A DNA stretch of 64,000 nucleotides from an uncultured Gammaproteobacteria bacterium (GCA_964588955.1 CAZPQJ010000001.1:93572-157571), one strand, 5' to 3'. Counted from the first letter of the stretch, positions 1 to 64,000 are shown. Numbers and translations: made by a program. Notes: generated from the letters alone by a model not told the origin.

Positions 1-469
1 CTTCCCGATGTTCGAAGTGGACGACGAGGGAAACATCGCTGCCAAGCATCACCCGTTCTGTTCTATTCACGAGGAAGACAAAGAGAAGTTCATGAAAGGT
101 GAGGACGTGATGTCGATTCGTGCCAACGCCTACGATTTGGTGTTGAACGGGTATGAACTTTCTTCAGGAAGTATTCGTATTCATGAACGAGAATTGCAGA
201 AGCGCATTTTTGATCTGTTGAATATCACCGAAGAAGAGCAACAGAAACGCTTTGGACATATGCTGGAAGCGTTTACTTTTGGTGCTCCGCCGCACGGTGG
301 ATTTGCTCCAGGGATTGATCGCATCGTTATGCTTATGGCTGGTGAGCCAAACATTCGCGAGGTGATTGCATTTCCTAAGGATGGTCACGCGTATGACCAG
401 ATGATGGGGGCACCAACGCCATTGCCGGAAAAGTCCTTAAAAGAGGTGCACATTAAATTGGATACCTAA
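1..469 (+). CDS. aspS: Aspartyl-tRNA synthetase, C-terminal fragment (5' end lies outside the window)
   Basis: Class II motif 3 [14 protein letters not shown]...IREVIAFPK and [19 protein letters not shown] are typical of bacterial AspRS; the ORF runs off the left edge. Confidence 0.85.
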
Positions 470-1165
470 ATGTTTTTCGAAGTCACGCTCGATCAATTTG
501 CCGGACCAATGCAACTTCTCCTCGAATTAATCGAGAAGGAAGATTTAGATATCACCAACGTCTCGCTTGCCAAGGTAACAGAAGATTATTTGGGATATGT
601 GAATAGTCATGAGGTGCCAAGTCATGAACTGGCAGATTTCTTGGTGGTGGCGGCAAAACTGATTTATCTGAAATCGCGTGCTATTTTGCCCGAAGATCCG
701 GAAGAAGAGGAAGAGGCGGATGCTTTGGCGGCACAGTTAAAACTGTATCGTGAGTTTGTGGACGCAACGGTATACATTGACCAGCTGATGACGAGCAGTG
801 CCGTTTCTTACGGACGCCAGCGCACCTATGTTCCACCGGAAACAAAGTTCCGACCGCCCATGAACGCGACGATGGGGGAGCTCTCCACCTCGTTTGACGA
901 GTTGCTTAAGCGTCTTCAGCCGTTCTTTAGCTTGCAAGAGACTTCGATGCAACGTGTGGCAAGCGTGGAAGAGCGCATCAAACAGATTCACACCGTACTG
1001 CTCGATCGTGCGCGTATGACCTTCCGCGACATCACTAAAGGAGCGGCTTCGCGGGTAGACGTGCTAGTGAGTTTTCTGGCATTATTGGAGCTGATGAAGC
1101 AAAAGTTGATTACTGCGGTGCAAGCTTCGGAGTTCGGAGAAATTGAATTACACCGCGTAGAATAA
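470..1165 (+). CDS. scpA: Segregation and condensation protein A
   Basis: N-terminal FEVTLDQFAGPMQLLLELIEKEDLDITNVSLAKVTEDYL matches ScpA, and scpB follows immediately. Confidence 0.8.
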   Translation: MFFEVTLDQFAGPMQLLLELIEKEDLDITNVSLAKVTEDYLGYVNSHEVPSHELADFLVVAAKLIYLKSRAILPEDPEEEEEADALAAQLKLYREFVDATVYIDQLMTSSAVSYGRQRTYVPPETKFRPPMNATMGELSTSFDELLKRLQPFFSLQETSMQRVASVEERIKQIHTVLLDRARMTFRDITKGAASRVDVLVSFLALLELMKQKLITAVQASEFGEIELHRVE

Positions 1166-1740
1166 TGATTATGACAAAAACGGAAGTGGAAGCGATCATT
1201 TTTGCCTCTGGTAAGCCGGTTGGCTTACGCGCCATTGCCAAGGTGTTAACTAGTTCGCTGGAAGAAGTACAAGCCTGCGTCGCGGAGTTGAAGAAAGAAA
1301 AAAATACGGCAGAGTCGGGAGTGCATCTATTGGATCATGAAGGGACGGTGCAGTTTGTCACCAATCCAGCACATGGAGCGCTGATTGCTTCGCTCGTCAA
1401 AGACGAATTTGCCGGAGAGCTCACGCGTCCGCAGTTGGAAACGCTTTCGGTGATTTGCTATCGCGGACCCGTCACCAAACCGGAGATCGAGCAGATTCGT
1501 GGCGTCAATTGCTCGGTGATCATTCGTAATTTATTGATTCGTGGATTAGTGGAAGAACGGGAAGACGCATCGCGGTTACAACTTGTATACACGGTGACGG
1601 CGGATTTTGTGCGGCATTTAGGTGTGTCGACCCTGACAGACCTGCCGGAGTTCGAGCGCTTTCATAATGATGAGCGGATTACCAAATTGATCGAGGAGGC
1701 GGCGAGTCCGACGGAAGACCATCCCCCGTCCTCCGTATAA
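1165..1740 (+). CDS. scpB: Segregation and condensation protein B
   Basis: EVEAIIFASGKPVGLRAIAKVL and TLSVICYRGPVTKPEIEQIRGV are ScpB winged-helix signatures; the start overlaps the scpA stop. Confidence 0.85.
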   Translation: MIMTKTEVEAIIFASGKPVGLRAIAKVLTSSLEEVQACVAELKKEKNTAESGVHLLDHEGTVQFVTNPAHGALIASLVKDEFAGELTRPQLETLSVICYRGPVTKPEIEQIRGVNCSVIIRNLLIRGLVEEREDASRLQLVYTVTADFVRHLGVSTLTDLPEFERFHNDERITKLIEEAASPTEDHPPSSV

Positions 1741-1758
1741 AGGAGGGAAATAACGCTT

Positions 1759-2718
1759 ATGTTTTTACGCGCGATGATGCAGGCAGTATTGGCGATTGGC
1801 TTGATTCAGTTTGTTCCTGTTGATGGAGCCGTGCTTGAACAGTCCGCGCAATTACCAACGGCCGCAGCCTATCCAGCAAGCGGGGTGTTGGGTCGACTGG
1901 TGAGTGCTAGCTTGCCCACAGCTCCCGACCGCATTCCTAAACGTCTGGACGACAGCAGTATGGGGGTTGTGACGAGTGCTCGAAGCGTGTTGGTTACAGA
2001 TCGAAAGAGCGGGGCAGCATTGTATGAAAAAAATGCTGATGAGGTGCGTCCGATCGGGAGTATTAGCAAGCTCATGACGGCCTTGGTATTTTTGGAAACC
2101 CAACCTAATCTAAACGGACCGGGAAGCGTCGTTGATGAGGATTATCGCGAGGGTGGGAGGGTATATTTGGCAGCAAATGATCCAATAACCGTCCGTGATT
2201 TGCTGCATGCTAGTTTGATTGGTTCAGACAATACGGCGACCATGTCGTTAGCGCGCATCTCCGGTTTTTCGGAAACAGACTTTGTCGCCAAGATGAACGC
2301 GAAAGCTCAAGCGCTCGGCATGGCCCACACGATCTTTCGTGATCCGACAGGTTTATCCGTTAATAACGTCTCCACCGCCAGAGACCTCGTCGCCTTGCTT
2401 TCGGCTGTACAAGAGGTGCCGGAGATTGCAGATACGATCGTGATGAGCCAGGTAACGATCACACAGGCGAGCGGTCGTGTTGTTACGATTGAATCAACAG
2501 ATGAGTTATTGACGAGCTTTATAAACCAGCCACCGTTTACGATGCTCGGCGGTAAGACCGGATATTTGCCAGAGGCGGGTTATTGCATTGGGGTTGGGGT
2601 ACGTCGCGAAGGGTCGGGTGACGTATTTATTGTTTTGCTCGGTTCAGATACCAAGTACACGCGGGTACAAGAGGCAAAGGGGTTAGCCGATTGGGTGTAT
2701 AGGGTGTTTAGTTGGTAG
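1759..2718 (+). CDS. D-alanyl-D-alanine carboxypeptidase (S11 peptidase, PBP5-like) with signal peptide
   Basis: Carries SxxK (SISKLMT), SxN (GSDNTA) and KTG (GGKTGY) active-site motifs and an N-terminal hydrophobic signal. Confidence 0.8.
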   Translation: MFLRAMMQAVLAIGLIQFVPVDGAVLEQSAQLPTAAAYPASGVLGRLVSASLPTAPDRIPKRLDDSSMGVVTSARSVLVTDRKSGAALYEKNADEVRPIGSISKLMTALVFLETQPNLNGPGSVVDEDYREGGRVYLAANDPITVRDLLHASLIGSDNTATMSLARISGFSETDFVAKMNAKAQALGMAHTIFRDPTGLSVNNVSTARDLVALLSAVQEVPEIADTIVMSQVTITQASGRVVTIESTDELLTSFINQPPFTMLGGKTGYLPEAGYCIGVGVRREGSGDVFIVLLGSDTKYTRVQEAKGLADWVYRVFSW

Positions 2719-2725
2719 GCAGAGT

Positions 2726-3184
2726 ATGCAAGATCTTTTCCTCTTTTTCCTTTCTGCTGTTCCCATCGGCGAATTGCGCGTGACGTTGCCTTTGGCGCTG
2801 CAGGTTTATGGTTTTTCTATTCCGCATGCCTTAGCGGTCGTATATGCGGGGAATGCGTTGCCTGTTTTGCCGCTGCTGTTTGGACTCCAGATTTTCGTCG
2901 CTTGGTCAGATCGGCGGATTCCACTTTTGCATCGGTTTTTTGTATGGTTCTTCCATCGCACGCGTTTACGATTTGAAAAGAATTATCAAACATACGGAGC
3001 CGTTGCTTTGTTTGTTTTTGTTGCTATTCCGCTTCCATTGACGGGTGTGTGGACAGCATCGGTGGCGGCAGTATTATTCGGGATTCGCCCGCGGGTTGCC
3101 TTTCCGGCTATCGTAGGTGGAATGGTGACAGCAGGATTGATCGTTCTTGTCCTAACGAAAGGAATCGCAGAACATCTTTTTTAA
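2726..3184 (+). CDS. Small polytopic membrane protein (COG2426 / small multidrug-export-like family)
   Basis: 152 aa with four predicted TM helices and a family-like N-terminus LSAVPIGELRVTLPLAL. Confidence 0.45.
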   Translation: MQDLFLFFLSAVPIGELRVTLPLALQVYGFSIPHALAVVYAGNALPVLPLLFGLQIFVAWSDRRIPLLHRFFVWFFHRTRLRFEKNYQTYGAVALFVFVAIPLPLTGVWTASVAAVLFGIRPRVAFPAIVGGMVTAGLIVLVLTKGIAEHLF

Positions 3185-3204
3185 GTTTTTTGTGTGAGAG
3201 CGTT

Positions 3205-4317
3205 ATGCGTATTGGGATTGATGCTCGCGCGGTAGTCCGCCCAAAGATTGAACGGGTGAGCGGGGTACATCAATATACCAGCGCCATTATTGCTGCTCTT
3301 CAACACTTAGCTCCTGAGGAGATCGTACTTTTTGGCGAGGATTCCGTCGTCGCTCCCGTACGATCGATTCCGTTTATTGGACATCATCTTGCCCTGCCAC
3401 AAGCGGTGCATCGCGCAGGGATTGATCTCTTTTTTTCTCCCACGGGACTTCTCCCGCTTGGATTGACGGTGCCATCCGTCGCCTTTATCCATGATTTATT
3501 TATTCTCAAGCATCCAGAATGGTTTCCTGATTCTGTTTTGCAACAAGTGTTTACCCTTAAATTAGTCCTGCCTCATAGCGTGCGTCGCGCACGTCGTCTG
3601 TTGGTCCCCTCGCTACGTGTCAAAGATGACGTCATTGATGCGTTTCCTGACTCTCGAGAAAAGATTTCCGTTGTTTGGGAGGGTGTGATGCCTCGTCGTC
3701 GCAAGGATTATGCGATGACCAAGGAATTGCGAGAGCGTTTGCGGATTGTACAGCGTTATATTGTTTCCGTTGCCACGGTAGAGCCTCGAAAAGACTTGAT
3801 AACGGCGATAAAAGCTTTTGAAGCCGTATTGACCGCGTGCCCAATGTTGGCGCGTACGTTGCAGTATGTGATTGTTGGTACGTCTGGTTGGAAGAGTAAT
3901 GCAACGTTTGCTGCCATCGAACAGGTGAACGCACGCTGGCGTTATTACGCCCCGGAAGTCATTCGCTACACGGGGCCAGTAACAGAACAAGAGAAGTGGA
4001 TCCTCTACGCCAACGCGGAGCTGTATCTTTGTACCTCGCTCGCCGAAGGATTTGGCTTACCGCCGTTTGAGGCCATGGCTGTGGAAACGCCGGTTATTAC
4101 TACGCCCGTCGGTGCGGTGAGTGAAGTGGCGAACGATGCGGTTATTGTTGTTGACTTTCGTAGTGATCGAAGCCTCAAGAGAGAAATTATCTCGCTGCTT
4201 GATAGTCCAGAAAAAGCGCGAGCATTAGCACAAAAAGGACAGAACGTTGTACAGCGACTTACCTGGGATCGCGCTGCCAAACAGACTCTAGATCTTTTGC
4301 ATCAAGAAGGGGCTTGA
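3205..4317 (+). CDS. Glycosyltransferase family 4 (GT-B, RfaB-like)
   Basis: The C-terminal GT1/GT4 core motif is EGFGLPPFEAMAVETPVITTPVGAVSEV. I place the start at the ATG at 3205 (MRIGIDARAV), because the listed ORF start at 3049 overlaps the upstream gene. Confidence 0.8.
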   Translation: MRIGIDARAVVRPKIERVSGVHQYTSAIIAALQHLAPEEIVLFGEDSVVAPVRSIPFIGHHLALPQAVHRAGIDLFFSPTGLLPLGLTVPSVAFIHDLFILKHPEWFPDSVLQQVFTLKLVLPHSVRRARRLLVPSLRVKDDVIDAFPDSREKISVVWEGVMPRRRKDYAMTKELRERLRIVQRYIVSVATVEPRKDLITAIKAFEAVLTACPMLARTLQYVIVGTSGWKSNATFAAIEQVNARWRYYAPEVIRYTGPVTEQEKWILYANAELYLCTSLAEGFGLPPFEAMAVETPVITTPVGAVSEVANDAVIVVDFRSDRSLKREIISLLDSPEKARALAQKGQNVVQRLTWDRAAKQTLDLLHQEGA

Positions 4318-4372
4318 TTTTTTGCCAATTTCTGTCATACTAGTCTCTCAATCTTGTTTGTTGTTATTGTAT

Positions 4373-6046
4373 ATGATGAAACGTAAACGTTTGCTCATGG
4401 CGCTTGGAGGGGTTGTTCTTTTGATTGGTGGAGGGGCGTACGCGGCAACGCGAGGTGGTTCCGCTTCAACCATGACGACGGAAACGGTGAAGCGCACGGA
4501 TGTTGTGCAGACGGTAGAAGTGACTGGTACCGTGGAAACAGAAAGCGACGTAGAGCTTTCGTTCGGTACTTCTGGAGTGGTGCGTATGGTCTCCGTAAAG
4601 GTGGGTGATGCGGTGCGAAGCGGTCAGGTGCTGGCCGTGCTAAATGCTGGCACCCTGCAAGCCTCTTATGCTCAAGCGCTGGAAGGATTGAACGAGGCTA
4701 AAGCCACCTTGGCGGAAAAAGAAGCCGGGATTTCTGATGAAGACACGGGTGTTAGCCAGGCAGATATCGCCGTTGCCGAAGCGGCCTTGGCGGCGGCAGA
4801 GCAAGACGTGGAACGCGTGAAGACGGAAACAACCGTCAACGCGCAGCAAGCCAAAGAAGATGTGGTCGATGCCCTGCGTTCGCTCGTAACGGAGATTCGT
4901 CAGGCTTTAGCATCGGCGGATACGGTATTGGGTGTAGAGAATCCATTGTTTAACCGTGGTTTCGATGAAGTGCTCGGTGCAGAAGATGTAAACGCGTTAC
5001 CTGCCGCGCAAGCCGCTTTTGAACGTGCCGCTGACAGCCGGGACACGGCCGAAGCAGCATTGTGGGCGTTAAATGGTACGGATACCACGGCGGCGGCCGA
5101 AGCTGCCGAAGTGGCCTATGCTGACGCGTATGAAACGCTTGCCGATACCAGTCGAGTGTTGGATGCTACCTCCGCGGACTCAGATGCTTTTTCGTTAGAT
5201 GACTTAGTCGCTTTTAAGTCGACGATCAGTGCCGCTCAATCTTCATTGGTGTCTATGGGATCTGGTTTGCGCGTCGCGCGTCAAGCGTCTGCCAATGCTG
5301 ATCAAGCCATGTCGCTCGATGTGGCTGATGCGCAAACCGTGGTGGATTCTCGAAAAGCAGATTTGGCTCGCGCGCAAGCGTCTTACGTGAGTGCTACGGC
5401 TGATCCGCGTGCTGTGAATCTTGCTGCGTATCAAGCGGCCGTTGGGCAAGCGGAGGCGAATGTTTCCGCGGCCGCCGCCCGTTTGCGCGACGCTCAGATT
5501 ATTTCTCCTATCACCGGAACCGTGACGGTACGGGAGATTGATCCAGGGGAATCTGCTTCGGCGTTAGTTCCCGTGTTAACGGTTCTTTCTTCTAGCGATA
5601 CGTATGCCGTAACACTTGATTTGCCAGAGGCGGATGTCGCGAAAGTAGCTATTGGTCAAACCGCTGAAATTACCTTCGACTCTTTGGGAGACGATCGTGT
5701 ATTTTCCGGTACCGTCGGTGCGATTGACCCGGCGCAAACGGTTATTCAAGACGTGGTCTTTTACTCGGCGAACGTTTTCTTGAATGCGGATCAGGATTTG
5801 TCCGTTATCAAACCAGGGATGAGCGCTAATGTTACCATCTTGACCGCGCAAAAGACGAACGTGCTGACTATTCCAAGTCGAGCTGTTTTGGAAAAGAATG
5901 GAGTCAAATACGTGCGCGTCCCAGAGGGGGATTCCTATGTTGAACGAACGGTCAGTGTGGGTTTGCGCGCCGACGATGGGCTCATGGAAATTGTGGATGG
6001 ACTCGGGGAAGGTGAAACAATTATTGTTTCACTCAAAACTAACTAA
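4373..6046 (+). CDS. HlyD/MacA-family periplasmic adaptor subunit of a tripartite efflux pump, with a very long Ala-rich coiled-coil hairpin
   Basis: An N-terminal TM anchor, a biotinyl-lipoyl-like VSVKVGDAVRSGQVLAVL segment, an extended alpha-helical Ala-rich region and a beta-barrel C-terminus are followed by ABC ATPase and permease genes. Confidence 0.75.
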   Translation: MMKRKRLLMALGGVVLLIGGGAYAATRGGSASTMTTETVKRTDVVQTVEVTGTVETESDVELSFGTSGVVRMVSVKVGDAVRSGQVLAVLNAGTLQASYAQALEGLNEAKATLAEKEAGISDEDTGVSQADIAVAEAALAAAEQDVERVKTETTVNAQQAKEDVVDALRSLVTEIRQALASADTVLGVENPLFNRGFDEVLGAEDVNALPAAQAAFERAADSRDTAEAALWALNGTDTTAAAEAAEVAYADAYETLADTSRVLDATSADSDAFSLDDLVAFKSTISAAQSSLVSMGSGLRVARQASANADQAMSLDVADAQTVVDSRKADLARAQASYVSATADPRAVNLAAYQAAVGQAEANVSAAAARLRDAQIISPITGTVTVREIDPGESASALVPVLTVLSSSDTYAVTLDLPEADVAKVAIGQTAEITFDSLGDDRVFSGTVGAIDPAQTVIQDVVFYSANVFLNADQDLSVIKPGMSANVTILTAQKTNVLTIPSRAVLEKNGVKYVRVPEGDSYVERTVSVGLRADDGLMEIVDGLGEGETIIVSLKTN

Positions 6047-6726
6047 TGCCTATGTCCGCGCCGCTGATTGATTTGCGGGCAATCACCAAAACCTACATCA
6101 ACGGGGAAACACAAACCCCGGTGTTGCATGGGGTTACCTTGTCGGTCGGCGCGGGGGAGTTTGTTTCGTTGATGGGGCCATCTGGTTCGGGAAAATCGAC
6201 CTTGATGCACATTTTGAGTTTGTTAGATCGTCAGGATGAGGGAGTGTACATGTTTGATGGGGTAGACACGGGATCGCTCGATGAAGTCGCTCGTGCCAAG
6301 CTACGTTTGAGTAAAATAGGATTTGTTTTTCAAGCGTTTCATTTACTGCCGCGTTTAACCGTTTTAGAGAACGTGCTTCTGCCACTGCTTTACGCGGAAC
6401 GCCCGGAAGCGGAACGTATGACCCGCGCCAAAGCAGCTTTAGCAGACGTAGGACTTACGGAACGTGAATCCTATCTGCCGAGCCAGCTTTCTGGTGGTCA
6501 AAAACAGCGAGTGGCGATCGCTCGCGCGTTGGTTAATACGCCGTCTGTGATTTTTGCCGATGAGCCGACGGGAAATTTGGATTCCGTCTCTAGCCATCAA
6601 GTTTTGGAGATTCTGCGTGATCTCGCTAAGAAAAAAGGACGAACCGTGGTTATGGTTACGCACGAAGAAGAGGCGGCAAGTTATAGTGATCGAGTGATTC
6701 GTATTCGTGACGGTAAGATTCTCTAA
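6046..6726 (+). CDS. ABC transporter ATP-binding protein (MacB/LolD-type)
   Basis: Walker A GPSGSGKST, ABC signature LSGGQKQRVAIARAL and Walker B IFADEPTGNLD are all present. Confidence 0.9.
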   Translation: MPMSAPLIDLRAITKTYINGETQTPVLHGVTLSVGAGEFVSLMGPSGSGKSTLMHILSLLDRQDEGVYMFDGVDTGSLDEVARAKLRLSKIGFVFQAFHLLPRLTVLENVLLPLLYAERPEAERMTRAKAALADVGLTERESYLPSQLSGGQKQRVAIARALVNTPSVIFADEPTGNLDSVSSHQVLEILRDLAKKKGRTVVMVTHEEEAASYSDRVIRIRDGKIL

Positions 6727-6728
6727 TT

Positions 6729-7961
6729 ATGCGCGCATTTGATCTTTTCTCCACGTCAACTGAGTCCTTACGGCGCAACACCTCGCGTTCGCTGTTGACT
6801 GTACTTGGTATCGTCATTGGTATTGGCGCGGTGATTTTGATGCTGTCGCTTGGGCAGGGAGCACAATCATACGTTTTGAATCAGGTTTCAAACTTAGGAT
6901 CGGATTTAGTGTTTGTTGAAGCGGGGAGTGGAGATGCGGGTGGTGGTCCGCCGTCGGCCTTTACTGAACAGACGGTAACGATGGATGATGTTGAGATGCT
7001 GCAAAAGCAAGGTCCGTTTTCTTTCGTTTCTGCCGTGGTGATCACCACAACGTCGGTGAGTGCTGGGCAAAACAGTACTTTCACCGATATTGCCGGGGTC
7101 GATGAGCATCAGTTAGATGTGTTTCCGGCGGAAGTGATCAACGGGCGGTTTATTGAAAAAGACGACGTAGACGCTCACGCGCGCGTGGCTGTGCTTGGTT
7201 ATGACCTTGCTCACGACTTGTTTGGTGATCAAGATCCAATCGGCGAGCGCGTGCAAGTCAAAAATTTGTCAGTGCGCGTTATTGGGGTCATGGGGGTGCA
7301 GGGGAGTAAGTTCTTCTCGAACCTTGATGGGCGCGTGTACTTGCCGGTAACCACGGCGCAGCGAGAATTGTTAGGCGTTGATTACGTGAACTATATTGCT
7401 GCCAAAGCGACCACGGAGATTGAAGCGGCCAAAGACGACGCGCGTGCCATTTTGCGCGACAGCCACAACCTAGATAATCCGGAACAAGATTTGGCCAAAG
7501 ATGATTTTAACGTTTCTTCGCAGTCAGACGCGGTGGCGATTATCGGCGCTGTCGGCTTTGCTCTTACATTACTGCTAGCGTCGATTGCGGCGATTTCGCT
7601 CGTGGTGGGTGGAATCGGTATCATGAACATCATGCTTGTGTCGGTAACTGAGCGTACCCGCGAGATTGGTTTGCGCAAAGCGATCGGTGCCACGGAAAGC
7701 GAAGTGCTGCGGCAGTTTTTGTTGGAAGCAGTGATCCTTACGTTGTTTGGTGGATTGATCGGGATTGTGGGAGGGGTCGGGTTTTCTGCCTTGGCTTCTT
7801 TAGCCCTCTCGCACTTTGTGGATGGCTGGACCTTTGTGATTCCGCCTGTGGCCATTATTGCCTCGGTGGGTGTTTCTACCGTCGTCGGCATCGCCTTCGG
7901 TTATTACCCCGCCCGCCGTGCTGCTCGTTTGGATCCCATTGAGGCCTTGCGGTATGAGTAG
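6729..7961 (+). CDS. ABC transporter permease with MacB-like periplasmic domain and FtsX domain
   Basis: N-terminal TM, a large periplasmic domain, and C-terminal FtsX-like TM helices (ERTREIGLRKAIGATE) match MacB-type permeases. Confidence 0.85.
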   Translation: MRAFDLFSTSTESLRRNTSRSLLTVLGIVIGIGAVILMLSLGQGAQSYVLNQVSNLGSDLVFVEAGSGDAGGGPPSAFTEQTVTMDDVEMLQKQGPFSFVSAVVITTTSVSAGQNSTFTDIAGVDEHQLDVFPAEVINGRFIEKDDVDAHARVAVLGYDLAHDLFGDQDPIGERVQVKNLSVRVIGVMGVQGSKFFSNLDGRVYLPVTTAQRELLGVDYVNYIAAKATTEIEAAKDDARAILRDSHNLDNPEQDLAKDDFNVSSQSDAVAIIGAVGFALTLLLASIAAISLVVGGIGIMNIMLVSVTERTREIGLRKAIGATESEVLRQFLLEAVILTLFGGLIGIVGGVGFSALASLALSHFVDGWTFVIPPVAIIASVGVSTVVGIAFGYYPARRAARLDPIEALRYE

Positions 7962-7989
7962 TGAGGGGGCCTTTTAGAGGATCGGGAGT

Positions 7990-8025
7990 GATCAGATTAT
8001 ATGGGCGGGGCCACTGTGCCCCGCC
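7990..8025 (+). repeat. 36-nt repeated element, copy A (GATCAGATTATATGGGCGGGGCCACTGTGCCCCGCC), containing a GC hairpin
   Basis: 33 of 36 nt are identical to the copy at 21515..21550. This copy overlaps the intrinsic terminator after the ABC permease. Confidence 0.6.
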
Positions 8026-8030
8026 TTTCG
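8003..8030 (+). terminator. Rho-independent terminator after the MacB-like permease
   Basis: An 8-bp GC stem GGCGGGGC/GCCCCGCC with loop CACTGT is followed by TTTCGTT. Confidence 0.6.
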
Positions 8031-8191
8031 TTATGTACATGGAGGGAATAGGTCGTGCCTCCACTTTTGGATATGAGCACCACATAGGCATCAGATCGAC
8101 ATCTCGTTGATATCAGGTTGATGTTGATTTGGTGCCTCCCGCTAAAAGCGGGTCGGGAGTATACCATCTTCCTGACCCTCAAAATGAAAAA

Positions 8192-8212
8192 TTGAACACA
8201 AATTGTGTTCAA
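8192..8212. promoter_or_regulatory. Palindrome TTGAACACA-AAT-TGTGTTCAA (site 1 of 3), a likely bidirectional terminator for the minus-strand tRNA cluster
   Basis: Perfect 9-bp inverted repeat flanked by A-runs, so it is U-rich after the hairpin on the minus strand. The same motif recurs at 17929 and 43503. Confidence 0.5.
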
Positions 8213-8273
8213 AAAACTGACGTTGATCCGTCGTTTAAATACACGAACACCGTCGGATGTCCGACGGTGACCA

Positions 8274-8350
8274 TGGTAGCGGGGGGCGGAATCGAACCGC
8301 CGACCTCGGGCTTATGAGTCCCACGCTCTAACCAACTGAGCTACCCCGCC
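8274..8350 (-). tRNA. tRNA with CAU anticodon (elongator Met or lysidine-modified Ile2), 77 nt with encoded CCA
   Basis: Reverse complement folds as a cloverleaf: acceptor GGCGGGG/CCCCGCT (G1-U72), anticodon loop CUCAUAA, T-loop GGTTCGATTCC, discriminator A and CCA. Confidence 0.8.
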
Positions 8351-8498
8351 TTGTAAACTGCGACTTCTGAAATTCCTCGATCTGCTGCGTTGCGGGTCCC
8401 TGCTCGCTCTTCAACGTATATTTTGGATACGTCTCAGAGCTCGCTGTCCCGCGCCTTGCATATCGAGTTTTTCAGAAGTCTCGTCTCCCATATCCATC

Positions 8499-8584
8499 TG
8501 GTGCCGCGGGAGGGATTTGAACCCTCAAGCCCTTGCGGGCAAAGGTGTTTGAGACCTTCGCGTATACCGTTCCGCCACCGCGGC
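8499..8584 (-). tRNA. tRNA-Leu (CAA), type II with long variable arm, 86 nt, CCA encoded
   Basis: Reverse complement: acceptor GCCGCGG/CCGCGGC, anticodon loop CUCAAAC giving anticodon CAA, variable arm GCCCGCAAGGGC, T-arm GAGGGTTCAAATCCCTC. Confidence 0.85.
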
Positions 8585-8686
8585 CTGTTTTGTGGCAGGG
8601 CAATACTAGCAAACCCCCTGTGTTTTTTCAAGGGCCTATTTTTGCCTGAAGATTGACAGATAGCCTGAGAAAGCGTATTCTTCCCC

Positions 8687-8763
8687 CGCGGGATGGAGCA
8701 GCCAGGCAGCTCGTCGGGCTCATAACCCGAAGGTCGTCGGTTCAAATCCGACTCCCGCAACCA
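8687..8763 (+). tRNA. Initiator tRNA-fMet (CAU), 77 nt, CCA encoded
   Basis: C1-A72 mismatch, three consecutive G-C pairs in the anticodon stem (TCGGG/CCCGA) and loop CTCATAA. Nearly identical to E. coli tRNA-fMet (CGCGGG..GCTCGTCGGGCTCATAACCCGAAGGTCGTCGGTTCAAATCC). Confidence 0.9.
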
Positions 8764-8768
8764 AAAAT

Positions 8769-8798
8769 CCGTCAGCGACAGGCTGGCGGTTTTTTGTT
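8769..8798 (+). terminator. Rho-independent terminator after tRNA-fMet
   Basis: Stem CCGTCAGC/GCTGGCGG (one G-U pair), loop GACAG, then TTTTTTGTT. Confidence 0.6.
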
Positions 8799-8833
8799 AT
8801 ACTGGTCGACGCTCTGCCTCTTTATCCCACATT

Positions 8834-9304
8834 ATGACCATGACCACGCATGCTGCTATCGGAGCGTTTATTGGGGCAAGAATCGGTAACCCCGTCCTCG
8901 GTTTCATTATAGGACTCGCCTCTCATTTTCTTGTTGATACCATTCCTCACGGCGACTCAAAGCACGTCCAGTGCTATTACCACGGCCATACCCGCGAGAA
9001 GCGCCGTTGGTTGCGGTTTTTACTTATTGATGCATGTGCGGCAACGAGTTTGGTGTTGATATTGCTCGCCACCCGAACATCTACCCAGCGTTTGGTATTT
9101 TCTTTAGCCATGATTGGCAGTATTCTTCCTGATCCGCTGGTCGGTTATTATGAATTAACCAAAAGTCGTTTTGTACGTCCGGTGTATCGTTTGCATTTTC
9201 TTTTTCATAACGCGCTCAGTAAACGTGTGGGAGATATTCCATTGCGCTATGCCTTGGTGGTTCAAGCCGTGGTGGTATTTTTCATTGTGGTGCGATTGCG
9301 GTAA
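8834..9304 (+). CDS. Membrane-bound metal-dependent hydrolase family protein (DUF457/YdjM-like)
   Basis: N-terminal THAAIGAFIGA and conserved His/Asp (HFLVDTIPHGD) match the DUF457 pattern. Confidence 0.5.
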   Translation: MTMTTHAAIGAFIGARIGNPVLGFIIGLASHFLVDTIPHGDSKHVQCYYHGHTREKRRWLRFLLIDACAATSLVLILLATRTSTQRLVFSLAMIGSILPDPLVGYYELTKSRFVRPVYRLHFLFHNALSKRVGDIPLRYALVVQAVVVFFIVVRLR

Positions 9305-9316
9305 AATAGACTAGCT

Positions 9317-10084
9317 ATGGCGCATATTATTTCGGTGGTCAATCAAAAGGGAGGGGTGGGTAAAACAACCACCAGTGTAAACTTAGGGGCATATTTGGCG
9401 CACTTGGGGAAGTTTGTGTTGATTGTGGATTTGGATCCTCAAGCCAATGCTTCATCCGCCTTCGGTATTAACTATCGAGAAATTCCCGGAGGAACCTATG
9501 AAACGATGATCGGCTCCCATCGTATTAAAGATTTGATCATTCCTACCGAACATGAAGGGCTGAAAATCCTTCCCGCCTCTCCTTCGCTTGCGGGGGCCGC
9601 AGTCGAGTTAGTCAACGAACTGGCTCGTGAGCACAAATTGCATCAAGCATTGCTTGAGGTGCGTAACGATTTTGATTATATTTTGATCGATAATCCTCCG
9701 TCGCTTGGACTTCTCACGATTAATGGATTGGTGGCTTCGGACTCCGTGCTCATTCCGGTGCAAGCGGAATATTTCGCCTTGGAAGGATTGGGACAACTTC
9801 TTGGCACGATCGACTTGATCAAACAATCCTTGAAACCGGAATTGAAAGTGATGGGAGCGGTGATCACGATGTTTGATCCTCGTACGAAGTTGTCGCAAGA
9901 AGTGTTCTCGGAATTGTACAAGTATTTCCCAGACACCATTTACCGTTCGGTGATTCCGCGCAGTGTGCGTTTGGCGGAAGCCCCGAGTTTTGGACAATCC
10001 ATTTTACGTTACGATCCTGCGAGTAAAGCCGCTAAGGCCTATGAACGATTGGCTCGCGAATTTTTATATAGAGAGGAATTATGA
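9317..10084 (+). CDS. parA: Chromosome partitioning ATPase ParA/Soj
   Basis: Deviant Walker A NQKGGVGKTTT and ParA-type motifs, with parB immediately downstream. Confidence 0.9.
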   Translation: MAHIISVVNQKGGVGKTTTSVNLGAYLAHLGKFVLIVDLDPQANASSAFGINYREIPGGTYETMIGSHRIKDLIIPTEHEGLKILPASPSLAGAAVELVNELAREHKLHQALLEVRNDFDYILIDNPPSLGLLTINGLVASDSVLIPVQAEYFALEGLGQLLGTIDLIKQSLKPELKVMGAVITMFDPRTKLSQEVFSELYKYFPDTIYRSVIPRSVRLAEAPSFGQSILRYDPASKAAKAYERLAREFLYREEL

Positions 10085-10947
10085 ACAAATCATCCGGCTT
10101 AGGAAGGGGACTCGGGTCATTGATCCCCATGAAACAACCATTGGTGGCAGCGAGTCCGGCCCTGACAACGCCGAGTGGTTCAGGCGTACGTGAAGTGGCC
10201 CTCGCGTTGATCGTGCCTAACCCGCGCCAGCCGCGACGGCATTTTTCTCCGTCGGAGCTGGAAGATTTAATTGCTTCGATTAAAGAGCATGGATTGCTGC
10301 AGCCGCTCGTGGTTACCGAATTGCCAGACGGACGTTACGAATTGATCGCTGGGGAGCGTCGTTTGCGCGCTTCCACCATGTTGGGACTCAAAGAAGTTCC
10401 GGTGGTTGTGCGCACGGCGAATGATCAGCAAAAACTGGAGTTAGCCTTGATTGAAAATATTCAGCGCCAGGATTTGAATGCTTTGGAAGAGGCGGTGGGG
10501 TATCAAGCGTTGATAGAAGAGTTTCGAATGACACAGGATGACGTGGCTCGGCGCGTGGGGAAGAGCCGTTCGGTGGTGGCTAACACCTTGCGTCTGCTCG
10601 ACTTGCCAAGCGAGATGCAAACTGCGTTAGTCGACGGCAAGATTAGCAAAAGTCACGCCCGCACCTTGTTGGCGGAAACAGATCTAGCGAAACGTGAACA
10701 GTTGTTTCACGCCATGGTGAACGGGTCTGGTATGACTGTCCGCGAAGCGGAGACGCGCGCCAGCGGAGTTAAAAAAATCGGATCTACCCATGCCAAAGAT
10801 CCAAATCTTCTTGACCATGAACGCCGTTTGCGCGAAATCCTCGGAACCAAAGTTGAGATTCTCGACCGCGCCGGAAAAGGAAAGGTCGTTTTGCATTACT
10901 ATTCCAAAGAAGAGCTGCGTGAACTCCTCCATCGTCTCGCAGATTAA
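10081..10947 (+). CDS. parB: Chromosome partitioning protein ParB/Spo0J
   Basis: ParB box LQPLVVTELPDGRYELIAGERRLRA and HTH region; the start overlaps the parA stop. Confidence 0.9.
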   Translation: MNKSSGLGRGLGSLIPMKQPLVAASPALTTPSGSGVREVALALIVPNPRQPRRHFSPSELEDLIASIKEHGLLQPLVVTELPDGRYELIAGERRLRASTMLGLKEVPVVVRTANDQQKLELALIENIQRQDLNALEEAVGYQALIEEFRMTQDDVARRVGKSRSVVANTLRLLDLPSEMQTALVDGKISKSHARTLLAETDLAKREQLFHAMVNGSGMTVREAETRASGVKKIGSTHAKDPNLLDHERRLREILGTKVEILDRAGKGKVVLHYYSKEELRELLHRLAD

Positions 10948-12530
10948 GCTCCTTTGTTTTTCCTTTTCGGCCCGACCATTTTGTCGAGCCACACTTTGAC
11001 CGAACTGCGCGTGGCTTCGCGTAGTTTTGTGCGCGCGTGGTGGGTTTTGACGAATTTAAGCCAGTCCGCGTTCGGACCTTTGCGTTTTTTGTCTAAAATA
11101 ATTTCACACATGTCGCCAGACTGGAGCTCGGTATCTAAGTTGGTCATTTTGTCGTTGACGCGGCAGCCCATGCATTTATCGCCCACGTCGGTGTGAATGG
11201 CATAAGCGAAATCCACCGGCGTTGAACCTTCTGGGAGATCAATCACGTCGCCTTTGGGAGTCAGGACGAAAATACGGTCTTTGAATACCTCCAGCTTCAT
11301 GTCTTCTAGTTGTCCTAAAAAGTCCTGATTGCTATCAATGGCTTTGTGGATTTGCGCCAGCTCGTCCATCCATTTCATGTCTTTGGCTCGTACGCGACCA
11401 CCTTCTTTGTATCTCCAGTGGGCGGCGATACCGTATTCGGCATGATCGTGCATTTCTTGCGTACGGATTTGTAATTCTACAATCGCTCCGCGATCGGCAA
11501 AGATGGTCGTGTGCAAAGACTGATAGCCATTGGGCTTTGGTTGAGAAATGTAGTCTTTAATTCTTCCGGGGAGCGGTTTCCAGCGTTTGTGCAGAATGCC
11601 AAGAACGGCATAGCATTGACTGACGTCGGAAACAATAATACGAATAGCGATGATGTCGTAAACTTTGTTAATGTCGTCGTTATACTTTTCCAGTTTGCGA
11701 TACAGGCTGTACAAACGCTTCACGCGACCGTGAATAGAGATGGGCTCGATGGCGTTTTCTTGCAAGTCTTTCTTCGCCTCTTCCATGGTGCGATTTACAA
11801 CCATCTCCTTTTCTTTAACTTGGCGTTCCAAGAGTGTGTTGACGTATTGATACGCTTTCGGATCGGCATGCATGAACGCCAAATCTTCCAAATCACCACG
11901 CATCTCTCCCATGCCCAATCGGTTAGCGATGGGAGCATAGATTTCCAGGACTTCTTTGGCGATGCGAAGTTGTTTTTCTTTGGGGCGAGCAAAGAGGGTA
12001 CGCAAGTTGTGTAGACGATCGGCAAACTTAATGAATACGACACGCACGTCTTCGGCCATAGCCAAAAACATCCGCCGCATATTTTCGGCGTAAATATCGT
12101 TGCCGACGTATTTGAGTTTTTTGAGTTTGGTGACCGCTTCAACAAGCTTGGCAACATCTTCTCCAAATTCTGTCTGTAGGTGTTCGATCGTAATATCGGT
12201 ATCTTCGACGACGTCGTGTAGGAGTCCGGCGGCTAAGCAGCTCATCCCTAATCGCATTTGTGCCAATTTATAGGCGGTAGCCAAAGGGTGAACAATGTAG
12301 TCATGACCCGTTTGGCGTTTTTTCCCCTCATGCGCTTTGGCAGCCAACGCATAAGCTCGCCCGATTAGATCAAGATCAGGTTGCTCATAGTTCTTTTTAA
12401 TAAGATCCACGAGTTCGTCAAAGTTGTACTCAATCTTTTGGTCGACCATAGACACCATCTTAGAGTACGATCGACCGAGGTTTTTGTAAAGATTGGCTAA
12501 AGAAGTCGATATGAAAGCGCCTCCGCACAC
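10944..12530 (-). CDS. rel: Bifunctional (p)ppGpp synthetase/hydrolase Rel/SpoT, short form ending after the TGS domain
   Basis: HD hydrolase motif HDVVEDT, synthetase domain (YQSLHTTI..GAIVELQIRT) and TGS (IFVLTPKGDVIDLPEGSTPVDFAYAIH) are present. 528 aa with no ACT/RRM C-terminal region. Confidence 0.9.
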   Translation of the reverse strand: MCGGAFISTSLANLYKNLGRSYSKMVSMVDQKIEYNFDELVDLIKKNYEQPDLDLIGRAYALAAKAHEGKKRQTGHDYIVHPLATAYKLAQMRLGMSCLAAGLLHDVVEDTDITIEHLQTEFGEDVAKLVEAVTKLKKLKYVGNDIYAENMRRMFLAMAEDVRVVFIKFADRLHNLRTLFARPKEKQLRIAKEVLEIYAPIANRLGMGEMRGDLEDLAFMHADPKAYQYVNTLLERQVKEKEMVVNRTMEEAKKDLQENAIEPISIHGRVKRLYSLYRKLEKYNDDINKVYDIIAIRIIVSDVSQCYAVLGILHKRWKPLPGRIKDYISQPKPNGYQSLHTTIFADRGAIVELQIRTQEMHDHAEYGIAAHWRYKEGGRVRAKDMKWMDELAQIHKAIDSNQDFLGQLEDMKLEVFKDRIFVLTPKGDVIDLPEGSTPVDFAYAIHTDVGDKCMGCRVNDKMTNLDTELQSGDMCEIILDKKRKGPNADWLKFVKTHHARTKLREATRSSVKVWLDKMVGPKRKNKGA

Positions 12531-12545
12531 GAGGGGGCGGAGGGG

Positions 12546-13172
12546 CTATACTAGTTGGAATCCAAAGAGGCCGTGGAAGCAGATTGCCTCGAGGATACGG
12601 TAGAGGTCTAAACTGATGGGTCGGCCGGTAGACGTTACTCCGCGCTGGATTTCATCCAGTGGTGCAAAGTAAACGCGCGGATCGTTTCCGCTTGCCCGCT
12701 GGAAGTCCTCCATCCAGTCCGGTGGAATGACGGTGAGAGAGCAGAAGATGGCAGACGTGGTCGGAATGGGCTTGGTGTATCTCGTACCATCGCCGCGTTT
12801 GTTGCGTAGTCGAATCATCGGGTAGTCGAAAAGGAACTTGACCTGGCGGCGGGCGTGCGCTGTTCGCAAGGGGCGGCGGACGATCGGCGGCTGCATTTCC
12901 TCATCACCTTCTTGGCACACCTCGCGACGCACCGCGGCACGGCGCGACTCGCGTTGCATGCGTGAAAGCTTCCGGATGACGCCGTCGACTTCGTCGGCCG
13001 GGACAATGCGAATGATGTCTTGACCAAGCGCATCTTGCATTTTTCCACTGAAAGGCCAGTATTGACCACGGTCCTTGTGCCAGTGGGTTAAAAGGCGCCC
13101 TCGCTCATCGACCACGATCGCGGCCGCAAGAGCGAGCACGCGTTCAAGGCCCGGTCGGTAGATCTTCTTCAC
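12546..13172 (-). CDS. Hypothetical protein, possibly a divergent NUDIX-fold hydrolase
   Basis: The N-terminus LALAAAIVVDERGRLLTHWHKDRGQYWPFSGK resembles the NUDIX beta-strand/GG region, but no canonical Nudix box is visible. GC is higher than in neighbouring genes. Confidence 0.3.
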   Translation of the reverse strand: MKKIYRPGLERVLALAAAIVVDERGRLLTHWHKDRGQYWPFSGKMQDALGQDIIRIVPADEVDGVIRKLSRMQRESRRAAVRREVCQEGDEEMQPPIVRRPLRTAHARRQVKFLFDYPMIRLRNKRGDGTRYTKPIPTTSAIFCSLTVIPPDWMEDFQRASGNDPRVYFAPLDEIQRGVTSTGRPISLDLYRILEAICFHGLFGFQLV

Positions 13173-13319
13173 GAAGACCTCCTATGAGTGAGGTTGGGGT
13201 AGGATTGATTGACGATCCCGCATCAACGATGAGGCTTTTTGACGACATTGTCAAGGATTGCGCCTTCGCACGGGGAGCGGTAAACTATCCGTAACATCTT
13301 TGATTGATTGTGTTGATGT

Positions 13320-14792
13320 ATGGCTAGAACAAGGTTTCAAACAGGACGCGGAGGCGGCACCCGACCACCGGATCATCCACCTGGTGGAGCACCGGCAGCA
13401 CCGGATCGTACGTTGAGGATTGTGGACACGAAAGCGGCTCTCGAGGCTGCCGTAGAAGTTCGTAAAGCAGAGGTTGAACGCATTAAGACGAAGGAAGCGG
13501 CCGAAAAACGAAGAGCACAGGCACATGCGGATATGTTGGCAGCGCAAGCGCGTGTCCAGGATAATTTTCGCTACGACATTGCTGGGGTGCCAAATTCAGC
13601 CGATGCCGACGCGCCGCGAGAAGTCCACTTTAATCTGAAGGCATCAAGTGGAACCGACGTCGACTTGGCGGCGTTTTTGCCAGAGTTGCGTGGCATGCGG
13701 TTGTTGGTTGGTGAGGAGAAACTACGGCGCATGGAAACAGAAGAGATCGATGCGGAAACCCATGAACGCGTCGTGCGTGTTCCAGAAGCCTTGTTGGTGG
13801 AGGGAGATGGTACATCTGCCGCAGACACAGGCAAGTTACTTTTGTTTATTGAACAAGCGGTTGCCTTGGACACGCCAGAAACCAAGGCACAGGTTGCCGC
13901 GGAGAAAAAGTTGAGCGGGGCGATTGCTGGCATGTTCAAAAAACGACCGCTTGTGCGGGTGCGGGAATATAAAGCGATGGAAGAAGCGGTGGTGCGCGCG
14001 CGAGCGGAGAAGGCGGAGATGGTAGAAGAACTCGTTGAAGAAGTCGTTAAAGAAATTAAGGAAAAGGAGCACATCGATTTATTTGCACCGTTTGGAGGTG
14101 AAGAAGGGTGGAAAAAACAGTATCGTGAACGCTTGGAAGCGGAGTACAAAGCATCGGAATACTTGTTTGCCCCCAAGGAGTTAAAACAAGAAGAGCACGG
14201 GCATGATGAGGGCCATGCGGAAGAGGGCCACGGCCACGGCCATGGTCATGGAGGATCCAAAGGCGTGTTTGGAGTCTTTAAGGACGCGGCCAAAGAGACA
14301 AAGAATATTTTTGTCACTCTCGATAATGATCTCACCATCCGTGTCGCGGCTATCGACGCGCATTTTGCGAAGGAGGAAAAAGAGATTCATCACCGTTTGA
14401 AAACGATCAAAGAGGAGGAAAAACATGATAAGGAGCATAGAACGACGGTGCCGTTCTTTAGCAAGGAAATGCTAAAACGTCTCGGCACAGATGCGAAACG
14501 ATTTGTAAAAAAGAGCGGAGTGACTGCGGAATTGGGCTGGGAAGAAACAAAACGGTTAACGTACAAATATCCCGGAACCGCTGTTAAGTCGTTGTCCTAC
14601 GTTGGTGGACTAGCGGCAGTGCCGACAATCTCGCTTGGAATGGGGATTTGGGGTCTCACCAATTTGCCGGGTTTGAAAGGAGCTAAAGAAGAAGTTGCTA
14701 ACTGGATCAACTGGGGGATGGGGTTGGTAGGACTACCCTGGGAGATTCCTACAGGCAAGAAAAAAGGTGGCGGCGGACACGATCATCATTAA
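13320..14792 (+). CDS. Hypothetical coiled-coil protein with His-rich segments and C-terminal hydrophobic region
   Basis: Long Ala/Glu/Lys-rich helical stretches, an HGHDEGHAEEGHGHGHGHGG tract, a C-terminal GGGGHDHH, and predicted TM or amphipathic segments near the C-terminus. Confidence 0.45.
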   Translation: MARTRFQTGRGGGTRPPDHPPGGAPAAPDRTLRIVDTKAALEAAVEVRKAEVERIKTKEAAEKRRAQAHADMLAAQARVQDNFRYDIAGVPNSADADAPREVHFNLKASSGTDVDLAAFLPELRGMRLLVGEEKLRRMETEEIDAETHERVVRVPEALLVEGDGTSAADTGKLLLFIEQAVALDTPETKAQVAAEKKLSGAIAGMFKKRPLVRVREYKAMEEAVVRARAEKAEMVEELVEEVVKEIKEKEHIDLFAPFGGEEGWKKQYRERLEAEYKASEYLFAPKELKQEEHGHDEGHAEEGHGHGHGHGGSKGVFGVFKDAAKETKNIFVTLDNDLTIRVAAIDAHFAKEEKEIHHRLKTIKEEEKHDKEHRTTVPFFSKEMLKRLGTDAKRFVKKSGVTAELGWEETKRLTYKYPGTAVKSLSYVGGLAAVPTISLGMGIWGLTNLPGLKGAKEEVANWINWGMGLVGLPWEIPTGKKKGGGGHDHH

Positions 14793-14796
14793 TAAC

Positions 14797-14826
14797 CAAA
14801 AAGACCCTTGGTGGGTCTTTTTGATT
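14797..14826. terminator. Bidirectional intrinsic terminator between convergent genes (13320..14792 and topA)
   Basis: Stem AAAGACCC/GGGTCTTT with loop TTGGT, with an A-run on one side and a T-run on the other. Confidence 0.65.
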
Positions 14827-17066
14827 TATTCCTCGCTAGACGTTTCTTCGCTTTGCTTTTTGAAATCGCACTCTTTGTTGGAACATTTGATGACGCCCTT
14901 GGCAGCAAAAACGAGAAGGGATTTACAGGTGGGGCAGGTTTCGCCATTGGGTTTGTTCCATAAGGCAAATTTACAGTCTGGATAGCGGTTGCAGGAATAG
15001 AAGACTTTGCCGCGCTTGGAGCGCTTCTCGGTGATGTCGCCTTCTTTACATTCCGGACATTTGACCCCGATCCCTTTGTCCATCGATTTGATCGTTTTGC
15101 ATTCTGGATAGCGTGAACAGGAAAGGAAAGAGCCGAAGCGGCCTTGCTTAATCACCATCGGGGCTTGGCAGGCGGAGCATTTCTCTTCTGTACTCAAGAC
15201 TTCCATCTTTTCCGTGTCTTGTTTGAGTGGCTTGGTATTTTTGCATTCTGGGAATCCGGTGCAGGCGAGGAATTTGCCGAAGCGGCCGAATTTAATCACC
15301 ATCGGCTTACCGCATTTTTCGCACACCTCTTCGGTAGGAATTTCTTCCCGCTTGGTCTTGGCAATCTCTCCTTCTTTGGCTTTGAGGGCGGCGGCAAACG
15401 GTTCCCAAAACGCGGAGAGCATGGGGCCCCATTCCACCGTGCCCTCGGCCACTTCGTCGAGCGACGTTTCCATGTTGGCGGTAAACTGATAGTCAACAAT
15501 GTTGGGGAAGTGTTCCATCAGCAAGTCGGTGACTTGTCCGGCCACGGGAGTGGGAAAGAGTTTTTTGCTTTCATCGCGTTCCACATATCCGCGATCGATT
15601 ACTGTGGCAATCGTCGGCGCATAGGTGGACGGACGCCCAATGCCATGTTCTTCCAGTACCTTCACGAGCGAGGCGTCGGAATAACGCGCTGGTGGTTCGG
15701 TAAAGTGCTGTGTTGGGGTGATGCTGACGGCCTCGACGGCATCGCCTTGGTTCATGGCTGGCAGCAAGGTTTCTTTAGCCGCTTTGTAGACTTTCATGAA
15801 GCCGTCAAACACAACAATCGAACCATTGGCACGGAACGCCGTGTCGATACCTTCTGCCACGATATCTACCGCCGTGCGCTCGAGTTCCGCTTCCGGCATT
15901 TGGGTGGCCATAGTGCGGCGCCAAATGAGGTTGTAGAGTTTCCATTCCGCACCTTCAAGATCGTTTTTCAACAGCGTTGGTTCGGCAGCGGCATCGGTTG
16001 GGCGGATAGCTTCGTGCGCTTCTTGCGCTCCTTTGGATTTGGTTTTAAATTTGCGCGGCTCGCTCAATTGATACTCTTTGCCGTACTCCTTGCCGATGAA
16101 TTCACTGGCGGAATGCAAGAAGGCGTCGGCCAGGTTCATGGAGTCGGTACGCATGTAAGTGATGCGCCCCGTTTCATACAGGCGCTGCGCGGTCATCATG
16201 GTCATTTTGGCGCTCATCCCCAGTTTGGTGTTAGCCTCTTGCTGTAAGGAAGAGGTGGTAAGCGGTGTTGGCGCCGCCTTTTTGACCTGCTTTTTTGCGA
16301 CCTCGCCAACGGTGAATGGCTTACCTGCCACGGCATCAACAATTGCTTTGGCCTCGGCGTCATTTTTGATATCGAGCTTTTCAATCTTTTTGCCGTTGGC
16401 ACGAATGAGTCCTGCCTCAAACTCCATGCCGTCCTTTTTGAACAGGCCATCAATCGACCAGTATTCTTCTTTCTTGAACGCTTCGCGCTCGCGCTCGCGC
16501 TCCACAATCAAGCGCACGGCAACGGATTGCACGCGCCCGGCAGAAAGCCCGCGCTGAATTTTTTTCCACAGAAGTGGCGAAAGGGAATAGCCGACCAAGC
16601 GGTCGAGCACGCGTCGCGCTTGCTGGGCGTCGACCATGCGCATGTCCAAATGCCGCGGATGTTCCACGGCGGCGTCGATGGCAGTTTTGGTGATTTCGTG
16701 AAAGGTAATGCGTTTGGCTTTGTCTTCCGGAATCTCTAAAATTTCCGCCAAGTGCCAGCTGATCGCTTCTCCTTCACGGTCCTCGTCTGTTGCCAGGTAG
16801 ACTTCATCTGCTTTGGCTGCCGCTTTTTTGAGGGCAGTGACATTTTTGCGTGCCTTGGTTGGAATGACGTACTTGGGCGTGAAGCCGTGCTCCACGTCTA
16901 CGCCGATGTTGTTTTTTGGTAAGTCGCGTACATGACCAAAACTGGAAAGGACGACATAGTCCTTTCCAAGATATTTGGAGATCGTTTTCGCTTTAGTGGG
17001 AGACTCGACGATGAGGAGCTTGGCCATAATGTCGTCGATAGTGCCATTGAAAAGTGTCGCTGTCAA
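14826..17066 (-). CDS. topA: DNA topoisomerase I with C-terminal tandem C4 zinc-ribbon domains
   Basis: TOPRIM N-terminus (LLIVESPTKAKTISKYLG), a catalytic Tyr region, and three Cys4 zinc ribbons (CEKCGKPM..CTGFPEC; CSACQAPM..CSRYPEC; CPECKEG..CNRYPDC). Confidence 0.95.
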   Translation of the reverse strand: MTATLFNGTIDDIMAKLLIVESPTKAKTISKYLGKDYVVLSSFGHVRDLPKNNIGVDVEHGFTPKYVIPTKARKNVTALKKAAAKADEVYLATDEDREGEAISWHLAEILEIPEDKAKRITFHEITKTAIDAAVEHPRHLDMRMVDAQQARRVLDRLVGYSLSPLLWKKIQRGLSAGRVQSVAVRLIVEREREREAFKKEEYWSIDGLFKKDGMEFEAGLIRANGKKIEKLDIKNDAEAKAIVDAVAGKPFTVGEVAKKQVKKAAPTPLTTSSLQQEANTKLGMSAKMTMMTAQRLYETGRITYMRTDSMNLADAFLHSASEFIGKEYGKEYQLSEPRKFKTKSKGAQEAHEAIRPTDAAAEPTLLKNDLEGAEWKLYNLIWRRTMATQMPEAELERTAVDIVAEGIDTAFRANGSIVVFDGFMKVYKAAKETLLPAMNQGDAVEAVSITPTQHFTEPPARYSDASLVKVLEEHGIGRPSTYAPTIATVIDRGYVERDESKKLFPTPVAGQVTDLLMEHFPNIVDYQFTANMETSLDEVAEGTVEWGPMLSAFWEPFAAALKAKEGEIAKTKREEIPTEEVCEKCGKPMVIKFGRFGKFLACTGFPECKNTKPLKQDTEKMEVLSTEEKCSACQAPMVIKQGRFGSFLSCSRYPECKTIKSMDKGIGVKCPECKEGDITEKRSKRGKVFYSCNRYPDCKFALWNKPNGETCPTCKSLLVFAAKGVIKCSNKECDFKKQSEETSSEE

Positions 17067-17073
17067 GAAGTCC

Positions 17074-17937
17074 CTAGCAGATAATGTAATAATTTCCTCC
17101 CACGTGGCGCACTTTCCCTTTGATTTCCATGAGCGTTAAGGAGGTGCCAACGACTTTAGCGGAAAGCGTGCTTTCACGAATAATGACGTCCATATGTTTG
17201 GGTTGTCTGCCAAGGGTGGGGAGGATCAAGGCTTCTTCTTTTGTATCGGCTTTGACGGGACCAACAGGATCGCGCTCCAGTGCCGCCCCGGACAAATTGA
17301 GAATATCTAAAATGTCATTGGCGGAAGTTACCAAATGAGCACCTTCTTGTATAAGGTGATTTGTTCCTTTACTACTTTCGGCATCGATTGGACCTGGCAC
17401 GGAAAAAATCTGGCGTCCTTGATTACGTGCCGCAGCGGCGGTGAGCAGGGATCCTGAAGCTTGCGTGGCCTCAATTACGAGTGTTCCTAGACACATCCCA
17501 CTGATCGTAAGATTACGGATAGGGAAGTGATGCTTGCGGGCAAAACTTCCTTCAGGGAACTGGCTCATGATTGTTCCACCGTGATTGAGAATGCGGTCTC
17601 CAAGGAGAATATGATCAACAGGCGTCACGCGGTCGGCGCCAGATCCCAACACCGCGATCGTGCGTCCACCAACGTCAATCGCCGACTCGTGAGCAATGGC
17701 ATCAATCCCAAAGGCCAAGCCGGATACGATCGTCAAACCTGCTTGCGCTAGCGGCTCAACAAGCTGGCGCGCCATCCGTTTTCCGTAGTCCGTACACATA
17801 CGGCTTCCAACAACGGCAATCATTGGCGCGTCCGGCTGAAGCGGTTCTCCCCGTATGTAAAGAACCTTCGGAGGATGTTCAATCTCTCGAAGGAGGCGGG
17901 GATATTCAGGACAGGTCAGGTCGATTTTTTTGAGCAC
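17074..17937 (-). CDS. dprA: DNA processing protein DprA (Rossmann-fold DNA-binding, SMF family)
   Basis: MIAVVGSRMCTDYGKRMARQL and GLAFGIDAIAHESAI are SMF/DprA signatures; GTG start, with the conserved dprA-topA arrangement. Confidence 0.85.
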   Translation of the reverse strand: MLKKIDLTCPEYPRLLREIEHPPKVLYIRGEPLQPDAPMIAVVGSRMCTDYGKRMARQLVEPLAQAGLTIVSGLAFGIDAIAHESAIDVGGRTIAVLGSGADRVTPVDHILLGDRILNHGGTIMSQFPEGSFARKHHFPIRNLTISGMCLGTLVIEATQASGSLLTAAAARNQGRQIFSVPGPIDAESSKGTNHLIQEGAHLVTSANDILDILNLSGAALERDPVGPVKADTKEEALILPTLGRQPKHMDVIIRESTLSAKVVGTSLTLMEIKGKVRHVGGNYYIIC

Positions 17938-17949
17938 ACGTTGTGTTCA
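17929..17949. promoter_or_regulatory. Palindrome TTGAGCACA-CGT-TGTGTTCAA (site 2 of 3) overlapping the dprA start codon
   Basis: One mismatch relative to the motif at 8192 and 43503. It sits in the 18-nt gap between the pth stop and the dprA GTG start. Confidence 0.4.
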
Positions 17950-17955
17950 AAGGAG

Positions 17956-18495
17956 TTATTTTTCGATCTCTGCCACGACCCCATCTATTACGGCGTCTAA
18001 ATTTTTCTTCTCTTCTGTCGACCACTTGCCCAGCACCCAATTCTCCACTGCAACTTCTCCAGCCCCACCCTCCTTAACAGGTCGTCCAATCCCGATCCGT
18101 ACGCGGGTGAATCCCTTCTCCCCACCAAAGGCGTCGATAATCGACTGCACCCCGTTATGACCAGCCGATCCCTGGCCTTCTTTGATCAAGACACTGCCAA
18201 ATGGTAAATCCAAATCATCGTGTACCACCGTTACGTCTGTTAACAGAATCTTATAATACTGGATGACCTCGCGCACGGATTGCCCGGAAGCGTTCATGAA
18301 GGTGAGTGGTTTAAGCAACAATATTTTTTCATCGTGCAGACGTCCTTCAGCGATTTCTCCATTGAACTTTTTTGATGGGCTCACACCTAGGCGTTGCATC
18401 AGTTTGTCAACGACAAGAAAGCCGACGTTGTGGCGGGTATCCTCGTATTCTTTGCCAGGATTTCCGAGCCCGACAATCAGGTGCATAAGAAACAT
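17956..18495 (-). CDS. pth: Peptidyl-tRNA hydrolase
   Basis: LIVGLGNPGKEYEDTRHNVGF matches the canonical Pth N-terminus. Confidence 0.95.
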   Translation of the reverse strand: MFLMHLIVGLGNPGKEYEDTRHNVGFLVVDKLMQRLGVSPSKKFNGEIAEGRLHDEKILLLKPLTFMNASGQSVREVIQYYKILLTDVTVVHDDLDLPFGSVLIKEGQGSAGHNGVQSIIDAFGGEKGFTRVRIGIGRPVKEGGAGEVAVENWVLGKWSTEEKKNLDAVIDGVVAEIEK

Positions 18496-19853
18496 TAGGC
18501 GAAACGACGTTCGGCTTTGGCGTGCATCACCATGGGGGAGCCGTCGAAGCCGTATTCCTCGCGGAGGCGATTTTCAATAAAGCGTAAGTAGGATGGGTGG
18601 ACGCTGTCGGCGCGTTGGCCTTTAACGGTGAGGCTGAAGGTCGGCGGGGCGACACCGGTTTGGCGGAAGCGCAAAATGACCGGATGTTTGACGCCTTTGC
18701 CGCGACTTGGCTGGTGCTGTTTCATGATTTTTTTCATGAACAACCAGATTTCTTTTTCATCGATTTGTTTGTAGCGTTCGTTGTGTACGTGGCTGGCTGT
18801 TTCTAAAACTTTTTCCACTTTGGCACCACTTAATGCTGAAGTGAAGATAACCGGAGCCCAAGGAATGAAGGGAAGCTCTTCGGCCAAGTAGGCGAGGTAT
18901 TCGTTTTGGGTGGCGGGTGTTTTAAATTTGGTTAAGTCCCACTTGTTGGCAACGATGACAATACCCACGTTGCTTTCGACGATTTTTTCAATCAGCTTTT
19001 TTTCCTGCACGCCAATGTCGGCGTTCACGTCGATCACGAGCAGAGCGACATCGGTTTGAGGGAGCATGCCGAGGGTTTTCATGACCCCGGCAAATTCCAT
19101 GCCGCCACGTTTGCGCACCCCCGCTAGTTTGCGAATGCCGGCGGTGTCGATCAAAATGTAAGATTTGCCATCAACTTCCACCCGGGTGTCGTTCGGCTCG
19201 CGCGTAGTGTGAGCGACGGGGGAGGTAATGAAACGTTTGTGTCCGACAATCGCGTTGAGAAGCGTCGACTTTCCCACGTTTGGTGTTCCTACCACAATCA
19301 AACGGGTGGGAACGACTTCACTCACTTCTACCGGCGGCCGACCGATCTCGATCAACTTCTTCCACACAACATCAAGTAAGTCTCCTGTACCCATGCCTTG
19401 ATGAGCGGCAATGGCCATAGGCATGCCGAGTCCCAACGCTTTCCACTCATCGGATTCGGCTTTACGGCGGAGGCTCGGGGTGTCGGCTTTGTTGGCCAAG
19501 AGAAAGATCGGTTTTTTACTGCTGCGAAGTGTTTTGGCAAGGGCGCGATCATCTGGTTGCGGACCGGTTTTGACGTCCACCAAAAAGAGAATGACGTCGG
19601 CGTCGGCCACGGCGATTTTGACTTGTTCGCGAATGTCGCGGTCGAAGGGGTCGTTGCCTTTAAGATCGATGCCGCCCGTGTCTATAATGCGAGCAATGTT
19701 ACCTTGCCAAAAACAATCGGACTCGCTGCGGTCGCGAGTGGTGCCGGGAATGGGGGAGGTGAGTGCTTTGTTGGCTTCACTCAAACGGTTAAATAACGTG
19801 GATTTTCCCACGTTGGTGCGTCCGACGATGGCGATAATAGGAATACGGCTCAT
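18495..19853 (-). CDS. der: Ribosome-biogenesis GTPase Der (EngA), tandem GTPase domains plus KH-like domain
   Basis: Two G1 motifs (GRTNVGKST and GTPNVGKSTL), DTGG/DTAG G3 motifs and NKAD/NKWD G4 motifs. Confidence 0.95.
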   Translation of the reverse strand: MSRIPIIAIVGRTNVGKSTLFNRLSEANKALTSPIPGTTRDRSESDCFWQGNIARIIDTGGIDLKGNDPFDRDIREQVKIAVADADVILFLVDVKTGPQPDDRALAKTLRSSKKPIFLLANKADTPSLRRKAESDEWKALGLGMPMAIAAHQGMGTGDLLDVVWKKLIEIGRPPVEVSEVVPTRLIVVGTPNVGKSTLLNAIVGHKRFITSPVAHTTREPNDTRVEVDGKSYILIDTAGIRKLAGVRKRGGMEFAGVMKTLGMLPQTDVALLVIDVNADIGVQEKKLIEKIVESNVGIVIVANKWDLTKFKTPATQNEYLAYLAEELPFIPWAPVIFTSALSGAKVEKVLETASHVHNERYKQIDEKEIWLFMKKIMKQHQPSRGKGVKHPVILRFRQTGVAPPTFSLTVKGQRADSVHPSYLRFIENRLREEYGFDGSPMVMHAKAERRFA

Positions 19854-19863
19854 ACAGATAGGG

Positions 19864-21447
19864 CTAGCGCATGACTAAACTGGCGGTGTTGCTACCGAGG
19901 ACAACCAAAAAGTCGACGTCGTCTTCGCTCACGCTGTCGGAGCTGACGGAAAGATCTGTGGGAATAATTTGGTTGGTATAAATCCATCCAGCAGCAGACA
20001 TAGACACATCGGCGGAAAGGAGATTGGCAAGAGCGGACAGTTGTTCGGGTTTGCGGCCGTTGGTGAGATCGTAAATAACCGTGTGGTCGTAGTCGCGCGA
20101 GGGGGCGTTGCTTACCCCGCTAACGCTGAACCCTTGCTTGGTGAGTAGTTGTGAGGTTTCAAAGGCCAAGCCGGCGATTTCGGTACCGTTTTGTACTTCC
20201 ACGTTTACAAATCGCGGGGCGCCATCGGTCGGTTCGTTGGTGGCGATGTTGCTTTCGTCCGTGTTGAAGATGTTGGCAGCCAAGCGAGCCACGGCACTCC
20301 AGTCATTATTTTGTGGAAGGAGAACGTAAGCGCCGTTTAAGTTTGTTGCGTAGAGCGGCCCGCTTTCGTCAAGGACGCGGTGCGTGATGGCTTCGTCCTT
20401 GAGTGAGGGAACGAAGGTAGCTAAGCGCAAAATTTCCCAACCGCTTAAATTGGTTTGCACGTGCGAGCTAATCGTTCCGAGTAAACTCGTGATGCGTGAA
20501 GGGTTGAAGAGAGTGGAACCAGAAAGGAGTTTGTCTTTTACGGCCTTCAACACTTTTTGTTGACGGGCGGCACGGGCGAAGTCGTTGCCTTCGCCGTTGG
20601 AGCCTTTGCGCGAACGGACGTACTTGAGAGCGGTGGATCCATCCATTTGCGTCCAGCCTTCTTGGAAACTGAGAATTTCGTAGCGACAGGCATAGGTCGG
20701 TACCTCGATAATAGTTCCGTCCTCGGCTGTTTGTTCGATGGTGGTGCCGCAGTCCGCGTCTTCCTTTCCTAAAATAGGATACTCGCTGTCGGTAAACGCA
20801 CGATCAACATAAATATTTACGCCGCCTAGTTTGTCGATGAACTGTTCAAAGCCGGTGAAATCCACTTTCACATAATAATCAATCGGCTGGTTTAAAATGC
20901 CGCCGATGACTTCGCTTGAGAGTTCTGGGCCATAGCCGTCTTTTTCTGCTTCGCCATAGGCATTGACACTGTTGACTTTGCGCCAGCTGTCGTATCCGGG
21001 AATCGGCACCAAGGTGTCGCGGGGAATAGAGAGCATGCCGACCTGTTTGGTGGAGGGGCGGAAACTCGAGAAGATGAGGGTGTCCGCGAGTTCGGCGCCT
21101 TCGTGTCCAGCTCCGCCAACCCCTAAGAACAAAAAGTTGACGCGGTCATCGGCTTCGCCTTTCAATAGGCGATCACCCGAGCCAACCAACCGAGCAATAG
21201 AAGATAAGAAACCGACCGTCCCGCCCTCATTGGTGCTGCTGCCCCAGGAGAAGGCCAAGCCAGCAATCGAGGTGACGAGAACTAGCACCAAGAAGACACG
21301 GGTAAACAAAAGAACGCCACGGTCTTTTGGAGTTCCGAGGTCGTATTTAGCCCGAAGCAAGTCGATTTTGATGCGATCCATAATCGAAGGCATTATAAAG
21401 GGAAAAGCGCTTGTCGTCCAGTAAAACAGTCGAGGTCTTTTAAGCAA
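19864..21447 (-). CDS. LytR-CpsA-Psr (LCP) family cell-envelope phosphotransferase with extended C-terminal domain
   Basis: N-terminal TM and the LCP core NFLFLGVGGAGHEGAELADTLIFSSFRPSTKQVGMLSIPRDTLVPIPGY. Confidence 0.85.
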   Translation of the reverse strand: MLKRPRLFYWTTSAFPFIMPSIMDRIKIDLLRAKYDLGTPKDRGVLLFTRVFLVLVLVTSIAGLAFSWGSSTNEGGTVGFLSSIARLVGSGDRLLKGEADDRVNFLFLGVGGAGHEGAELADTLIFSSFRPSTKQVGMLSIPRDTLVPIPGYDSWRKVNSVNAYGEAEKDGYGPELSSEVIGGILNQPIDYYVKVDFTGFEQFIDKLGGVNIYVDRAFTDSEYPILGKEDADCGTTIEQTAEDGTIIEVPTYACRYEILSFQEGWTQMDGSTALKYVRSRKGSNGEGNDFARAARQQKVLKAVKDKLLSGSTLFNPSRITSLLGTISSHVQTNLSGWEILRLATFVPSLKDEAITHRVLDESGPLYATNLNGAYVLLPQNNDWSAVARLAANIFNTDESNIATNEPTDGAPRFVNVEVQNGTEIAGLAFETSQLLTKQGFSVSGVSNAPSRDYDHTVIYDLTNGRKPEQLSALANLLSADVSMSAAGWIYTNQIIPTDLSVSSDSVSEDDVDFLVVLGSNTASLVMR

Positions 21448-21514
21448 GCGTGACGGGCTCGGTTCTCTTATTGGAACGGAGGGGTCGGGATCCTGTTAAG
21501 AGAAAAGTTGGGTT

Positions 21515-21550
21515 GGTCAGATTGTATAGGCGGGGCCACTGTGCCCCGCC
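21515..21550 (+). repeat. 36-nt repeated element, copy B (GGTCAGATTGTATAGGCGGGGCCACTGTGCCCCGCC)
   Basis: 33 of 36 nt are identical to copy A at 7990. It lies upstream of the minus-strand LCP gene and is not positioned as a terminator for any annotated plus-strand gene. Confidence 0.6.
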
Positions 21551-21860
21551 GTGTTTCTAAATCGGTATCGTACAGATATGCTAGAGATATCATCCTGGAG
21601 TCTTTCACGATATACCTAGCCAAAGTAGGTTAGAAGCACACCCTCTCCAGAACCTCGTTTTTCAAACAGGTGCATGTTGGTAGGTGGTTTGTATAGACAA
21701 AAGCTATACAAACCATACCTAATCCGAACCTATGCATAAAACAACTCAACCGGAAGTCATACATCCAGTCGTGATAGATAATCACAATAGCTATTTCCTT
21801 TCCTTCATTTCTCCTACTTTCTCCACCTTTCTCTTTAAAAGGCTTCAGATTCGTCTCGCG

Positions 21861-21890
21861 AGAAAACAAAAACCCTTTCCGAAGAAAGAG
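21861..21890 (-). terminator. Rho-independent terminator downstream of tRNA-Val on the minus strand
   Basis: On the minus strand: stem CTCTTTC/GAAAGGG with a UUCG tetraloop, followed by TTTTTGTTTTCT. Confidence 0.6.
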
Positions 21891-21896
21891 TCTTTG

Positions 21897-21973
21897 TGGT
21901 GGGCGTTGGTGGATTTGAACCACCGACCTTTGCAATGTGAATGCAACGCTCTAACCAACTGAGCTAAACGCCC
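21897..21973 (-). tRNA. tRNA-Val (CAC), 77 nt, CCA encoded
   Basis: Reverse complement: acceptor GGGCGTT/AACGCCC, anticodon loop TTCACAT giving anticodon CAC, T-arm GGTGGTTCAAATCCACC, discriminator A and CCA. Confidence 0.85.
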
Positions 21974-22062
21974 GAGCGGGGAAAAAATACCGTATTGTCA
22001 GCGGTTTGGCAAGAGGCCTGGCGATTCACCATTTTCTGCGGGGCGTGTATCATAGGCATATT

Positions 22063-23388
22063 ATGCAAGTTATCAAATTGGCCGTTCAAGGATTAGATCG
22101 TGCGCGTCGCGTCGCGGAGGCGCGCCAGCAGCTGATTGGCCAACGGGGAATTGTTCGTGTTGATGTCAATACGGAAAAACAATTGATGCGCGTGGTGAGT
22201 ACGGAAGCAATTGATGAAGCAACGGTACGTGATTTGCTGAACGTGCAATCTGCCGCTGGCGTTTGCTCTGTGCCACTCGCCAAGCCCACGGTCGTGCAAC
22301 TGATCGGGATTTTTGCCGTGGTGCTCGGTGTCGGTTTTGTGTTTTCCAAACTTGGCTGGTTGCGTCCCGAGGTTGCGGTTGCTGGCGGGCTGGGATTTGG
22401 CGCGGTGTTTGTGATGGGACTCATCGCCGCCTCGTCGTCGTGCCTCGCACTGGCTGGAGGACTGATGCTTTCTCTTGTAACGTCGTATCGCCGACGCGGA
22501 CCCGTGGTGCAGTTTGTTCTCGGACGACTCGCGTCGTATGGTTTGCTTGGGGGAGTGATTGGGTTGATTGGAAAGACGTTTGTTCCGTCGCCAGCTGTCC
22601 TTGGGGGGATCACCATCGCGGCAGCTCTTTATATGATAGTGACGGGCTTGGGTATGTTGGAGATCGCCCCATCTTGGTTAAAACGCATCACGCCGACGGT
22701 TCCGCGCTCACTGACAAGCAGGATTTTATCAGCGGAGGGAAAGACCGGATGGATCATGCCGTTTGCTTTGGGGGCGGCAACCTTTTTTCTTCCGTGTGGA
22801 TTTACTCAGGCTTTACAAGTCTACGCGTTGACCACGGGTTCCTTTGCGGTCAGTGCCATGCTGTTGTTTGGCTTCGCTCTTGGGACAACACCGGGATTAC
22901 TTTTGTTAGGTTTCGCTTCCAGTTCGTTAAAGGGGAGAACGGCTCAGCATTTTTATCGTTTTGCTGGAGCGTTGATCGTGGTGCTCGGTGTCACGAGCGT
23001 GGTCAACGGCTTTACGATTCTTGGAGTCAATGTGCCGCGTATTTCTTTTGTGGAATCCGACACGGCGTATCGTGGCAGTCGTGTGGCCGATCCGAACGTC
23101 ATCGATAAAGGAAGTGTGCAATTCATCTCCCTTGCTTTGATCGATTCGGCTCCCTACTATGCTCCAAGCGATGAATATACGGTGAAAGCAGGGGAGCTGG
23201 TACGCATGCAAATTACCGGTGACGCTGGTGGGTGTCGGAGTATCTTTCAAATTCCTGGTGCGGGGGTAAGTGTGCCGCTCACGAAGGCGGTCAACACGGT
23301 TGAGTTCACTCCAACTTCTCCGGGAGATTTTGTCTTTAGTTGTTCCATGGGTATGTATCGCGGTACCCTGCATGTTGTCGCATCATAA
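22063..23388 (+). CDS. Fusion membrane protein: HMA-like N-terminal domain, DsbD_2/TauE-like TM core with conserved TM cysteines, and C-terminal cupredoxin-like domain
   Basis: MQVIKLAVQGL..VRVDVNTEKQLMRVV is a ferredoxin-like HMA fold without CxxC. About six TM helices carry Cys in TM1 (ASSSCLALAGG) and TM4 (FFLPCGFTQAL). The C-terminus YTVKAGELVRMQITGD..FVFSCSMGMYRGTLHVV resembles a Cupredoxin_1 (EfeO-type) fold with degenerate ligands. Start set at the ATG at 22063. Confidence 0.55.
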   Translation: MQVIKLAVQGLDRARRVAEARQQLIGQRGIVRVDVNTEKQLMRVVSTEAIDEATVRDLLNVQSAAGVCSVPLAKPTVVQLIGIFAVVLGVGFVFSKLGWLRPEVAVAGGLGFGAVFVMGLIAASSSCLALAGGLMLSLVTSYRRRGPVVQFVLGRLASYGLLGGVIGLIGKTFVPSPAVLGGITIAAALYMIVTGLGMLEIAPSWLKRITPTVPRSLTSRILSAEGKTGWIMPFALGAATFFLPCGFTQALQVYALTTGSFAVSAMLLFGFALGTTPGLLLLGFASSSLKGRTAQHFYRFAGALIVVLGVTSVVNGFTILGVNVPRISFVESDTAYRGSRVADPNVIDKGSVQFISLALIDSAPYYAPSDEYTVKAGELVRMQITGDAGGCRSIFQIPGAGVSVPLTKAVNTVEFTPTSPGDFVFSCSMGMYRGTLHVVAS

Positions 23389-23396
23389 ATATCTTT

Positions 23397-23621
23397 ATGC
23401 AAGAAGACGTTCCCTTCGATCCAGATTTTGACGCGGTGCCGCAAACAGACGCGTCCGTTCGTTCCGAGGCTCCTCTTTCCTCCGTCGTTGATATGCTTGG
23501 TCCCCGCCGTGCCTTTTTTGCTGGCTTCATTCTGTCGTGTCTGGTGCTCATGAGTATCGGTTTCGCCGCATTCCTTTCCACTTTGCTCTCGCTCGGTTCC
23601 GTTACTATTCCTGGCGGCTAG
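23397..23621 (+). CDS. Small hydrophobic protein (74 aa), in frame with and directly upstream of lepB
   Basis: One predicted TM helix (FFAGFILSCLVLMSIGFAAFLSTLL). Only a TAG separates it from the lepB reading frame, which begins at a TTG. Confidence 0.3.
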   Translation: MQEDVPFDPDFDAVPQTDASVRSEAPLSSVVDMLGPRRAFFAGFILSCLVLMSIGFAAFLSTLLSLGSVTIPGG

Positions 23622-23630
23622 ACACACGTC

Positions 23631-24290
23631 TTGATCGGTGCTATCCTGACGTCATTATTCTCTCTTTTTTTCTTCATGTTTTTTCGCCGTCGCGAGCCGT
23701 CACTTAACACTTTTTGGCACCGCACCTTTGGCCCAACGGTCGGTGCTGTTGCCGTTTTCTTGCTGGAGATTATTCAAATCATGGCGATCGCTGCGGCGAT
23801 CATTATCCCGATTCGTTATTTTTTGATCCAGCCGTTTTACGTGAAGGGGGCATCCATGGAACCAGAGTTTTACGACCATGAATATTTAATCATCGATGAA
23901 CTTTCCTATCGCTTAAACGATCCTACGCGCGGGGACATTATTGTCTTTCGTTACCCTCGCAACCCGAGCGAGTTCTTTATTAAGCGTGTGATTGGGTTGC
24001 CTGGGGAAACGGTTCAGGTTGATGATGGTCGCATTACCATTGTGAACACCGAGCACCCGGAAGGGGTGCAACTTGACGAATCGTATTTAGACGTGCAATT
24101 TAGCGCCGGACACAAAGAGATTCAGCTTGGCAGCGATGAATACTTTGTGATGGGAGACAATCGCGATGCGAGTCTCGATTCCCGTAGTTTTGGAGCCGTA
24201 AAACGCGACCTGATTGTGGGGAAGGTATGGCTACGCGGTTTGCCGCTAAATAAAGTGACTATTTTTCATGCCCCGGGCTATAATCTCTAA
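23631..24290 (+). CDS. lepB: Signal peptidase I
   Basis: Catalytic Ser box GASMEPEF, Lys box and GDNRDASLDSR. Annotated with a TTG start; an alternative ATG lies at 23676. Confidence 0.85.
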   Translation: MIGAILTSLFSLFFFMFFRRREPSLNTFWHRTFGPTVGAVAVFLLEIIQIMAIAAAIIIPIRYFLIQPFYVKGASMEPEFYDHEYLIIDELSYRLNDPTRGDIIVFRYPRNPSEFFIKRVIGLPGETVQVDDGRITIVNTEHPEGVQLDESYLDVQFSAGHKEIQLGSDEYFVMGDNRDASLDSRSFGAVKRDLIVGKVWLRGLPLNKVTIFHAPGYNL

Positions 24291-24296
24291 CGCTGT

Positions 24297-25679
24297 ATGC
24301 CAAAGAAACCATTGACGGAACAAAAGGAGAAGGAGAAAGACGAGGAGCCAAAAGAGTTACGAGAGGCCAAGGTGGATGCCGGATCCGTTCCTGTAAAAAA
24401 AGGAAAGACCCCTCAGCTTTTGCGAGGTTTCCGTGATATCTTGCCGGAAGACCAGCCGTACTGGGACGCCGTGCATAAGACCGGACAAGCCTTGGCTGAA
24501 GCCTATGGCTATGATCGTATTGAATTACCATTGGTAGAGTCTTCTGATTTATTTGCTCGTTCGGTCGGTAAGCAAACGGACATTGTAGAAAAGGAGATGT
24601 TTCAGTTCCCGGATTCTTCAGGGGTCAATATCGTTTTGCGACCGGAAGCCACGGCTTCTTGCGCTCGTGCCTACATTGAACACGGCATGGTCGATCGTCC
24701 GCAACCAGTGAAAATGTATTATGAGGGTCCAATGTTCCGTTACGAACGTCCACAGGCTGGACGCTATCGCCAGTTTTTTCAAATTGGCTTTGAGTCGTTT
24801 GGTTCGGCCGATCCGGTAGTGGATGCGGAAATGATTATTTTGGGAAACGTGTTGTATACCGAGCTCGGCATCCCCGTGGTTGCTCACGTTAACTCCCTTG
24901 GTACTCCGGAAAGTCGCACGCAGTACAAGGTGGAATTGGTTGCGCACTATCGCAAGCACAAAAACGAAACCTGTGAAGATTGTAAGCGCCGCATTTTGAA
25001 GAACCCGCTGCGCGTTCTTGATTGTAAGGAAGAAGGATGCCAGCCGATTAAAGAAAGCGCTCCGCAGATTCTTGATTTCTTAGATGAAGCGTCCAAAGAG
25101 CACTTCATGAAAGTGTTGGAGTATTTAGATGAAATGGGTGTGCCGTATGTGTTGACGCCTCACTTGGTACGCGGTCTCGACTATTACGCTCATACGGTGT
25201 TTGAGTTCTATCAAGCGGATCAAGAAGAAGGACGCCGCCAAAGCGCCCTCGGTGGCGGTGGTCGTTACGATGGGTTGTGTGAAGTGCTTGGTGGACGCCC
25301 GACGCCAGCGTGCGGATTTGCTCCCGGCGTTGACCGTATGATGTCTGCCATGAAAGAAAAAGGATTGCCGGGCATGGTGCGTCAACCAGCCGTCTTTTTG
25401 GCGCCGCTTGGAGACGCCGCACGTAAGAAAGCATTTCCTTTGTTCGAGCGCATGCGCAAAGCAGGGGTGAGTGCCACGCAGTCATTTGGTAAGTCTGCCC
25501 TCAAGGCACAGCTGGAAGCGGCCGATAAAGCCAAAGTGCGCTACACCTTAATCCTTGGACAAAAAGAAGTTCTTGATGGGACAATCATCATTCGCGACAT
25601 GGAATCTGGCGCCCAAGAAACGGTAGACAACGCCAAGGTGGTTACCATTTTGCAAAAGAAATTAGAAAAAGCGATGTAG
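24297..25679 (+). CDS. hisS: Histidyl-tRNA synthetase with a ~40-aa Lys/Glu-rich N-terminal extension
   Basis: Class II motifs LRGFRDILPED, MFRYERPQAGRYRQFFQ, and GGGGRYDGL..GFAPGVDR. Confidence 0.9.
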   Translation: MPKKPLTEQKEKEKDEEPKELREAKVDAGSVPVKKGKTPQLLRGFRDILPEDQPYWDAVHKTGQALAEAYGYDRIELPLVESSDLFARSVGKQTDIVEKEMFQFPDSSGVNIVLRPEATASCARAYIEHGMVDRPQPVKMYYEGPMFRYERPQAGRYRQFFQIGFESFGSADPVVDAEMIILGNVLYTELGIPVVAHVNSLGTPESRTQYKVELVAHYRKHKNETCEDCKRRILKNPLRVLDCKEEGCQPIKESAPQILDFLDEASKEHFMKVLEYLDEMGVPYVLTPHLVRGLDYYAHTVFEFYQADQEEGRRQSALGGGGRYDGLCEVLGGRPTPACGFAPGVDRMMSAMKEKGLPGMVRQPAVFLAPLGDAARKKAFPLFERMRKAGVSATQSFGKSALKAQLEAADKAKVRYTLILGQKEVLDGTIIIRDMESGAQETVDNAKVVTILQKKLEKAM

Positions 25680-25685
25680 GAAACA

Positions 25686-25876
25686 CCAACAGGCTGAGGC
25701 TCGCTGACCCCCTCTTTTCGTACTCGGCACTTATTAGCTAGAAGCCTGCGTGCGAAAAGAGAACTCGTCAGCTCGCTGTAGCCTGTTGGCTCCCCGAAGC
25801 GGATGGGGCTTCTGAGCTCGAACCGTTGGTCGGCTGTTCTGCTCTGCGAAGCAACGTCTGCCCCATCCGCTTGGAA
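25686..25876. ncRNA. Candidate structured RNA or element: two adjacent long GC-rich hairpins between hisS and the rpsU promoter
   Basis: Hairpin 1 (25686-25789) has arms CCAACAGGCTGAGGCTCGCTGAC / GTCAGCTCGCTGTAGCCTGTTGG plus inner CTCTTTTCG/CGAAAAGAG. Hairpin 2 (25792-25876) is a 13-bp stem AAGCGGATGGGGC / GCCCCATCCGCTT. About 60% GC, with no credible ORF. Strand and function unknown. Confidence 0.3.
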
Positions 25877-25887
25877 AGCCTCTCTGC

Positions 25888-25917
25888 TTGACTGTTTTGC
25901 TGACGTTATGATAGTCT
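25888..25917 (+). promoter_or_regulatory. Possible sigma70-type promoter for rpsU (TTGACT-N18-TAGTCT with upstream TG)
   Basis: Identified by eye only; it sits about 35 nt upstream of the rpsU GTG start. Confidence 0.25.
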
Positions 25918-25950
25918 TCCGACACCTAGAAATGAGATGTATAAACACCT

Positions 25951-26193
25951 GTGGTAGAAATTAAACGCAAAAAAGGGGAAAGCTTCGAAGCCTTGCTTCG
26001 CCGTTTTACCCAACGTACCCAGTCGAGCGGCGTCATTTTGGAAGTGCGCAAACGCAAGCACTACATGAAGAAGCCGACCAAAGCGAAGCTCAAGGATTCA
26101 GCCCTTAGCCGTATCGCCAGCAAAGCCAAACGTGATTACTTGGAAAAGATCGGCATGCTGCCGGAAGAAAAGAAAAAGTTCGGTCGACGTTAG
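25951..26193 (+). CDS. rpsU: 30S ribosomal protein bS21
   Basis: VEIKRKKGESFEALLRRFTQRTQSSGVILEVRKRKHYMKKPTKAKL is classic bS21; GTG start. Confidence 0.9.
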   Translation: MVEIKRKKGESFEALLRRFTQRTQSSGVILEVRKRKHYMKKPTKAKLKDSALSRIASKAKRDYLEKIGMLPEEKKKFGRR

Positions 26194-26207
26194 ATCCGCA
26201 AAGAAAA

Positions 26208-26239
26208 CAAACCCGCCAGCACGGCGGGTTTTGTCTTTC
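26208..26239 (+). terminator. Rho-independent terminator after rpsU
   Basis: Stem ACCCGCC/GGCGGGT, loop AGCAC, then TTTTGTCTTT. Confidence 0.7.
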
Positions 26240-26277
26240 CAGATGTGTTATACTGTGGAAAAATTATCCCCATACGT

Positions 26278-26724
26278 ATGAGTTTGTTGGAACAAATTAG
26301 CGACGACATGAAGACCGCGATGAAGGAGAAGTCTGAGCAAGCGTTGTCCACCTTACGGATGCTTAAGTCGGCACTGAAGAATAAGCAGATTGAATTGATT
26401 CGCGAGCTGAATGAAGAAGAAATTTTGGCGGTCATTCAAACTCAGGTGAAGCAGTTGAACGAGTCGCTCGACGGCGCCATCAAGGCTGGCCGCACGGAAT
26501 TGGAAGAAAAAGCCAAAGCGGAGCTCGCGGTGCTGAAGTCCTACTTGCCAGCGGAACTTTCCGACGAGGAGCTCACCGCGGCTGTGCGCGAAGTGATGAA
26601 GGACGCTGGTGACTTAGCTCAAGACGTCGGCAAGCTCATGGGGCTCGTGATGGCCAAAGTGAAAGGGCGTGCTAACGGACAGAAAGTGCGAGAGATCGTG
26701 GAAAAAATTCGTGAAGAGGTGTAA
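26278..26724 (+). CDS. yqeY: GatB/YqeY domain-containing protein
   Basis: LLEQISDDMKTAMKEKSEQALSTLRMLKSALKN..SYLPAELSDEELTAAVREVM matches the YqeY family; rpsU-yqeY synteny is conserved as in Bacillus. Confidence 0.8.
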   Translation: MSLLEQISDDMKTAMKEKSEQALSTLRMLKSALKNKQIELIRELNEEEILAVIQTQVKQLNESLDGAIKAGRTELEEKAKAELAVLKSYLPAELSDEELTAAVREVMKDAGDLAQDVGKLMGLVMAKVKGRANGQKVREIVEKIREEV

Positions 26725-26751
26725 ACTATTCTTGTACCTGACGCTTGTTAC

Positions 26752-28659
26752 ATGCTTGCAAAGCGTTCATCATTTTTACGCCTGGGAGGAGCCATCGGTA
26801 TGCTGGCCCTGTTTGTTGTTTTTGCGTTACAACCCGCTTCAGCCATTGCTGCCGACAGTCTGAATACCGTTGGTACAACGAGCGGTCTTGGCAACACCGA
26901 TTTGCTGACCATCATTGGCAACATCATTAATATCTTTTTGGGTCTGCTTGGCGTGGTCTTTTTGGTGCTCACCATTTACGCCGGGTTCTTGTGGATGACG
27001 TCGCAAGGCGATGAGGAGGTGGTGACCAAAGCGAAGAATATTATAAAATCGGCGACGATTGGATTGGTTCTGTGTTTAGCAGCTTTCGCCATTGCAACGT
27101 TTGTCATCAATTTATTGACTTCGGCGATTTTAGGAGGAGACAATGATACGCCGACGGGTCCAACGCCGGAATTGTTTTCCGACGCGTTGGGCAGTGGTGG
27201 TATTGAAGATCATTATCCGGATCGTAACGCGACAGACATTGCTCGCAATACCAAAATTTTAGTGACCTTTAAAAATCAGATTTACGTCCCCGCCTTTATT
27301 GTTGGATACGACGCTGGAGAGGATGCGACGATTGTTAGCGACGACACAGCTCCGGCAACAGCCAACGTAAACACCGGGAATTTTACCCTTTCCTGCGTGG
27401 CGGAAGATGGCACAGAAACAACCTATGGGTCGACGGATATCACCGTTTCTTTTACGGATGATTTAAAAACGTTTGTGTTTGACCCACCTATTTTGGGTTC
27501 CGCGCTTGCCCCTACTGATTGTACGGTGTTGCTGTCGAGCAACATTCTCACGGCCACGGGAGGGGATGCGATTGGTGCCAATTATGAGTGGTCCTTTCAG
27601 GTTTCCACTGAATTGGATTTAACTCCCCCGACGGTGGTGAACGTCATTCCTGGCGACGGCGATTCCGGTTACGGCAGAAACATCACTACACAAATTACCT
27701 TTAATGAAGCGGTTGATCCTACTACGGCTTCCGGTACCTACTCTTCAGCCGCTGGAGCTTTTGACAAGATTGTCATCTCTGCTGATCAAAGTGATCCACC
27801 GAGCGGATCGAAGACGGCCGTTGAAGGAACCTATGTACTCTCGAGCGGCTACAAAGTGGTGGAATTTACGCCGGCAGCCAGTTGTGGTGCAGATGTAGTG
27901 AATTCTTGCGGCGTGGCCATGTATTGTTTGCCGGGTCCGACCGATGAGGAGATGCGCGCGGGCCAGGAGGAGGAGATTGATTTGCGTGTTAAAGCGGCGA
28001 GCCTTGAAAGTCCCGTGTCGAGTGACGCTCCGGCTGCGGCGAACGTGCCCTACACAGGCGTGGCGGATTTGGCGGGCAATGCCTTAGATGGCAACGACGA
28101 TGGCACCGCTGGCGACGATTACTCCGAGTCGTTCAGTGTTACCAATGAAATTGTTTCTACGCCGCCGGGCATTGAAACCGTTTCTCCAAGCGTTCTTGAA
28201 CCGGACGTCAATTTGGATCAATCGGTGGTGGTGTTGTGGGATACCTTTATGCGTGCTTCGACGCTCACCAACGCCTATGTTTCCATCGTCGCCAATCCGG
28301 ATCATGAAATGTCCTACGTCAGTCGTGTTGCAACCGTGGATGCCGATGGTGTGGACGTGGCCTCCAGTGGCGGAACGGCCGTTGGAAGCGCCGTAACGAT
28401 TGTTCATGGAACCTTTCTAGAATCTATTGAAGATGATCCTTCGACTTCACCAAAAAATGAAGCCGTGTCTCAATTGTATTATCCGATCTTGCCGGACGAC
28501 ATTCAGAGTTTGTATCAAAACTGTTTTTATCCCGCTTCTGGACCGGGTGCATCAGAGTCATCTACCTGCGACGGCACGGCCAATAATCCCAACTGTTGTA
28601 ATGGAACAGCCACATCGACGCCGTTCAATCAATCAACCTACGTTTGCGGATCACCGTAA
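26752..28659 (+). CDS. Secreted/membrane-anchored surface protein with a VirB2/TrbC-like pilin-type TM hairpin and Ig-like extracellular repeats
   Basis: Signal peptide, then hydrophobic helix, GFLWMTSQGDEEVVTKAKN loop and a second hydrophobic helix. The rest is Thr/Ser/Asp-rich beta-rich sequence with Big/Ig-like repeats (TPPTVVNVIPGDGDSG..). The N-terminal module is shared with the downstream giant gene. Confidence 0.6.
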   Translation: MLAKRSSFLRLGGAIGMLALFVVFALQPASAIAADSLNTVGTTSGLGNTDLLTIIGNIINIFLGLLGVVFLVLTIYAGFLWMTSQGDEEVVTKAKNIIKSATIGLVLCLAAFAIATFVINLLTSAILGGDNDTPTGPTPELFSDALGSGGIEDHYPDRNATDIARNTKILVTFKNQIYVPAFIVGYDAGEDATIVSDDTAPATANVNTGNFTLSCVAEDGTETTYGSTDITVSFTDDLKTFVFDPPILGSALAPTDCTVLLSSNILTATGGDAIGANYEWSFQVSTELDLTPPTVVNVIPGDGDSGYGRNITTQITFNEAVDPTTASGTYSSAAGAFDKIVISADQSDPPSGSKTAVEGTYVLSSGYKVVEFTPAASCGADVVNSCGVAMYCLPGPTDEEMRAGQEEEIDLRVKAASLESPVSSDAPAAANVPYTGVADLAGNALDGNDDGTAGDDYSESFSVTNEIVSTPPGIETVSPSVLEPDVNLDQSVVVLWDTFMRASTLTNAYVSIVANPDHEMSYVSRVATVDADGVDVASSGGTAVGSAVTIVHGTFLESIEDDPSTSPKNEAVSQLYYPILPDDIQSLYQNCFYPASGPGASESSTCDGTANNPNCCNGTATSTPFNQSTYVCGSP

Positions 28660-28661
28660 CT

Positions 28662-31600
28662 ATGAAGCGCTTGTCTTTTTCAACGTGGCTTAAAGGACTG
28701 ACGGGGATGGGAATCCTCGCCGGCGTTCTTGGGGCCGCACCGGCATTAGCTCAGTCGCTGAATACAGGGATTGAAGAAGGGGGAGCTTTTCAGCAAGCGC
28801 TTGGGCTTGGCACGGGCGACATTAAAATCATCATCGCTAACATTATCCGCATCTTTCTTGGGTTGTTGGGGGTCATTGCGGTTAGTTTGATTGTCTACGG
28901 CGGGTTCTTGTGGATGACGTCTGCGGGTAATGAAGAGCGAACGCATAAAGCGAGAATGGTCATTACCAACGCCATTATTGGATTGGTGATCATCATGATG
29001 TCGTTTATTATCGTTTCGTTCGTTCTGAATAAACTGCTTGCAGCCACGGGATTTGGAGGAGGAACGTTTGATGAGCCTCCGACGTGCGATGGATGCATCC
29101 CTCCAGATTATTCCAGCGTCTTTACGATCGACTCTGTTTCTCCACAAGGCGATCAAACGATTAAAAATCTCACCGTGCGCTTGACGTTTAATAAAGATGT
29201 TGATGCGGCAACGGTTTCCGACAACATTACCGTGACGGCGGATGGATCAGACACCCCGGTGACGGGTACGTTTTCGGTGGTTGGCGATCGCGTGAGTTTT
29301 CATCCCGATGCTGTTTGCGAGGGGTATCCGGAAGAGTATTGTTTTGATAGTAATACACCGTACACAATTACTCTTGGTTCGGGATTAAGGAGTATAGAAG
29401 AGCTAGCTCTTTCTTGCGGAGGCTTTTATGATTCTTGCACCTATACGTTTACCAGTGGAGAGTTGGTTGATACGCAACCGCCAAGTGTTTCTGTAACATC
29501 GCCGGAATATGGCGATAGCGTATCGGTCAATGCTTTGGTGCCGATTCAGGCGCATGTAGAAGACGACGGTGGGGTCGCGGAAGTTGAATTTTATGTGGAT
29601 GGTAATTTGATTGACACTATCCAACCGGACGGCGACACCCCGCTTACGTTTGATGCCACCATTGATTGGGATACATCGGCTCTTACCGCTCTTGAACGAT
29701 ACGGGTTAACGGCCGTGGCGTATGACGTGAATGATCATTCAGAACGTTCCGATGAAGTCCGCGTGATCGCCCGCGCAGAGCATTGTTTTAACGGCGACTA
29801 TCCCACCACGGATCCGAATTTTCCAGACGCCGATGAAGAGGGGGAGGATTGCGGTGGAGCGGATTGTGGTGCCTGTGATGGTTCCTCGTGTCGGGCATCG
29901 GAGGATTTTACCTGCGCCGCCACCTGTGTGGATGGTGTTTGTACCGACGTGCCGGAGATCACCGCCGTTTCGCCGTTAAACGGCGCGGTGGGTTCCTACG
30001 TTACCATTAGCGGAACGAATTTTGGTAGCCGCGTGGGGAGCGTGAAATTTGGCGATGTTGAAGCCGAGCTTGCCAATTGTGACGATGCCTGGCAGACCTT
30101 CCAGGTGATTGCTGTTGTGCCAGAAAGATTAACGGTCGGTGAGACCTATCCCATTACGCTCACCACCGCTGACGGTTATACAGACACCACCAACGATGAT
30201 TACGGCACGCCAATTGACGACTTTGAAGTGAACACGACGGTGCGTCCAGGAATTTGTGCTGTTGGCCCCAGCTACGGCGAGGTGGGGAGTTTCACAACCG
30301 TGTATGGAAATAATTTTGGCGCCACACAAGGTGACGGTACGATCTATTTTGGTACCGAGGCTGCTTCCGCCTATGCTAGTTGGAACGATAGCCAAGTGAA
30401 AGTAGATGTTCCAACATTAGTTGCCAAAGATTATTTCATGACCTTGTGGGTTGGTGGGGTTTCTTCTAACGACGTGAACTTCACGGTTGTCGATAGTGAT
30501 GCGGAAGAAGCGCCGTATATTGATTCGGTGAGTCCCACATCTGGCCCGATTGGTCAGTATGTGACGATCACCGGTAGTGGTTTTGGTTCAACGCCTGATT
30601 TAGTTTACTTTATTAATAACAATCCTGATTCTCCAGATTATGGAGGGAGATTCGAGGCGGATGTTGATTTTCCCGCCGTGTGTGAAGATAACTATTGGTC
30701 GCACACGCAGATTATTGTCAAAGTGCCGATAGGGTTGGGGCAGACAGACTATTTGATTGAAGTGCGTAAAGATGATCAGCTTTCCAATGATGCGGATTTT
30801 GCCGTGACTGCCGGAACGGCTTCGCCGGGGATCTGTTTGGTGTCGCCGTCTGCCGCGCCGGTGGGTTATCCGAGTGTTACGTTGAGTGGAGAGGGGTTTG
30901 GAACGACAACGGGAGAAGTTCATTTTTACGACGGATCTGAAGGGGGAGACACGTCCATTGCTAGTTCATGGAGTGACACGGAAGCGGTGGTGGAGGTGCC
31001 AGTGGGAGCGACATCTGGCCCCGTGATTCTTTATGATGCGTTGTTCCGATCTTCCAATGCCGTTAATTTTGACGTGGGGGATTGTAATACCCAGAATGTG
31101 TGTGATGCCAATACGCAGCAGTGTTGCGCTTCCGGTGCCTGTATCGGTGCCAACGACGTGTGTCCGGAAGCGGCTCAAGTGAACGCTGAATACGTGTGGG
31201 AATTTTCGACGGGAGCGATCCCTGTTGTACCAACGGTGCAGGCACGGTGTTCAACCACGATGATTTCTCCTACCCCCTGGAGCGGCCGCGCGGGTGGGGA
31301 GTCCGTGTGCGTTAACGCTGGAATCTCTGCTACGTTTGATGTGGCCATGGATACCGCTTCCCTCAAAGCTGACGGCAACATTACGCTTGGTGCTTGCTCG
31401 GACGCGACCTGTGCTTCTTCCACCCCTGTGGATTTGGGAGACGTCAGTACGACGGCTACCAGTTTCGCTGTTTATCCAACGAGCAGTCTCGCGCCGGGTA
31501 CCACCTATCAAGTTGTTCTCTCTTCGGCGATTACTTCTTCGTTGGGGGTGGCCATTGCTCCAACACGCTGGACATTTACTACCAGTACCGATGCTAATGA

Positions 31601-34600
31601 TTGCGCCTATGCCGGGGTGATGGTCAGTCCATCATTGGCCACGATTGAAGAGCAGGATGGGTTAGCAACGTTTAACGCCGCTGCTTTGGCGGAAGACGCT
31701 TGCATTATTCTCAATAACAACGACACCACGTGGTCGTGGTCGGTAGATCCGTCTGATCGTTATGTTTCGTTCTCCGACGCTGCCGTGGCTGGGTGTACGG
31801 GCGAGCCAACGAGTTGTCAAACGGTGATGGGTATTGCCGAAGGAGACAGTATTGTGACTGCGGAAGAAAGCACTCAAGGGTTGGATGATGACGCGGAAGT
31901 GGACGTCAACTTCACCAACCCCTATGCCGTGGATTATTGGCCGGGATGTAGCAACGGCGGTACGGCCTGTTTGAACGCGGCGATTGGCGCGCAATTTAAT
32001 ACAACGATGGATGACGTGACGGTGGAGTCGGCTGGAGCTATACATCTTTATGCCTGTAGTGATGAATCCTGCTCAACGCATACCGAGGACATTGGGATTG
32101 ATGTGGAACGTTCCGACGCTGACGAGACTGTTGTCAACATCACCCTCAACGATGATGATTATCCAAGCGGTAATCTTGCCACGCGCACCTACTACGAAGT
32201 GGTTTTTTCGAGTGCGATTGAATCGCAAAGCGGAGTGCCGCTTAATGAACATTATAACGGCGACTTCAGCTGGACCTTTTTGACGCGGGCGACGGATGAA
32301 ATTTGCGCCGTTGATCATGTGGTAGTGGATCCATCCGCCTCGACGGTCACCTATGTGGGAGCCACCTCCGTATTTGATTCCGTGCCCTATGGGGATCCGG
32401 ATGATTGTTCTACGAGTGGTCAGCGATTAACCGCCACGGGTTATGATTGGGGTTGGAGCATAGCCAATACGACTATTGCGAATTTGTGGCAGGATGGCGT
32501 GCCAGTTCAGGTAGTGGAAGATCGTATCCCTGACGGCTGCACAACATCGTGTTTGTCGGAAGGAACGTTAAGCTACGAGGCTATTTGTGGAGAAGACGCT
32601 GATGGAGACGGGAGTTTGTTGGATCCTGGTGAGGACTGCGATAATGGCACTGGGCTTGCTGGGGCGGGGTGTTCTTCCACCTGTCAAAGTCTTGGAACGA
32701 CGGCATGTTCCAGTGAAGAGGGATCCAATTGCTGTGGCAACAATAATCTAGATACGGGAGAAGAATGTGATGACGGAAATACGGCCAACAGCGACGGGTG
32801 TTCTAATGTATGTTTGAACGAAGGAGAGGCTGGGGGCGTGAGCACCTGCGGCGACGAGGGAATCGTGACCCATTCTGATTTGGTGAACTCCCGCGGCTGG
32901 GCCGGGGGAGAAGATTGCGACGATGGCAATACAGATAGTGGCGATGGTTGTTCCAATCTGTGTTTGAACGAAGGGTCTGTTTCCCGTCGCGACCTCAATG
33001 GTATCTGCGGTGATGGCGAAGTCGATGCGCCGGCCGAACAGTGTGACGACAGCGGTACGCGCAATGGCGACGGTTGTTCCGAGTACTGTTTATACGAAGG
33101 TAGCGACGCCTGTAGTAATCCAACCAGCGATCGTAACTGCTGTGGCAACGAGCAGACGGAAGCTTCCGCCTTTGAATCTTGCGACGACGGCAACACGGTG
33201 AATGGTGATGGCTGTTCGGCCGTGTGTTTGCTCGAAGGTTCTTCACGTGGGTATGCCACGCCAAGCTGGTGTGGAGACGGCACCACGGGAACCGGTGAAG
33301 CGCCAGCAGATACGGTGAGTGCTTGTGAGGTGAGTTTGAGTAGTCTCGATGGATTTGTGGAACCAGAACAGGTGGCCGTGATTGCTTCCACAGCTCCGGG
33401 CGAAGTCGTCGATGGTTTGGCCAGCACAACCGTTTCCGCTGCTGCCGAAGGAGAGACCGGTCAAGCCGCATTGAACTTAAGCTGTTCCTGTGCTGAAGAT
33501 AATCAATGCACGAGTTCTGACAGCTCCCTGAGCCTTGGATGTGGCACGGGAGGGTGTTGCTACGAACGTCCAAAGTTTTTGGGCTACACACCGAGTGACG
33601 GTGATGCCTGCCGTAACGCGCTGGTGGCGTTCGATTTTGATACCGAAATGGCTCTTGCGACCTTTACCGATAATCTTACTATCGAGCTCGTGCTGGAAGG
33701 GGATGAAGCGTGTCCTTACTCCTCATCTTCCACTGCTTTTGACACCTCGGGCAATGTCTTTGTGAAGGTCTGGAGTTCTGCTAAGCACCTGCTGAGCCGG
33801 CTGGTTGATCCAGCGCAGGCAAGCGATACCGCCTGTTATTTACCAATCACCTTTACGTCCTCGCCTACGGAGGACGGTGGTGAACGTGTGACTGCTATCT
33901 ACACGCAACTTTTGGAGGCTGACCGCAGTTATATTGTGAGTATTAAGGGGGATCCTTCGCATGATGGTTCTGGGGTGCGATCCGCCACGGGTGTTGGTTT
34001 GGATCACAATTATGCGCGCGTGATTTCTATCGGCGACAATGTTTGTAGCTTCGACACGGTCAGTGTACAAGACGTGGATGCTGATTCCCCCGGGCTGTTT
34101 ACGACGGTAGGGGAAGCGCACCCGTACACGGCAACGGCAATGACAATGATCGGGGGTGTGGCTCAAGCGATCGTTCCTATTCCCGATGTCTATGATTGGG
34201 ATTGGTCTAAAACGTGGTGGTCGACCGACGACACGGTTTTGCAAGTTGGAACGCAAACCGATTCTGGATCGGAAAGCAACAATACCGTTACAGCACAGAA
34301 TGACAACGGCACCGCCTCGATTTACGCTTCCGCCCAAATTACCGATGATACGTTGTTTTCTCCGAGTACAGCGTTGACCAATGTCTATGGCTCCGCGGAA
34401 GCCACTACTAACTTGTGTAAAAATCCTTGGCCAGCATTGAAATCCGGCCACAGCTGGGACCCGTTCCGTGATGGCGCGTTTGGTAATCACGACCCAGATG
34501 GGGATGGTGTTGTTGAAGTAATGCGCGGCGCGGGTTGGATGCATTTTACTACCTACTATTGTCGCGATGATATTGGCATAAGTACCAATGAGAACGGTGC

Positions 34601-37600
34601 CGAAGTTTCCGCTACCGGCACGGCAGCCGATGTGGTGTTTGTGGAAGATCCGCCGAGCGACGTGCTCAAAGAGTATCTCTTTAAATTGAGCGGCGGTGAC
34701 GCTGTTGGTATTCGCATTGCCAAAAATGACGACCTATTGAGTATTGGTGATTGGTACGATGCGCAAGGATTCACGGGTGCGCCATCAGAAACTACGGTTG
34801 ATGGCTATCAAGCCTTGCGTGATGGTCGAACCGTATATGTGAGTGCTGCGAACGTGAGTGGAGATTTTTCCGGAACAATTTATCCGAATGTGTACGTGAT
34901 CTCTTATAACGAAGGGGCTTCCGAAGAAACAATTGCCATCTTCGACCAAATGCTCGACAACTGGCAGTTCAATAGCAATATTTCCAACGATGGAATTTGT
35001 TATGAAGTGACAGGGGATTCTGCCGGTGAGCCAACGTTTGATGCTGATGGTCAAACGGTGAGTTGTACCTCCGATCTAGACTGTACGTCTGGAGCCTGCC
35101 GCGCGGGTAAAGACAAATTGCGCCGCGACATGCAGCGTCTGACTGATGTGAAAGAGATTGCCGGAGATTTGCAAGCATATGGGGAAGCTAATGGTCGTTG
35201 TAGTGCCACCAGCACCACTTCATGCACTTCCGACAGTGATTGTCCAGGGGTGGAAACGTGCCAGGCGCTGTACCCCACGATTGATTCTGGCAGTTTCTTG
35301 CGTGCACAATCGAGCAGTGCTTGGGATTCGTGGCAGAACGTACTCGGTACAACGCTTGGGGTAACCTTGCCAACCGATCCACTGAACGCCTACGCCGAGT
35401 GCGGCACAACGGGCGGTAGCTATGGTGACTACAATGCTGACACCTGTTGGTATGAAGCGGGGGCGCAGTATGCGTGTCCTACGGGTTCTCACGTTTATAA
35501 TTATAAAAATATCGGTGGCACAGCTTACCGGGTGTGGACAGATCTTGAATACCACTATGAAAGTGGAGTCACCGAGTGGCACGGTCGTGTTGATAGCGAG
35601 GTTGCGGATGGGCTTTCCGTTGTGGCCGGACAAGCGTTTACCGGCATCGTCGATGGATTCCAAGAAGACGCCACCTGCGATGGTACGGTAATGGGTAATT
35701 CTGCAGCTTGCGGGGACGGCGTCATTGGCGAGAGTGAAACATGTGAAATTGGAGATACGTCAACGACCAGTTGCCATGCGTTAACTTGTCTTTCCGCTGA
35801 TCCAGATTATGATGGCGCGGCTTGCTTGGTTGATTGCGCGGATACAACGATTTGTCCGGGTGGGGACAAGAACGCTGACGGGATCTGCGATGGTGGTCCG
35901 GCTGGCGGTCAAGCTTGTGGCACCGGAGACGTGGATTGTACCGATACATCAATTTGTTCCACCTATCCGTACTTTGAACGCACGGAAGGGACGCAAGTAA
36001 CTACGTGTGATCGTTCAACCTGTGATGCTTTCTCTGCCGCTGCAGACGCCGCGTGTGTACCGTTCCGTTGCGGTAACGGAGTCGTGGATGATGGAGAGGA
36101 TTGCGACGACGGTTCCCACAACGGCAACTATGGTTATTGTGGCACCAGCTGTCAGTGGGACTCCACGGCCTTCTACTGCGGCGACGGTACGCTCGCTGGC
36201 GGAGAAGTTTGCGATAAGGGTGCCAGCAACGGTCAGTACGCCCTTTCTTCTGCCGATACGTGTTCGGCCACTTGCGATGGTCCGGGGTTGTATTGCGGCG
36301 ACAGCGTTGTGAACGGTTCAGAAGTTTGCGATGGTACTTCCGAGACCTGGGCTGGTTCGTTGTGCCCCGATGGGGTCACTACGTGCACCTCGAACGCGGA
36401 TTGTGGAGGAAACACCTGCGGGGCAGGAGGGTTAATCTACAACGGTGCTTGTCCGACAGCTTCATTGTGTGTGGGGGGAGATTACGACGGATTCCCCTGT
36501 GGTAACTTTTCTTGGCCAGATGCGGTGTCTATTATGAGTGGCTATTCTGACTTCGCGATTGACTTCACCGAAGGAGCTTATGGAGTGCTTTGCCAAAATT
36601 ATGGTGGCACGTGCGTTGATTCGGCTGTCTATCCTACCTACCACATCCGCTCGTGTAATGATTCCGGTACCTCGGCTGACTGTTCTTGGAACACCTGGCA
36701 GGATTTCTGTAAAGCGGACACGGCTTCCTGTGGTAACGGAGTGGTAGATGGTACGGAGGCCTGTGATGACGGTAATGATTCAAATAATGACAGCTGCACC
36801 AATCAATGCACCGTGAACATTTGCGGTGATGGGTATTTGTACACCGACCATGAATCTTGCGATCGTGCGGAAGAAAACGGACAGGAGTGTACAGCTGATT
36901 ATGGCAGCACCTGCCGTTACTGTTCCTACGATTGCACGTACCTCACTTCTTCTGGTTCTTATTGTGGAGACGGAGTGGTACAAGATTCCGACGAGTTATG
37001 TGACGGCTCTGAGCTCACCCAGTTCCGTTGTTTCGACGACGCGACGACACAGCAGGTTGGAGATGTTTGTTATGAGGCAAATGCTGCCGAAGGGAGCGGT
37101 TGTGAATCGGGATTCACCTGTCGCAATCTTGGAGTTTGTAATGGTGGATTAAACGATGGTATGTACTGTACCCAAACGGATGCGGTTTCTGGGAAAGATC
37201 TGGCTTTCTGTGCCGGGGGCACCTGCGTACTCCCAACCTGTGCCGACGACTGTGGTTCCACCTGCCCGTTCAGCTATGCTGATCAGGCGGTGGACGTAAC
37301 CAGTGAAGAGGCGGGGGCTACAGCCAATGACAGTATCAGTTTATATAGTCTCGACACGGACGGCTCGCCGAATTTGGCGACGCTGACCATTCCCGCCTGC
37401 CGCATTGAAAGCGGGTTGACCGCTGACATTTCTGACGCGGATCGAGATTATTCCGACGTCGATATTATGTTCGTGTTGGACGACTCGCAATCCATGGGTG
37501 AGCCGCTTGGTTCATCTACGGGTCTAGAAGTGTTGCGCGATGCTGTTAGCGACGCGATCGATCAATTGTATGATGCTTATCACGGCACGAACGCCGAGGT

Positions 37601-38528
37601 GCGCATTGGCTTTGCGTTTATTGGCGGTAAACATGGGTACGACTTAGATGGGGATGGTGTCTATGAAACCGTTGATGACTATGGCACGACGGAGTTCTTT
37701 AACTTTGCTTATGACTTTGGCGAAGAACGTTATTTCGTTGATGACACGCAGGAAGGGGATCTTGATGCCGCTATTACGACCGCTCTTTCTGTTACCTATC
37801 ACGCGGACAAAAAAACAGAGAGTATTCAATGTTACAATCCTGATGAAGATCCATCCTGTGTGGAGGTAACGGGTACGCCGCTCATTCAGGTGCTACGCAG
37901 TGTGAAAGATGCCTTCGCGAATGACACGAATGTTGGAGATGATGACGCGAAGTATGTCATCCTGTTTACCGATGGGGATATTAAAAATGACGCTTCCGAA
38001 CTGACTGCGGTTGAAGATGCCTTCGCCTTGACTGACGCTTCACACAAGTCGTATGTGGAGCAAGTGACCGACACTATTGATGAACTTAAAGACAGCGGTA
38101 TTACACTGTTCAGTGCGGCTTTTGCCGAAAGTGATTCCTGTGGTGCGTATCAGGCGGCAAAATGGTCGAATATGGATTGCTCACCCGCAGAGCGCGTCTG
38201 TGAAAAACAGTATGATGAAGGGGATTACAGCTGTGAGCCGCCATCGAATAACATTACCTACGCCTACTCTGCCACCGACGCGGATGGATTGGTAGAAATG
38301 TATCAGTCCATCATCGACGCGATCTTAAATGTTACGGTGACTCTTACTGATGCCGACGGCAACACCGCAACCTCGACGGTCGACATTGGTGACTCCATTG
38401 ACCTGCCGTTGCCAGTATTCTTTGCTTGCGATGCCTCCGCGGAAAGCAACCTGAACATAGAAGTGACCTTTACGGGTTCCGGGGCTATTGAATTTAGCAA
38501 CATCCAGTTGAACATGTGTTCGCCGTAA
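28662..38528 (+). CDS. Giant (3288 aa) cell-surface protein: pilin-like TM hairpin, TIG/Ig-like domains, ~13 Myxococcus-type Cys-rich repeats (DUF4215-like), C-terminal vWA domain
   Basis: The N-terminus GFLWMTSAGNEERTHKARMVITNAIIGLVIIMMSF is paralogous to 26752. TIG-like segments include ITAVSPLNGAVGSYVTISGTNFG. Repeats follow CGDGxxxxxExCDDGNxxxGDGCSxxC (e.g. CGNGVVDDGEDCDDGSHNGN). The vWA domain has MIDAS DIMFVLDDSQSMG and KYVILFTDGD at about 37455-38110. Confidence 0.7.
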   Translation: MKRLSFSTWLKGLTGMGILAGVLGAAPALAQSLNTGIEEGGAFQQALGLGTGDIKIIIANIIRIFLGLLGVIAVSLIVYGGFLWMTSAGNEERTHKARMVITNAIIGLVIIMMSFIIVSFVLNKLLAATGFGGGTFDEPPTCDGCIPPDYSSVFTIDSVSPQGDQTIKNLTVRLTFNKDVDAATVSDNITVTADGSDTPVTGTFSVVGDRVSFHPDAVCEGYPEEYCFDSNTPYTITLGSGLRSIEELALSCGGFYDSCTYTFTSGELVDTQPPSVSVTSPEYGDSVSVNALVPIQAHVEDDGGVAEVEFYVDGNLIDTIQPDGDTPLTFDATIDWDTSALTALERYGLTAVAYDVNDHSERSDEVRVIARAEHCFNGDYPTTDPNFPDADEEGEDCGGADCGACDGSSCRASEDFTCAATCVDGVCTDVPEITAVSPLNGAVGSYVTISGTNFGSRVGSVKFGDVEAELANCDDAWQTFQVIAVVPERLTVGETYPITLTTADGYTDTTNDDYGTPIDDFEVNTTVRPGICAVGPSYGEVGSFTTVYGNNFGATQGDGTIYFGTEAASAYASWNDSQVKVDVPTLVAKDYFMTLWVGGVSSNDVNFTVVDSDAEEAPYIDSVSPTSGPIGQYVTITGSGFGSTPDLVYFINNNPDSPDYGGRFEADVDFPAVCEDNYWSHTQIIVKVPIGLGQTDYLIEVRKDDQLSNDADFAVTAGTASPGICLVSPSAAPVGYPSVTLSGEGFGTTTGEVHFYDGSEGGDTSIASSWSDTEAVVEVPVGATSGPVILYDALFRSSNAVNFDVGDCNTQNVCDANTQQCCASGACIGANDVCPEAAQVNAEYVWEFSTGAIPVVPTVQARCSTTMISPTPWSGRAGGESVCVNAGISATFDVAMDTASLKADGNITLGACSDATCASSTPVDLGDVSTTATSFAVYPTSSLAPGTTYQVVLSSAITSSLGVAIAPTRWTFTTSTDANDCAYAGVMVSPSLATIEEQDGLATFNAAALAEDACIILNNNDTTWSWSVDPSDRYVSFSDAAVAGCTGEPTSCQTVMGIAEGDSIVTAEESTQGLDDDAEVDVNFTNPYAVDYWPGCSNGGTACLNAAIGAQFNTTMDDVTVESAGAIHLYACSDESCSTHTEDIGIDVERSDADETVVNITLNDDDYPSGNLATRTYYEVVFSSAIESQSGVPLNEHYNGDFSWTFLTRATDEICAVDHVVVDPSASTVTYVGATSVFDSVPYGDPDDCSTSGQRLTATGYDWGWSIANTTIANLWQDGVPVQVVEDRIPDGCTTSCLSEGTLSYEAICGEDADGDGSLLDPGEDCDNGTGLAGAGCSSTCQSLGTTACSSEEGSNCCGNNNLDTGEECDDGNTANSDGCSNVCLNEGEAGGVSTCGDEGIVTHSDLVNSRGWAGGEDCDDGNTDSGDGCSNLCLNEGSVSRRDLNGICGDGEVDAPAEQCDDSGTRNGDGCSEYCLYEGSDACSNPTSDRNCCGNEQTEASAFESCDDGNTVNGDGCSAVCLLEGSSRGYATPSWCGDGTTGTGEAPADTVSACEVSLSSLDGFVEPEQVAVIASTAPGEVVDGLASTTVSAAAEGETGQAALNLSCSCAEDNQCTSSDSSLSLGCGTGGCCYERPKFLGYTPSDGDACRNALVAFDFDTEMALATFTDNLTIELVLEGDEACPYSSSSTAFDTSGNVFVKVWSSAKHLLSRLVDPAQASDTACYLPITFTSSPTEDGGERVTAIYTQLLEADRSYIVSIKGDPSHDGSGVRSATGVGLDHNYARVISIGDNVCSFDTVSVQDVDADSPGLFTTVGEAHPYTATAMTMIGGVAQAIVPIPDVYDWDWSKTWWSTDDTVLQVGTQTDSGSESNNTVTAQNDNGTASIYASAQITDDTLFSPSTALTNVYGSAEATTNLCKNPWPALKSGHSWDPFRDGAFGNHDPDGDGVVEVMRGAGWMHFTTYYCRDDIGISTNENGAEVSATGTAADVVFVEDPPSDVLKEYLFKLSGGDAVGIRIAKNDDLLSIGDWYDAQGFTGAPSETTVDGYQALRDGRTVYVSAANVSGDFSGTIYPNVYVISYNEGASEETIAIFDQMLDNWQFNSNISNDGICYEVTGDSAGEPTFDADGQTVSCTSDLDCTSGACRAGKDKLRRDMQRLTDVKEIAGDLQAYGEANGRCSATSTTSCTSDSDCPGVETCQALYPTIDSGSFLRAQSSSAWDSWQNVLGTTLGVTLPTDPLNAYAECGTTGGSYGDYNADTCWYEAGAQYACPTGSHVYNYKNIGGTAYRVWTDLEYHYESGVTEWHGRVDSEVADGLSVVAGQAFTGIVDGFQEDATCDGTVMGNSAACGDGVIGESETCEIGDTSTTSCHALTCLSADPDYDGAACLVDCADTTICPGGDKNADGICDGGPAGGQACGTGDVDCTDTSICSTYPYFERTEGTQVTTCDRSTCDAFSAAADAACVPFRCGNGVVDDGEDCDDGSHNGNYGYCGTSCQWDSTAFYCGDGTLAGGEVCDKGASNGQYALSSADTCSATCDGPGLYCGDSVVNGSEVCDGTSETWAGSLCPDGVTTCTSNADCGGNTCGAGGLIYNGACPTASLCVGGDYDGFPCGNFSWPDAVSIMSGYSDFAIDFTEGAYGVLCQNYGGTCVDSAVYPTYHIRSCNDSGTSADCSWNTWQDFCKADTASCGNGVVDGTEACDDGNDSNNDSCTNQCTVNICGDGYLYTDHESCDRAEENGQECTADYGSTCRYCSYDCTYLTSSGSYCGDGVVQDSDELCDGSELTQFRCFDDATTQQVGDVCYEANAAEGSGCESGFTCRNLGVCNGGLNDGMYCTQTDAVSGKDLAFCAGGTCVLPTCADDCGSTCPFSYADQAVDVTSEEAGATANDSISLYSLDTDGSPNLATLTIPACRIESGLTADISDADRDYSDVDIMFVLDDSQSMGEPLGSSTGLEVLRDAVSDAIDQLYDAYHGTNAEVRIGFAFIGGKHGYDLDGDGVYETVDDYGTTEFFNFAYDFGEERYFVDDTQEGDLDAAITTALSVTYHADKKTESIQCYNPDEDPSCVEVTGTPLIQVLRSVKDAFANDTNVGDDDAKYVILFTDGDIKNDASELTAVEDAFALTDASHKSYVEQVTDTIDELKDSGITLFSAAFAESDSCGAYQAAKWSNMDCSPAERVCEKQYDEGDYSCEPPSNNITYAYSATDADGLVEMYQSIIDAILNVTVTLTDADGNTATSTVDIGDSIDLPLPVFFACDASAESNLNIEVTFTGSGAIEFSNIQLNMCSP

Positions 38529-38539
38529 CCCTTGCATCT

Positions 38540-39325
38540 ATGGAGTACCAACCACAACCGTATATTTATGCCTCCGAGGTCGGACAAACGCCGGCCGTGC
38601 CTCCAACCAATTGGTGGCAAACGCACAAAACTCTCCTTGTGAAGATTGGGATTGGTTTGTTAATCGCGGCCGTTGTGGGACTGACGGTCCTGTTTCTCGT
38701 ACGGCGCATAGCCGCCAATAAAGCGGCGCGATTGGCAGAAGTCGCTCAGGAACAAACTGCCGTGAGTTCGGCGCAGAAAGATTGTGATCAAACAAAAAAT
38801 CCCGACAAGTGCAATCAACGCATTGCCGCTGATCTGGCGCAGTCAACCGGCAAAGTTTCTTTTTGTCATGAGCTCTCAGGAGATGCATTTGATAACTGTA
38901 TTACCTTGGCGGCGTTGACGGCCAAGAGTTTAACCGCGTGTAATCAGGTGAATAATGCGGAGAAAAAAACTGCGTGCACCAATGCTGTCAACGCCTTGCT
39001 TCATCCATATGTTTTGCAAGTATCCGCAGATGTCCAAACGGCGATAGATGCGCGTAATCCGGATATGTGCGCCACGGTTGAAGATGTGGACTTGTGTTTG
39101 GAGTTGGTGGGTGTTGCCGATCGGGATCTTGATGGGTTGAGTGAGGAGAAAGAACAGACCCTGGGTACCAGCGACACGTCTATTGATTCCGATGCCGATG
39201 GATTGTCTGATGCCGATGAAGTCAATATCTGGAAAACGGATCCAGCGAAGACCGACACCGACGGGGACAGTTATCCCGATGGCACAGAGGTAAAAGGGGG
39301 GTATAATCCTCTAGGAAGCGGTTAA
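38540..39325 (+). CDS. Single-pass membrane protein with Cys-containing ectodomain and C-terminal thrombospondin type-3-like Ca-binding repeats (paralog 1 of 3)
   Basis: TM helix IGIGLLIAAVVGLTVLFLV, then DxDxDGxxDxxE repeats (DRDLDGLSEEKE, DSDADGLSDADE, DTDGDSYPDGTE). A GTG at 38516 is an alternative start. Confidence 0.55.
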   Translation: MEYQPQPYIYASEVGQTPAVPPTNWWQTHKTLLVKIGIGLLIAAVVGLTVLFLVRRIAANKAARLAEVAQEQTAVSSAQKDCDQTKNPDKCNQRIAADLAQSTGKVSFCHELSGDAFDNCITLAALTAKSLTACNQVNNAEKKTACTNAVNALLHPYVLQVSADVQTAIDARNPDMCATVEDVDLCLELVGVADRDLDGLSEEKEQTLGTSDTSIDSDADGLSDADEVNIWKTDPAKTDTDGDSYPDGTEVKGGYNPLGSG

Positions 39326-39410
39326 CGAGATTATCGGCGTGAGCCCCCTAGCCACTAGCAACTGTCCGCTCCGACCGGCCACTATCCACTAGCCACTTAA
39401 TCACTTTTCT

Positions 39411-40112
<702 letters not shown>

Positions 40113-40136
40113 CGAGAGGTATTTTAAGCGTGCTGT

Positions 40137-41120
40137 ATGGCCGAGGCACCCAATCAATTGCAAAAACCCGCCGGTGCGGAAACTCCCGCATCTGCCAATG
40201 AGCCAGTCATTCACGTGATGCCGGCGGAGTTTCGCGCGGGCAAAATGCCGATGAGCGCCTTGCCGAAGCCAGACATCGCGGCGCCTCCGGTCGCGCCGGT
40301 TGCTCCTCTCGCGCCTGTGCCGCCCAAAGCGCTCCCGCCGAAGCCGGGCTTAGCAACAAAAAAACGGCGCCTGCCGCCGGTGTTAGTTATTGGGTTGATT
40401 CTTTTTCTGGCGATTGTGATTGGGGCAGTGGCGGTGTTGCTTTCCCTTAATCAACCGACCGTGAACGTGGCAGTCAATAACACCCCCGTCAACGTCAATA
40501 CAGAAACGCCTCCAGAACCAACGCCAACCCCTACCCCAACGCCAACTCCAACCCCGATCGAACCCGTGGGTGGAGCCGACACGGACAGTGACGGGCTCAC
40601 CGATATTGAAGAAATTTTGTTTGGATCCGATACCCGCAATCCGGATTCCGATGGCGATACGTATCTTGACGGCAACGAGGTCTATCATCTGTATAACCCG
40701 CGCGGCAACGCTCCCGGCCTTCTGGTCGATACGGGTTTTGCGCGCGAGTTTACTGCCGAAGGATTGGACTTTCAGGTGGTCTATCCGTCACGCTGGACCG
40801 CGCAGTTATTGGAGACGCGCGGAGTGATCTTTAAAGTGCCAACGGGGGAGTTTGTTCAGGTTAGTCGTGTTGCTAAAGACGCGAGTCTTGATGTGGTGAG
40901 CTGGTATCTTACGCAGTCCCCGGAGGTGAAGGCGGAAGATGTCACTCCGCTCACTACCCGCCAGGGCTACGCGGGAATCTTAAGTCCAGATAAACTATCC
41001 ACCTATCTGGATCTCGGAGATCGTGTTTACATCATCAACTACAACGTAGGTGACCTGAAAACGATTAACTTTTTGACGACCTATCAGATGATCGTCAATA
41101 GTTTTATCCTCAAAAAATAA
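40137..41120 (+). CDS. Membrane protein with Pro-rich N-terminus, (PT)n linker, TSP3-like repeats and a C-terminal globular domain (paralog 3 of 3)
   Basis: TM helix VLVIGLILFLAIVIGAVAVLLSL, then PTPTPTPTPTPTP, DTDSDGLTDIEE and DSDGDTYLDGNE, followed by a ~150-aa C-terminal domain. Confidence 0.55.
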   Translation: MAEAPNQLQKPAGAETPASANEPVIHVMPAEFRAGKMPMSALPKPDIAAPPVAPVAPLAPVPPKALPPKPGLATKKRRLPPVLVIGLILFLAIVIGAVAVLLSLNQPTVNVAVNNTPVNVNTETPPEPTPTPTPTPTPTPIEPVGGADTDSDGLTDIEEILFGSDTRNPDSDGDTYLDGNEVYHLYNPRGNAPGLLVDTGFAREFTAEGLDFQVVYPSRWTAQLLETRGVIFKVPTGEFVQVSRVAKDASLDVVSWYLTQSPEVKAEDVTPLTTRQGYAGILSPDKLSTYLDLGDRVYIINYNVGDLKTINFLTTYQMIVNSFILKK

Positions 41121-41121
41121 C

Positions 41122-41535
41122 ATGCTTTCCGCTCAATGTCTTCAAACCGCTTTGCCTGCCGCCATGCGCTTCCCTCAGCGCTTCGTGGAGACAATGCTTC
41201 AAGAAATCCATCGTCGCACCAAAAAGAGCGGGGAGATGTCTATCGTTTTTGTGAGTGAACGAGAGATGCGTCGGGTCAACCGCTTGTACCGTAAAAAAGA
41301 CAAGGTTACCGACGTACTTTCTTTTGAACTTCCTCTTGGTGACGTTTTGATTTGCTATCCTCAAGCTAAACGGCAGGCTGCCGAGCGTGGACATAGCGTG
41401 AAGCAGGAACTGACGGATTTGATGATTCACGGTGTTCTACATGCTCTTGGATACGATCACGAGGTTCCCAAAGATGCTAAACGCATGTTACCGCTTCAGC
41501 AAAAGATTTATGATGTCATCGCGCCTCGCTCGTAG
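41122..41535 (+). CDS. ybeY: rRNA maturation endoribonuclease YbeY
   Basis: Metal-binding motif HGVLHALGYDHE (H3xH5xH). Confidence 0.85.
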   Translation: MLSAQCLQTALPAAMRFPQRFVETMLQEIHRRTKKSGEMSIVFVSEREMRRVNRLYRKKDKVTDVLSFELPLGDVLICYPQAKRQAAERGHSVKQELTDLMIHGVLHALGYDHEVPKDAKRMLPLQQKIYDVIAPRS

Positions 41536-41863
41536 TATTGGTTATGCCCTAAAAGGTTTGGCTCATGTTTTCAAAACGGAGCTTAGTTTTCGTTTACAGA
41601 TTCTTGCGGGGACGGTGGTAGTGGTGCTGATGCTCCTGTTTCCTTTACCGCTTTGGCAACGGATCATTTTGTTACTGTTGATTGCCTCTGTTTTGGTGCT
41701 AGAGGTGATCAATACGATTTTTGAACGGATCGTAGATACCTTCAAGCCGAGGATTCACCCAGTGGTAGGGGAGATTAAAGATATGATGGCCGCTGCGGTG
41801 CTGATTGCCTCGATCACTTCCGGTGTTGTTGGATTCCTGCTATTGTGGCCGTACCTTATATGA
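41510..41863 (+). CDS. dgkA: Diacylglycerol/undecaprenol kinase DgkA family
   Basis: Three TM helices and the LEVINTIFERIVD motif; the start overlaps the ybeY 3' end. The listed ORF start at 41432 is probably too far upstream. Confidence 0.7.
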   Translation: MMSSRLARSIGYALKGLAHVFKTELSFRLQILAGTVVVVLMLLFPLPLWQRIILLLLIASVLVLEVINTIFERIVDTFKPRIHPVVGEIKDMMAAAVLIASITSGVVGFLLLWPYLI

Positions 41864-41867
41864 AAAT

Positions 41868-41998
41868 TAGAAATTCGAAGCACCAAATACGAAATAAGTG
41901 GAAATCGGAAAATGGAAAGGCGAAAACCCGTTTTTGGTTTTATTTTTTCGGATTTCGAATTTGTTTGGGATTTAGTGCTTCGGATTTCGAATTTTGTA
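41868..41998. mobile_element. MITE-like AT-rich element with imperfect terminal inverted repeats and internal direct repeats, upstream of ftsA
   Basis: Left end AGAAATTCGAAGCACCAAAT matches the reverse complement of the right end ATTTAGTGCTTCGGATTTCGAATTT. The direct repeat TCGGATTTCGAATTT occurs at 41948 and 41980, with an inner hairpin GAAAACCCGTTTTTGGTTTT. Confidence 0.3.
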
Positions 41999-42011
41999 TT
42001 TAGCTGAGGAT

Positions 42012-43274
42012 ATGTCTGAAAATATTATCACCGGCCTTGATATCGGTTCTTCCGCCATCCGTGTGGCGGTTGGACAACTGACTCCTCAGGAAGGTGGGCG
42101 TCAAGGCATTCATGTGATTGGTGCGGTGGAAGTACCGAGCGAGGGGGTGCATAAAGGAACGATTACCTCTATTGAAGACGCTGTTTCCGCCATCTCTAAA
42201 GCGTTGGAGCAAGGGGAACGGATGGTCGGGATTCCCTTGTCGGCTGCTTGGGTGGGCATTGCTGGGCACCACGTGCTGGTACAAGAAAGCAAAGGGGTGG
42301 TTGGGGTGGGTCGAACCGACGGGGAGATCCGTGACGATGACGTGGAGCGCGCTTTAGAAGCCGCACGCACCGTGGCTCGTCCTACCAACTACGAAATTTT
42401 GCACGTCATCCCTAAAGGTTTTACTGTCGACGGTCAGCATGGGATTAAAGATCCCGTTGGTATGAACGGGATTCGGTTGGAAGTCGACGCGGTGATTATT
42501 CAAGCGCTTTCCTCGCAGATTAAAAATCTCACCAAGTGCATTTACCGTACCGGTCTCGACATTGAGGATTTGGTCTATGCCCCGCTGGCGGGGGCAGAAG
42601 TGTTGGCCACGCCCCGCCAAAAGGAACTCGGGGTCTGTTTGGTGAATCTTGGGGCTTCTACTACCACGATGATTTTATTTGAAGAGGGGGATATTTTGCA
42701 CACCGCGGTGTTACCGATCGGGTCGGATCATATTACCAACGATATTGCCATTGGACTGCGCACCTCGCTTGAGGTTGCCGAGGCGGTAAAAGTACGTTAC
42801 GGTCACGCGTTCGCCGAAGGGATCTCTAAAAAAGATGTCATCGATTTGCGTGAATTTGGGGTGGAAGGAGAACAAGCCATAGAGTGCCGTTATGTTGCGG
42901 AGATCATTGAAGCGCGCGTGGAGGAGATTTGTGAACGCATCGATGCCGAGCTTGCTAAAGCGGACCGTTCTGGATTATTGCCGGCAGGTATTATTGTGAC
43001 CGGTGGCGGAGTGCGGCTTTCGGGGGTGGTAGATGTTATGAAACGCGTGCTGCGTTTGCCGGTAGCGATGGGAGAATTGCACAACGTTTCCAGTTCCCTT
43101 GAGCGCGTCGCTGACCCTGCCTTTTCTACCGCCGTTGGATTGGTGGCCTGGGGAGCGCAAATTCGCGAAGCCTCCGGCGGTCGCGGGGGTATGGGGAACG
43201 TGTTTGCGAAATTCAAAAGTGTCGACAAAGCTTCAGAACAAGTGCGCAAGTGGCTGCGCTCGTTGATTCCGTAG
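42012..43274 (+). CDS. ftsA: Cell division protein FtsA
   Basis: Actin-like ATPase: ITGLDIGSSAIRVAVG, VGIAGHH, and the conserved ftsA-ftsZ order. Confidence 0.9.
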   Translation: MSENIITGLDIGSSAIRVAVGQLTPQEGGRQGIHVIGAVEVPSEGVHKGTITSIEDAVSAISKALEQGERMVGIPLSAAWVGIAGHHVLVQESKGVVGVGRTDGEIRDDDVERALEAARTVARPTNYEILHVIPKGFTVDGQHGIKDPVGMNGIRLEVDAVIIQALSSQIKNLTKCIYRTGLDIEDLVYAPLAGAEVLATPRQKELGVCLVNLGASTTTMILFEEGDILHTAVLPIGSDHITNDIAIGLRTSLEVAEAVKVRYGHAFAEGISKKDVIDLREFGVEGEQAIECRYVAEIIEARVEEICERIDAELAKADRSGLLPAGIIVTGGGVRLSGVVDVMKRVLRLPVAMGELHNVSSSLERVADPAFSTAVGLVAWGAQIREASGGRGGMGNVFAKFKSVDKASEQVRKWLRSLIP

Positions 43275-43294
43275 ACTTGTTTGAAAAATAGATA

Positions 43295-43325
43295 GACGGG
43301 GTCATCGGCCCCGTTTTGTTTTGCG
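43295..43325 (+). terminator. Rho-independent terminator after ftsA
   Basis: Stem ACGGGG/CCCCGT with loop TCATCGG, followed by TTTTGTTTTG. Confidence 0.55.
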
Positions 43326-43502
43326 GTATATTGTTCCCTGACCACGGATCGAGCAGACGTTACTCCTTTAGGCCTTCTGCTCAAGGACAACGTCTGTCCC
43401 AGATGTGGGATGGGGACTTTGGTGACACGTTTTTTGCGTCCTTGACGTCTTGGGTACTCATGTTACGATGTGAGTACAAAATTGTGCTCAGAAGTGCATA
43501 AA

Positions 43503-43522
43503 TTGAACACAATATGTGTTCA
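43503..43522. promoter_or_regulatory. Palindrome TTGAACACA-ATA-TGTGTTCA (site 3 of 3) about 50 nt upstream of ftsZ, with a TGAACACA half-site at 43537
   Basis: Same 9-bp arms as the site at 8192. Not positioned as a terminator, so it is a candidate operator in the ftsZ promoter region. Confidence 0.45.
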
Positions 43523-43572
43523 TCAAATAGACGCCTGAACACACAAATTAAATCTCCATTGAATTGACGTTT

Positions 43573-44820
43573 ATGGGCCAGGTAAAACCTGAAATCGAAA
43601 CGTTCGCCAAGATCAAGGTCTGCGGCGTGGGCGGTGGAGGAGGATCAGCACTCAACCGGATGATCTCTGAAAAGTTAAAAGGGGTCGACTTCGTGGCAAT
43701 CAACACCGATGTGCAGGCGTTGAATTCCAACTTGGCGCCGACCAAAATCCCGATTGGTAAAACCGTCACTCGCGGACTTGGGGCGGGGATGAATCCGGAA
43801 ATCGGTCGCCGCGCGGCGGAAGAAAGCGCTAACGAAATTCGTTCTGTTTTGAATGGTGTAGACATGGTCTTCTTGACCGCCGGACTTGGCGGAGGAACGG
43901 GCAGTGGAGCGATGCCGGAAATCGCCAAAGTCGCCAAAGATGTTGGCGCACTCACCGTCGCTGTGGTCACCAAGCCGTTTTCCTTCGAAGGTCCACAACG
44001 TCGTCGTATTGCCGACAAAGCCTATGAGGAGTTGTCGCAGTATGTGGACACCATCATCACGATCCCCAACGATCGCGTGTTGCAAATTATTGATAAGAAA
44101 ACTTCGCTCTTGGAAGCCTTCACGATTGTCGACGACGTGCTGCGCCAAGGTGTGCAGGGGATTGCCGAGATCATTACTATCCCTGGCCTCATTAACGTGG
44201 ACTTTGCCGACGTTAAAGCGATCATGGAAAACGCCGGTTCGGCCTTGATGGGCATTGGTCGCGCTTCGGGAGAAAATCGCGCGGTTGAAGCGGCTAAGCA
44301 AGCCATTTCCTCGCCGCTCCTGGAAGTCACCATCGACGGCGCCAAAGGCATCCTCTTTACCATTACCGGTGGAGCAGATATGGGTATGCACGAAGTCTCT
44401 GAGGCTGCCAAAGTCATTACCGGTTCGGCAGACGACGACGCTAAAGTCATTTTCGGTGCCAACGTAGATGAAGATTTGAAAGACGAAGTGCGCATTACGG
44501 TTGTGGCCACGGGATTCGATGGCCGTGATCGCCGTCCATCAATTGCGGGATCGAGCGAACTGCCGATGCAAGCGCACTGGTCGCCGCCGTCGTTTATGCG
44601 TTCCAAAGCGGAGGAAGAGCCGCGTTTTGCCCAACCAAAACCCGTATACGAACAACCAGAACGCCGTCCGATCATGCCGGCTCCTCTGCCTGTGGCTCAA
44701 CCAGCGCCCATGCCTGAGCCTCCGCAGCGCCAGGCGATTCCTCAAAACGCTCCACCCAAAAAGAAAACTGAAGAAGAAGAGCTGGAAATTCCTGCCTTCA
44801 TCCGCCGCAAAATGATGTAG
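43573..44820 (+). CDS. ftsZ: Cell division GTPase FtsZ
   Basis: Tubulin signature [19 protein letters not shown], a Pro-rich linker and the C-terminal FtsA-binding peptide [12 protein letters not shown] at 43573; the listed ORF begins at a TTG at 43564. Confidence 0.95.
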
Positions 44821-44879
44821 CAAAAAAGAGGCGCGCCCCGCGTGCCTCTTTTTCGTTTTTCGTCTATAATTAACCTACT

Positions 44880-45356
44880 ATGCACTGTCCTGTTTGTTCC
44901 AACAAAGACACCAAAGTCATCGACTCCCGCATGAGCGGGGAAGGGATGGCTATTCGTCGTCGGCGCGAATGTGAAAAATGCGGCTACCGTTTTTCCACGG
45001 TGGAGGAAGTTACCTTGTTGGATTTAACGGTCATTAAACGCGATGGGCGCCGGGAAGCGTATAACCGCGACAAGATGATTCACGGGTTGGAGCGCGCGCT
45101 GGAAAAGCGGCCGTACACGGAAATGGATTTTCAAAAGTTGATTCACCGGGTAGAACGCGATGTGCAGAAAAAGCGCCGTGGAGAAGTTACCACCAAAGAG
45201 ATCGGCGAGATTGTCATGCGGGCGCTCGAGAAATTCGACAAAATTGCTTACATTCGTTTCGCTTCGGTCTATCGTGCCTTTGAAGACGTGGCTTCCTTCG
45301 AGCGTGAATTACAAACGCTGATCGGGGGCAAAAAAGAAAAAAAGAAACGCAAGTAA
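44880..45356 (+). CDS. nrdR: Transcriptional repressor NrdR
   Basis: Zn ribbon MHCPVCSNKDTKVIDSR..CEKCGYRF plus an ATP-cone domain. Confidence 0.9.
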   Translation: MHCPVCSNKDTKVIDSRMSGEGMAIRRRRECEKCGYRFSTVEEVTLLDLTVIKRDGRREAYNRDKMIHGLERALEKRPYTEMDFQKLIHRVERDVQKKRRGEVTTKEIGEIVMRALEKFDKIAYIRFASVYRAFEDVASFERELQTLIGGKKEKKKRK

Positions 45357-45359
45357 TTT

Positions 45360-63039: not shown

Positions 63040-64000
63040 GCCAAAACGTCATCATTTTATCGTTTGGACGATCGGGATTCTGGCCGTGGTCGCGATTGCC
63101 CTTGCCTTGGCACCGAAGTCTGTTCAGCAGCTTGTCACCAACACGCCGGTGTTTCAGGCGATCGTGACGCCGTTTTCCGGGAGCTGGGAGAGTGATTTTG
63201 GTAACTCGGTGAAGTACCAGCCGTCGACCCAGACGATTAATCCCGCCATCGCCGTGGATTTTGATATGAGTGAAATCGGCAATGTCCAAGCGATGGAAGA
63301 TGCGTATGGTTTCACCTTTTCTGCCGACGAGCTCACGGCGCTCAGTAAGGATAAGTTTGTGGTCAAACCCATTACCGATACAACACTGCGCCCGCTGCAC
63401 TTTTCAGATGCGTCGCGTGAGTTTGCGGATTTGTACGCCCGGGTCTCCGGATCAGTCGATTATAAAACCCGCACCCAAGCCAACAGTCTCTTTTACTCCA
63501 CCGACGTCTTTTTCGACGCCTTCAACAATTTGTACACCGAGACGTTGAAAGAGATGGAGAACAATACGTTCTATCCGGCAATGAAAGATCTTTCCAAAAC
63601 GTTTTATGAAGCCGCGTCGGCTAAGCTGGCTGTTGCTACGACCGATGCCGACAAAAAAGAATGGTCCAAGTTGCGCGATTATTTTGCCGTGCCCTACGCC
63701 TTGTTTGAAACCGCTGCCGAGCCGCTCGCCGCTGGCGATTACTATGATGCGAATGGCAGCATTATTGATCCAGAAACGGTTCAAGCCGACTTTGCCACCA
63801 AAGACAAAGCGGTCGACACCTACGACAACGCGGCCAAGTTTGTTGATGGCCTCGGGCTCGACGAAGAACATAAAGCGATTGTTCTTGCTGATCTGCAATA
63901 CATCTTTAAAGCCGATTATCATTATCCGCCACAGGTGTTTGCCGATGAGTATCAAGATTACGCGGAGCAAGAAGGCGTTGCGTTTGAAGTCGACTTCACC
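63040..64000 (+). CDS. Hypothetical N-terminally membrane-anchored/secreted protein (partial; continues beyond the window)
   Basis: Hand translation from the ATG at 63040 gives more than 320 codons with no stop: MPKRHHFIVWTIGILAVVAIALALAPKSVQQLVTN... followed by a hydrophilic domain. It is absent from the supplied ORF list, presumably because no stop codon falls inside the window. Confidence 0.5.

Follow-up and report, generated by a model that had tools for sequence, protein, structure and literature searches.

Patescibacteria (CPR) have very small genomes with few regulators and mostly cannot be grown alone, and to our knowledge almost nothing is known about their gene regulation and cell-cycle control. 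Among the described systems that come closest to the motif considered here, the CIRCE operator of HrcA (TTAGCACTC-N9-GAGTGCTAA) consists of 9-bp perfect inverted arms, strictly conserved across phyla and lying after the promoter and ahead of the start codon in its target operons, upstream of groES or dnaK, and DnaA, with its box TTATNCACA, regulates ftsZ in Caulobacter. Boxes of NrdR are 16-bp even palindromes with C4 and G13 placed 8 nt apart and a kinked central AT (PMC13584703); their centre-to-centre spacing is 31-32 bp and they cover the transcription start (PMC9110341, PMC13584703). The WhiA site has the non-palindromic core GAYACRCY (GACAC) (PMC11701221). The stretch of DNA analysed here, a window of 64 kb, comes from a Patescibacteria genome close to Uhrbacteria and carries a palindrome, TTGARCACA-N3-TGTGYTCAA. 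No description of this palindrome, or of a CPR ftsZ motif, was found in the searchable literature, one Patescibacteria SOS-network paper lying outside its reach.

The palindrome maps to 8192-8212, 17930-17950 and 43503-43523, with no other match in the window when up to three mismatches are allowed, and its CACA-N3-TGTG core is confined to the same three sites. Shuffled windows held 0.15 matches on average and none of 100 reached three, which places these copies far beyond chance, as had been claimed by a first-pass annotation that reported a 21-bp palindrome at three loci. Site 1 (TTGAACACAAATTGTGTTCAA), located between a macB-type permease gene and a tRNA cluster, is a perfect 9+3+9 palindrome at exactly the coordinates then given. 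Site 2 (TTGAGCACACGTTGTGTTCAA), at the pth-dprA junction, had been placed one base off, and its symmetry is broken at a single G/T position, the one mismatch already described. Site 3 (TTGAACACAATATGTGTTCAT), in the ftsZ leader, had been taken as perfect, but only its 8+8 arms are so and the outermost pair is broken. The stem of each site contains only three G-C pairs.

The third site lies ahead of ftsZ (43573-44820, plus strand; Pfam Tubulin/FtsZ_C), whose ATG at 43573 matches the start called on a public contig and which is followed by nrdR (44880-45356; Pfam NrdR Zn-ribbon/ATP-cone). A predicted sigma-70 type promoter (43442-43469, plus strand), composed of TTGACG, 16 nt and TG-n-TACGAT, is kept in the aligned leaders of relatives, and the main palindrome, TTGAACACA-ATA-TGTGTTCAT, begins 61 nt after the start of its -35 box, a distance of 59-62 nt in ten loci and the window. 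The site had been regarded as an operator in the promoter region; that it recurs at a constant promoter distance agrees with this, but it occupies the transcribed leader, at about +25 to +45, outside the core promoter. Additional half-sites accompany it. The degenerate auxiliary site TGAGTACA-AAAT-TGTGCTCAG (43471-43491), with the partner form TGAGTACA-AAAT-TGTGCTCA spanning 43471-43490, includes a conserved right half-site, TGTGCTCA(A/G), which begins exactly 32 bp before the main right arm and overlaps the predicted transcription start; an auxiliary half-site is present at offset -20 in 10 of 17 ftsZ leaders, nine of them with the TGTGCTCA(A/G) form. On the other side, a third left-arm copy (CTGAACACA, 43535-43543) begins 32 bp downstream of the main left-arm start, and the extra half-site reported earlier near ftsZ was recovered there as TGAACACA at 43536-43543. 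Equivalents of this third copy were found at +32 in L122 and in L015, an mreB locus, while L012 and L125 have theirs at +43/44. The half-site distances from the main site (-32, +32, +43/44 and -21 bp) all correspond to whole helical turns.

Outside the window, a strict pattern scan of 185,579 species genomes yielded 61 loci: in 14 of them the palindrome separates ftsA from ftsZ, within the conserved arrangement ybeY-ftsA-site-ftsZ-nrdR-htrA, and in one more it precedes ftsA. A metagenome scan added seven ftsZ cases and two ftsA cases, and both scans together give about 25 CPR loci with the palindrome either in the ftsA-ftsZ interval or, where these two genes abut, ahead of ftsA. Other recurring CPR neighbours are mreB, with three cases, a flippase gene, with two, and dcd and lysS, with one each, to which can be added polX, found twice in Dehalococcoidia, and seven cases in Saccharibacteria where the palindrome sits between ndk and tRNA-Arg. 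Division and morphogenesis genes (ftsZ, ftsA, mreB, flippase) form the core of this set of neighbours. Upstream of mreB (L015) and of one unknown gene (L004) 5 nt separate the end of the palindrome from the -35 box, and in the ftsA loci it also lies upstream of the promoter. When six FtsZ homologues were picked without regard to the palindrome, five were found to keep it with 1-4 mismatches (one mismatch at 88% and 83% FtsZ identity, three at 79% and 72%, four at 67%), the sixth, at 71% identity, having the right arm only; in some relatives (L131, L133) it has decayed. The operator idea of the first-pass annotation depended on conservation at orthologous promoters, and the ftsZ site does recur in many Patescibacteria lineages at its fixed promoter distance.

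The simplest competing explanation, that these are ordinary intrinsic-terminator or stabiliser hairpins sharing their sequence by coincidence, could appeal to site 1, which a terminator scan picks up on the minus strand, and to the good share of non-CPR pattern matches that are plain hairpins flanked by G+C. This reading, which the first-pass annotation had named as one that would undercut its operator idea, fails for the CPR sites, since specific gene families adjoin them and their N3 spacer, unconstrained in the search pattern, is 95% A/T in 35 CPR sites versus 58% in the other matches. Moreover, the same 18 bases recur across classes beside the same genes, the ftsZ site comes after the promoter and before the gene, and ftsA already has a terminator of its own at 43294-43316. 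Sites 2 and 3 both precede genes, and the coding strand lacks a T-run at either (for site 3, by the terminator scan as well). Altogether, coincidental terminators are scarcely credible as a general explanation. Site 1 itself had been proposed as a bidirectional terminator; the T-run follows the hairpin on the minus strand only, and the site looks like a terminator in just that one direction; macB is served by a separate terminator at 8003-8026. A possible minus-strand promoter is suggested by an extended -10 element (TGGTATACT, 8166-8158), and the start deduced from it would lie about 51 nt downstream of the site 1 centre.

At the second site, the palindrome reads TTGAACACA-ACG-TGTGCTCAA on the coding (minus) strand and covers the GTG start (17937-17935) of dprA (17074-17937, minus strand; Pfam DNA_processg_A, DprA_WH), as first described, with topA (14826-17066, minus strand; Pfam Topoisom_bac) further downstream. 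The ribosome-binding site formerly assigned here has to be withdrawn, because the AAGGAG beside the palindrome is on the plus strand and therefore cannot serve the minus-strand dprA. The gene order der-pth-dprA-topA is the same in relatives, and the orthologous pth-dprA junctions hold two tandem palindromes in the closest one (L134) and single copies with three mismatches in L129 and L130. This retention of the palindrome in three relatives supports the suggestion that site 2 is an operator, and the proposed connection between dprA and ftsZ therefore holds in this lineage.

Since it is real and conserved across many CPR, mostly just past the ftsZ promoter, the palindrome most likely serves as the target of a putative regulator of cell-division genes. 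We consider it reasonably probable that it would be the DNA operator of a dimeric regulator widespread in Patescibacteria, which would probably form higher oligomers and probably act as a repressor; the data show the sites, their conservation, their fixed geometry and the genes around them, and from there we infer protein binding and repression, as well as any identity proposed for the protein. In the ftsZ leader, the palindrome would be the high-affinity site, accompanied by a weaker half-site three helical turns upstream, over the transcription start, and by another half-site three or four turns downstream, and cooperative binding over this array would block initiation or early elongation. 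At mreB and the unknown gene, a strong site would be centred near -51, with a weak half-site inside the promoter spacer of mreB, and in the window genome the operator would also lie over the dprA start codon, ahead of dprA-topA. Against an operator speak the strictness of palindromes perfect at 18/18 positions and conserved across classes, which is unusual for such an element, their decay in some relatives, and the location between convergent genes at site 1 and in L011. No regulator gene was found beside any of the CPR palindromes and there is thus no clue from autoregulation.

Several palindromes are inside transcripts, and an RNA element would therefore suit them too. According to this rather unlikely alternative, the palindrome would be a hairpin with a 9-bp stem and a 3-nt loop, in 5′ leaders or between cistrons, which would either be the target of a nuclease or an RNA-binding protein or switch its pairing with the extra arms, and it would control the translation or stability of ftsZ, dprA and other messengers. 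The transcribed position at ftsZ fits such a role, as do the cover of the dprA start codon, the location 4 nt before tRNA-Arg in L084 and the fact that in several loci the palindrome ends 7-18 nt before an ATG lacking an SD, including ftsZ and the flippase gene (7-8 nt). The folding energies of the hairpins range from -6 to -9 kcal/mol and their z-scores from -2.4 to -3.9, alternative pairing with extra arm copies is possible, and L132 has a U opposite G in both the left arm and the third copy. All three single stem transitions in ftsZ leaders (L048, L127, L132) are compatible with G-U pairing on the sense strand, a number too small to carry weight. Against this, there are no compensatory changes, and 451 of 500 shuffles pair as well as the real alignment; a two-hairpin model of the ftsZ leader was rejected for lack of covariation, P2 varying on one side only and P1 pairing in only 54% of cells. 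Rfam gave no hit in the window at gathering thresholds, nor any credible one by E-value around sites 1 and 3. The arm sequences themselves are conserved, beyond what pairing would demand, and in dprA and polX the variable pair, read on the coding strand, is an A-C mismatch. At mreB, L004 and ftsA the palindrome lies upstream of the promoter, so that a role at the mRNA level is impossible for those genes, and the half-sites in helical phase, one of which (+32 in the mreB locus) falls in the untranscribed promoter spacer, have no RNA rationale.

Returning to a DNA operator, a candidate for its regulator is NrdR, whose gene comes directly after ftsZ both in the window and in most relatives. The palindromes would then be shortened NrdR boxes, coupling division to dNTP pools through an autoregulated ftsZ-nrdR unit. 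NrdR boxes come as two 16-bp elements with a 15-16 bp linker, upstream of ribonucleotide reductase operons, and the likeness consists of two sites about three turns apart, one over the transcription start, ACAC...GTGT in the arms as in the NrdR consensus, and nrdR linked. A distance of 32 bp separates the auxiliary site from the main one, as in 10 of 17 ftsZ leaders, which is within the NrdR spacing, and genes of nucleotide metabolism (dcd, ndk) adjoin some sites. However, the conserved C and G are here 5 nt apart around an odd centre, 3 bp closer than in NrdR boxes, the central AT is not conserved and the targets are not nrd genes, which neither the window nor the retrieved loci contain. The NrdR of the window keeps canonical specificity residues (VIDSR, with D15 and R17, and RRRR), and perfect palindromes exist in L021 and L088, where the DNA covered shows no nrdR after ftsZ. 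The canonical box ACACWATATATWGTGT has no match in the window at up to three mismatches, and no box pairs were found in the loci scanned. Box geometry together with the canonical D15/R17 led us to reject NrdR as an improbable candidate.

A chromosomal role would be different in kind: the palindromes could serve in a centromere-like or chromosome-organising function and replace parS in CPR, as targets of the ParB encoded at 10081-10947. Three strict copies within 35 kb, in a window shared with parAB and scpAB, would suit this idea, and so would the very strict conservation, the few copies per genome and the location of some between convergent genes, together with the lack of any canonical parS in the window at up to two mismatches. 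Nevertheless, the half-site is unlike that of parS, a 16-bp palindrome (TGTTNCACGTGNAACA) whose sole weak match in the window, with three mismatches, is at chance level, and it differs in spacing as well. The sites follow specific gene families and promoters instead of parB, at a fixed distance in the case of ftsZ, and site 1, the nearest to parAB, was not found in the syntenic tRNA-parAB region of L130, the one relative checked there. This highly improbable reading was rejected on sequence and on the tracking of genes.

The remaining systems are also distinct from the putative operator. CIRCE shares the strict 9-bp inverted arms between promoter and start codon, but the spacer is here of 3 nt instead of 9, the arms have another sequence and the neighbours are division and morphogenesis genes, with no chaperone genes nearby. 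A TetR-family operator of Elusimicrobia and Clostridia has an identical TTGAGCACA-N3-TGTGCTCAA just after the promoter, whereas its spacers are not A/T-rich, and in the scans it was found in MAGs of those two groups and in one metagenome contig, without any CPR locus; with only 17 homologues in 5.8 billion proteins and no CPR link, this family was discarded. LexA, whose SOS boxes lie upstream of lexA itself and of recA, was dismissed as well, with no LexA-like ORF in the loci scanned and no recA/lexA cluster among the flanking genes, as was WhiA, the half-site here being GA(A/G)CACA within a strict palindrome. A TrmB-family regulator in the window has a different conserved palindrome in its own upstream region and was set aside.

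An undescribed regulator shared by Patescibacteria, with a near-invariant operator across classes and a small regulon linking division and shape (ftsZ, ftsA, mreB, the envelope flippase) to DNA processing and nucleotide supply (dprA-topA, dcd), is a possibility to which we give slightly less than an even chance. If true, it would be the first defined cell-cycle control circuit for these mostly uncultured, episymbiotic bacteria. The palindrome offers a testable tie among division, morphogenesis and DNA processing, and its fixed position in the ftsZ leader makes it both a bait for finding the regulator and a marker for regulon prediction in thousands of MAGs. As a separate observation, L043 carries a wHTH-nucleotidyltransferase/HEPN pair with tandem palindromes, for which a link to CPR would be conjectural.

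Finally, DnaA boxes share seven of nine positions with the half-site TTGARCACA, and copies occur in both orientations. The differences are the strict palindromic unit and positions 3-4, which are G and A in all 70 arms of 35 sites versus AT in the DnaA box. DnaA was rejected on these positions, and canonical DnaA-box-like 9-mers are present separately in the same promoters, a DnaA box often accompanying the palindrome at ftsZ.

The 21-bp palindrome is real, and is neither a chance repeat nor, as the first-pass annotation had allowed, a generic terminator. All three reported loci were confirmed in the sequence: site 1 (8192-8212, TTGAACACAAATTGTGTTCAA) is a perfect palindrome and site 2 (17930-17950, TTGAGCACACGTTGTGTTCAA) is asymmetric at one position, as described, but site 3 (43503-43523, TTGAACACAATATGTGTTCAT), previously regarded as perfect, has its outermost pair broken. 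The degenerate pattern with up to three mismatches matched only these sites in the 64 kb, and the core CACA-N3-TGTG occurs in the window at the same three places only. Shuffled sequence gave a mean of 0.15 matches and none of 100 shuffles attained the observed count, in agreement with the earlier view that chance does not explain the recurrence. Near site 3, the anticipated extra half-site is present as a left-arm copy at 43536-43543, and a degenerate partner lies at 43471-43490 (TGAGTACA-AAAT-TGTGCTCA). The most apt description of the palindrome is that of a putative cis-regulatory operator, new and widely conserved in Patescibacteria and centred on ftsZ.

Judged by its FtsZ and DprA homologues, the window belongs to Patescibacteria and is close to Uhrbacteria; the gene settings of the sites come from Pfam annotation. 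Site 1 is flanked on one side by the gene of a MacB-type ABC permease (plus strand, 6729-7961) and on the other by a tRNA cluster (Met, Leu, Met), followed by an unknown gene and parA-parB. Site 2 takes up the 18 nt that separate pth from dprA, on the minus strand and within the run der-pth-dprA-topA. The GTG start of dprA falls inside it, as had been noticed; the adjacent AAGGAG, formerly read as the ribosome-binding site, is not that of dprA because it lies on the opposite strand. Site 3 is found within the 300 nt separating ftsA from ftsZ, 3′ of an ftsA terminator (43294-43316) and of a predicted ftsZ promoter (43442-43469, TTGACG-16-TG-n-TACGAT), with 49 nt from the palindrome end to the ftsZ ATG, and with nrdR and htrA downstream of ftsZ. 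A long gene cluster (26752-46487) is kept in relatives (L122, L125 and L131-L133; L-numbers denote public loci retrieved by motif scans or as window homologues), beginning with a T4SS-pilin-domain protein, a ~3,300-aa giant surface protein, two TSP3-repeat proteins and an unknown gene, and continuing with ybeY, dagK, ftsA, ftsZ, nrdR, htrA and pyk.

Conservation in related genomes was followed with six FtsZ homologues selected by identity alone, disregarding the motif, whose loci were fetched. The leader palindrome showed one mismatch where FtsZ is 88% or 83% identical to that of the window, three at 79% and 72%, and four at 67%, and the right arm alone was retained at 71%. Conservation of the ftsZ-leader site, expected of an operator, is therefore strong but short of universal, with decay in some lineages, such as those of L131 and L133. 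Scanning 185,579 species genomes for the exact pattern gave 61 loci, about a third of them labelled Patescibacteria. In 14 of these the palindrome separates ftsA from ftsZ, in the order ybeY-ftsA-site-ftsZ-nrdR-htrA and with FtsZ 62-81% identical to that of the window, and in one further locus it lies upstream of ftsA. A metagenome scan (59 loci) added seven ftsZ-leader cases and two sites upstream of ftsA, in genomes in which ftsA and ftsZ are directly adjacent. Two loci (L021 and L088) carry a perfect site, yet no nrdR was found 3′ of ftsZ within the fetched DNA.

Other recurring neighbours are mreB (three loci), a Polysacc_synt flippase gene (two), polX (two loci, both Dehalococcoidia, where a second degenerate palindrome is 21 bp off) and the Saccharibacteria gap between ndk and tRNA-Arg(CCT) (seven), together with dcd and class-I lysS (one each). 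Many of the remaining matches look unrelated: they include ordinary terminator hairpins, operators belonging to a small TetR-like family of Elusimicrobia and Clostridia, and one tandem pair preceding a wHTH-nucleotidyltransferase/HEPN gene pair. A rough estimate would give ~35 chance matches in 596 Gb. The free N3 spacer has an A/T content of 95% across 35 CPR sites, versus 58% in other matches. Beside the Saccharibacteria palindrome of L038, a sequence at ~6875-6920 resembles the 5′ half of tRNA-Arg(CCT), ~190 nt from the full tRNA-Arg found by ARAGORN (6660-6734), and may represent a partial tRNA duplication. Long perfect inverted repeats starting GGGGTCAGGTCT (L122 ~13950-14040, L125 ~9800-9900), recurrent between genes of relatives, could represent a small mobile element or repeat.

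A clear promoter is visible in the aligned ftsZ leaders, and in ten loci as well as the window the palindrome starts 59-62 nt downstream of the -35 box, counted from its first base, which places the palindrome at about +25 to +45; this recurrent position supports the operator idea of the first-pass annotation. In nine of 17 leaders a conserved right-arm copy, TGTGCTCA(A/G), precedes the main right arm by exactly 32 bp, and a tenth has a weaker one (GTTGCTCAA); this copy overlaps the predicted ftsZ transcription start. Left-arm copies follow downstream, at +32 in the window and L122 and at +43/44 in L012 and L125. In the case of L015 (mreB) and L004 (an unknown gene), the palindrome ends 5 nt upstream of a strong -35 box, so that its centre falls near -51, and mreB has a left-arm copy 32 bp downstream, within the untranscribed promoter spacer. 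At ftsA-type promoters the palindrome is also upstream of the promoter. Tandem copies with a spacing of 21-24 bp were seen at polX, L043 (5086-5127), L061 (904-945), L085 (126-169) and the pth-dprA junction of L134. The L043 copies directly precede a wHTH-nucleotidyltransferase gene and then a HEPN gene, which look like a toxin-antitoxin pair, and their binder may be the product of the adjacent gene.

Since several sites are transcribed or lie beside start codons, a role at the RNA level is conceivable, and the hairpin would fold with -6 to -9 kcal/mol. However, a pair count over 15 leaders revealed no compensatory change, the main stem varying on one side only, and a proposed upstream stem was paired in 54% of cells, with 451 of 500 shuffles pairing equally well. 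Moreover, in dprA and polX the variable pair becomes an A-C mismatch on the coding strand, some sites and half-sites precede the transcription start, and the 21/32/43-bp spacing fits one face of the DNA helix. These mismatches, positions and spacings, with the lack of compensation, therefore favour a DNA operator as the probable reading, and make action through RNA unlikely.

The proposed link between dprA and ftsZ is strengthened by the pth-dprA junctions of relatives, where the closest one (L134) has two palindromes with two mismatches each, and L129 and L130 have one apiece with three. The right arm of site 2 is partly constrained by the dprA start codons GTG-(C/T/A)TC-AAA; the left arm lies outside the coding sequence and is still recognisable in orthologous junctions. 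L130 lacks site 1 in its syntenic tRNA-parAB region. By its score, only the minus strand of the site is terminator-like, against the bidirectional terminator suggested before. A possible minus-strand extended -10 (TGGTATACT, 8166-8158) would put the site centre ~51 nt upstream of the start, a geometry that we infer to be shared with mreB. Within 8030-8166 (minus strand), this element is followed by ~150 nt that contain two hairpins and end at the macB terminator hairpin, with no convincing ORF or Rfam match, and that could be a small RNA controlled by site 1.

As for the binding protein, NrdR is a tempting candidate because its gene is linked, the spacing is 32 bp and the arms contain ACAC/GTGT. 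Its known box, however, is an even palindrome of 16 bp in which eight bases separate C4 from G13 and the central AT is kinked (PMC13584703, PMC9110341), a geometry that counts against it, as does the window NrdR retaining the canonical D15, R17 and RRRR. Other candidates were rejected: neither lexA nor recA is associated with the sites; the palindrome has the wrong sequence for a ParB parS site, and the sites track genes; WhiA has a different core motif; the arms never agree with the DnaA box at positions 3-4, and canonical DnaA boxes occur separately within the same promoters; and the TetR-like family is represented by only 17 homologues in the protein collection. In the latter family, TTGAGCACA-N3-TGTGCTCAA directly follows the strong promoter of the small TetR-like gene (L018, L030, L035, L041 and L067, from Elusimicrobia and Clostridia MAGs and one unlabelled metagenome contig), and L030 and L041 show a second near-copy downstream of the gene. 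The TrmB-family regulator of the window (54825-55574, minus strand) was also discarded, as a different conserved palindrome, ACTGTCAAACTT-N6-ACAGT (within 55575-55660), precedes its own gene; less perfect in two relatives (L122 18310-18440, L127 13740-13875), this is probably its own operator.

In 9 of 18 CPR loci (L003, L013, L019, L024, L032, L034, L059, L104 and L113), DnaA-box-like 9-mers (TTATACACA, TTATGCACA, TTGTNCACA) precede the predicted ftsZ/ftsA promoter, beginning 9-26 nt upstream of the -35 where one was found, against a background of 0.03 per 200 nt, which suggests that DnaA acts on the division promoter. A similar sequence, TGTGGATAG, lies at ~55645-55655, between the TrmB-family and methyltransferase genes. 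Two neighbouring minus-strand genes (47905-50804) encode ATP-citrate-lyase-type domains (Citrate_bind with an ATP-grasp domain, and CoA-ligase with Citrate_synt), which are unexpected in a metabolically reduced Patescibacteria genome. Finally, at 60000-64000 the G+C content drops from ~0.52 to 0.44 over ORFs without Pfam match that enclose a tRNA-Asp (62823-62900), and this region may be an integrated island.

Follow-up and report, generated by a model that had tools for sequence, protein, structure and literature searches.

Gene content and domain organization of the locus

The window analysed here, a stretch of DNA 64 kb in length from a member of the Patescibacteria, an ultra-small uncultured bacterium, contains five consecutive open reading frames (ORFs) on the plus strand that together occupy positions 26752-41120, and all five were found as claimed in the initial annotation. 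Gene 1 (26752-28659) encodes 635 aa, and gene 2 (28662-38528), referred to below as the giant, encodes 3,288 aa from its ATG codon. Genes 3 (38540-39325), 4 (39411-40112) and 5 (40137-41120) encode 261 aa (269 aa if a GTG codon at 38516 is used), 233 aa and 327 aa, respectively, and are likewise located on the plus strand. The giant is a single ORF without interruption, and an identical product of 3,273 aa, which starts at an internal ATG, is recorded in two independent assemblies, one from NCBI and one from Logan. A terminator-like GC-rich hairpin in the S21/YqeY intergenic region (26209-26231, no strand assigned), identified by a consensus scan only, may mark where the transcription unit is bounded upstream. 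Genes are tightly packed throughout the window. The GC content of the locus is typical of the window, and this, together with the conserved housekeeping synteny of the cassette described below, rules out a recent mobile island; a tblastn search of 72,556 plasmids with the mature pilin module returned no match.

The product of gene 1 consists, in order, of a signal peptide, a VirB2-like pilin hairpin, a Gly-rich linker, Ig-like beta-sandwich domains and a small Cys-rich C-terminal end. Its pilin module (aa 45-126; 26884-27129, plus strand) was located by Pfam, by an AF2 model and by alignment to small pilins, and scored 41.3 bits against the T4SS_pilin family PF18895 (Pfam cut-off 26.6) and 43.5 bits against NCBIfam NF045849 (cut-off 40). 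The AF2 model (pLDDT 81.8) contains helices at residues 51-82 and 88-126 and, after them, beta domains. Big_5 was above the Pfam cut-off, Foldseek matched the protein to Ig domains of LdtMt2 and of the S-layer protein SbsC, and no enzymatic fold was detected in it. More than 250 full-length homologues were found, and PF04956 is precomputed on some of the gene 1 orthologues.

The giant also begins with a signal peptide and a pilin hairpin, after which an ectodomain of ~3,150 aa follows. Its pilin module (aa 54-123; 28821-29030, plus strand) scored 30.0 bits against PF18895, above the cut-off of 26.6, and 25.2 bits against NF045849, below the cut-off of 40. The Ig-like stalk (aa 154-1208; 29121-32285, plus strand) was assigned by Pfam to Big_5, Big_7, three to four TIG and then two Big_5 domains. 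Big_5, Big_7, three TIG domains and DUF4215 were each above the Pfam cut-off, in agreement with the TIG/Ig-like domains proposed earlier for this protein.

Cys-rich acidic repeats are present in the giant in two blocks on the plus strand, the first with five copies (aa 1358-1567; 32733-33362), detected by TIGR02232, DUF4215 and a self-built HMM, and the second with seven copies (aa 2350-2813; 35709-37100), detected by Pfam and the self-built HMM. The score against TIGR02232 was 99.9 bits (cut-off 20.8), and those against DUF4215 were 39.6-49.8 bits. About 13 repeats of the Myxococcus type had been reported for this gene, and the self-built HMM found 12 solid and two marginal copies. Since DNA tandem repeats are absent from the gene, the Cys repeats are real and are neither a compositional nor an assembly artefact. 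Between the two blocks lies a conserved and previously unannotated module, designated U2 (aa ~2011-2295; 34692-35546, plus strand), which has a Mog1/PsbP/DcrB-like alpha/beta fold and in which no enzymatic fold was detected. When profiles of the two halves of the central region were searched against PDB sequences, neither gave a meaningful match. An enzymatic or toxin role of the giant was considered and rejected, as no such fold was found in gene 1, U2 or the Pfam-matched regions.

Near the C-terminus of the giant is a vWA domain (aa ~2934-3170; 37461-38171, plus strand; PF00092) with the MIDAS motif DDSQSMG (aa 2940-2946; 37479-37499). The VWA score was sub-threshold (18.3 bits) on the whole giant and above the cut-off of 23.8 when aa 2900-3288 were searched alone (26.5 bits). 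In orthologues VWA was matched with E-values down to 2e-10, and VWA_2 was matched by four out of five. In an alignment of the MIDAS region from five orthologues, D41 and S45 were invariant, the first Ser was either S or T, and the GTP and TDG motifs were aligned. A C-terminal vWA domain with an intact MIDAS, as initially described, is supported by these matches, and metal binding by it is predicted. No part of the giant is less conserved than the vWA domain, and other sequence takes the place of this domain in some lineages. The weak PDB matches of a profile of the C-terminal region included 7b7p (E 0.003), the vWA-bearing pilin PilB.

Gene 3 encodes a transmembrane (TM) helix, Cys-containing helical repeats and TSP3 repeats; gene 4 encodes a Pro/Ala-rich N-terminus, a TM helix, a Thr/Pro linker and three TSP3 repeats; and gene 5 encodes a TM helix, a Pro/Thr linker, a TSP3-like segment and a C-terminal domain of ~130 aa. 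Genes 3 and 4 carry DxDxDGxxDxxE motifs and scored 27.7 bits and 50.2 bits (three stretches), respectively, against TSP3_bac (PF18884), above its cut-off of 25 bits. No Pfam family, TSP3_bac included, was above cut-off in gene 5, which shares 51% identity with gene 4 over 51 aa (E 3e-13). The part common to genes 3-5 is the TSP3 segment only, over 45-68 aa with 47-51% identity. The three genes had been described as tandem TSP3 paralogs, of which the shared TSP3 segment of ~60 aa stood, but full-length paralogy did not. Gene 5 falls below the TSP3_bac threshold and carries an extra C-terminal domain. Kinship of this C-terminal domain to U2 was considered and rejected, the resemblance being at the level of motifs alone (probability 3.6%).

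The shared pilin hairpin and its conservation

The N-terminal modules of gene 1 and the giant, in each of which a hairpin of two helices comes after a signal peptide, are 46% identical over 141 aa (E 1e-22), and both proteins exceed the PF18895 cut-off, so that the earlier suggestion of a shared, VirB2/TrbC-like module was upheld. Hydropathy and the AF2 helices indicated a leader and two long hydrophobic helices with a short polar loop between them; AxA motifs are visible before the mature part, at which the leader is predicted to be cleaved. The pilin-module profile did not match any pilin among PDB sequences, and hhalign aligned the module with Agrobacterium VirB2 in register and weakly (probability 5%). 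P0143, a protein strongly matched by the profile built on the module of the window, matches PF18895 and also scored 83.8 bits against PF04956 (TrbC/VirB2), and the link to characterised conjugative pilins is transitive only, via this protein.

In both proteins the Gly/Ser linker begins exactly where stand-alone small pilins end. With 635 and 3,288 aa and large ectodomains, gene 1 and the giant are not small proteins that consist essentially of the pilin module; each joins a pilin module, a linker and domains of adhesin type, as in a modular pilin adhesin, and adhesive activity is predicted for them. An exhaustive search found the module in ~52,000 protein clusters, many of them long-tailed. 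Among the top 150 module-bearing proteins, 57 have one N-terminal module followed by a tail of 150-4,800 aa, and 72 have 2-17 tandem hairpins. Six long-tailed module proteins were scanned, and their tails contained Big_5, TIG and fn3 domains.

Across orthologues, identity in the hairpin is 0.57 for gene 1 and 0.52 for the giant. No ectodomain window of gene 1 reaches this value, and just 0.4% of the other windows of the giant are as conserved as its hairpin. The TM helix of gene 3, in contrast, has an identity of 0.12, and neither this helix nor the signal peptides are conserved. The hairpin is therefore no generic anchor, being the best-conserved segment of both proteins, and a constraint stronger than that on any ectodomain segment points to specific contacts beyond anchoring, which settles in favour of the initial annotation the question whether the hairpin is more than an ordinary signal-anchor. 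The likeness of the two hairpins within a genome was only modestly supported under a sister-genome control.

These values bear on the possibility that the hairpin is a double-TM anchor without pilin-related function and that five unrelated surface genes are adjacent by chance. Such a reading would fit the lack of a T4SS context in the sequence examined and also the proteins with tandem hairpins, as these could lie wholly within the membrane; the tight gene packing across the window also makes adjacency weak evidence. However, the difference in identity between the hairpins on the one hand and the ectodomains and the true TM anchor of gene 3 on the other speaks against it, as does the gene order described below, and we consider it very improbable.

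Distribution of the cassette and its genomic setting

The pair of gene 1 followed by the giant was found in several hundred species-representative genomes of Patescibacteria (Uhrbacteria, Magasanikbacteria and Paceibacter), and the architecture is thus not rare; complete genomes with the pair include CP129476.1 and OZ246408.1. Among those of the 84 loci in which the downstream sequence suffices, nearly all have a pilin-headed giant ORF directly after gene 1, and this order is kept despite differing flanks, which argues against chance adjacency. An ORF encoding a TM helix and TSP3 repeats lies directly 3' of the giant in 21 out of 28 loci with enough sequence, which argues likewise. When 17 complete ORFs of this kind were aligned, most shared the Cys-helical architecture of gene 3. 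The number of genes corresponding to genes 4 and 5 varies between lineages, and only the first TM+TSP3 gene recurs. The domain content, conservation and synteny of these genes are established here, and the cassette of gene 1, the giant and a TM+TSP3 gene, which is conserved in several hundred genomes of Patescibacteria, is new. No paper was found that describes pilin-fused giants or such an architecture in CPR bacteria, consistent with the initial view that this exact architecture has not been described as a system.

The 36 giant orthologues, taken from the fetched loci, are collinear, 3,056-3,450 aa in length and ~30-40% identical, the closest (L002) being 56% identical. A homology search with the C-terminal 463 aa of the giant returned no match, though the giant itself is in that collection, and a profile search with the central region returned short proteins only and no giants.

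The cassette is always located among housekeeping and envelope genes, including those for LytR_cpsA_psr, signal peptidase I, a DsbD-like protein, FtsA and FtsZ. This setting, the wide occurrence of the pair in the clade with fixed length and domain order, and the match of the gene 1 fold to S-layer SbsC would agree with a structural role in the envelope, in which the pair would form a surface lattice or a wall-spanning scaffold, S-layer-like or acting as a spacer, and would not serve host recognition. Fixed length and domain order are unusual for host-specific adhesins and would equally fit such a role. However, the vWA/MIDAS head is variable and swapped between lineages, as is expected of a ligand-binding tip, combinations of TIG, Big and vWA domains are typical of adhesins, and no self-assembly domain was recognised. 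A structural role is for these reasons regarded as improbable.

The initial annotation had suggested a check for VirB4, VirB6 and VirD4 elsewhere in the genome; in the window, none was seen among the larger ORFs scanned. The 8.8 kb beyond the left end of the window contain housekeeping genes only and no T4SS gene. In the flanks of the 84 related loci, 63 large ORFs matched 44 families, of which the 25 listed included no T4SS ATPase family. In the sequence examined around the loci, the pair was thus not encoded with T4SS machinery (VirB4, VirB6, VirB3, VirB8 or the coupling protein). A canonical small pilin is located between gene 1 and the giant in six loci; no small pilin was found in the 64-kb window.

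These observations have to be weighed in considering whether gene 1 and the giant serve as minor pilins or as tip pilins, pulled out of the membrane by a T4SS whose genes lie elsewhere in the genome and incorporated by it into a VirB2-like pilus. The shaft would then consist of small pilins, and the adhesive bodies would be carried on the filament or at its tip, in the manner of FimH, PilB and the tip adhesins of sortase pili. The module is the same as that of the free-standing small pilins that separate the two genes in the six loci, a hairpin so strongly constrained would be in keeping with a polymerisation interface, and the PDB match to PilB indicates that the design exists elsewhere. In addition, Patescibacteria T4SS with essential VirB2-like pilin arrays have been reported, and ~40% of pilin-bearing genomes have pilins away from virB4 (PMC12102498; PMC10633639). 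On the other hand, none of the loci examined showed a T4SS gene close to the pair, the window lacks a small pilin, steric limits would allow a tail of 350 kDa on a helical pilus subunit only at the tip or if such subunits were infrequent, and no Patescibacteria T4SS is known to make a pilus. Assembly into such a pilus is therefore considered unlikely.

A proposed attachment fibre and comparison with known systems

The reading preferred here, to which we give about an even chance, is that gene 1 and the giant are modular VirB2-type pilins that display metal-dependent adhesins, and the gene pair probably forms attachment fibres of these bacteria. Each protein would be exported with a Sec signal peptide, which is followed by a two-helix hairpin as in the small T4SS pilins of Patescibacteria and then by a flexible Gly/Ser linker. 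By analogy with pilins of the VirB2 family, whose topology is known, the hairpin would reside in the cytoplasmic membrane after signal-peptide cleavage, with both of its ends outside the cell, so that the C-terminal bodies may project from the cell. In gene 1 this body would be a short stalk built from Ig-like domains. In the giant it would be a long fibre made of Ig/TIG domains, Cys-rich acidic repeats, which may be disulfide-bonded and probably bind Ca, and a Mog1/PsbP-like binding module, with the variable vWA/MIDAS head near its far end as the candidate site of metal-dependent ligand binding. Association between the two hairpins is probable, as is their association with the small pilin in loci that have one. 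Gene 3, whose product has a TM helix and TSP3 Ca-binding loops, may be a conserved accessory. We infer surface exposure, host-cell adhesion, metal dependence and hairpin-hairpin association; adhesion and Ca dependence are suggested by the domain families. Several points count against this explanation: the negative outcome of the T4SS searches described above, the lack of significant direct similarity to solved conjugative pilins and of any plasmid match, the fixed length and domain order, the modest support for a within-genome likeness of the two hairpins, and the ~450 aa of the giant to which no domain was assigned (aa 1568-2010).

Much of the uncultured bacterial diversity belongs to the Patescibacteria, whose cultivated members live attached to host cells. 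In the cassette described here, found across hundreds of species, the same pilin module as in small pilins is fused permanently to bodies of adhesin type, which provides a testable idea for Patescibacteria pilins, namely the display of host-binding proteins. The variable vWA head is a candidate determinant of host specificity, and U2, defined in this study, is a previously unannotated module with predicted binding function. A more speculative proposal, which at present we think rather doubtful, is that Patescibacteria use the PF18895 hairpin generally as a scaffold for display, that gene 1 and the giant prime or tip the T4SS-dependent pilus which cultivated relatives need for epibiotic growth, and that the variable vWA head selects the host cell. 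If this were true, a conjugation-derived pilus would have been turned into a modular attachment organelle, of which the long-tailed proteins and the tandem 'poly-pilin' proteins would be further parts.

Among the closest known systems are the VirB2-like pilins (PF18895) of the Patescibacteria T4SS and the arrays they form (Wang et al. 2023, PMC10633639; Quinonero-Coronel et al. 2025, PMC12102498), which belong to the same Pfam family and the same phylum, have a signal peptide and two helices, and are likewise encoded by divergent pilin genes in tandem, often away from virB4. In the only system studied by genetics, a T4SS with a VirB2-like pilin array is essential (PMC10633639). Those pilins are treated as small subunits, located mostly beside virB4, whereas the module here heads proteins of 635 and 3,288 aa, and the pair is located among housekeeping genes in a fixed cassette with a TSP3 gene. 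Pilin-giant fusions are not mentioned in either paper (PMC10633639, PMC12102498), and their PF18895 table is without protein lengths. Surveys that score every PF18895 match as 'VirB2 pilin' pool very different proteins.

VirB2, TrbC and TraA (PF04956) share with the module a leader peptide and two hydrophobic helices separated by a short loop, but they are ~70-120 aa in length, often cyclised or trimmed, and encoded in T4SS operons, which is not the case here. No significant direct similarity to these pilins was found in the PDB profile search or by hhalign. The modular type IV pilin PilB of S. sanguinis (PDB 7b7p) has the same design, a pilin module joined to a vWA domain with MIDAS, and its vWA module is an adhesion module. 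PilB belongs, however, to an unrelated pilin family with one N-terminal helix and processing by prepilin peptidase, and it carries one added module as compared with ~3,150 aa in the giant.

The Cys-rich acidic repeats of the giant are also found in the Myxococcus-type Cys-rich repeat/TSP3 proteins (TIGR02232; CglD, MtsC and MtsD). Against the models of CglD and MtsD, genes 3-5 gave only weak matches in their TSP3 segments (25-27 bits as compared with cut-offs of 400-800), and these were restricted to the repeat segments; these proteins are not orthologues, and the organism is no myxobacterium. Like the giant, the large Ig-repeat adhesins Bap, SiiE and the RTX adhesins, as well as RrgA and SpaC, tip adhesins of sortase pili that bear a vWA domain, have many Ig-like domains in a row and a binding head that depends on metal, but they are anchored by sortase/LPXTG or by type 1 secretion retention modules and not by a pilin hairpin. 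The C-terminal beta domain of the giant gave a weak match to the Bap C region.

Layout and domain content of the locus

The region 26752-41120, described in the initial annotation as five consecutive same-strand genes, indeed contained five tightly packed ORFs on the + strand, namely gene 1 (26752-28659, 635 aa), gene 2 or the giant (28662-38528, 3,288 aa counted from the ATG), gene 3 (38540-39325, 261 aa), gene 4 (39411-40112, 233 aa) and gene 5 (40137-41120, 327 aa), with a GC content (0.50-0.535) like that of the remaining window. The giant was a single, uninterrupted ORF; its ATG start gave a normal signal peptide and aligned with the start of gene 1, and the same product was present in two independent assemblies as a 3,273-aa protein called from an internal ATG. 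No tandem repeats were found within the giant at the DNA level, which indicates that its protein repeats, including the Cys-rich ones, are real, old and diverged and not an artefact. By consensus match alone, a strong terminator-like hairpin was noted at 26209-26231, between S21 and YqeY, and a promoter-like site (10/12 matches) at 39279-39307, ahead of gene 4.

Matches to PF18895, Big_5/TIG, the Cys-rich repeat, vWA and TSP3_bac agreed with most of the domain-level interpretation proposed initially. In the giant, a pilin hairpin (aa 54-123) was followed by an Ig-like part (Big_5, Big_7, three to four TIG and two further Big_5 domains), five copies of a Cys-rich acidic repeat (aa 1358-1567), a stretch of ~780 aa matching no Pfam family, seven further copies of the Cys-rich repeat (aa 2350-2813), a vWA domain (aa ~2934-3170) and a small C-terminal beta domain. 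The vWA domain, with DDSQSMG and the aligned T and D residues of the MIDAS, was sub-threshold in the whole-protein scan, passed in a scan restricted to the C-terminal region (26.5 vs 23.8 bits), and was matched in orthologues of the giant at up to E 2e-10. The Mog1/PsbP-like central module of the giant (window 34692-35546) recurs as the principal domain of secreted, stand-alone Patescibacteria proteins 323-782 aa in length (P0125-P0135 from the protein searches), one of which carries the NCBI name 'MopE-related'.

Genes 3-5, initially regarded as tandem TSP3 paralogs, do have a TSP3 segment of 45-68 aa in common, but are unrelated beyond it: gene 3 encodes helical repeats containing Cys, gene 4 Pro/Ala and Thr/Pro linkers, and gene 5 an additional domain of ~130 aa. 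Genes 3 and 4 passed the TSP3_bac threshold and gene 5 failed, with 51% identity to gene 4 across the TSP3 segment. The C-terminal domain of gene 5 (40707-41117) belonged to no family and gave a weak Pfam PsbP_2 match (E 0.048); its motif-level hhalign match to the central module of the giant (WY..Q, GY, YxIxYN; probability 3.6%) hints at a related fold.

The pilin-like module of gene 1 and the giant

Over their first 140 residues, genes 1 and 2 were 46% identical (E 1e-22) and alike in having a signal peptide plus a pair of long hydrophobic segments, which substantiates the shared N-terminal module of the initial annotation. Both proteins scored above the curated PF18895 (T4SS_pilin) cut-off of 26.6 bits (gene 1, 41.3; giant, 30.0) and the module is therefore a member of this curated family; gene 1 also passed the cut-off of NF045849, the NCBIfam family for pilin-like conjugal transfer proteins of mycoplasma ICEs. 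The AlphaFold2 model of gene 1 (45 homologues as input, mean pLDDT 81.8) consisted of a helical hairpin (51-82, 88-126) followed by beta-sandwich domains, for which the nearest solved folds were the Ig domains of LdtMt2 and the S-layer protein SbsC.

The hairpin is under sequence constraint. In the gene 1 family its mean identity to the window sequence was 0.57 (best 76-aa window of the ectodomain, 0.53), and in the giants 0.52, a level reached by just 0.4% of other windows, vs 0.14 for the signal peptide and 0.12 for the single TM helix of gene 3; an ordinary signal-anchor is thus not what the hairpin resembles. The nearest neighbour was of the same type for 78/84 and 74/78 modules, placing gene 1-type and giant-type modules in separate lineages. 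Identity between the modules of gene 1 and the giant was higher within the same genome than between different genomes (0.514 vs 0.449; 0/10,000 permutations as high), and a stricter sister-genome control was only modestly positive (43 vs 27), which is only suggestive of co-evolution of the two hairpins.

A PDB search with a 36-sequence module profile returned no solved conjugative pilin, and tblastn with the module gave no match in plasmids. When the authentic VirB2 of an annotated Agrobacterium Ti plasmid was aligned with the module, the TDP motif, the LGxxG helix, the W-M at the end of helix 1 and helix 2 were in register, but with an hhalign probability of only 5%. A transitive link to TrbC/VirB2 was provided by P0143, a protein matched by the module profile of the window (E 1e-46), by PF18895 (302 bits) and by PF04956 TrbC/VirB2 (83.8 bits). 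Homology of the module to proven conjugative pilins is plausible, if indirect.

On the best-supported reading, genes 1 and 2 encode modular VirB2-type pilins holding adhesin-type ectodomains at the cell surface. What the analyses demonstrate is the domain content, the synteny and collinearity, and the constraint on the hairpin; membrane topology would, by analogy, follow that of known VirB2-family pilins, and we infer surface exposure, adhesion and metal dependence. The giant would form a long fibre with a variable, metal-dependent vWA head at its end, and gene 3 would supply a conserved, Ca-binding membrane accessory.

Conservation and distribution of the cassette

More than 250 full-length homologues of gene 1 (40-70% identity) were found, each carrying PF18895 and Big_5 and labelled Patescibacteria or Parcubacteria, and at least 582 confirmed stretches matched gene 1 in a scan of species-representative genomes. 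The closest records among the matches listed were titled Uhrbacteria, others Magasanikbacteria, Paceibacter and Patescibacteria; many MAG records (among L006-L084) with this Patescibacteria-specific cassette are titled 'uncultured Gammaproteobacteria bacterium', which looks like a bulk-submission mislabel.

Across 84 loci the gene 1 orthologue was nearly always followed directly, where downstream sequence sufficed, by a same-strand module-headed ORF of 2,256 to >3,545 aa; in the few exceptions the next ORF was of 1,023-1,813 aa or none was detected. This synteny also held in loci with different flanks. The 36 complete giants (3,056-3,450 aa) were collinear at ~30-40% identity, rising to 56% for L002, the nearest of them. 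Conservation was strongest in the hairpin, the central module and portions of the second repeat block, and weakest in the vWA region, where some lineages have unrelated sequence. In four loci (L065, L070, L076 and L081, one titled Magasanikbacteria) a giant of 2,256-2,478 aa had an ORF of 1,000 aa or longer directly behind it, which reflects either splitting of the gene or an assembly frameshift. A TM+TSP3 ORF (~270 aa) lay directly after the giant in 21/28 loci with enough sequence, two loci having two such genes each, and most of those aligned (n=17) had the architecture of gene 3.

The larger window ORFs scanned were ordinary chromosomal genes, apart from five without a Pfam match. Identified upstream of the locus were, among others, ScpAB, ParAB, RelA/SpoT, topoisomerase I, DprA, Der, LytR_cpsA_psr, a DsbD-like protein, signal peptidase I, HisRS, S21 and YqeY, and downstream of it YbeY, DAGK, FtsA, FtsZ, NrdR, HtrA and pyruvate kinase. 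No VirB4, VirB6, VirD4 or relaxase was seen among the ORFs scanned, a module HMM found no further pilin modules in the window, and the 8.8 kb past its left end held housekeeping genes as well. Among 63 large ORFs flanking the related loci, LytR_cpsA_psr (13) and HisRS (7) recurred, and no T4SS ATPase family was present in the 25 listed of 44 matched families. Because the architecture of the giant is fixed and its neighbourhood is housekeeping, a structural envelope role for the gene pair is a further rival to the adhesin-type reading.

In six loci a canonical small pilin separated the gene 1 orthologue from the giant, giving a three-gene pilin array (L041:11932-12231, L043:8906-9220, L048:11839-12126, L052:11907-12194, L063:11890-12189 and L064:7155-7439); the window has none. 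These small pilins (125-173 aa as stop-to-stop ORFs) consist of a signal peptide and two helices and end right after helix 2, exactly where the Gly/Ser linker of gene 1 and the giant starts. VirB2-like PF18895 pilins of Patescibacteria are known to occur in arrays of 2-11 genes, which are essential in Southlakia epibionticum, and near virB4 in 1,135/1,948 assemblies (PMC12102498; PMC10633639; review PMC12857230). Both the small pilins and the essential arrays favour incorporation of the two hairpins into a T4SS-dependent pilus, but caution is called for, since T4SS genes were consistently absent from the neighbourhood and the tails are large; alternatively, the hairpins may form an anchor complex that stays in the membrane.

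When 1.84 billion cluster representatives were searched exhaustively by HMMER with the two window modules, 51,922 module-bearing proteins were obtained at E<=1e-3 (15,464 at E<=1e-10). The best 150 of these 51,922 comprised 21 plain small pilins (122-280 aa), 57 proteins with a single N-terminal module and a tail (281-4,978 aa in total) and 72 with at least two tandem modules; the tails of six long-tailed members scanned contained Big_5, TIG and fn3 domains. A pilin module joined to a large ectodomain is thus a widespread design, of which the gene pair of the window is one conserved instance. The 'poly-pilin' proteins (P0143, of 1,775 aa with 11 Pfam stretches, and 71 others) carry 2-17 tandem PF18895 hairpin modules per polypeptide; we know of no description of them, and they bear on the question of whether the module polymerises or works within the membrane.

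Whereas VirB2-like pilins of Patescibacteria are of a known kind, the version in the window carries giant adhesin-type bodies fused to the pilin, within a conserved cassette. Fusions of pilin modules with large proteins are not mentioned in PMC12102498, PMC10633639 or PMC12857230, and the supplementary table enters PF18895 hits as VirB2 without protein lengths. No description of such fusions was found in the mainly open-access literature covered; as far as found, the fusion cassette is widespread in sequence databases yet undescribed.

Other features of the window and related loci

Upstream of the cassette, 19864-24290 encodes LytR_cpsA_psr, a DsbD-like membrane protein (22006-23388) and signal peptidase I (compare the related loci L002 and L003). 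The DsbD-like protein could serve the giant with its 158 Cys residues, or the gene order may simply be inherited. At L005, among the closest Uhrbacteria loci, a 1,712-aa surface-type ORF with four Calx-beta stretches (L005:4453-9588) immediately precedes the gene 1 orthologue, and ORFs of 1,281-1,407 aa occupy this position at three other loci (L008:4845-9065, L035:5733-9836 and L006:81-3923). Calx-beta was matched in one more member of the flank set, and the window has no such upstream large ORF.

An adjacent gene pair at 47905-50804 (- strand) resembles both ATP-citrate lyase subunits, with Citrate_bind (172.9 bits) and ATP-grasp domains, and Citrate_synt C-terminal and CoA-ligase domains; it is unexpected because, to our knowledge, TCA-related enzymes are normally absent from Patescibacteria-like genomes. 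ORFs without a Pfam family were also present at 12546-13172 (- strand, 208 aa) and 13320-14792 (+ strand, 490 aa). In 60001-64000, which may be a foreign island, GC falls to 0.41-0.46 vs ~0.52 elsewhere, two ORFs (60483-61301 and 61344-62681) match no Pfam family, and a tRNA-Asp gene is located at 62823-62900.
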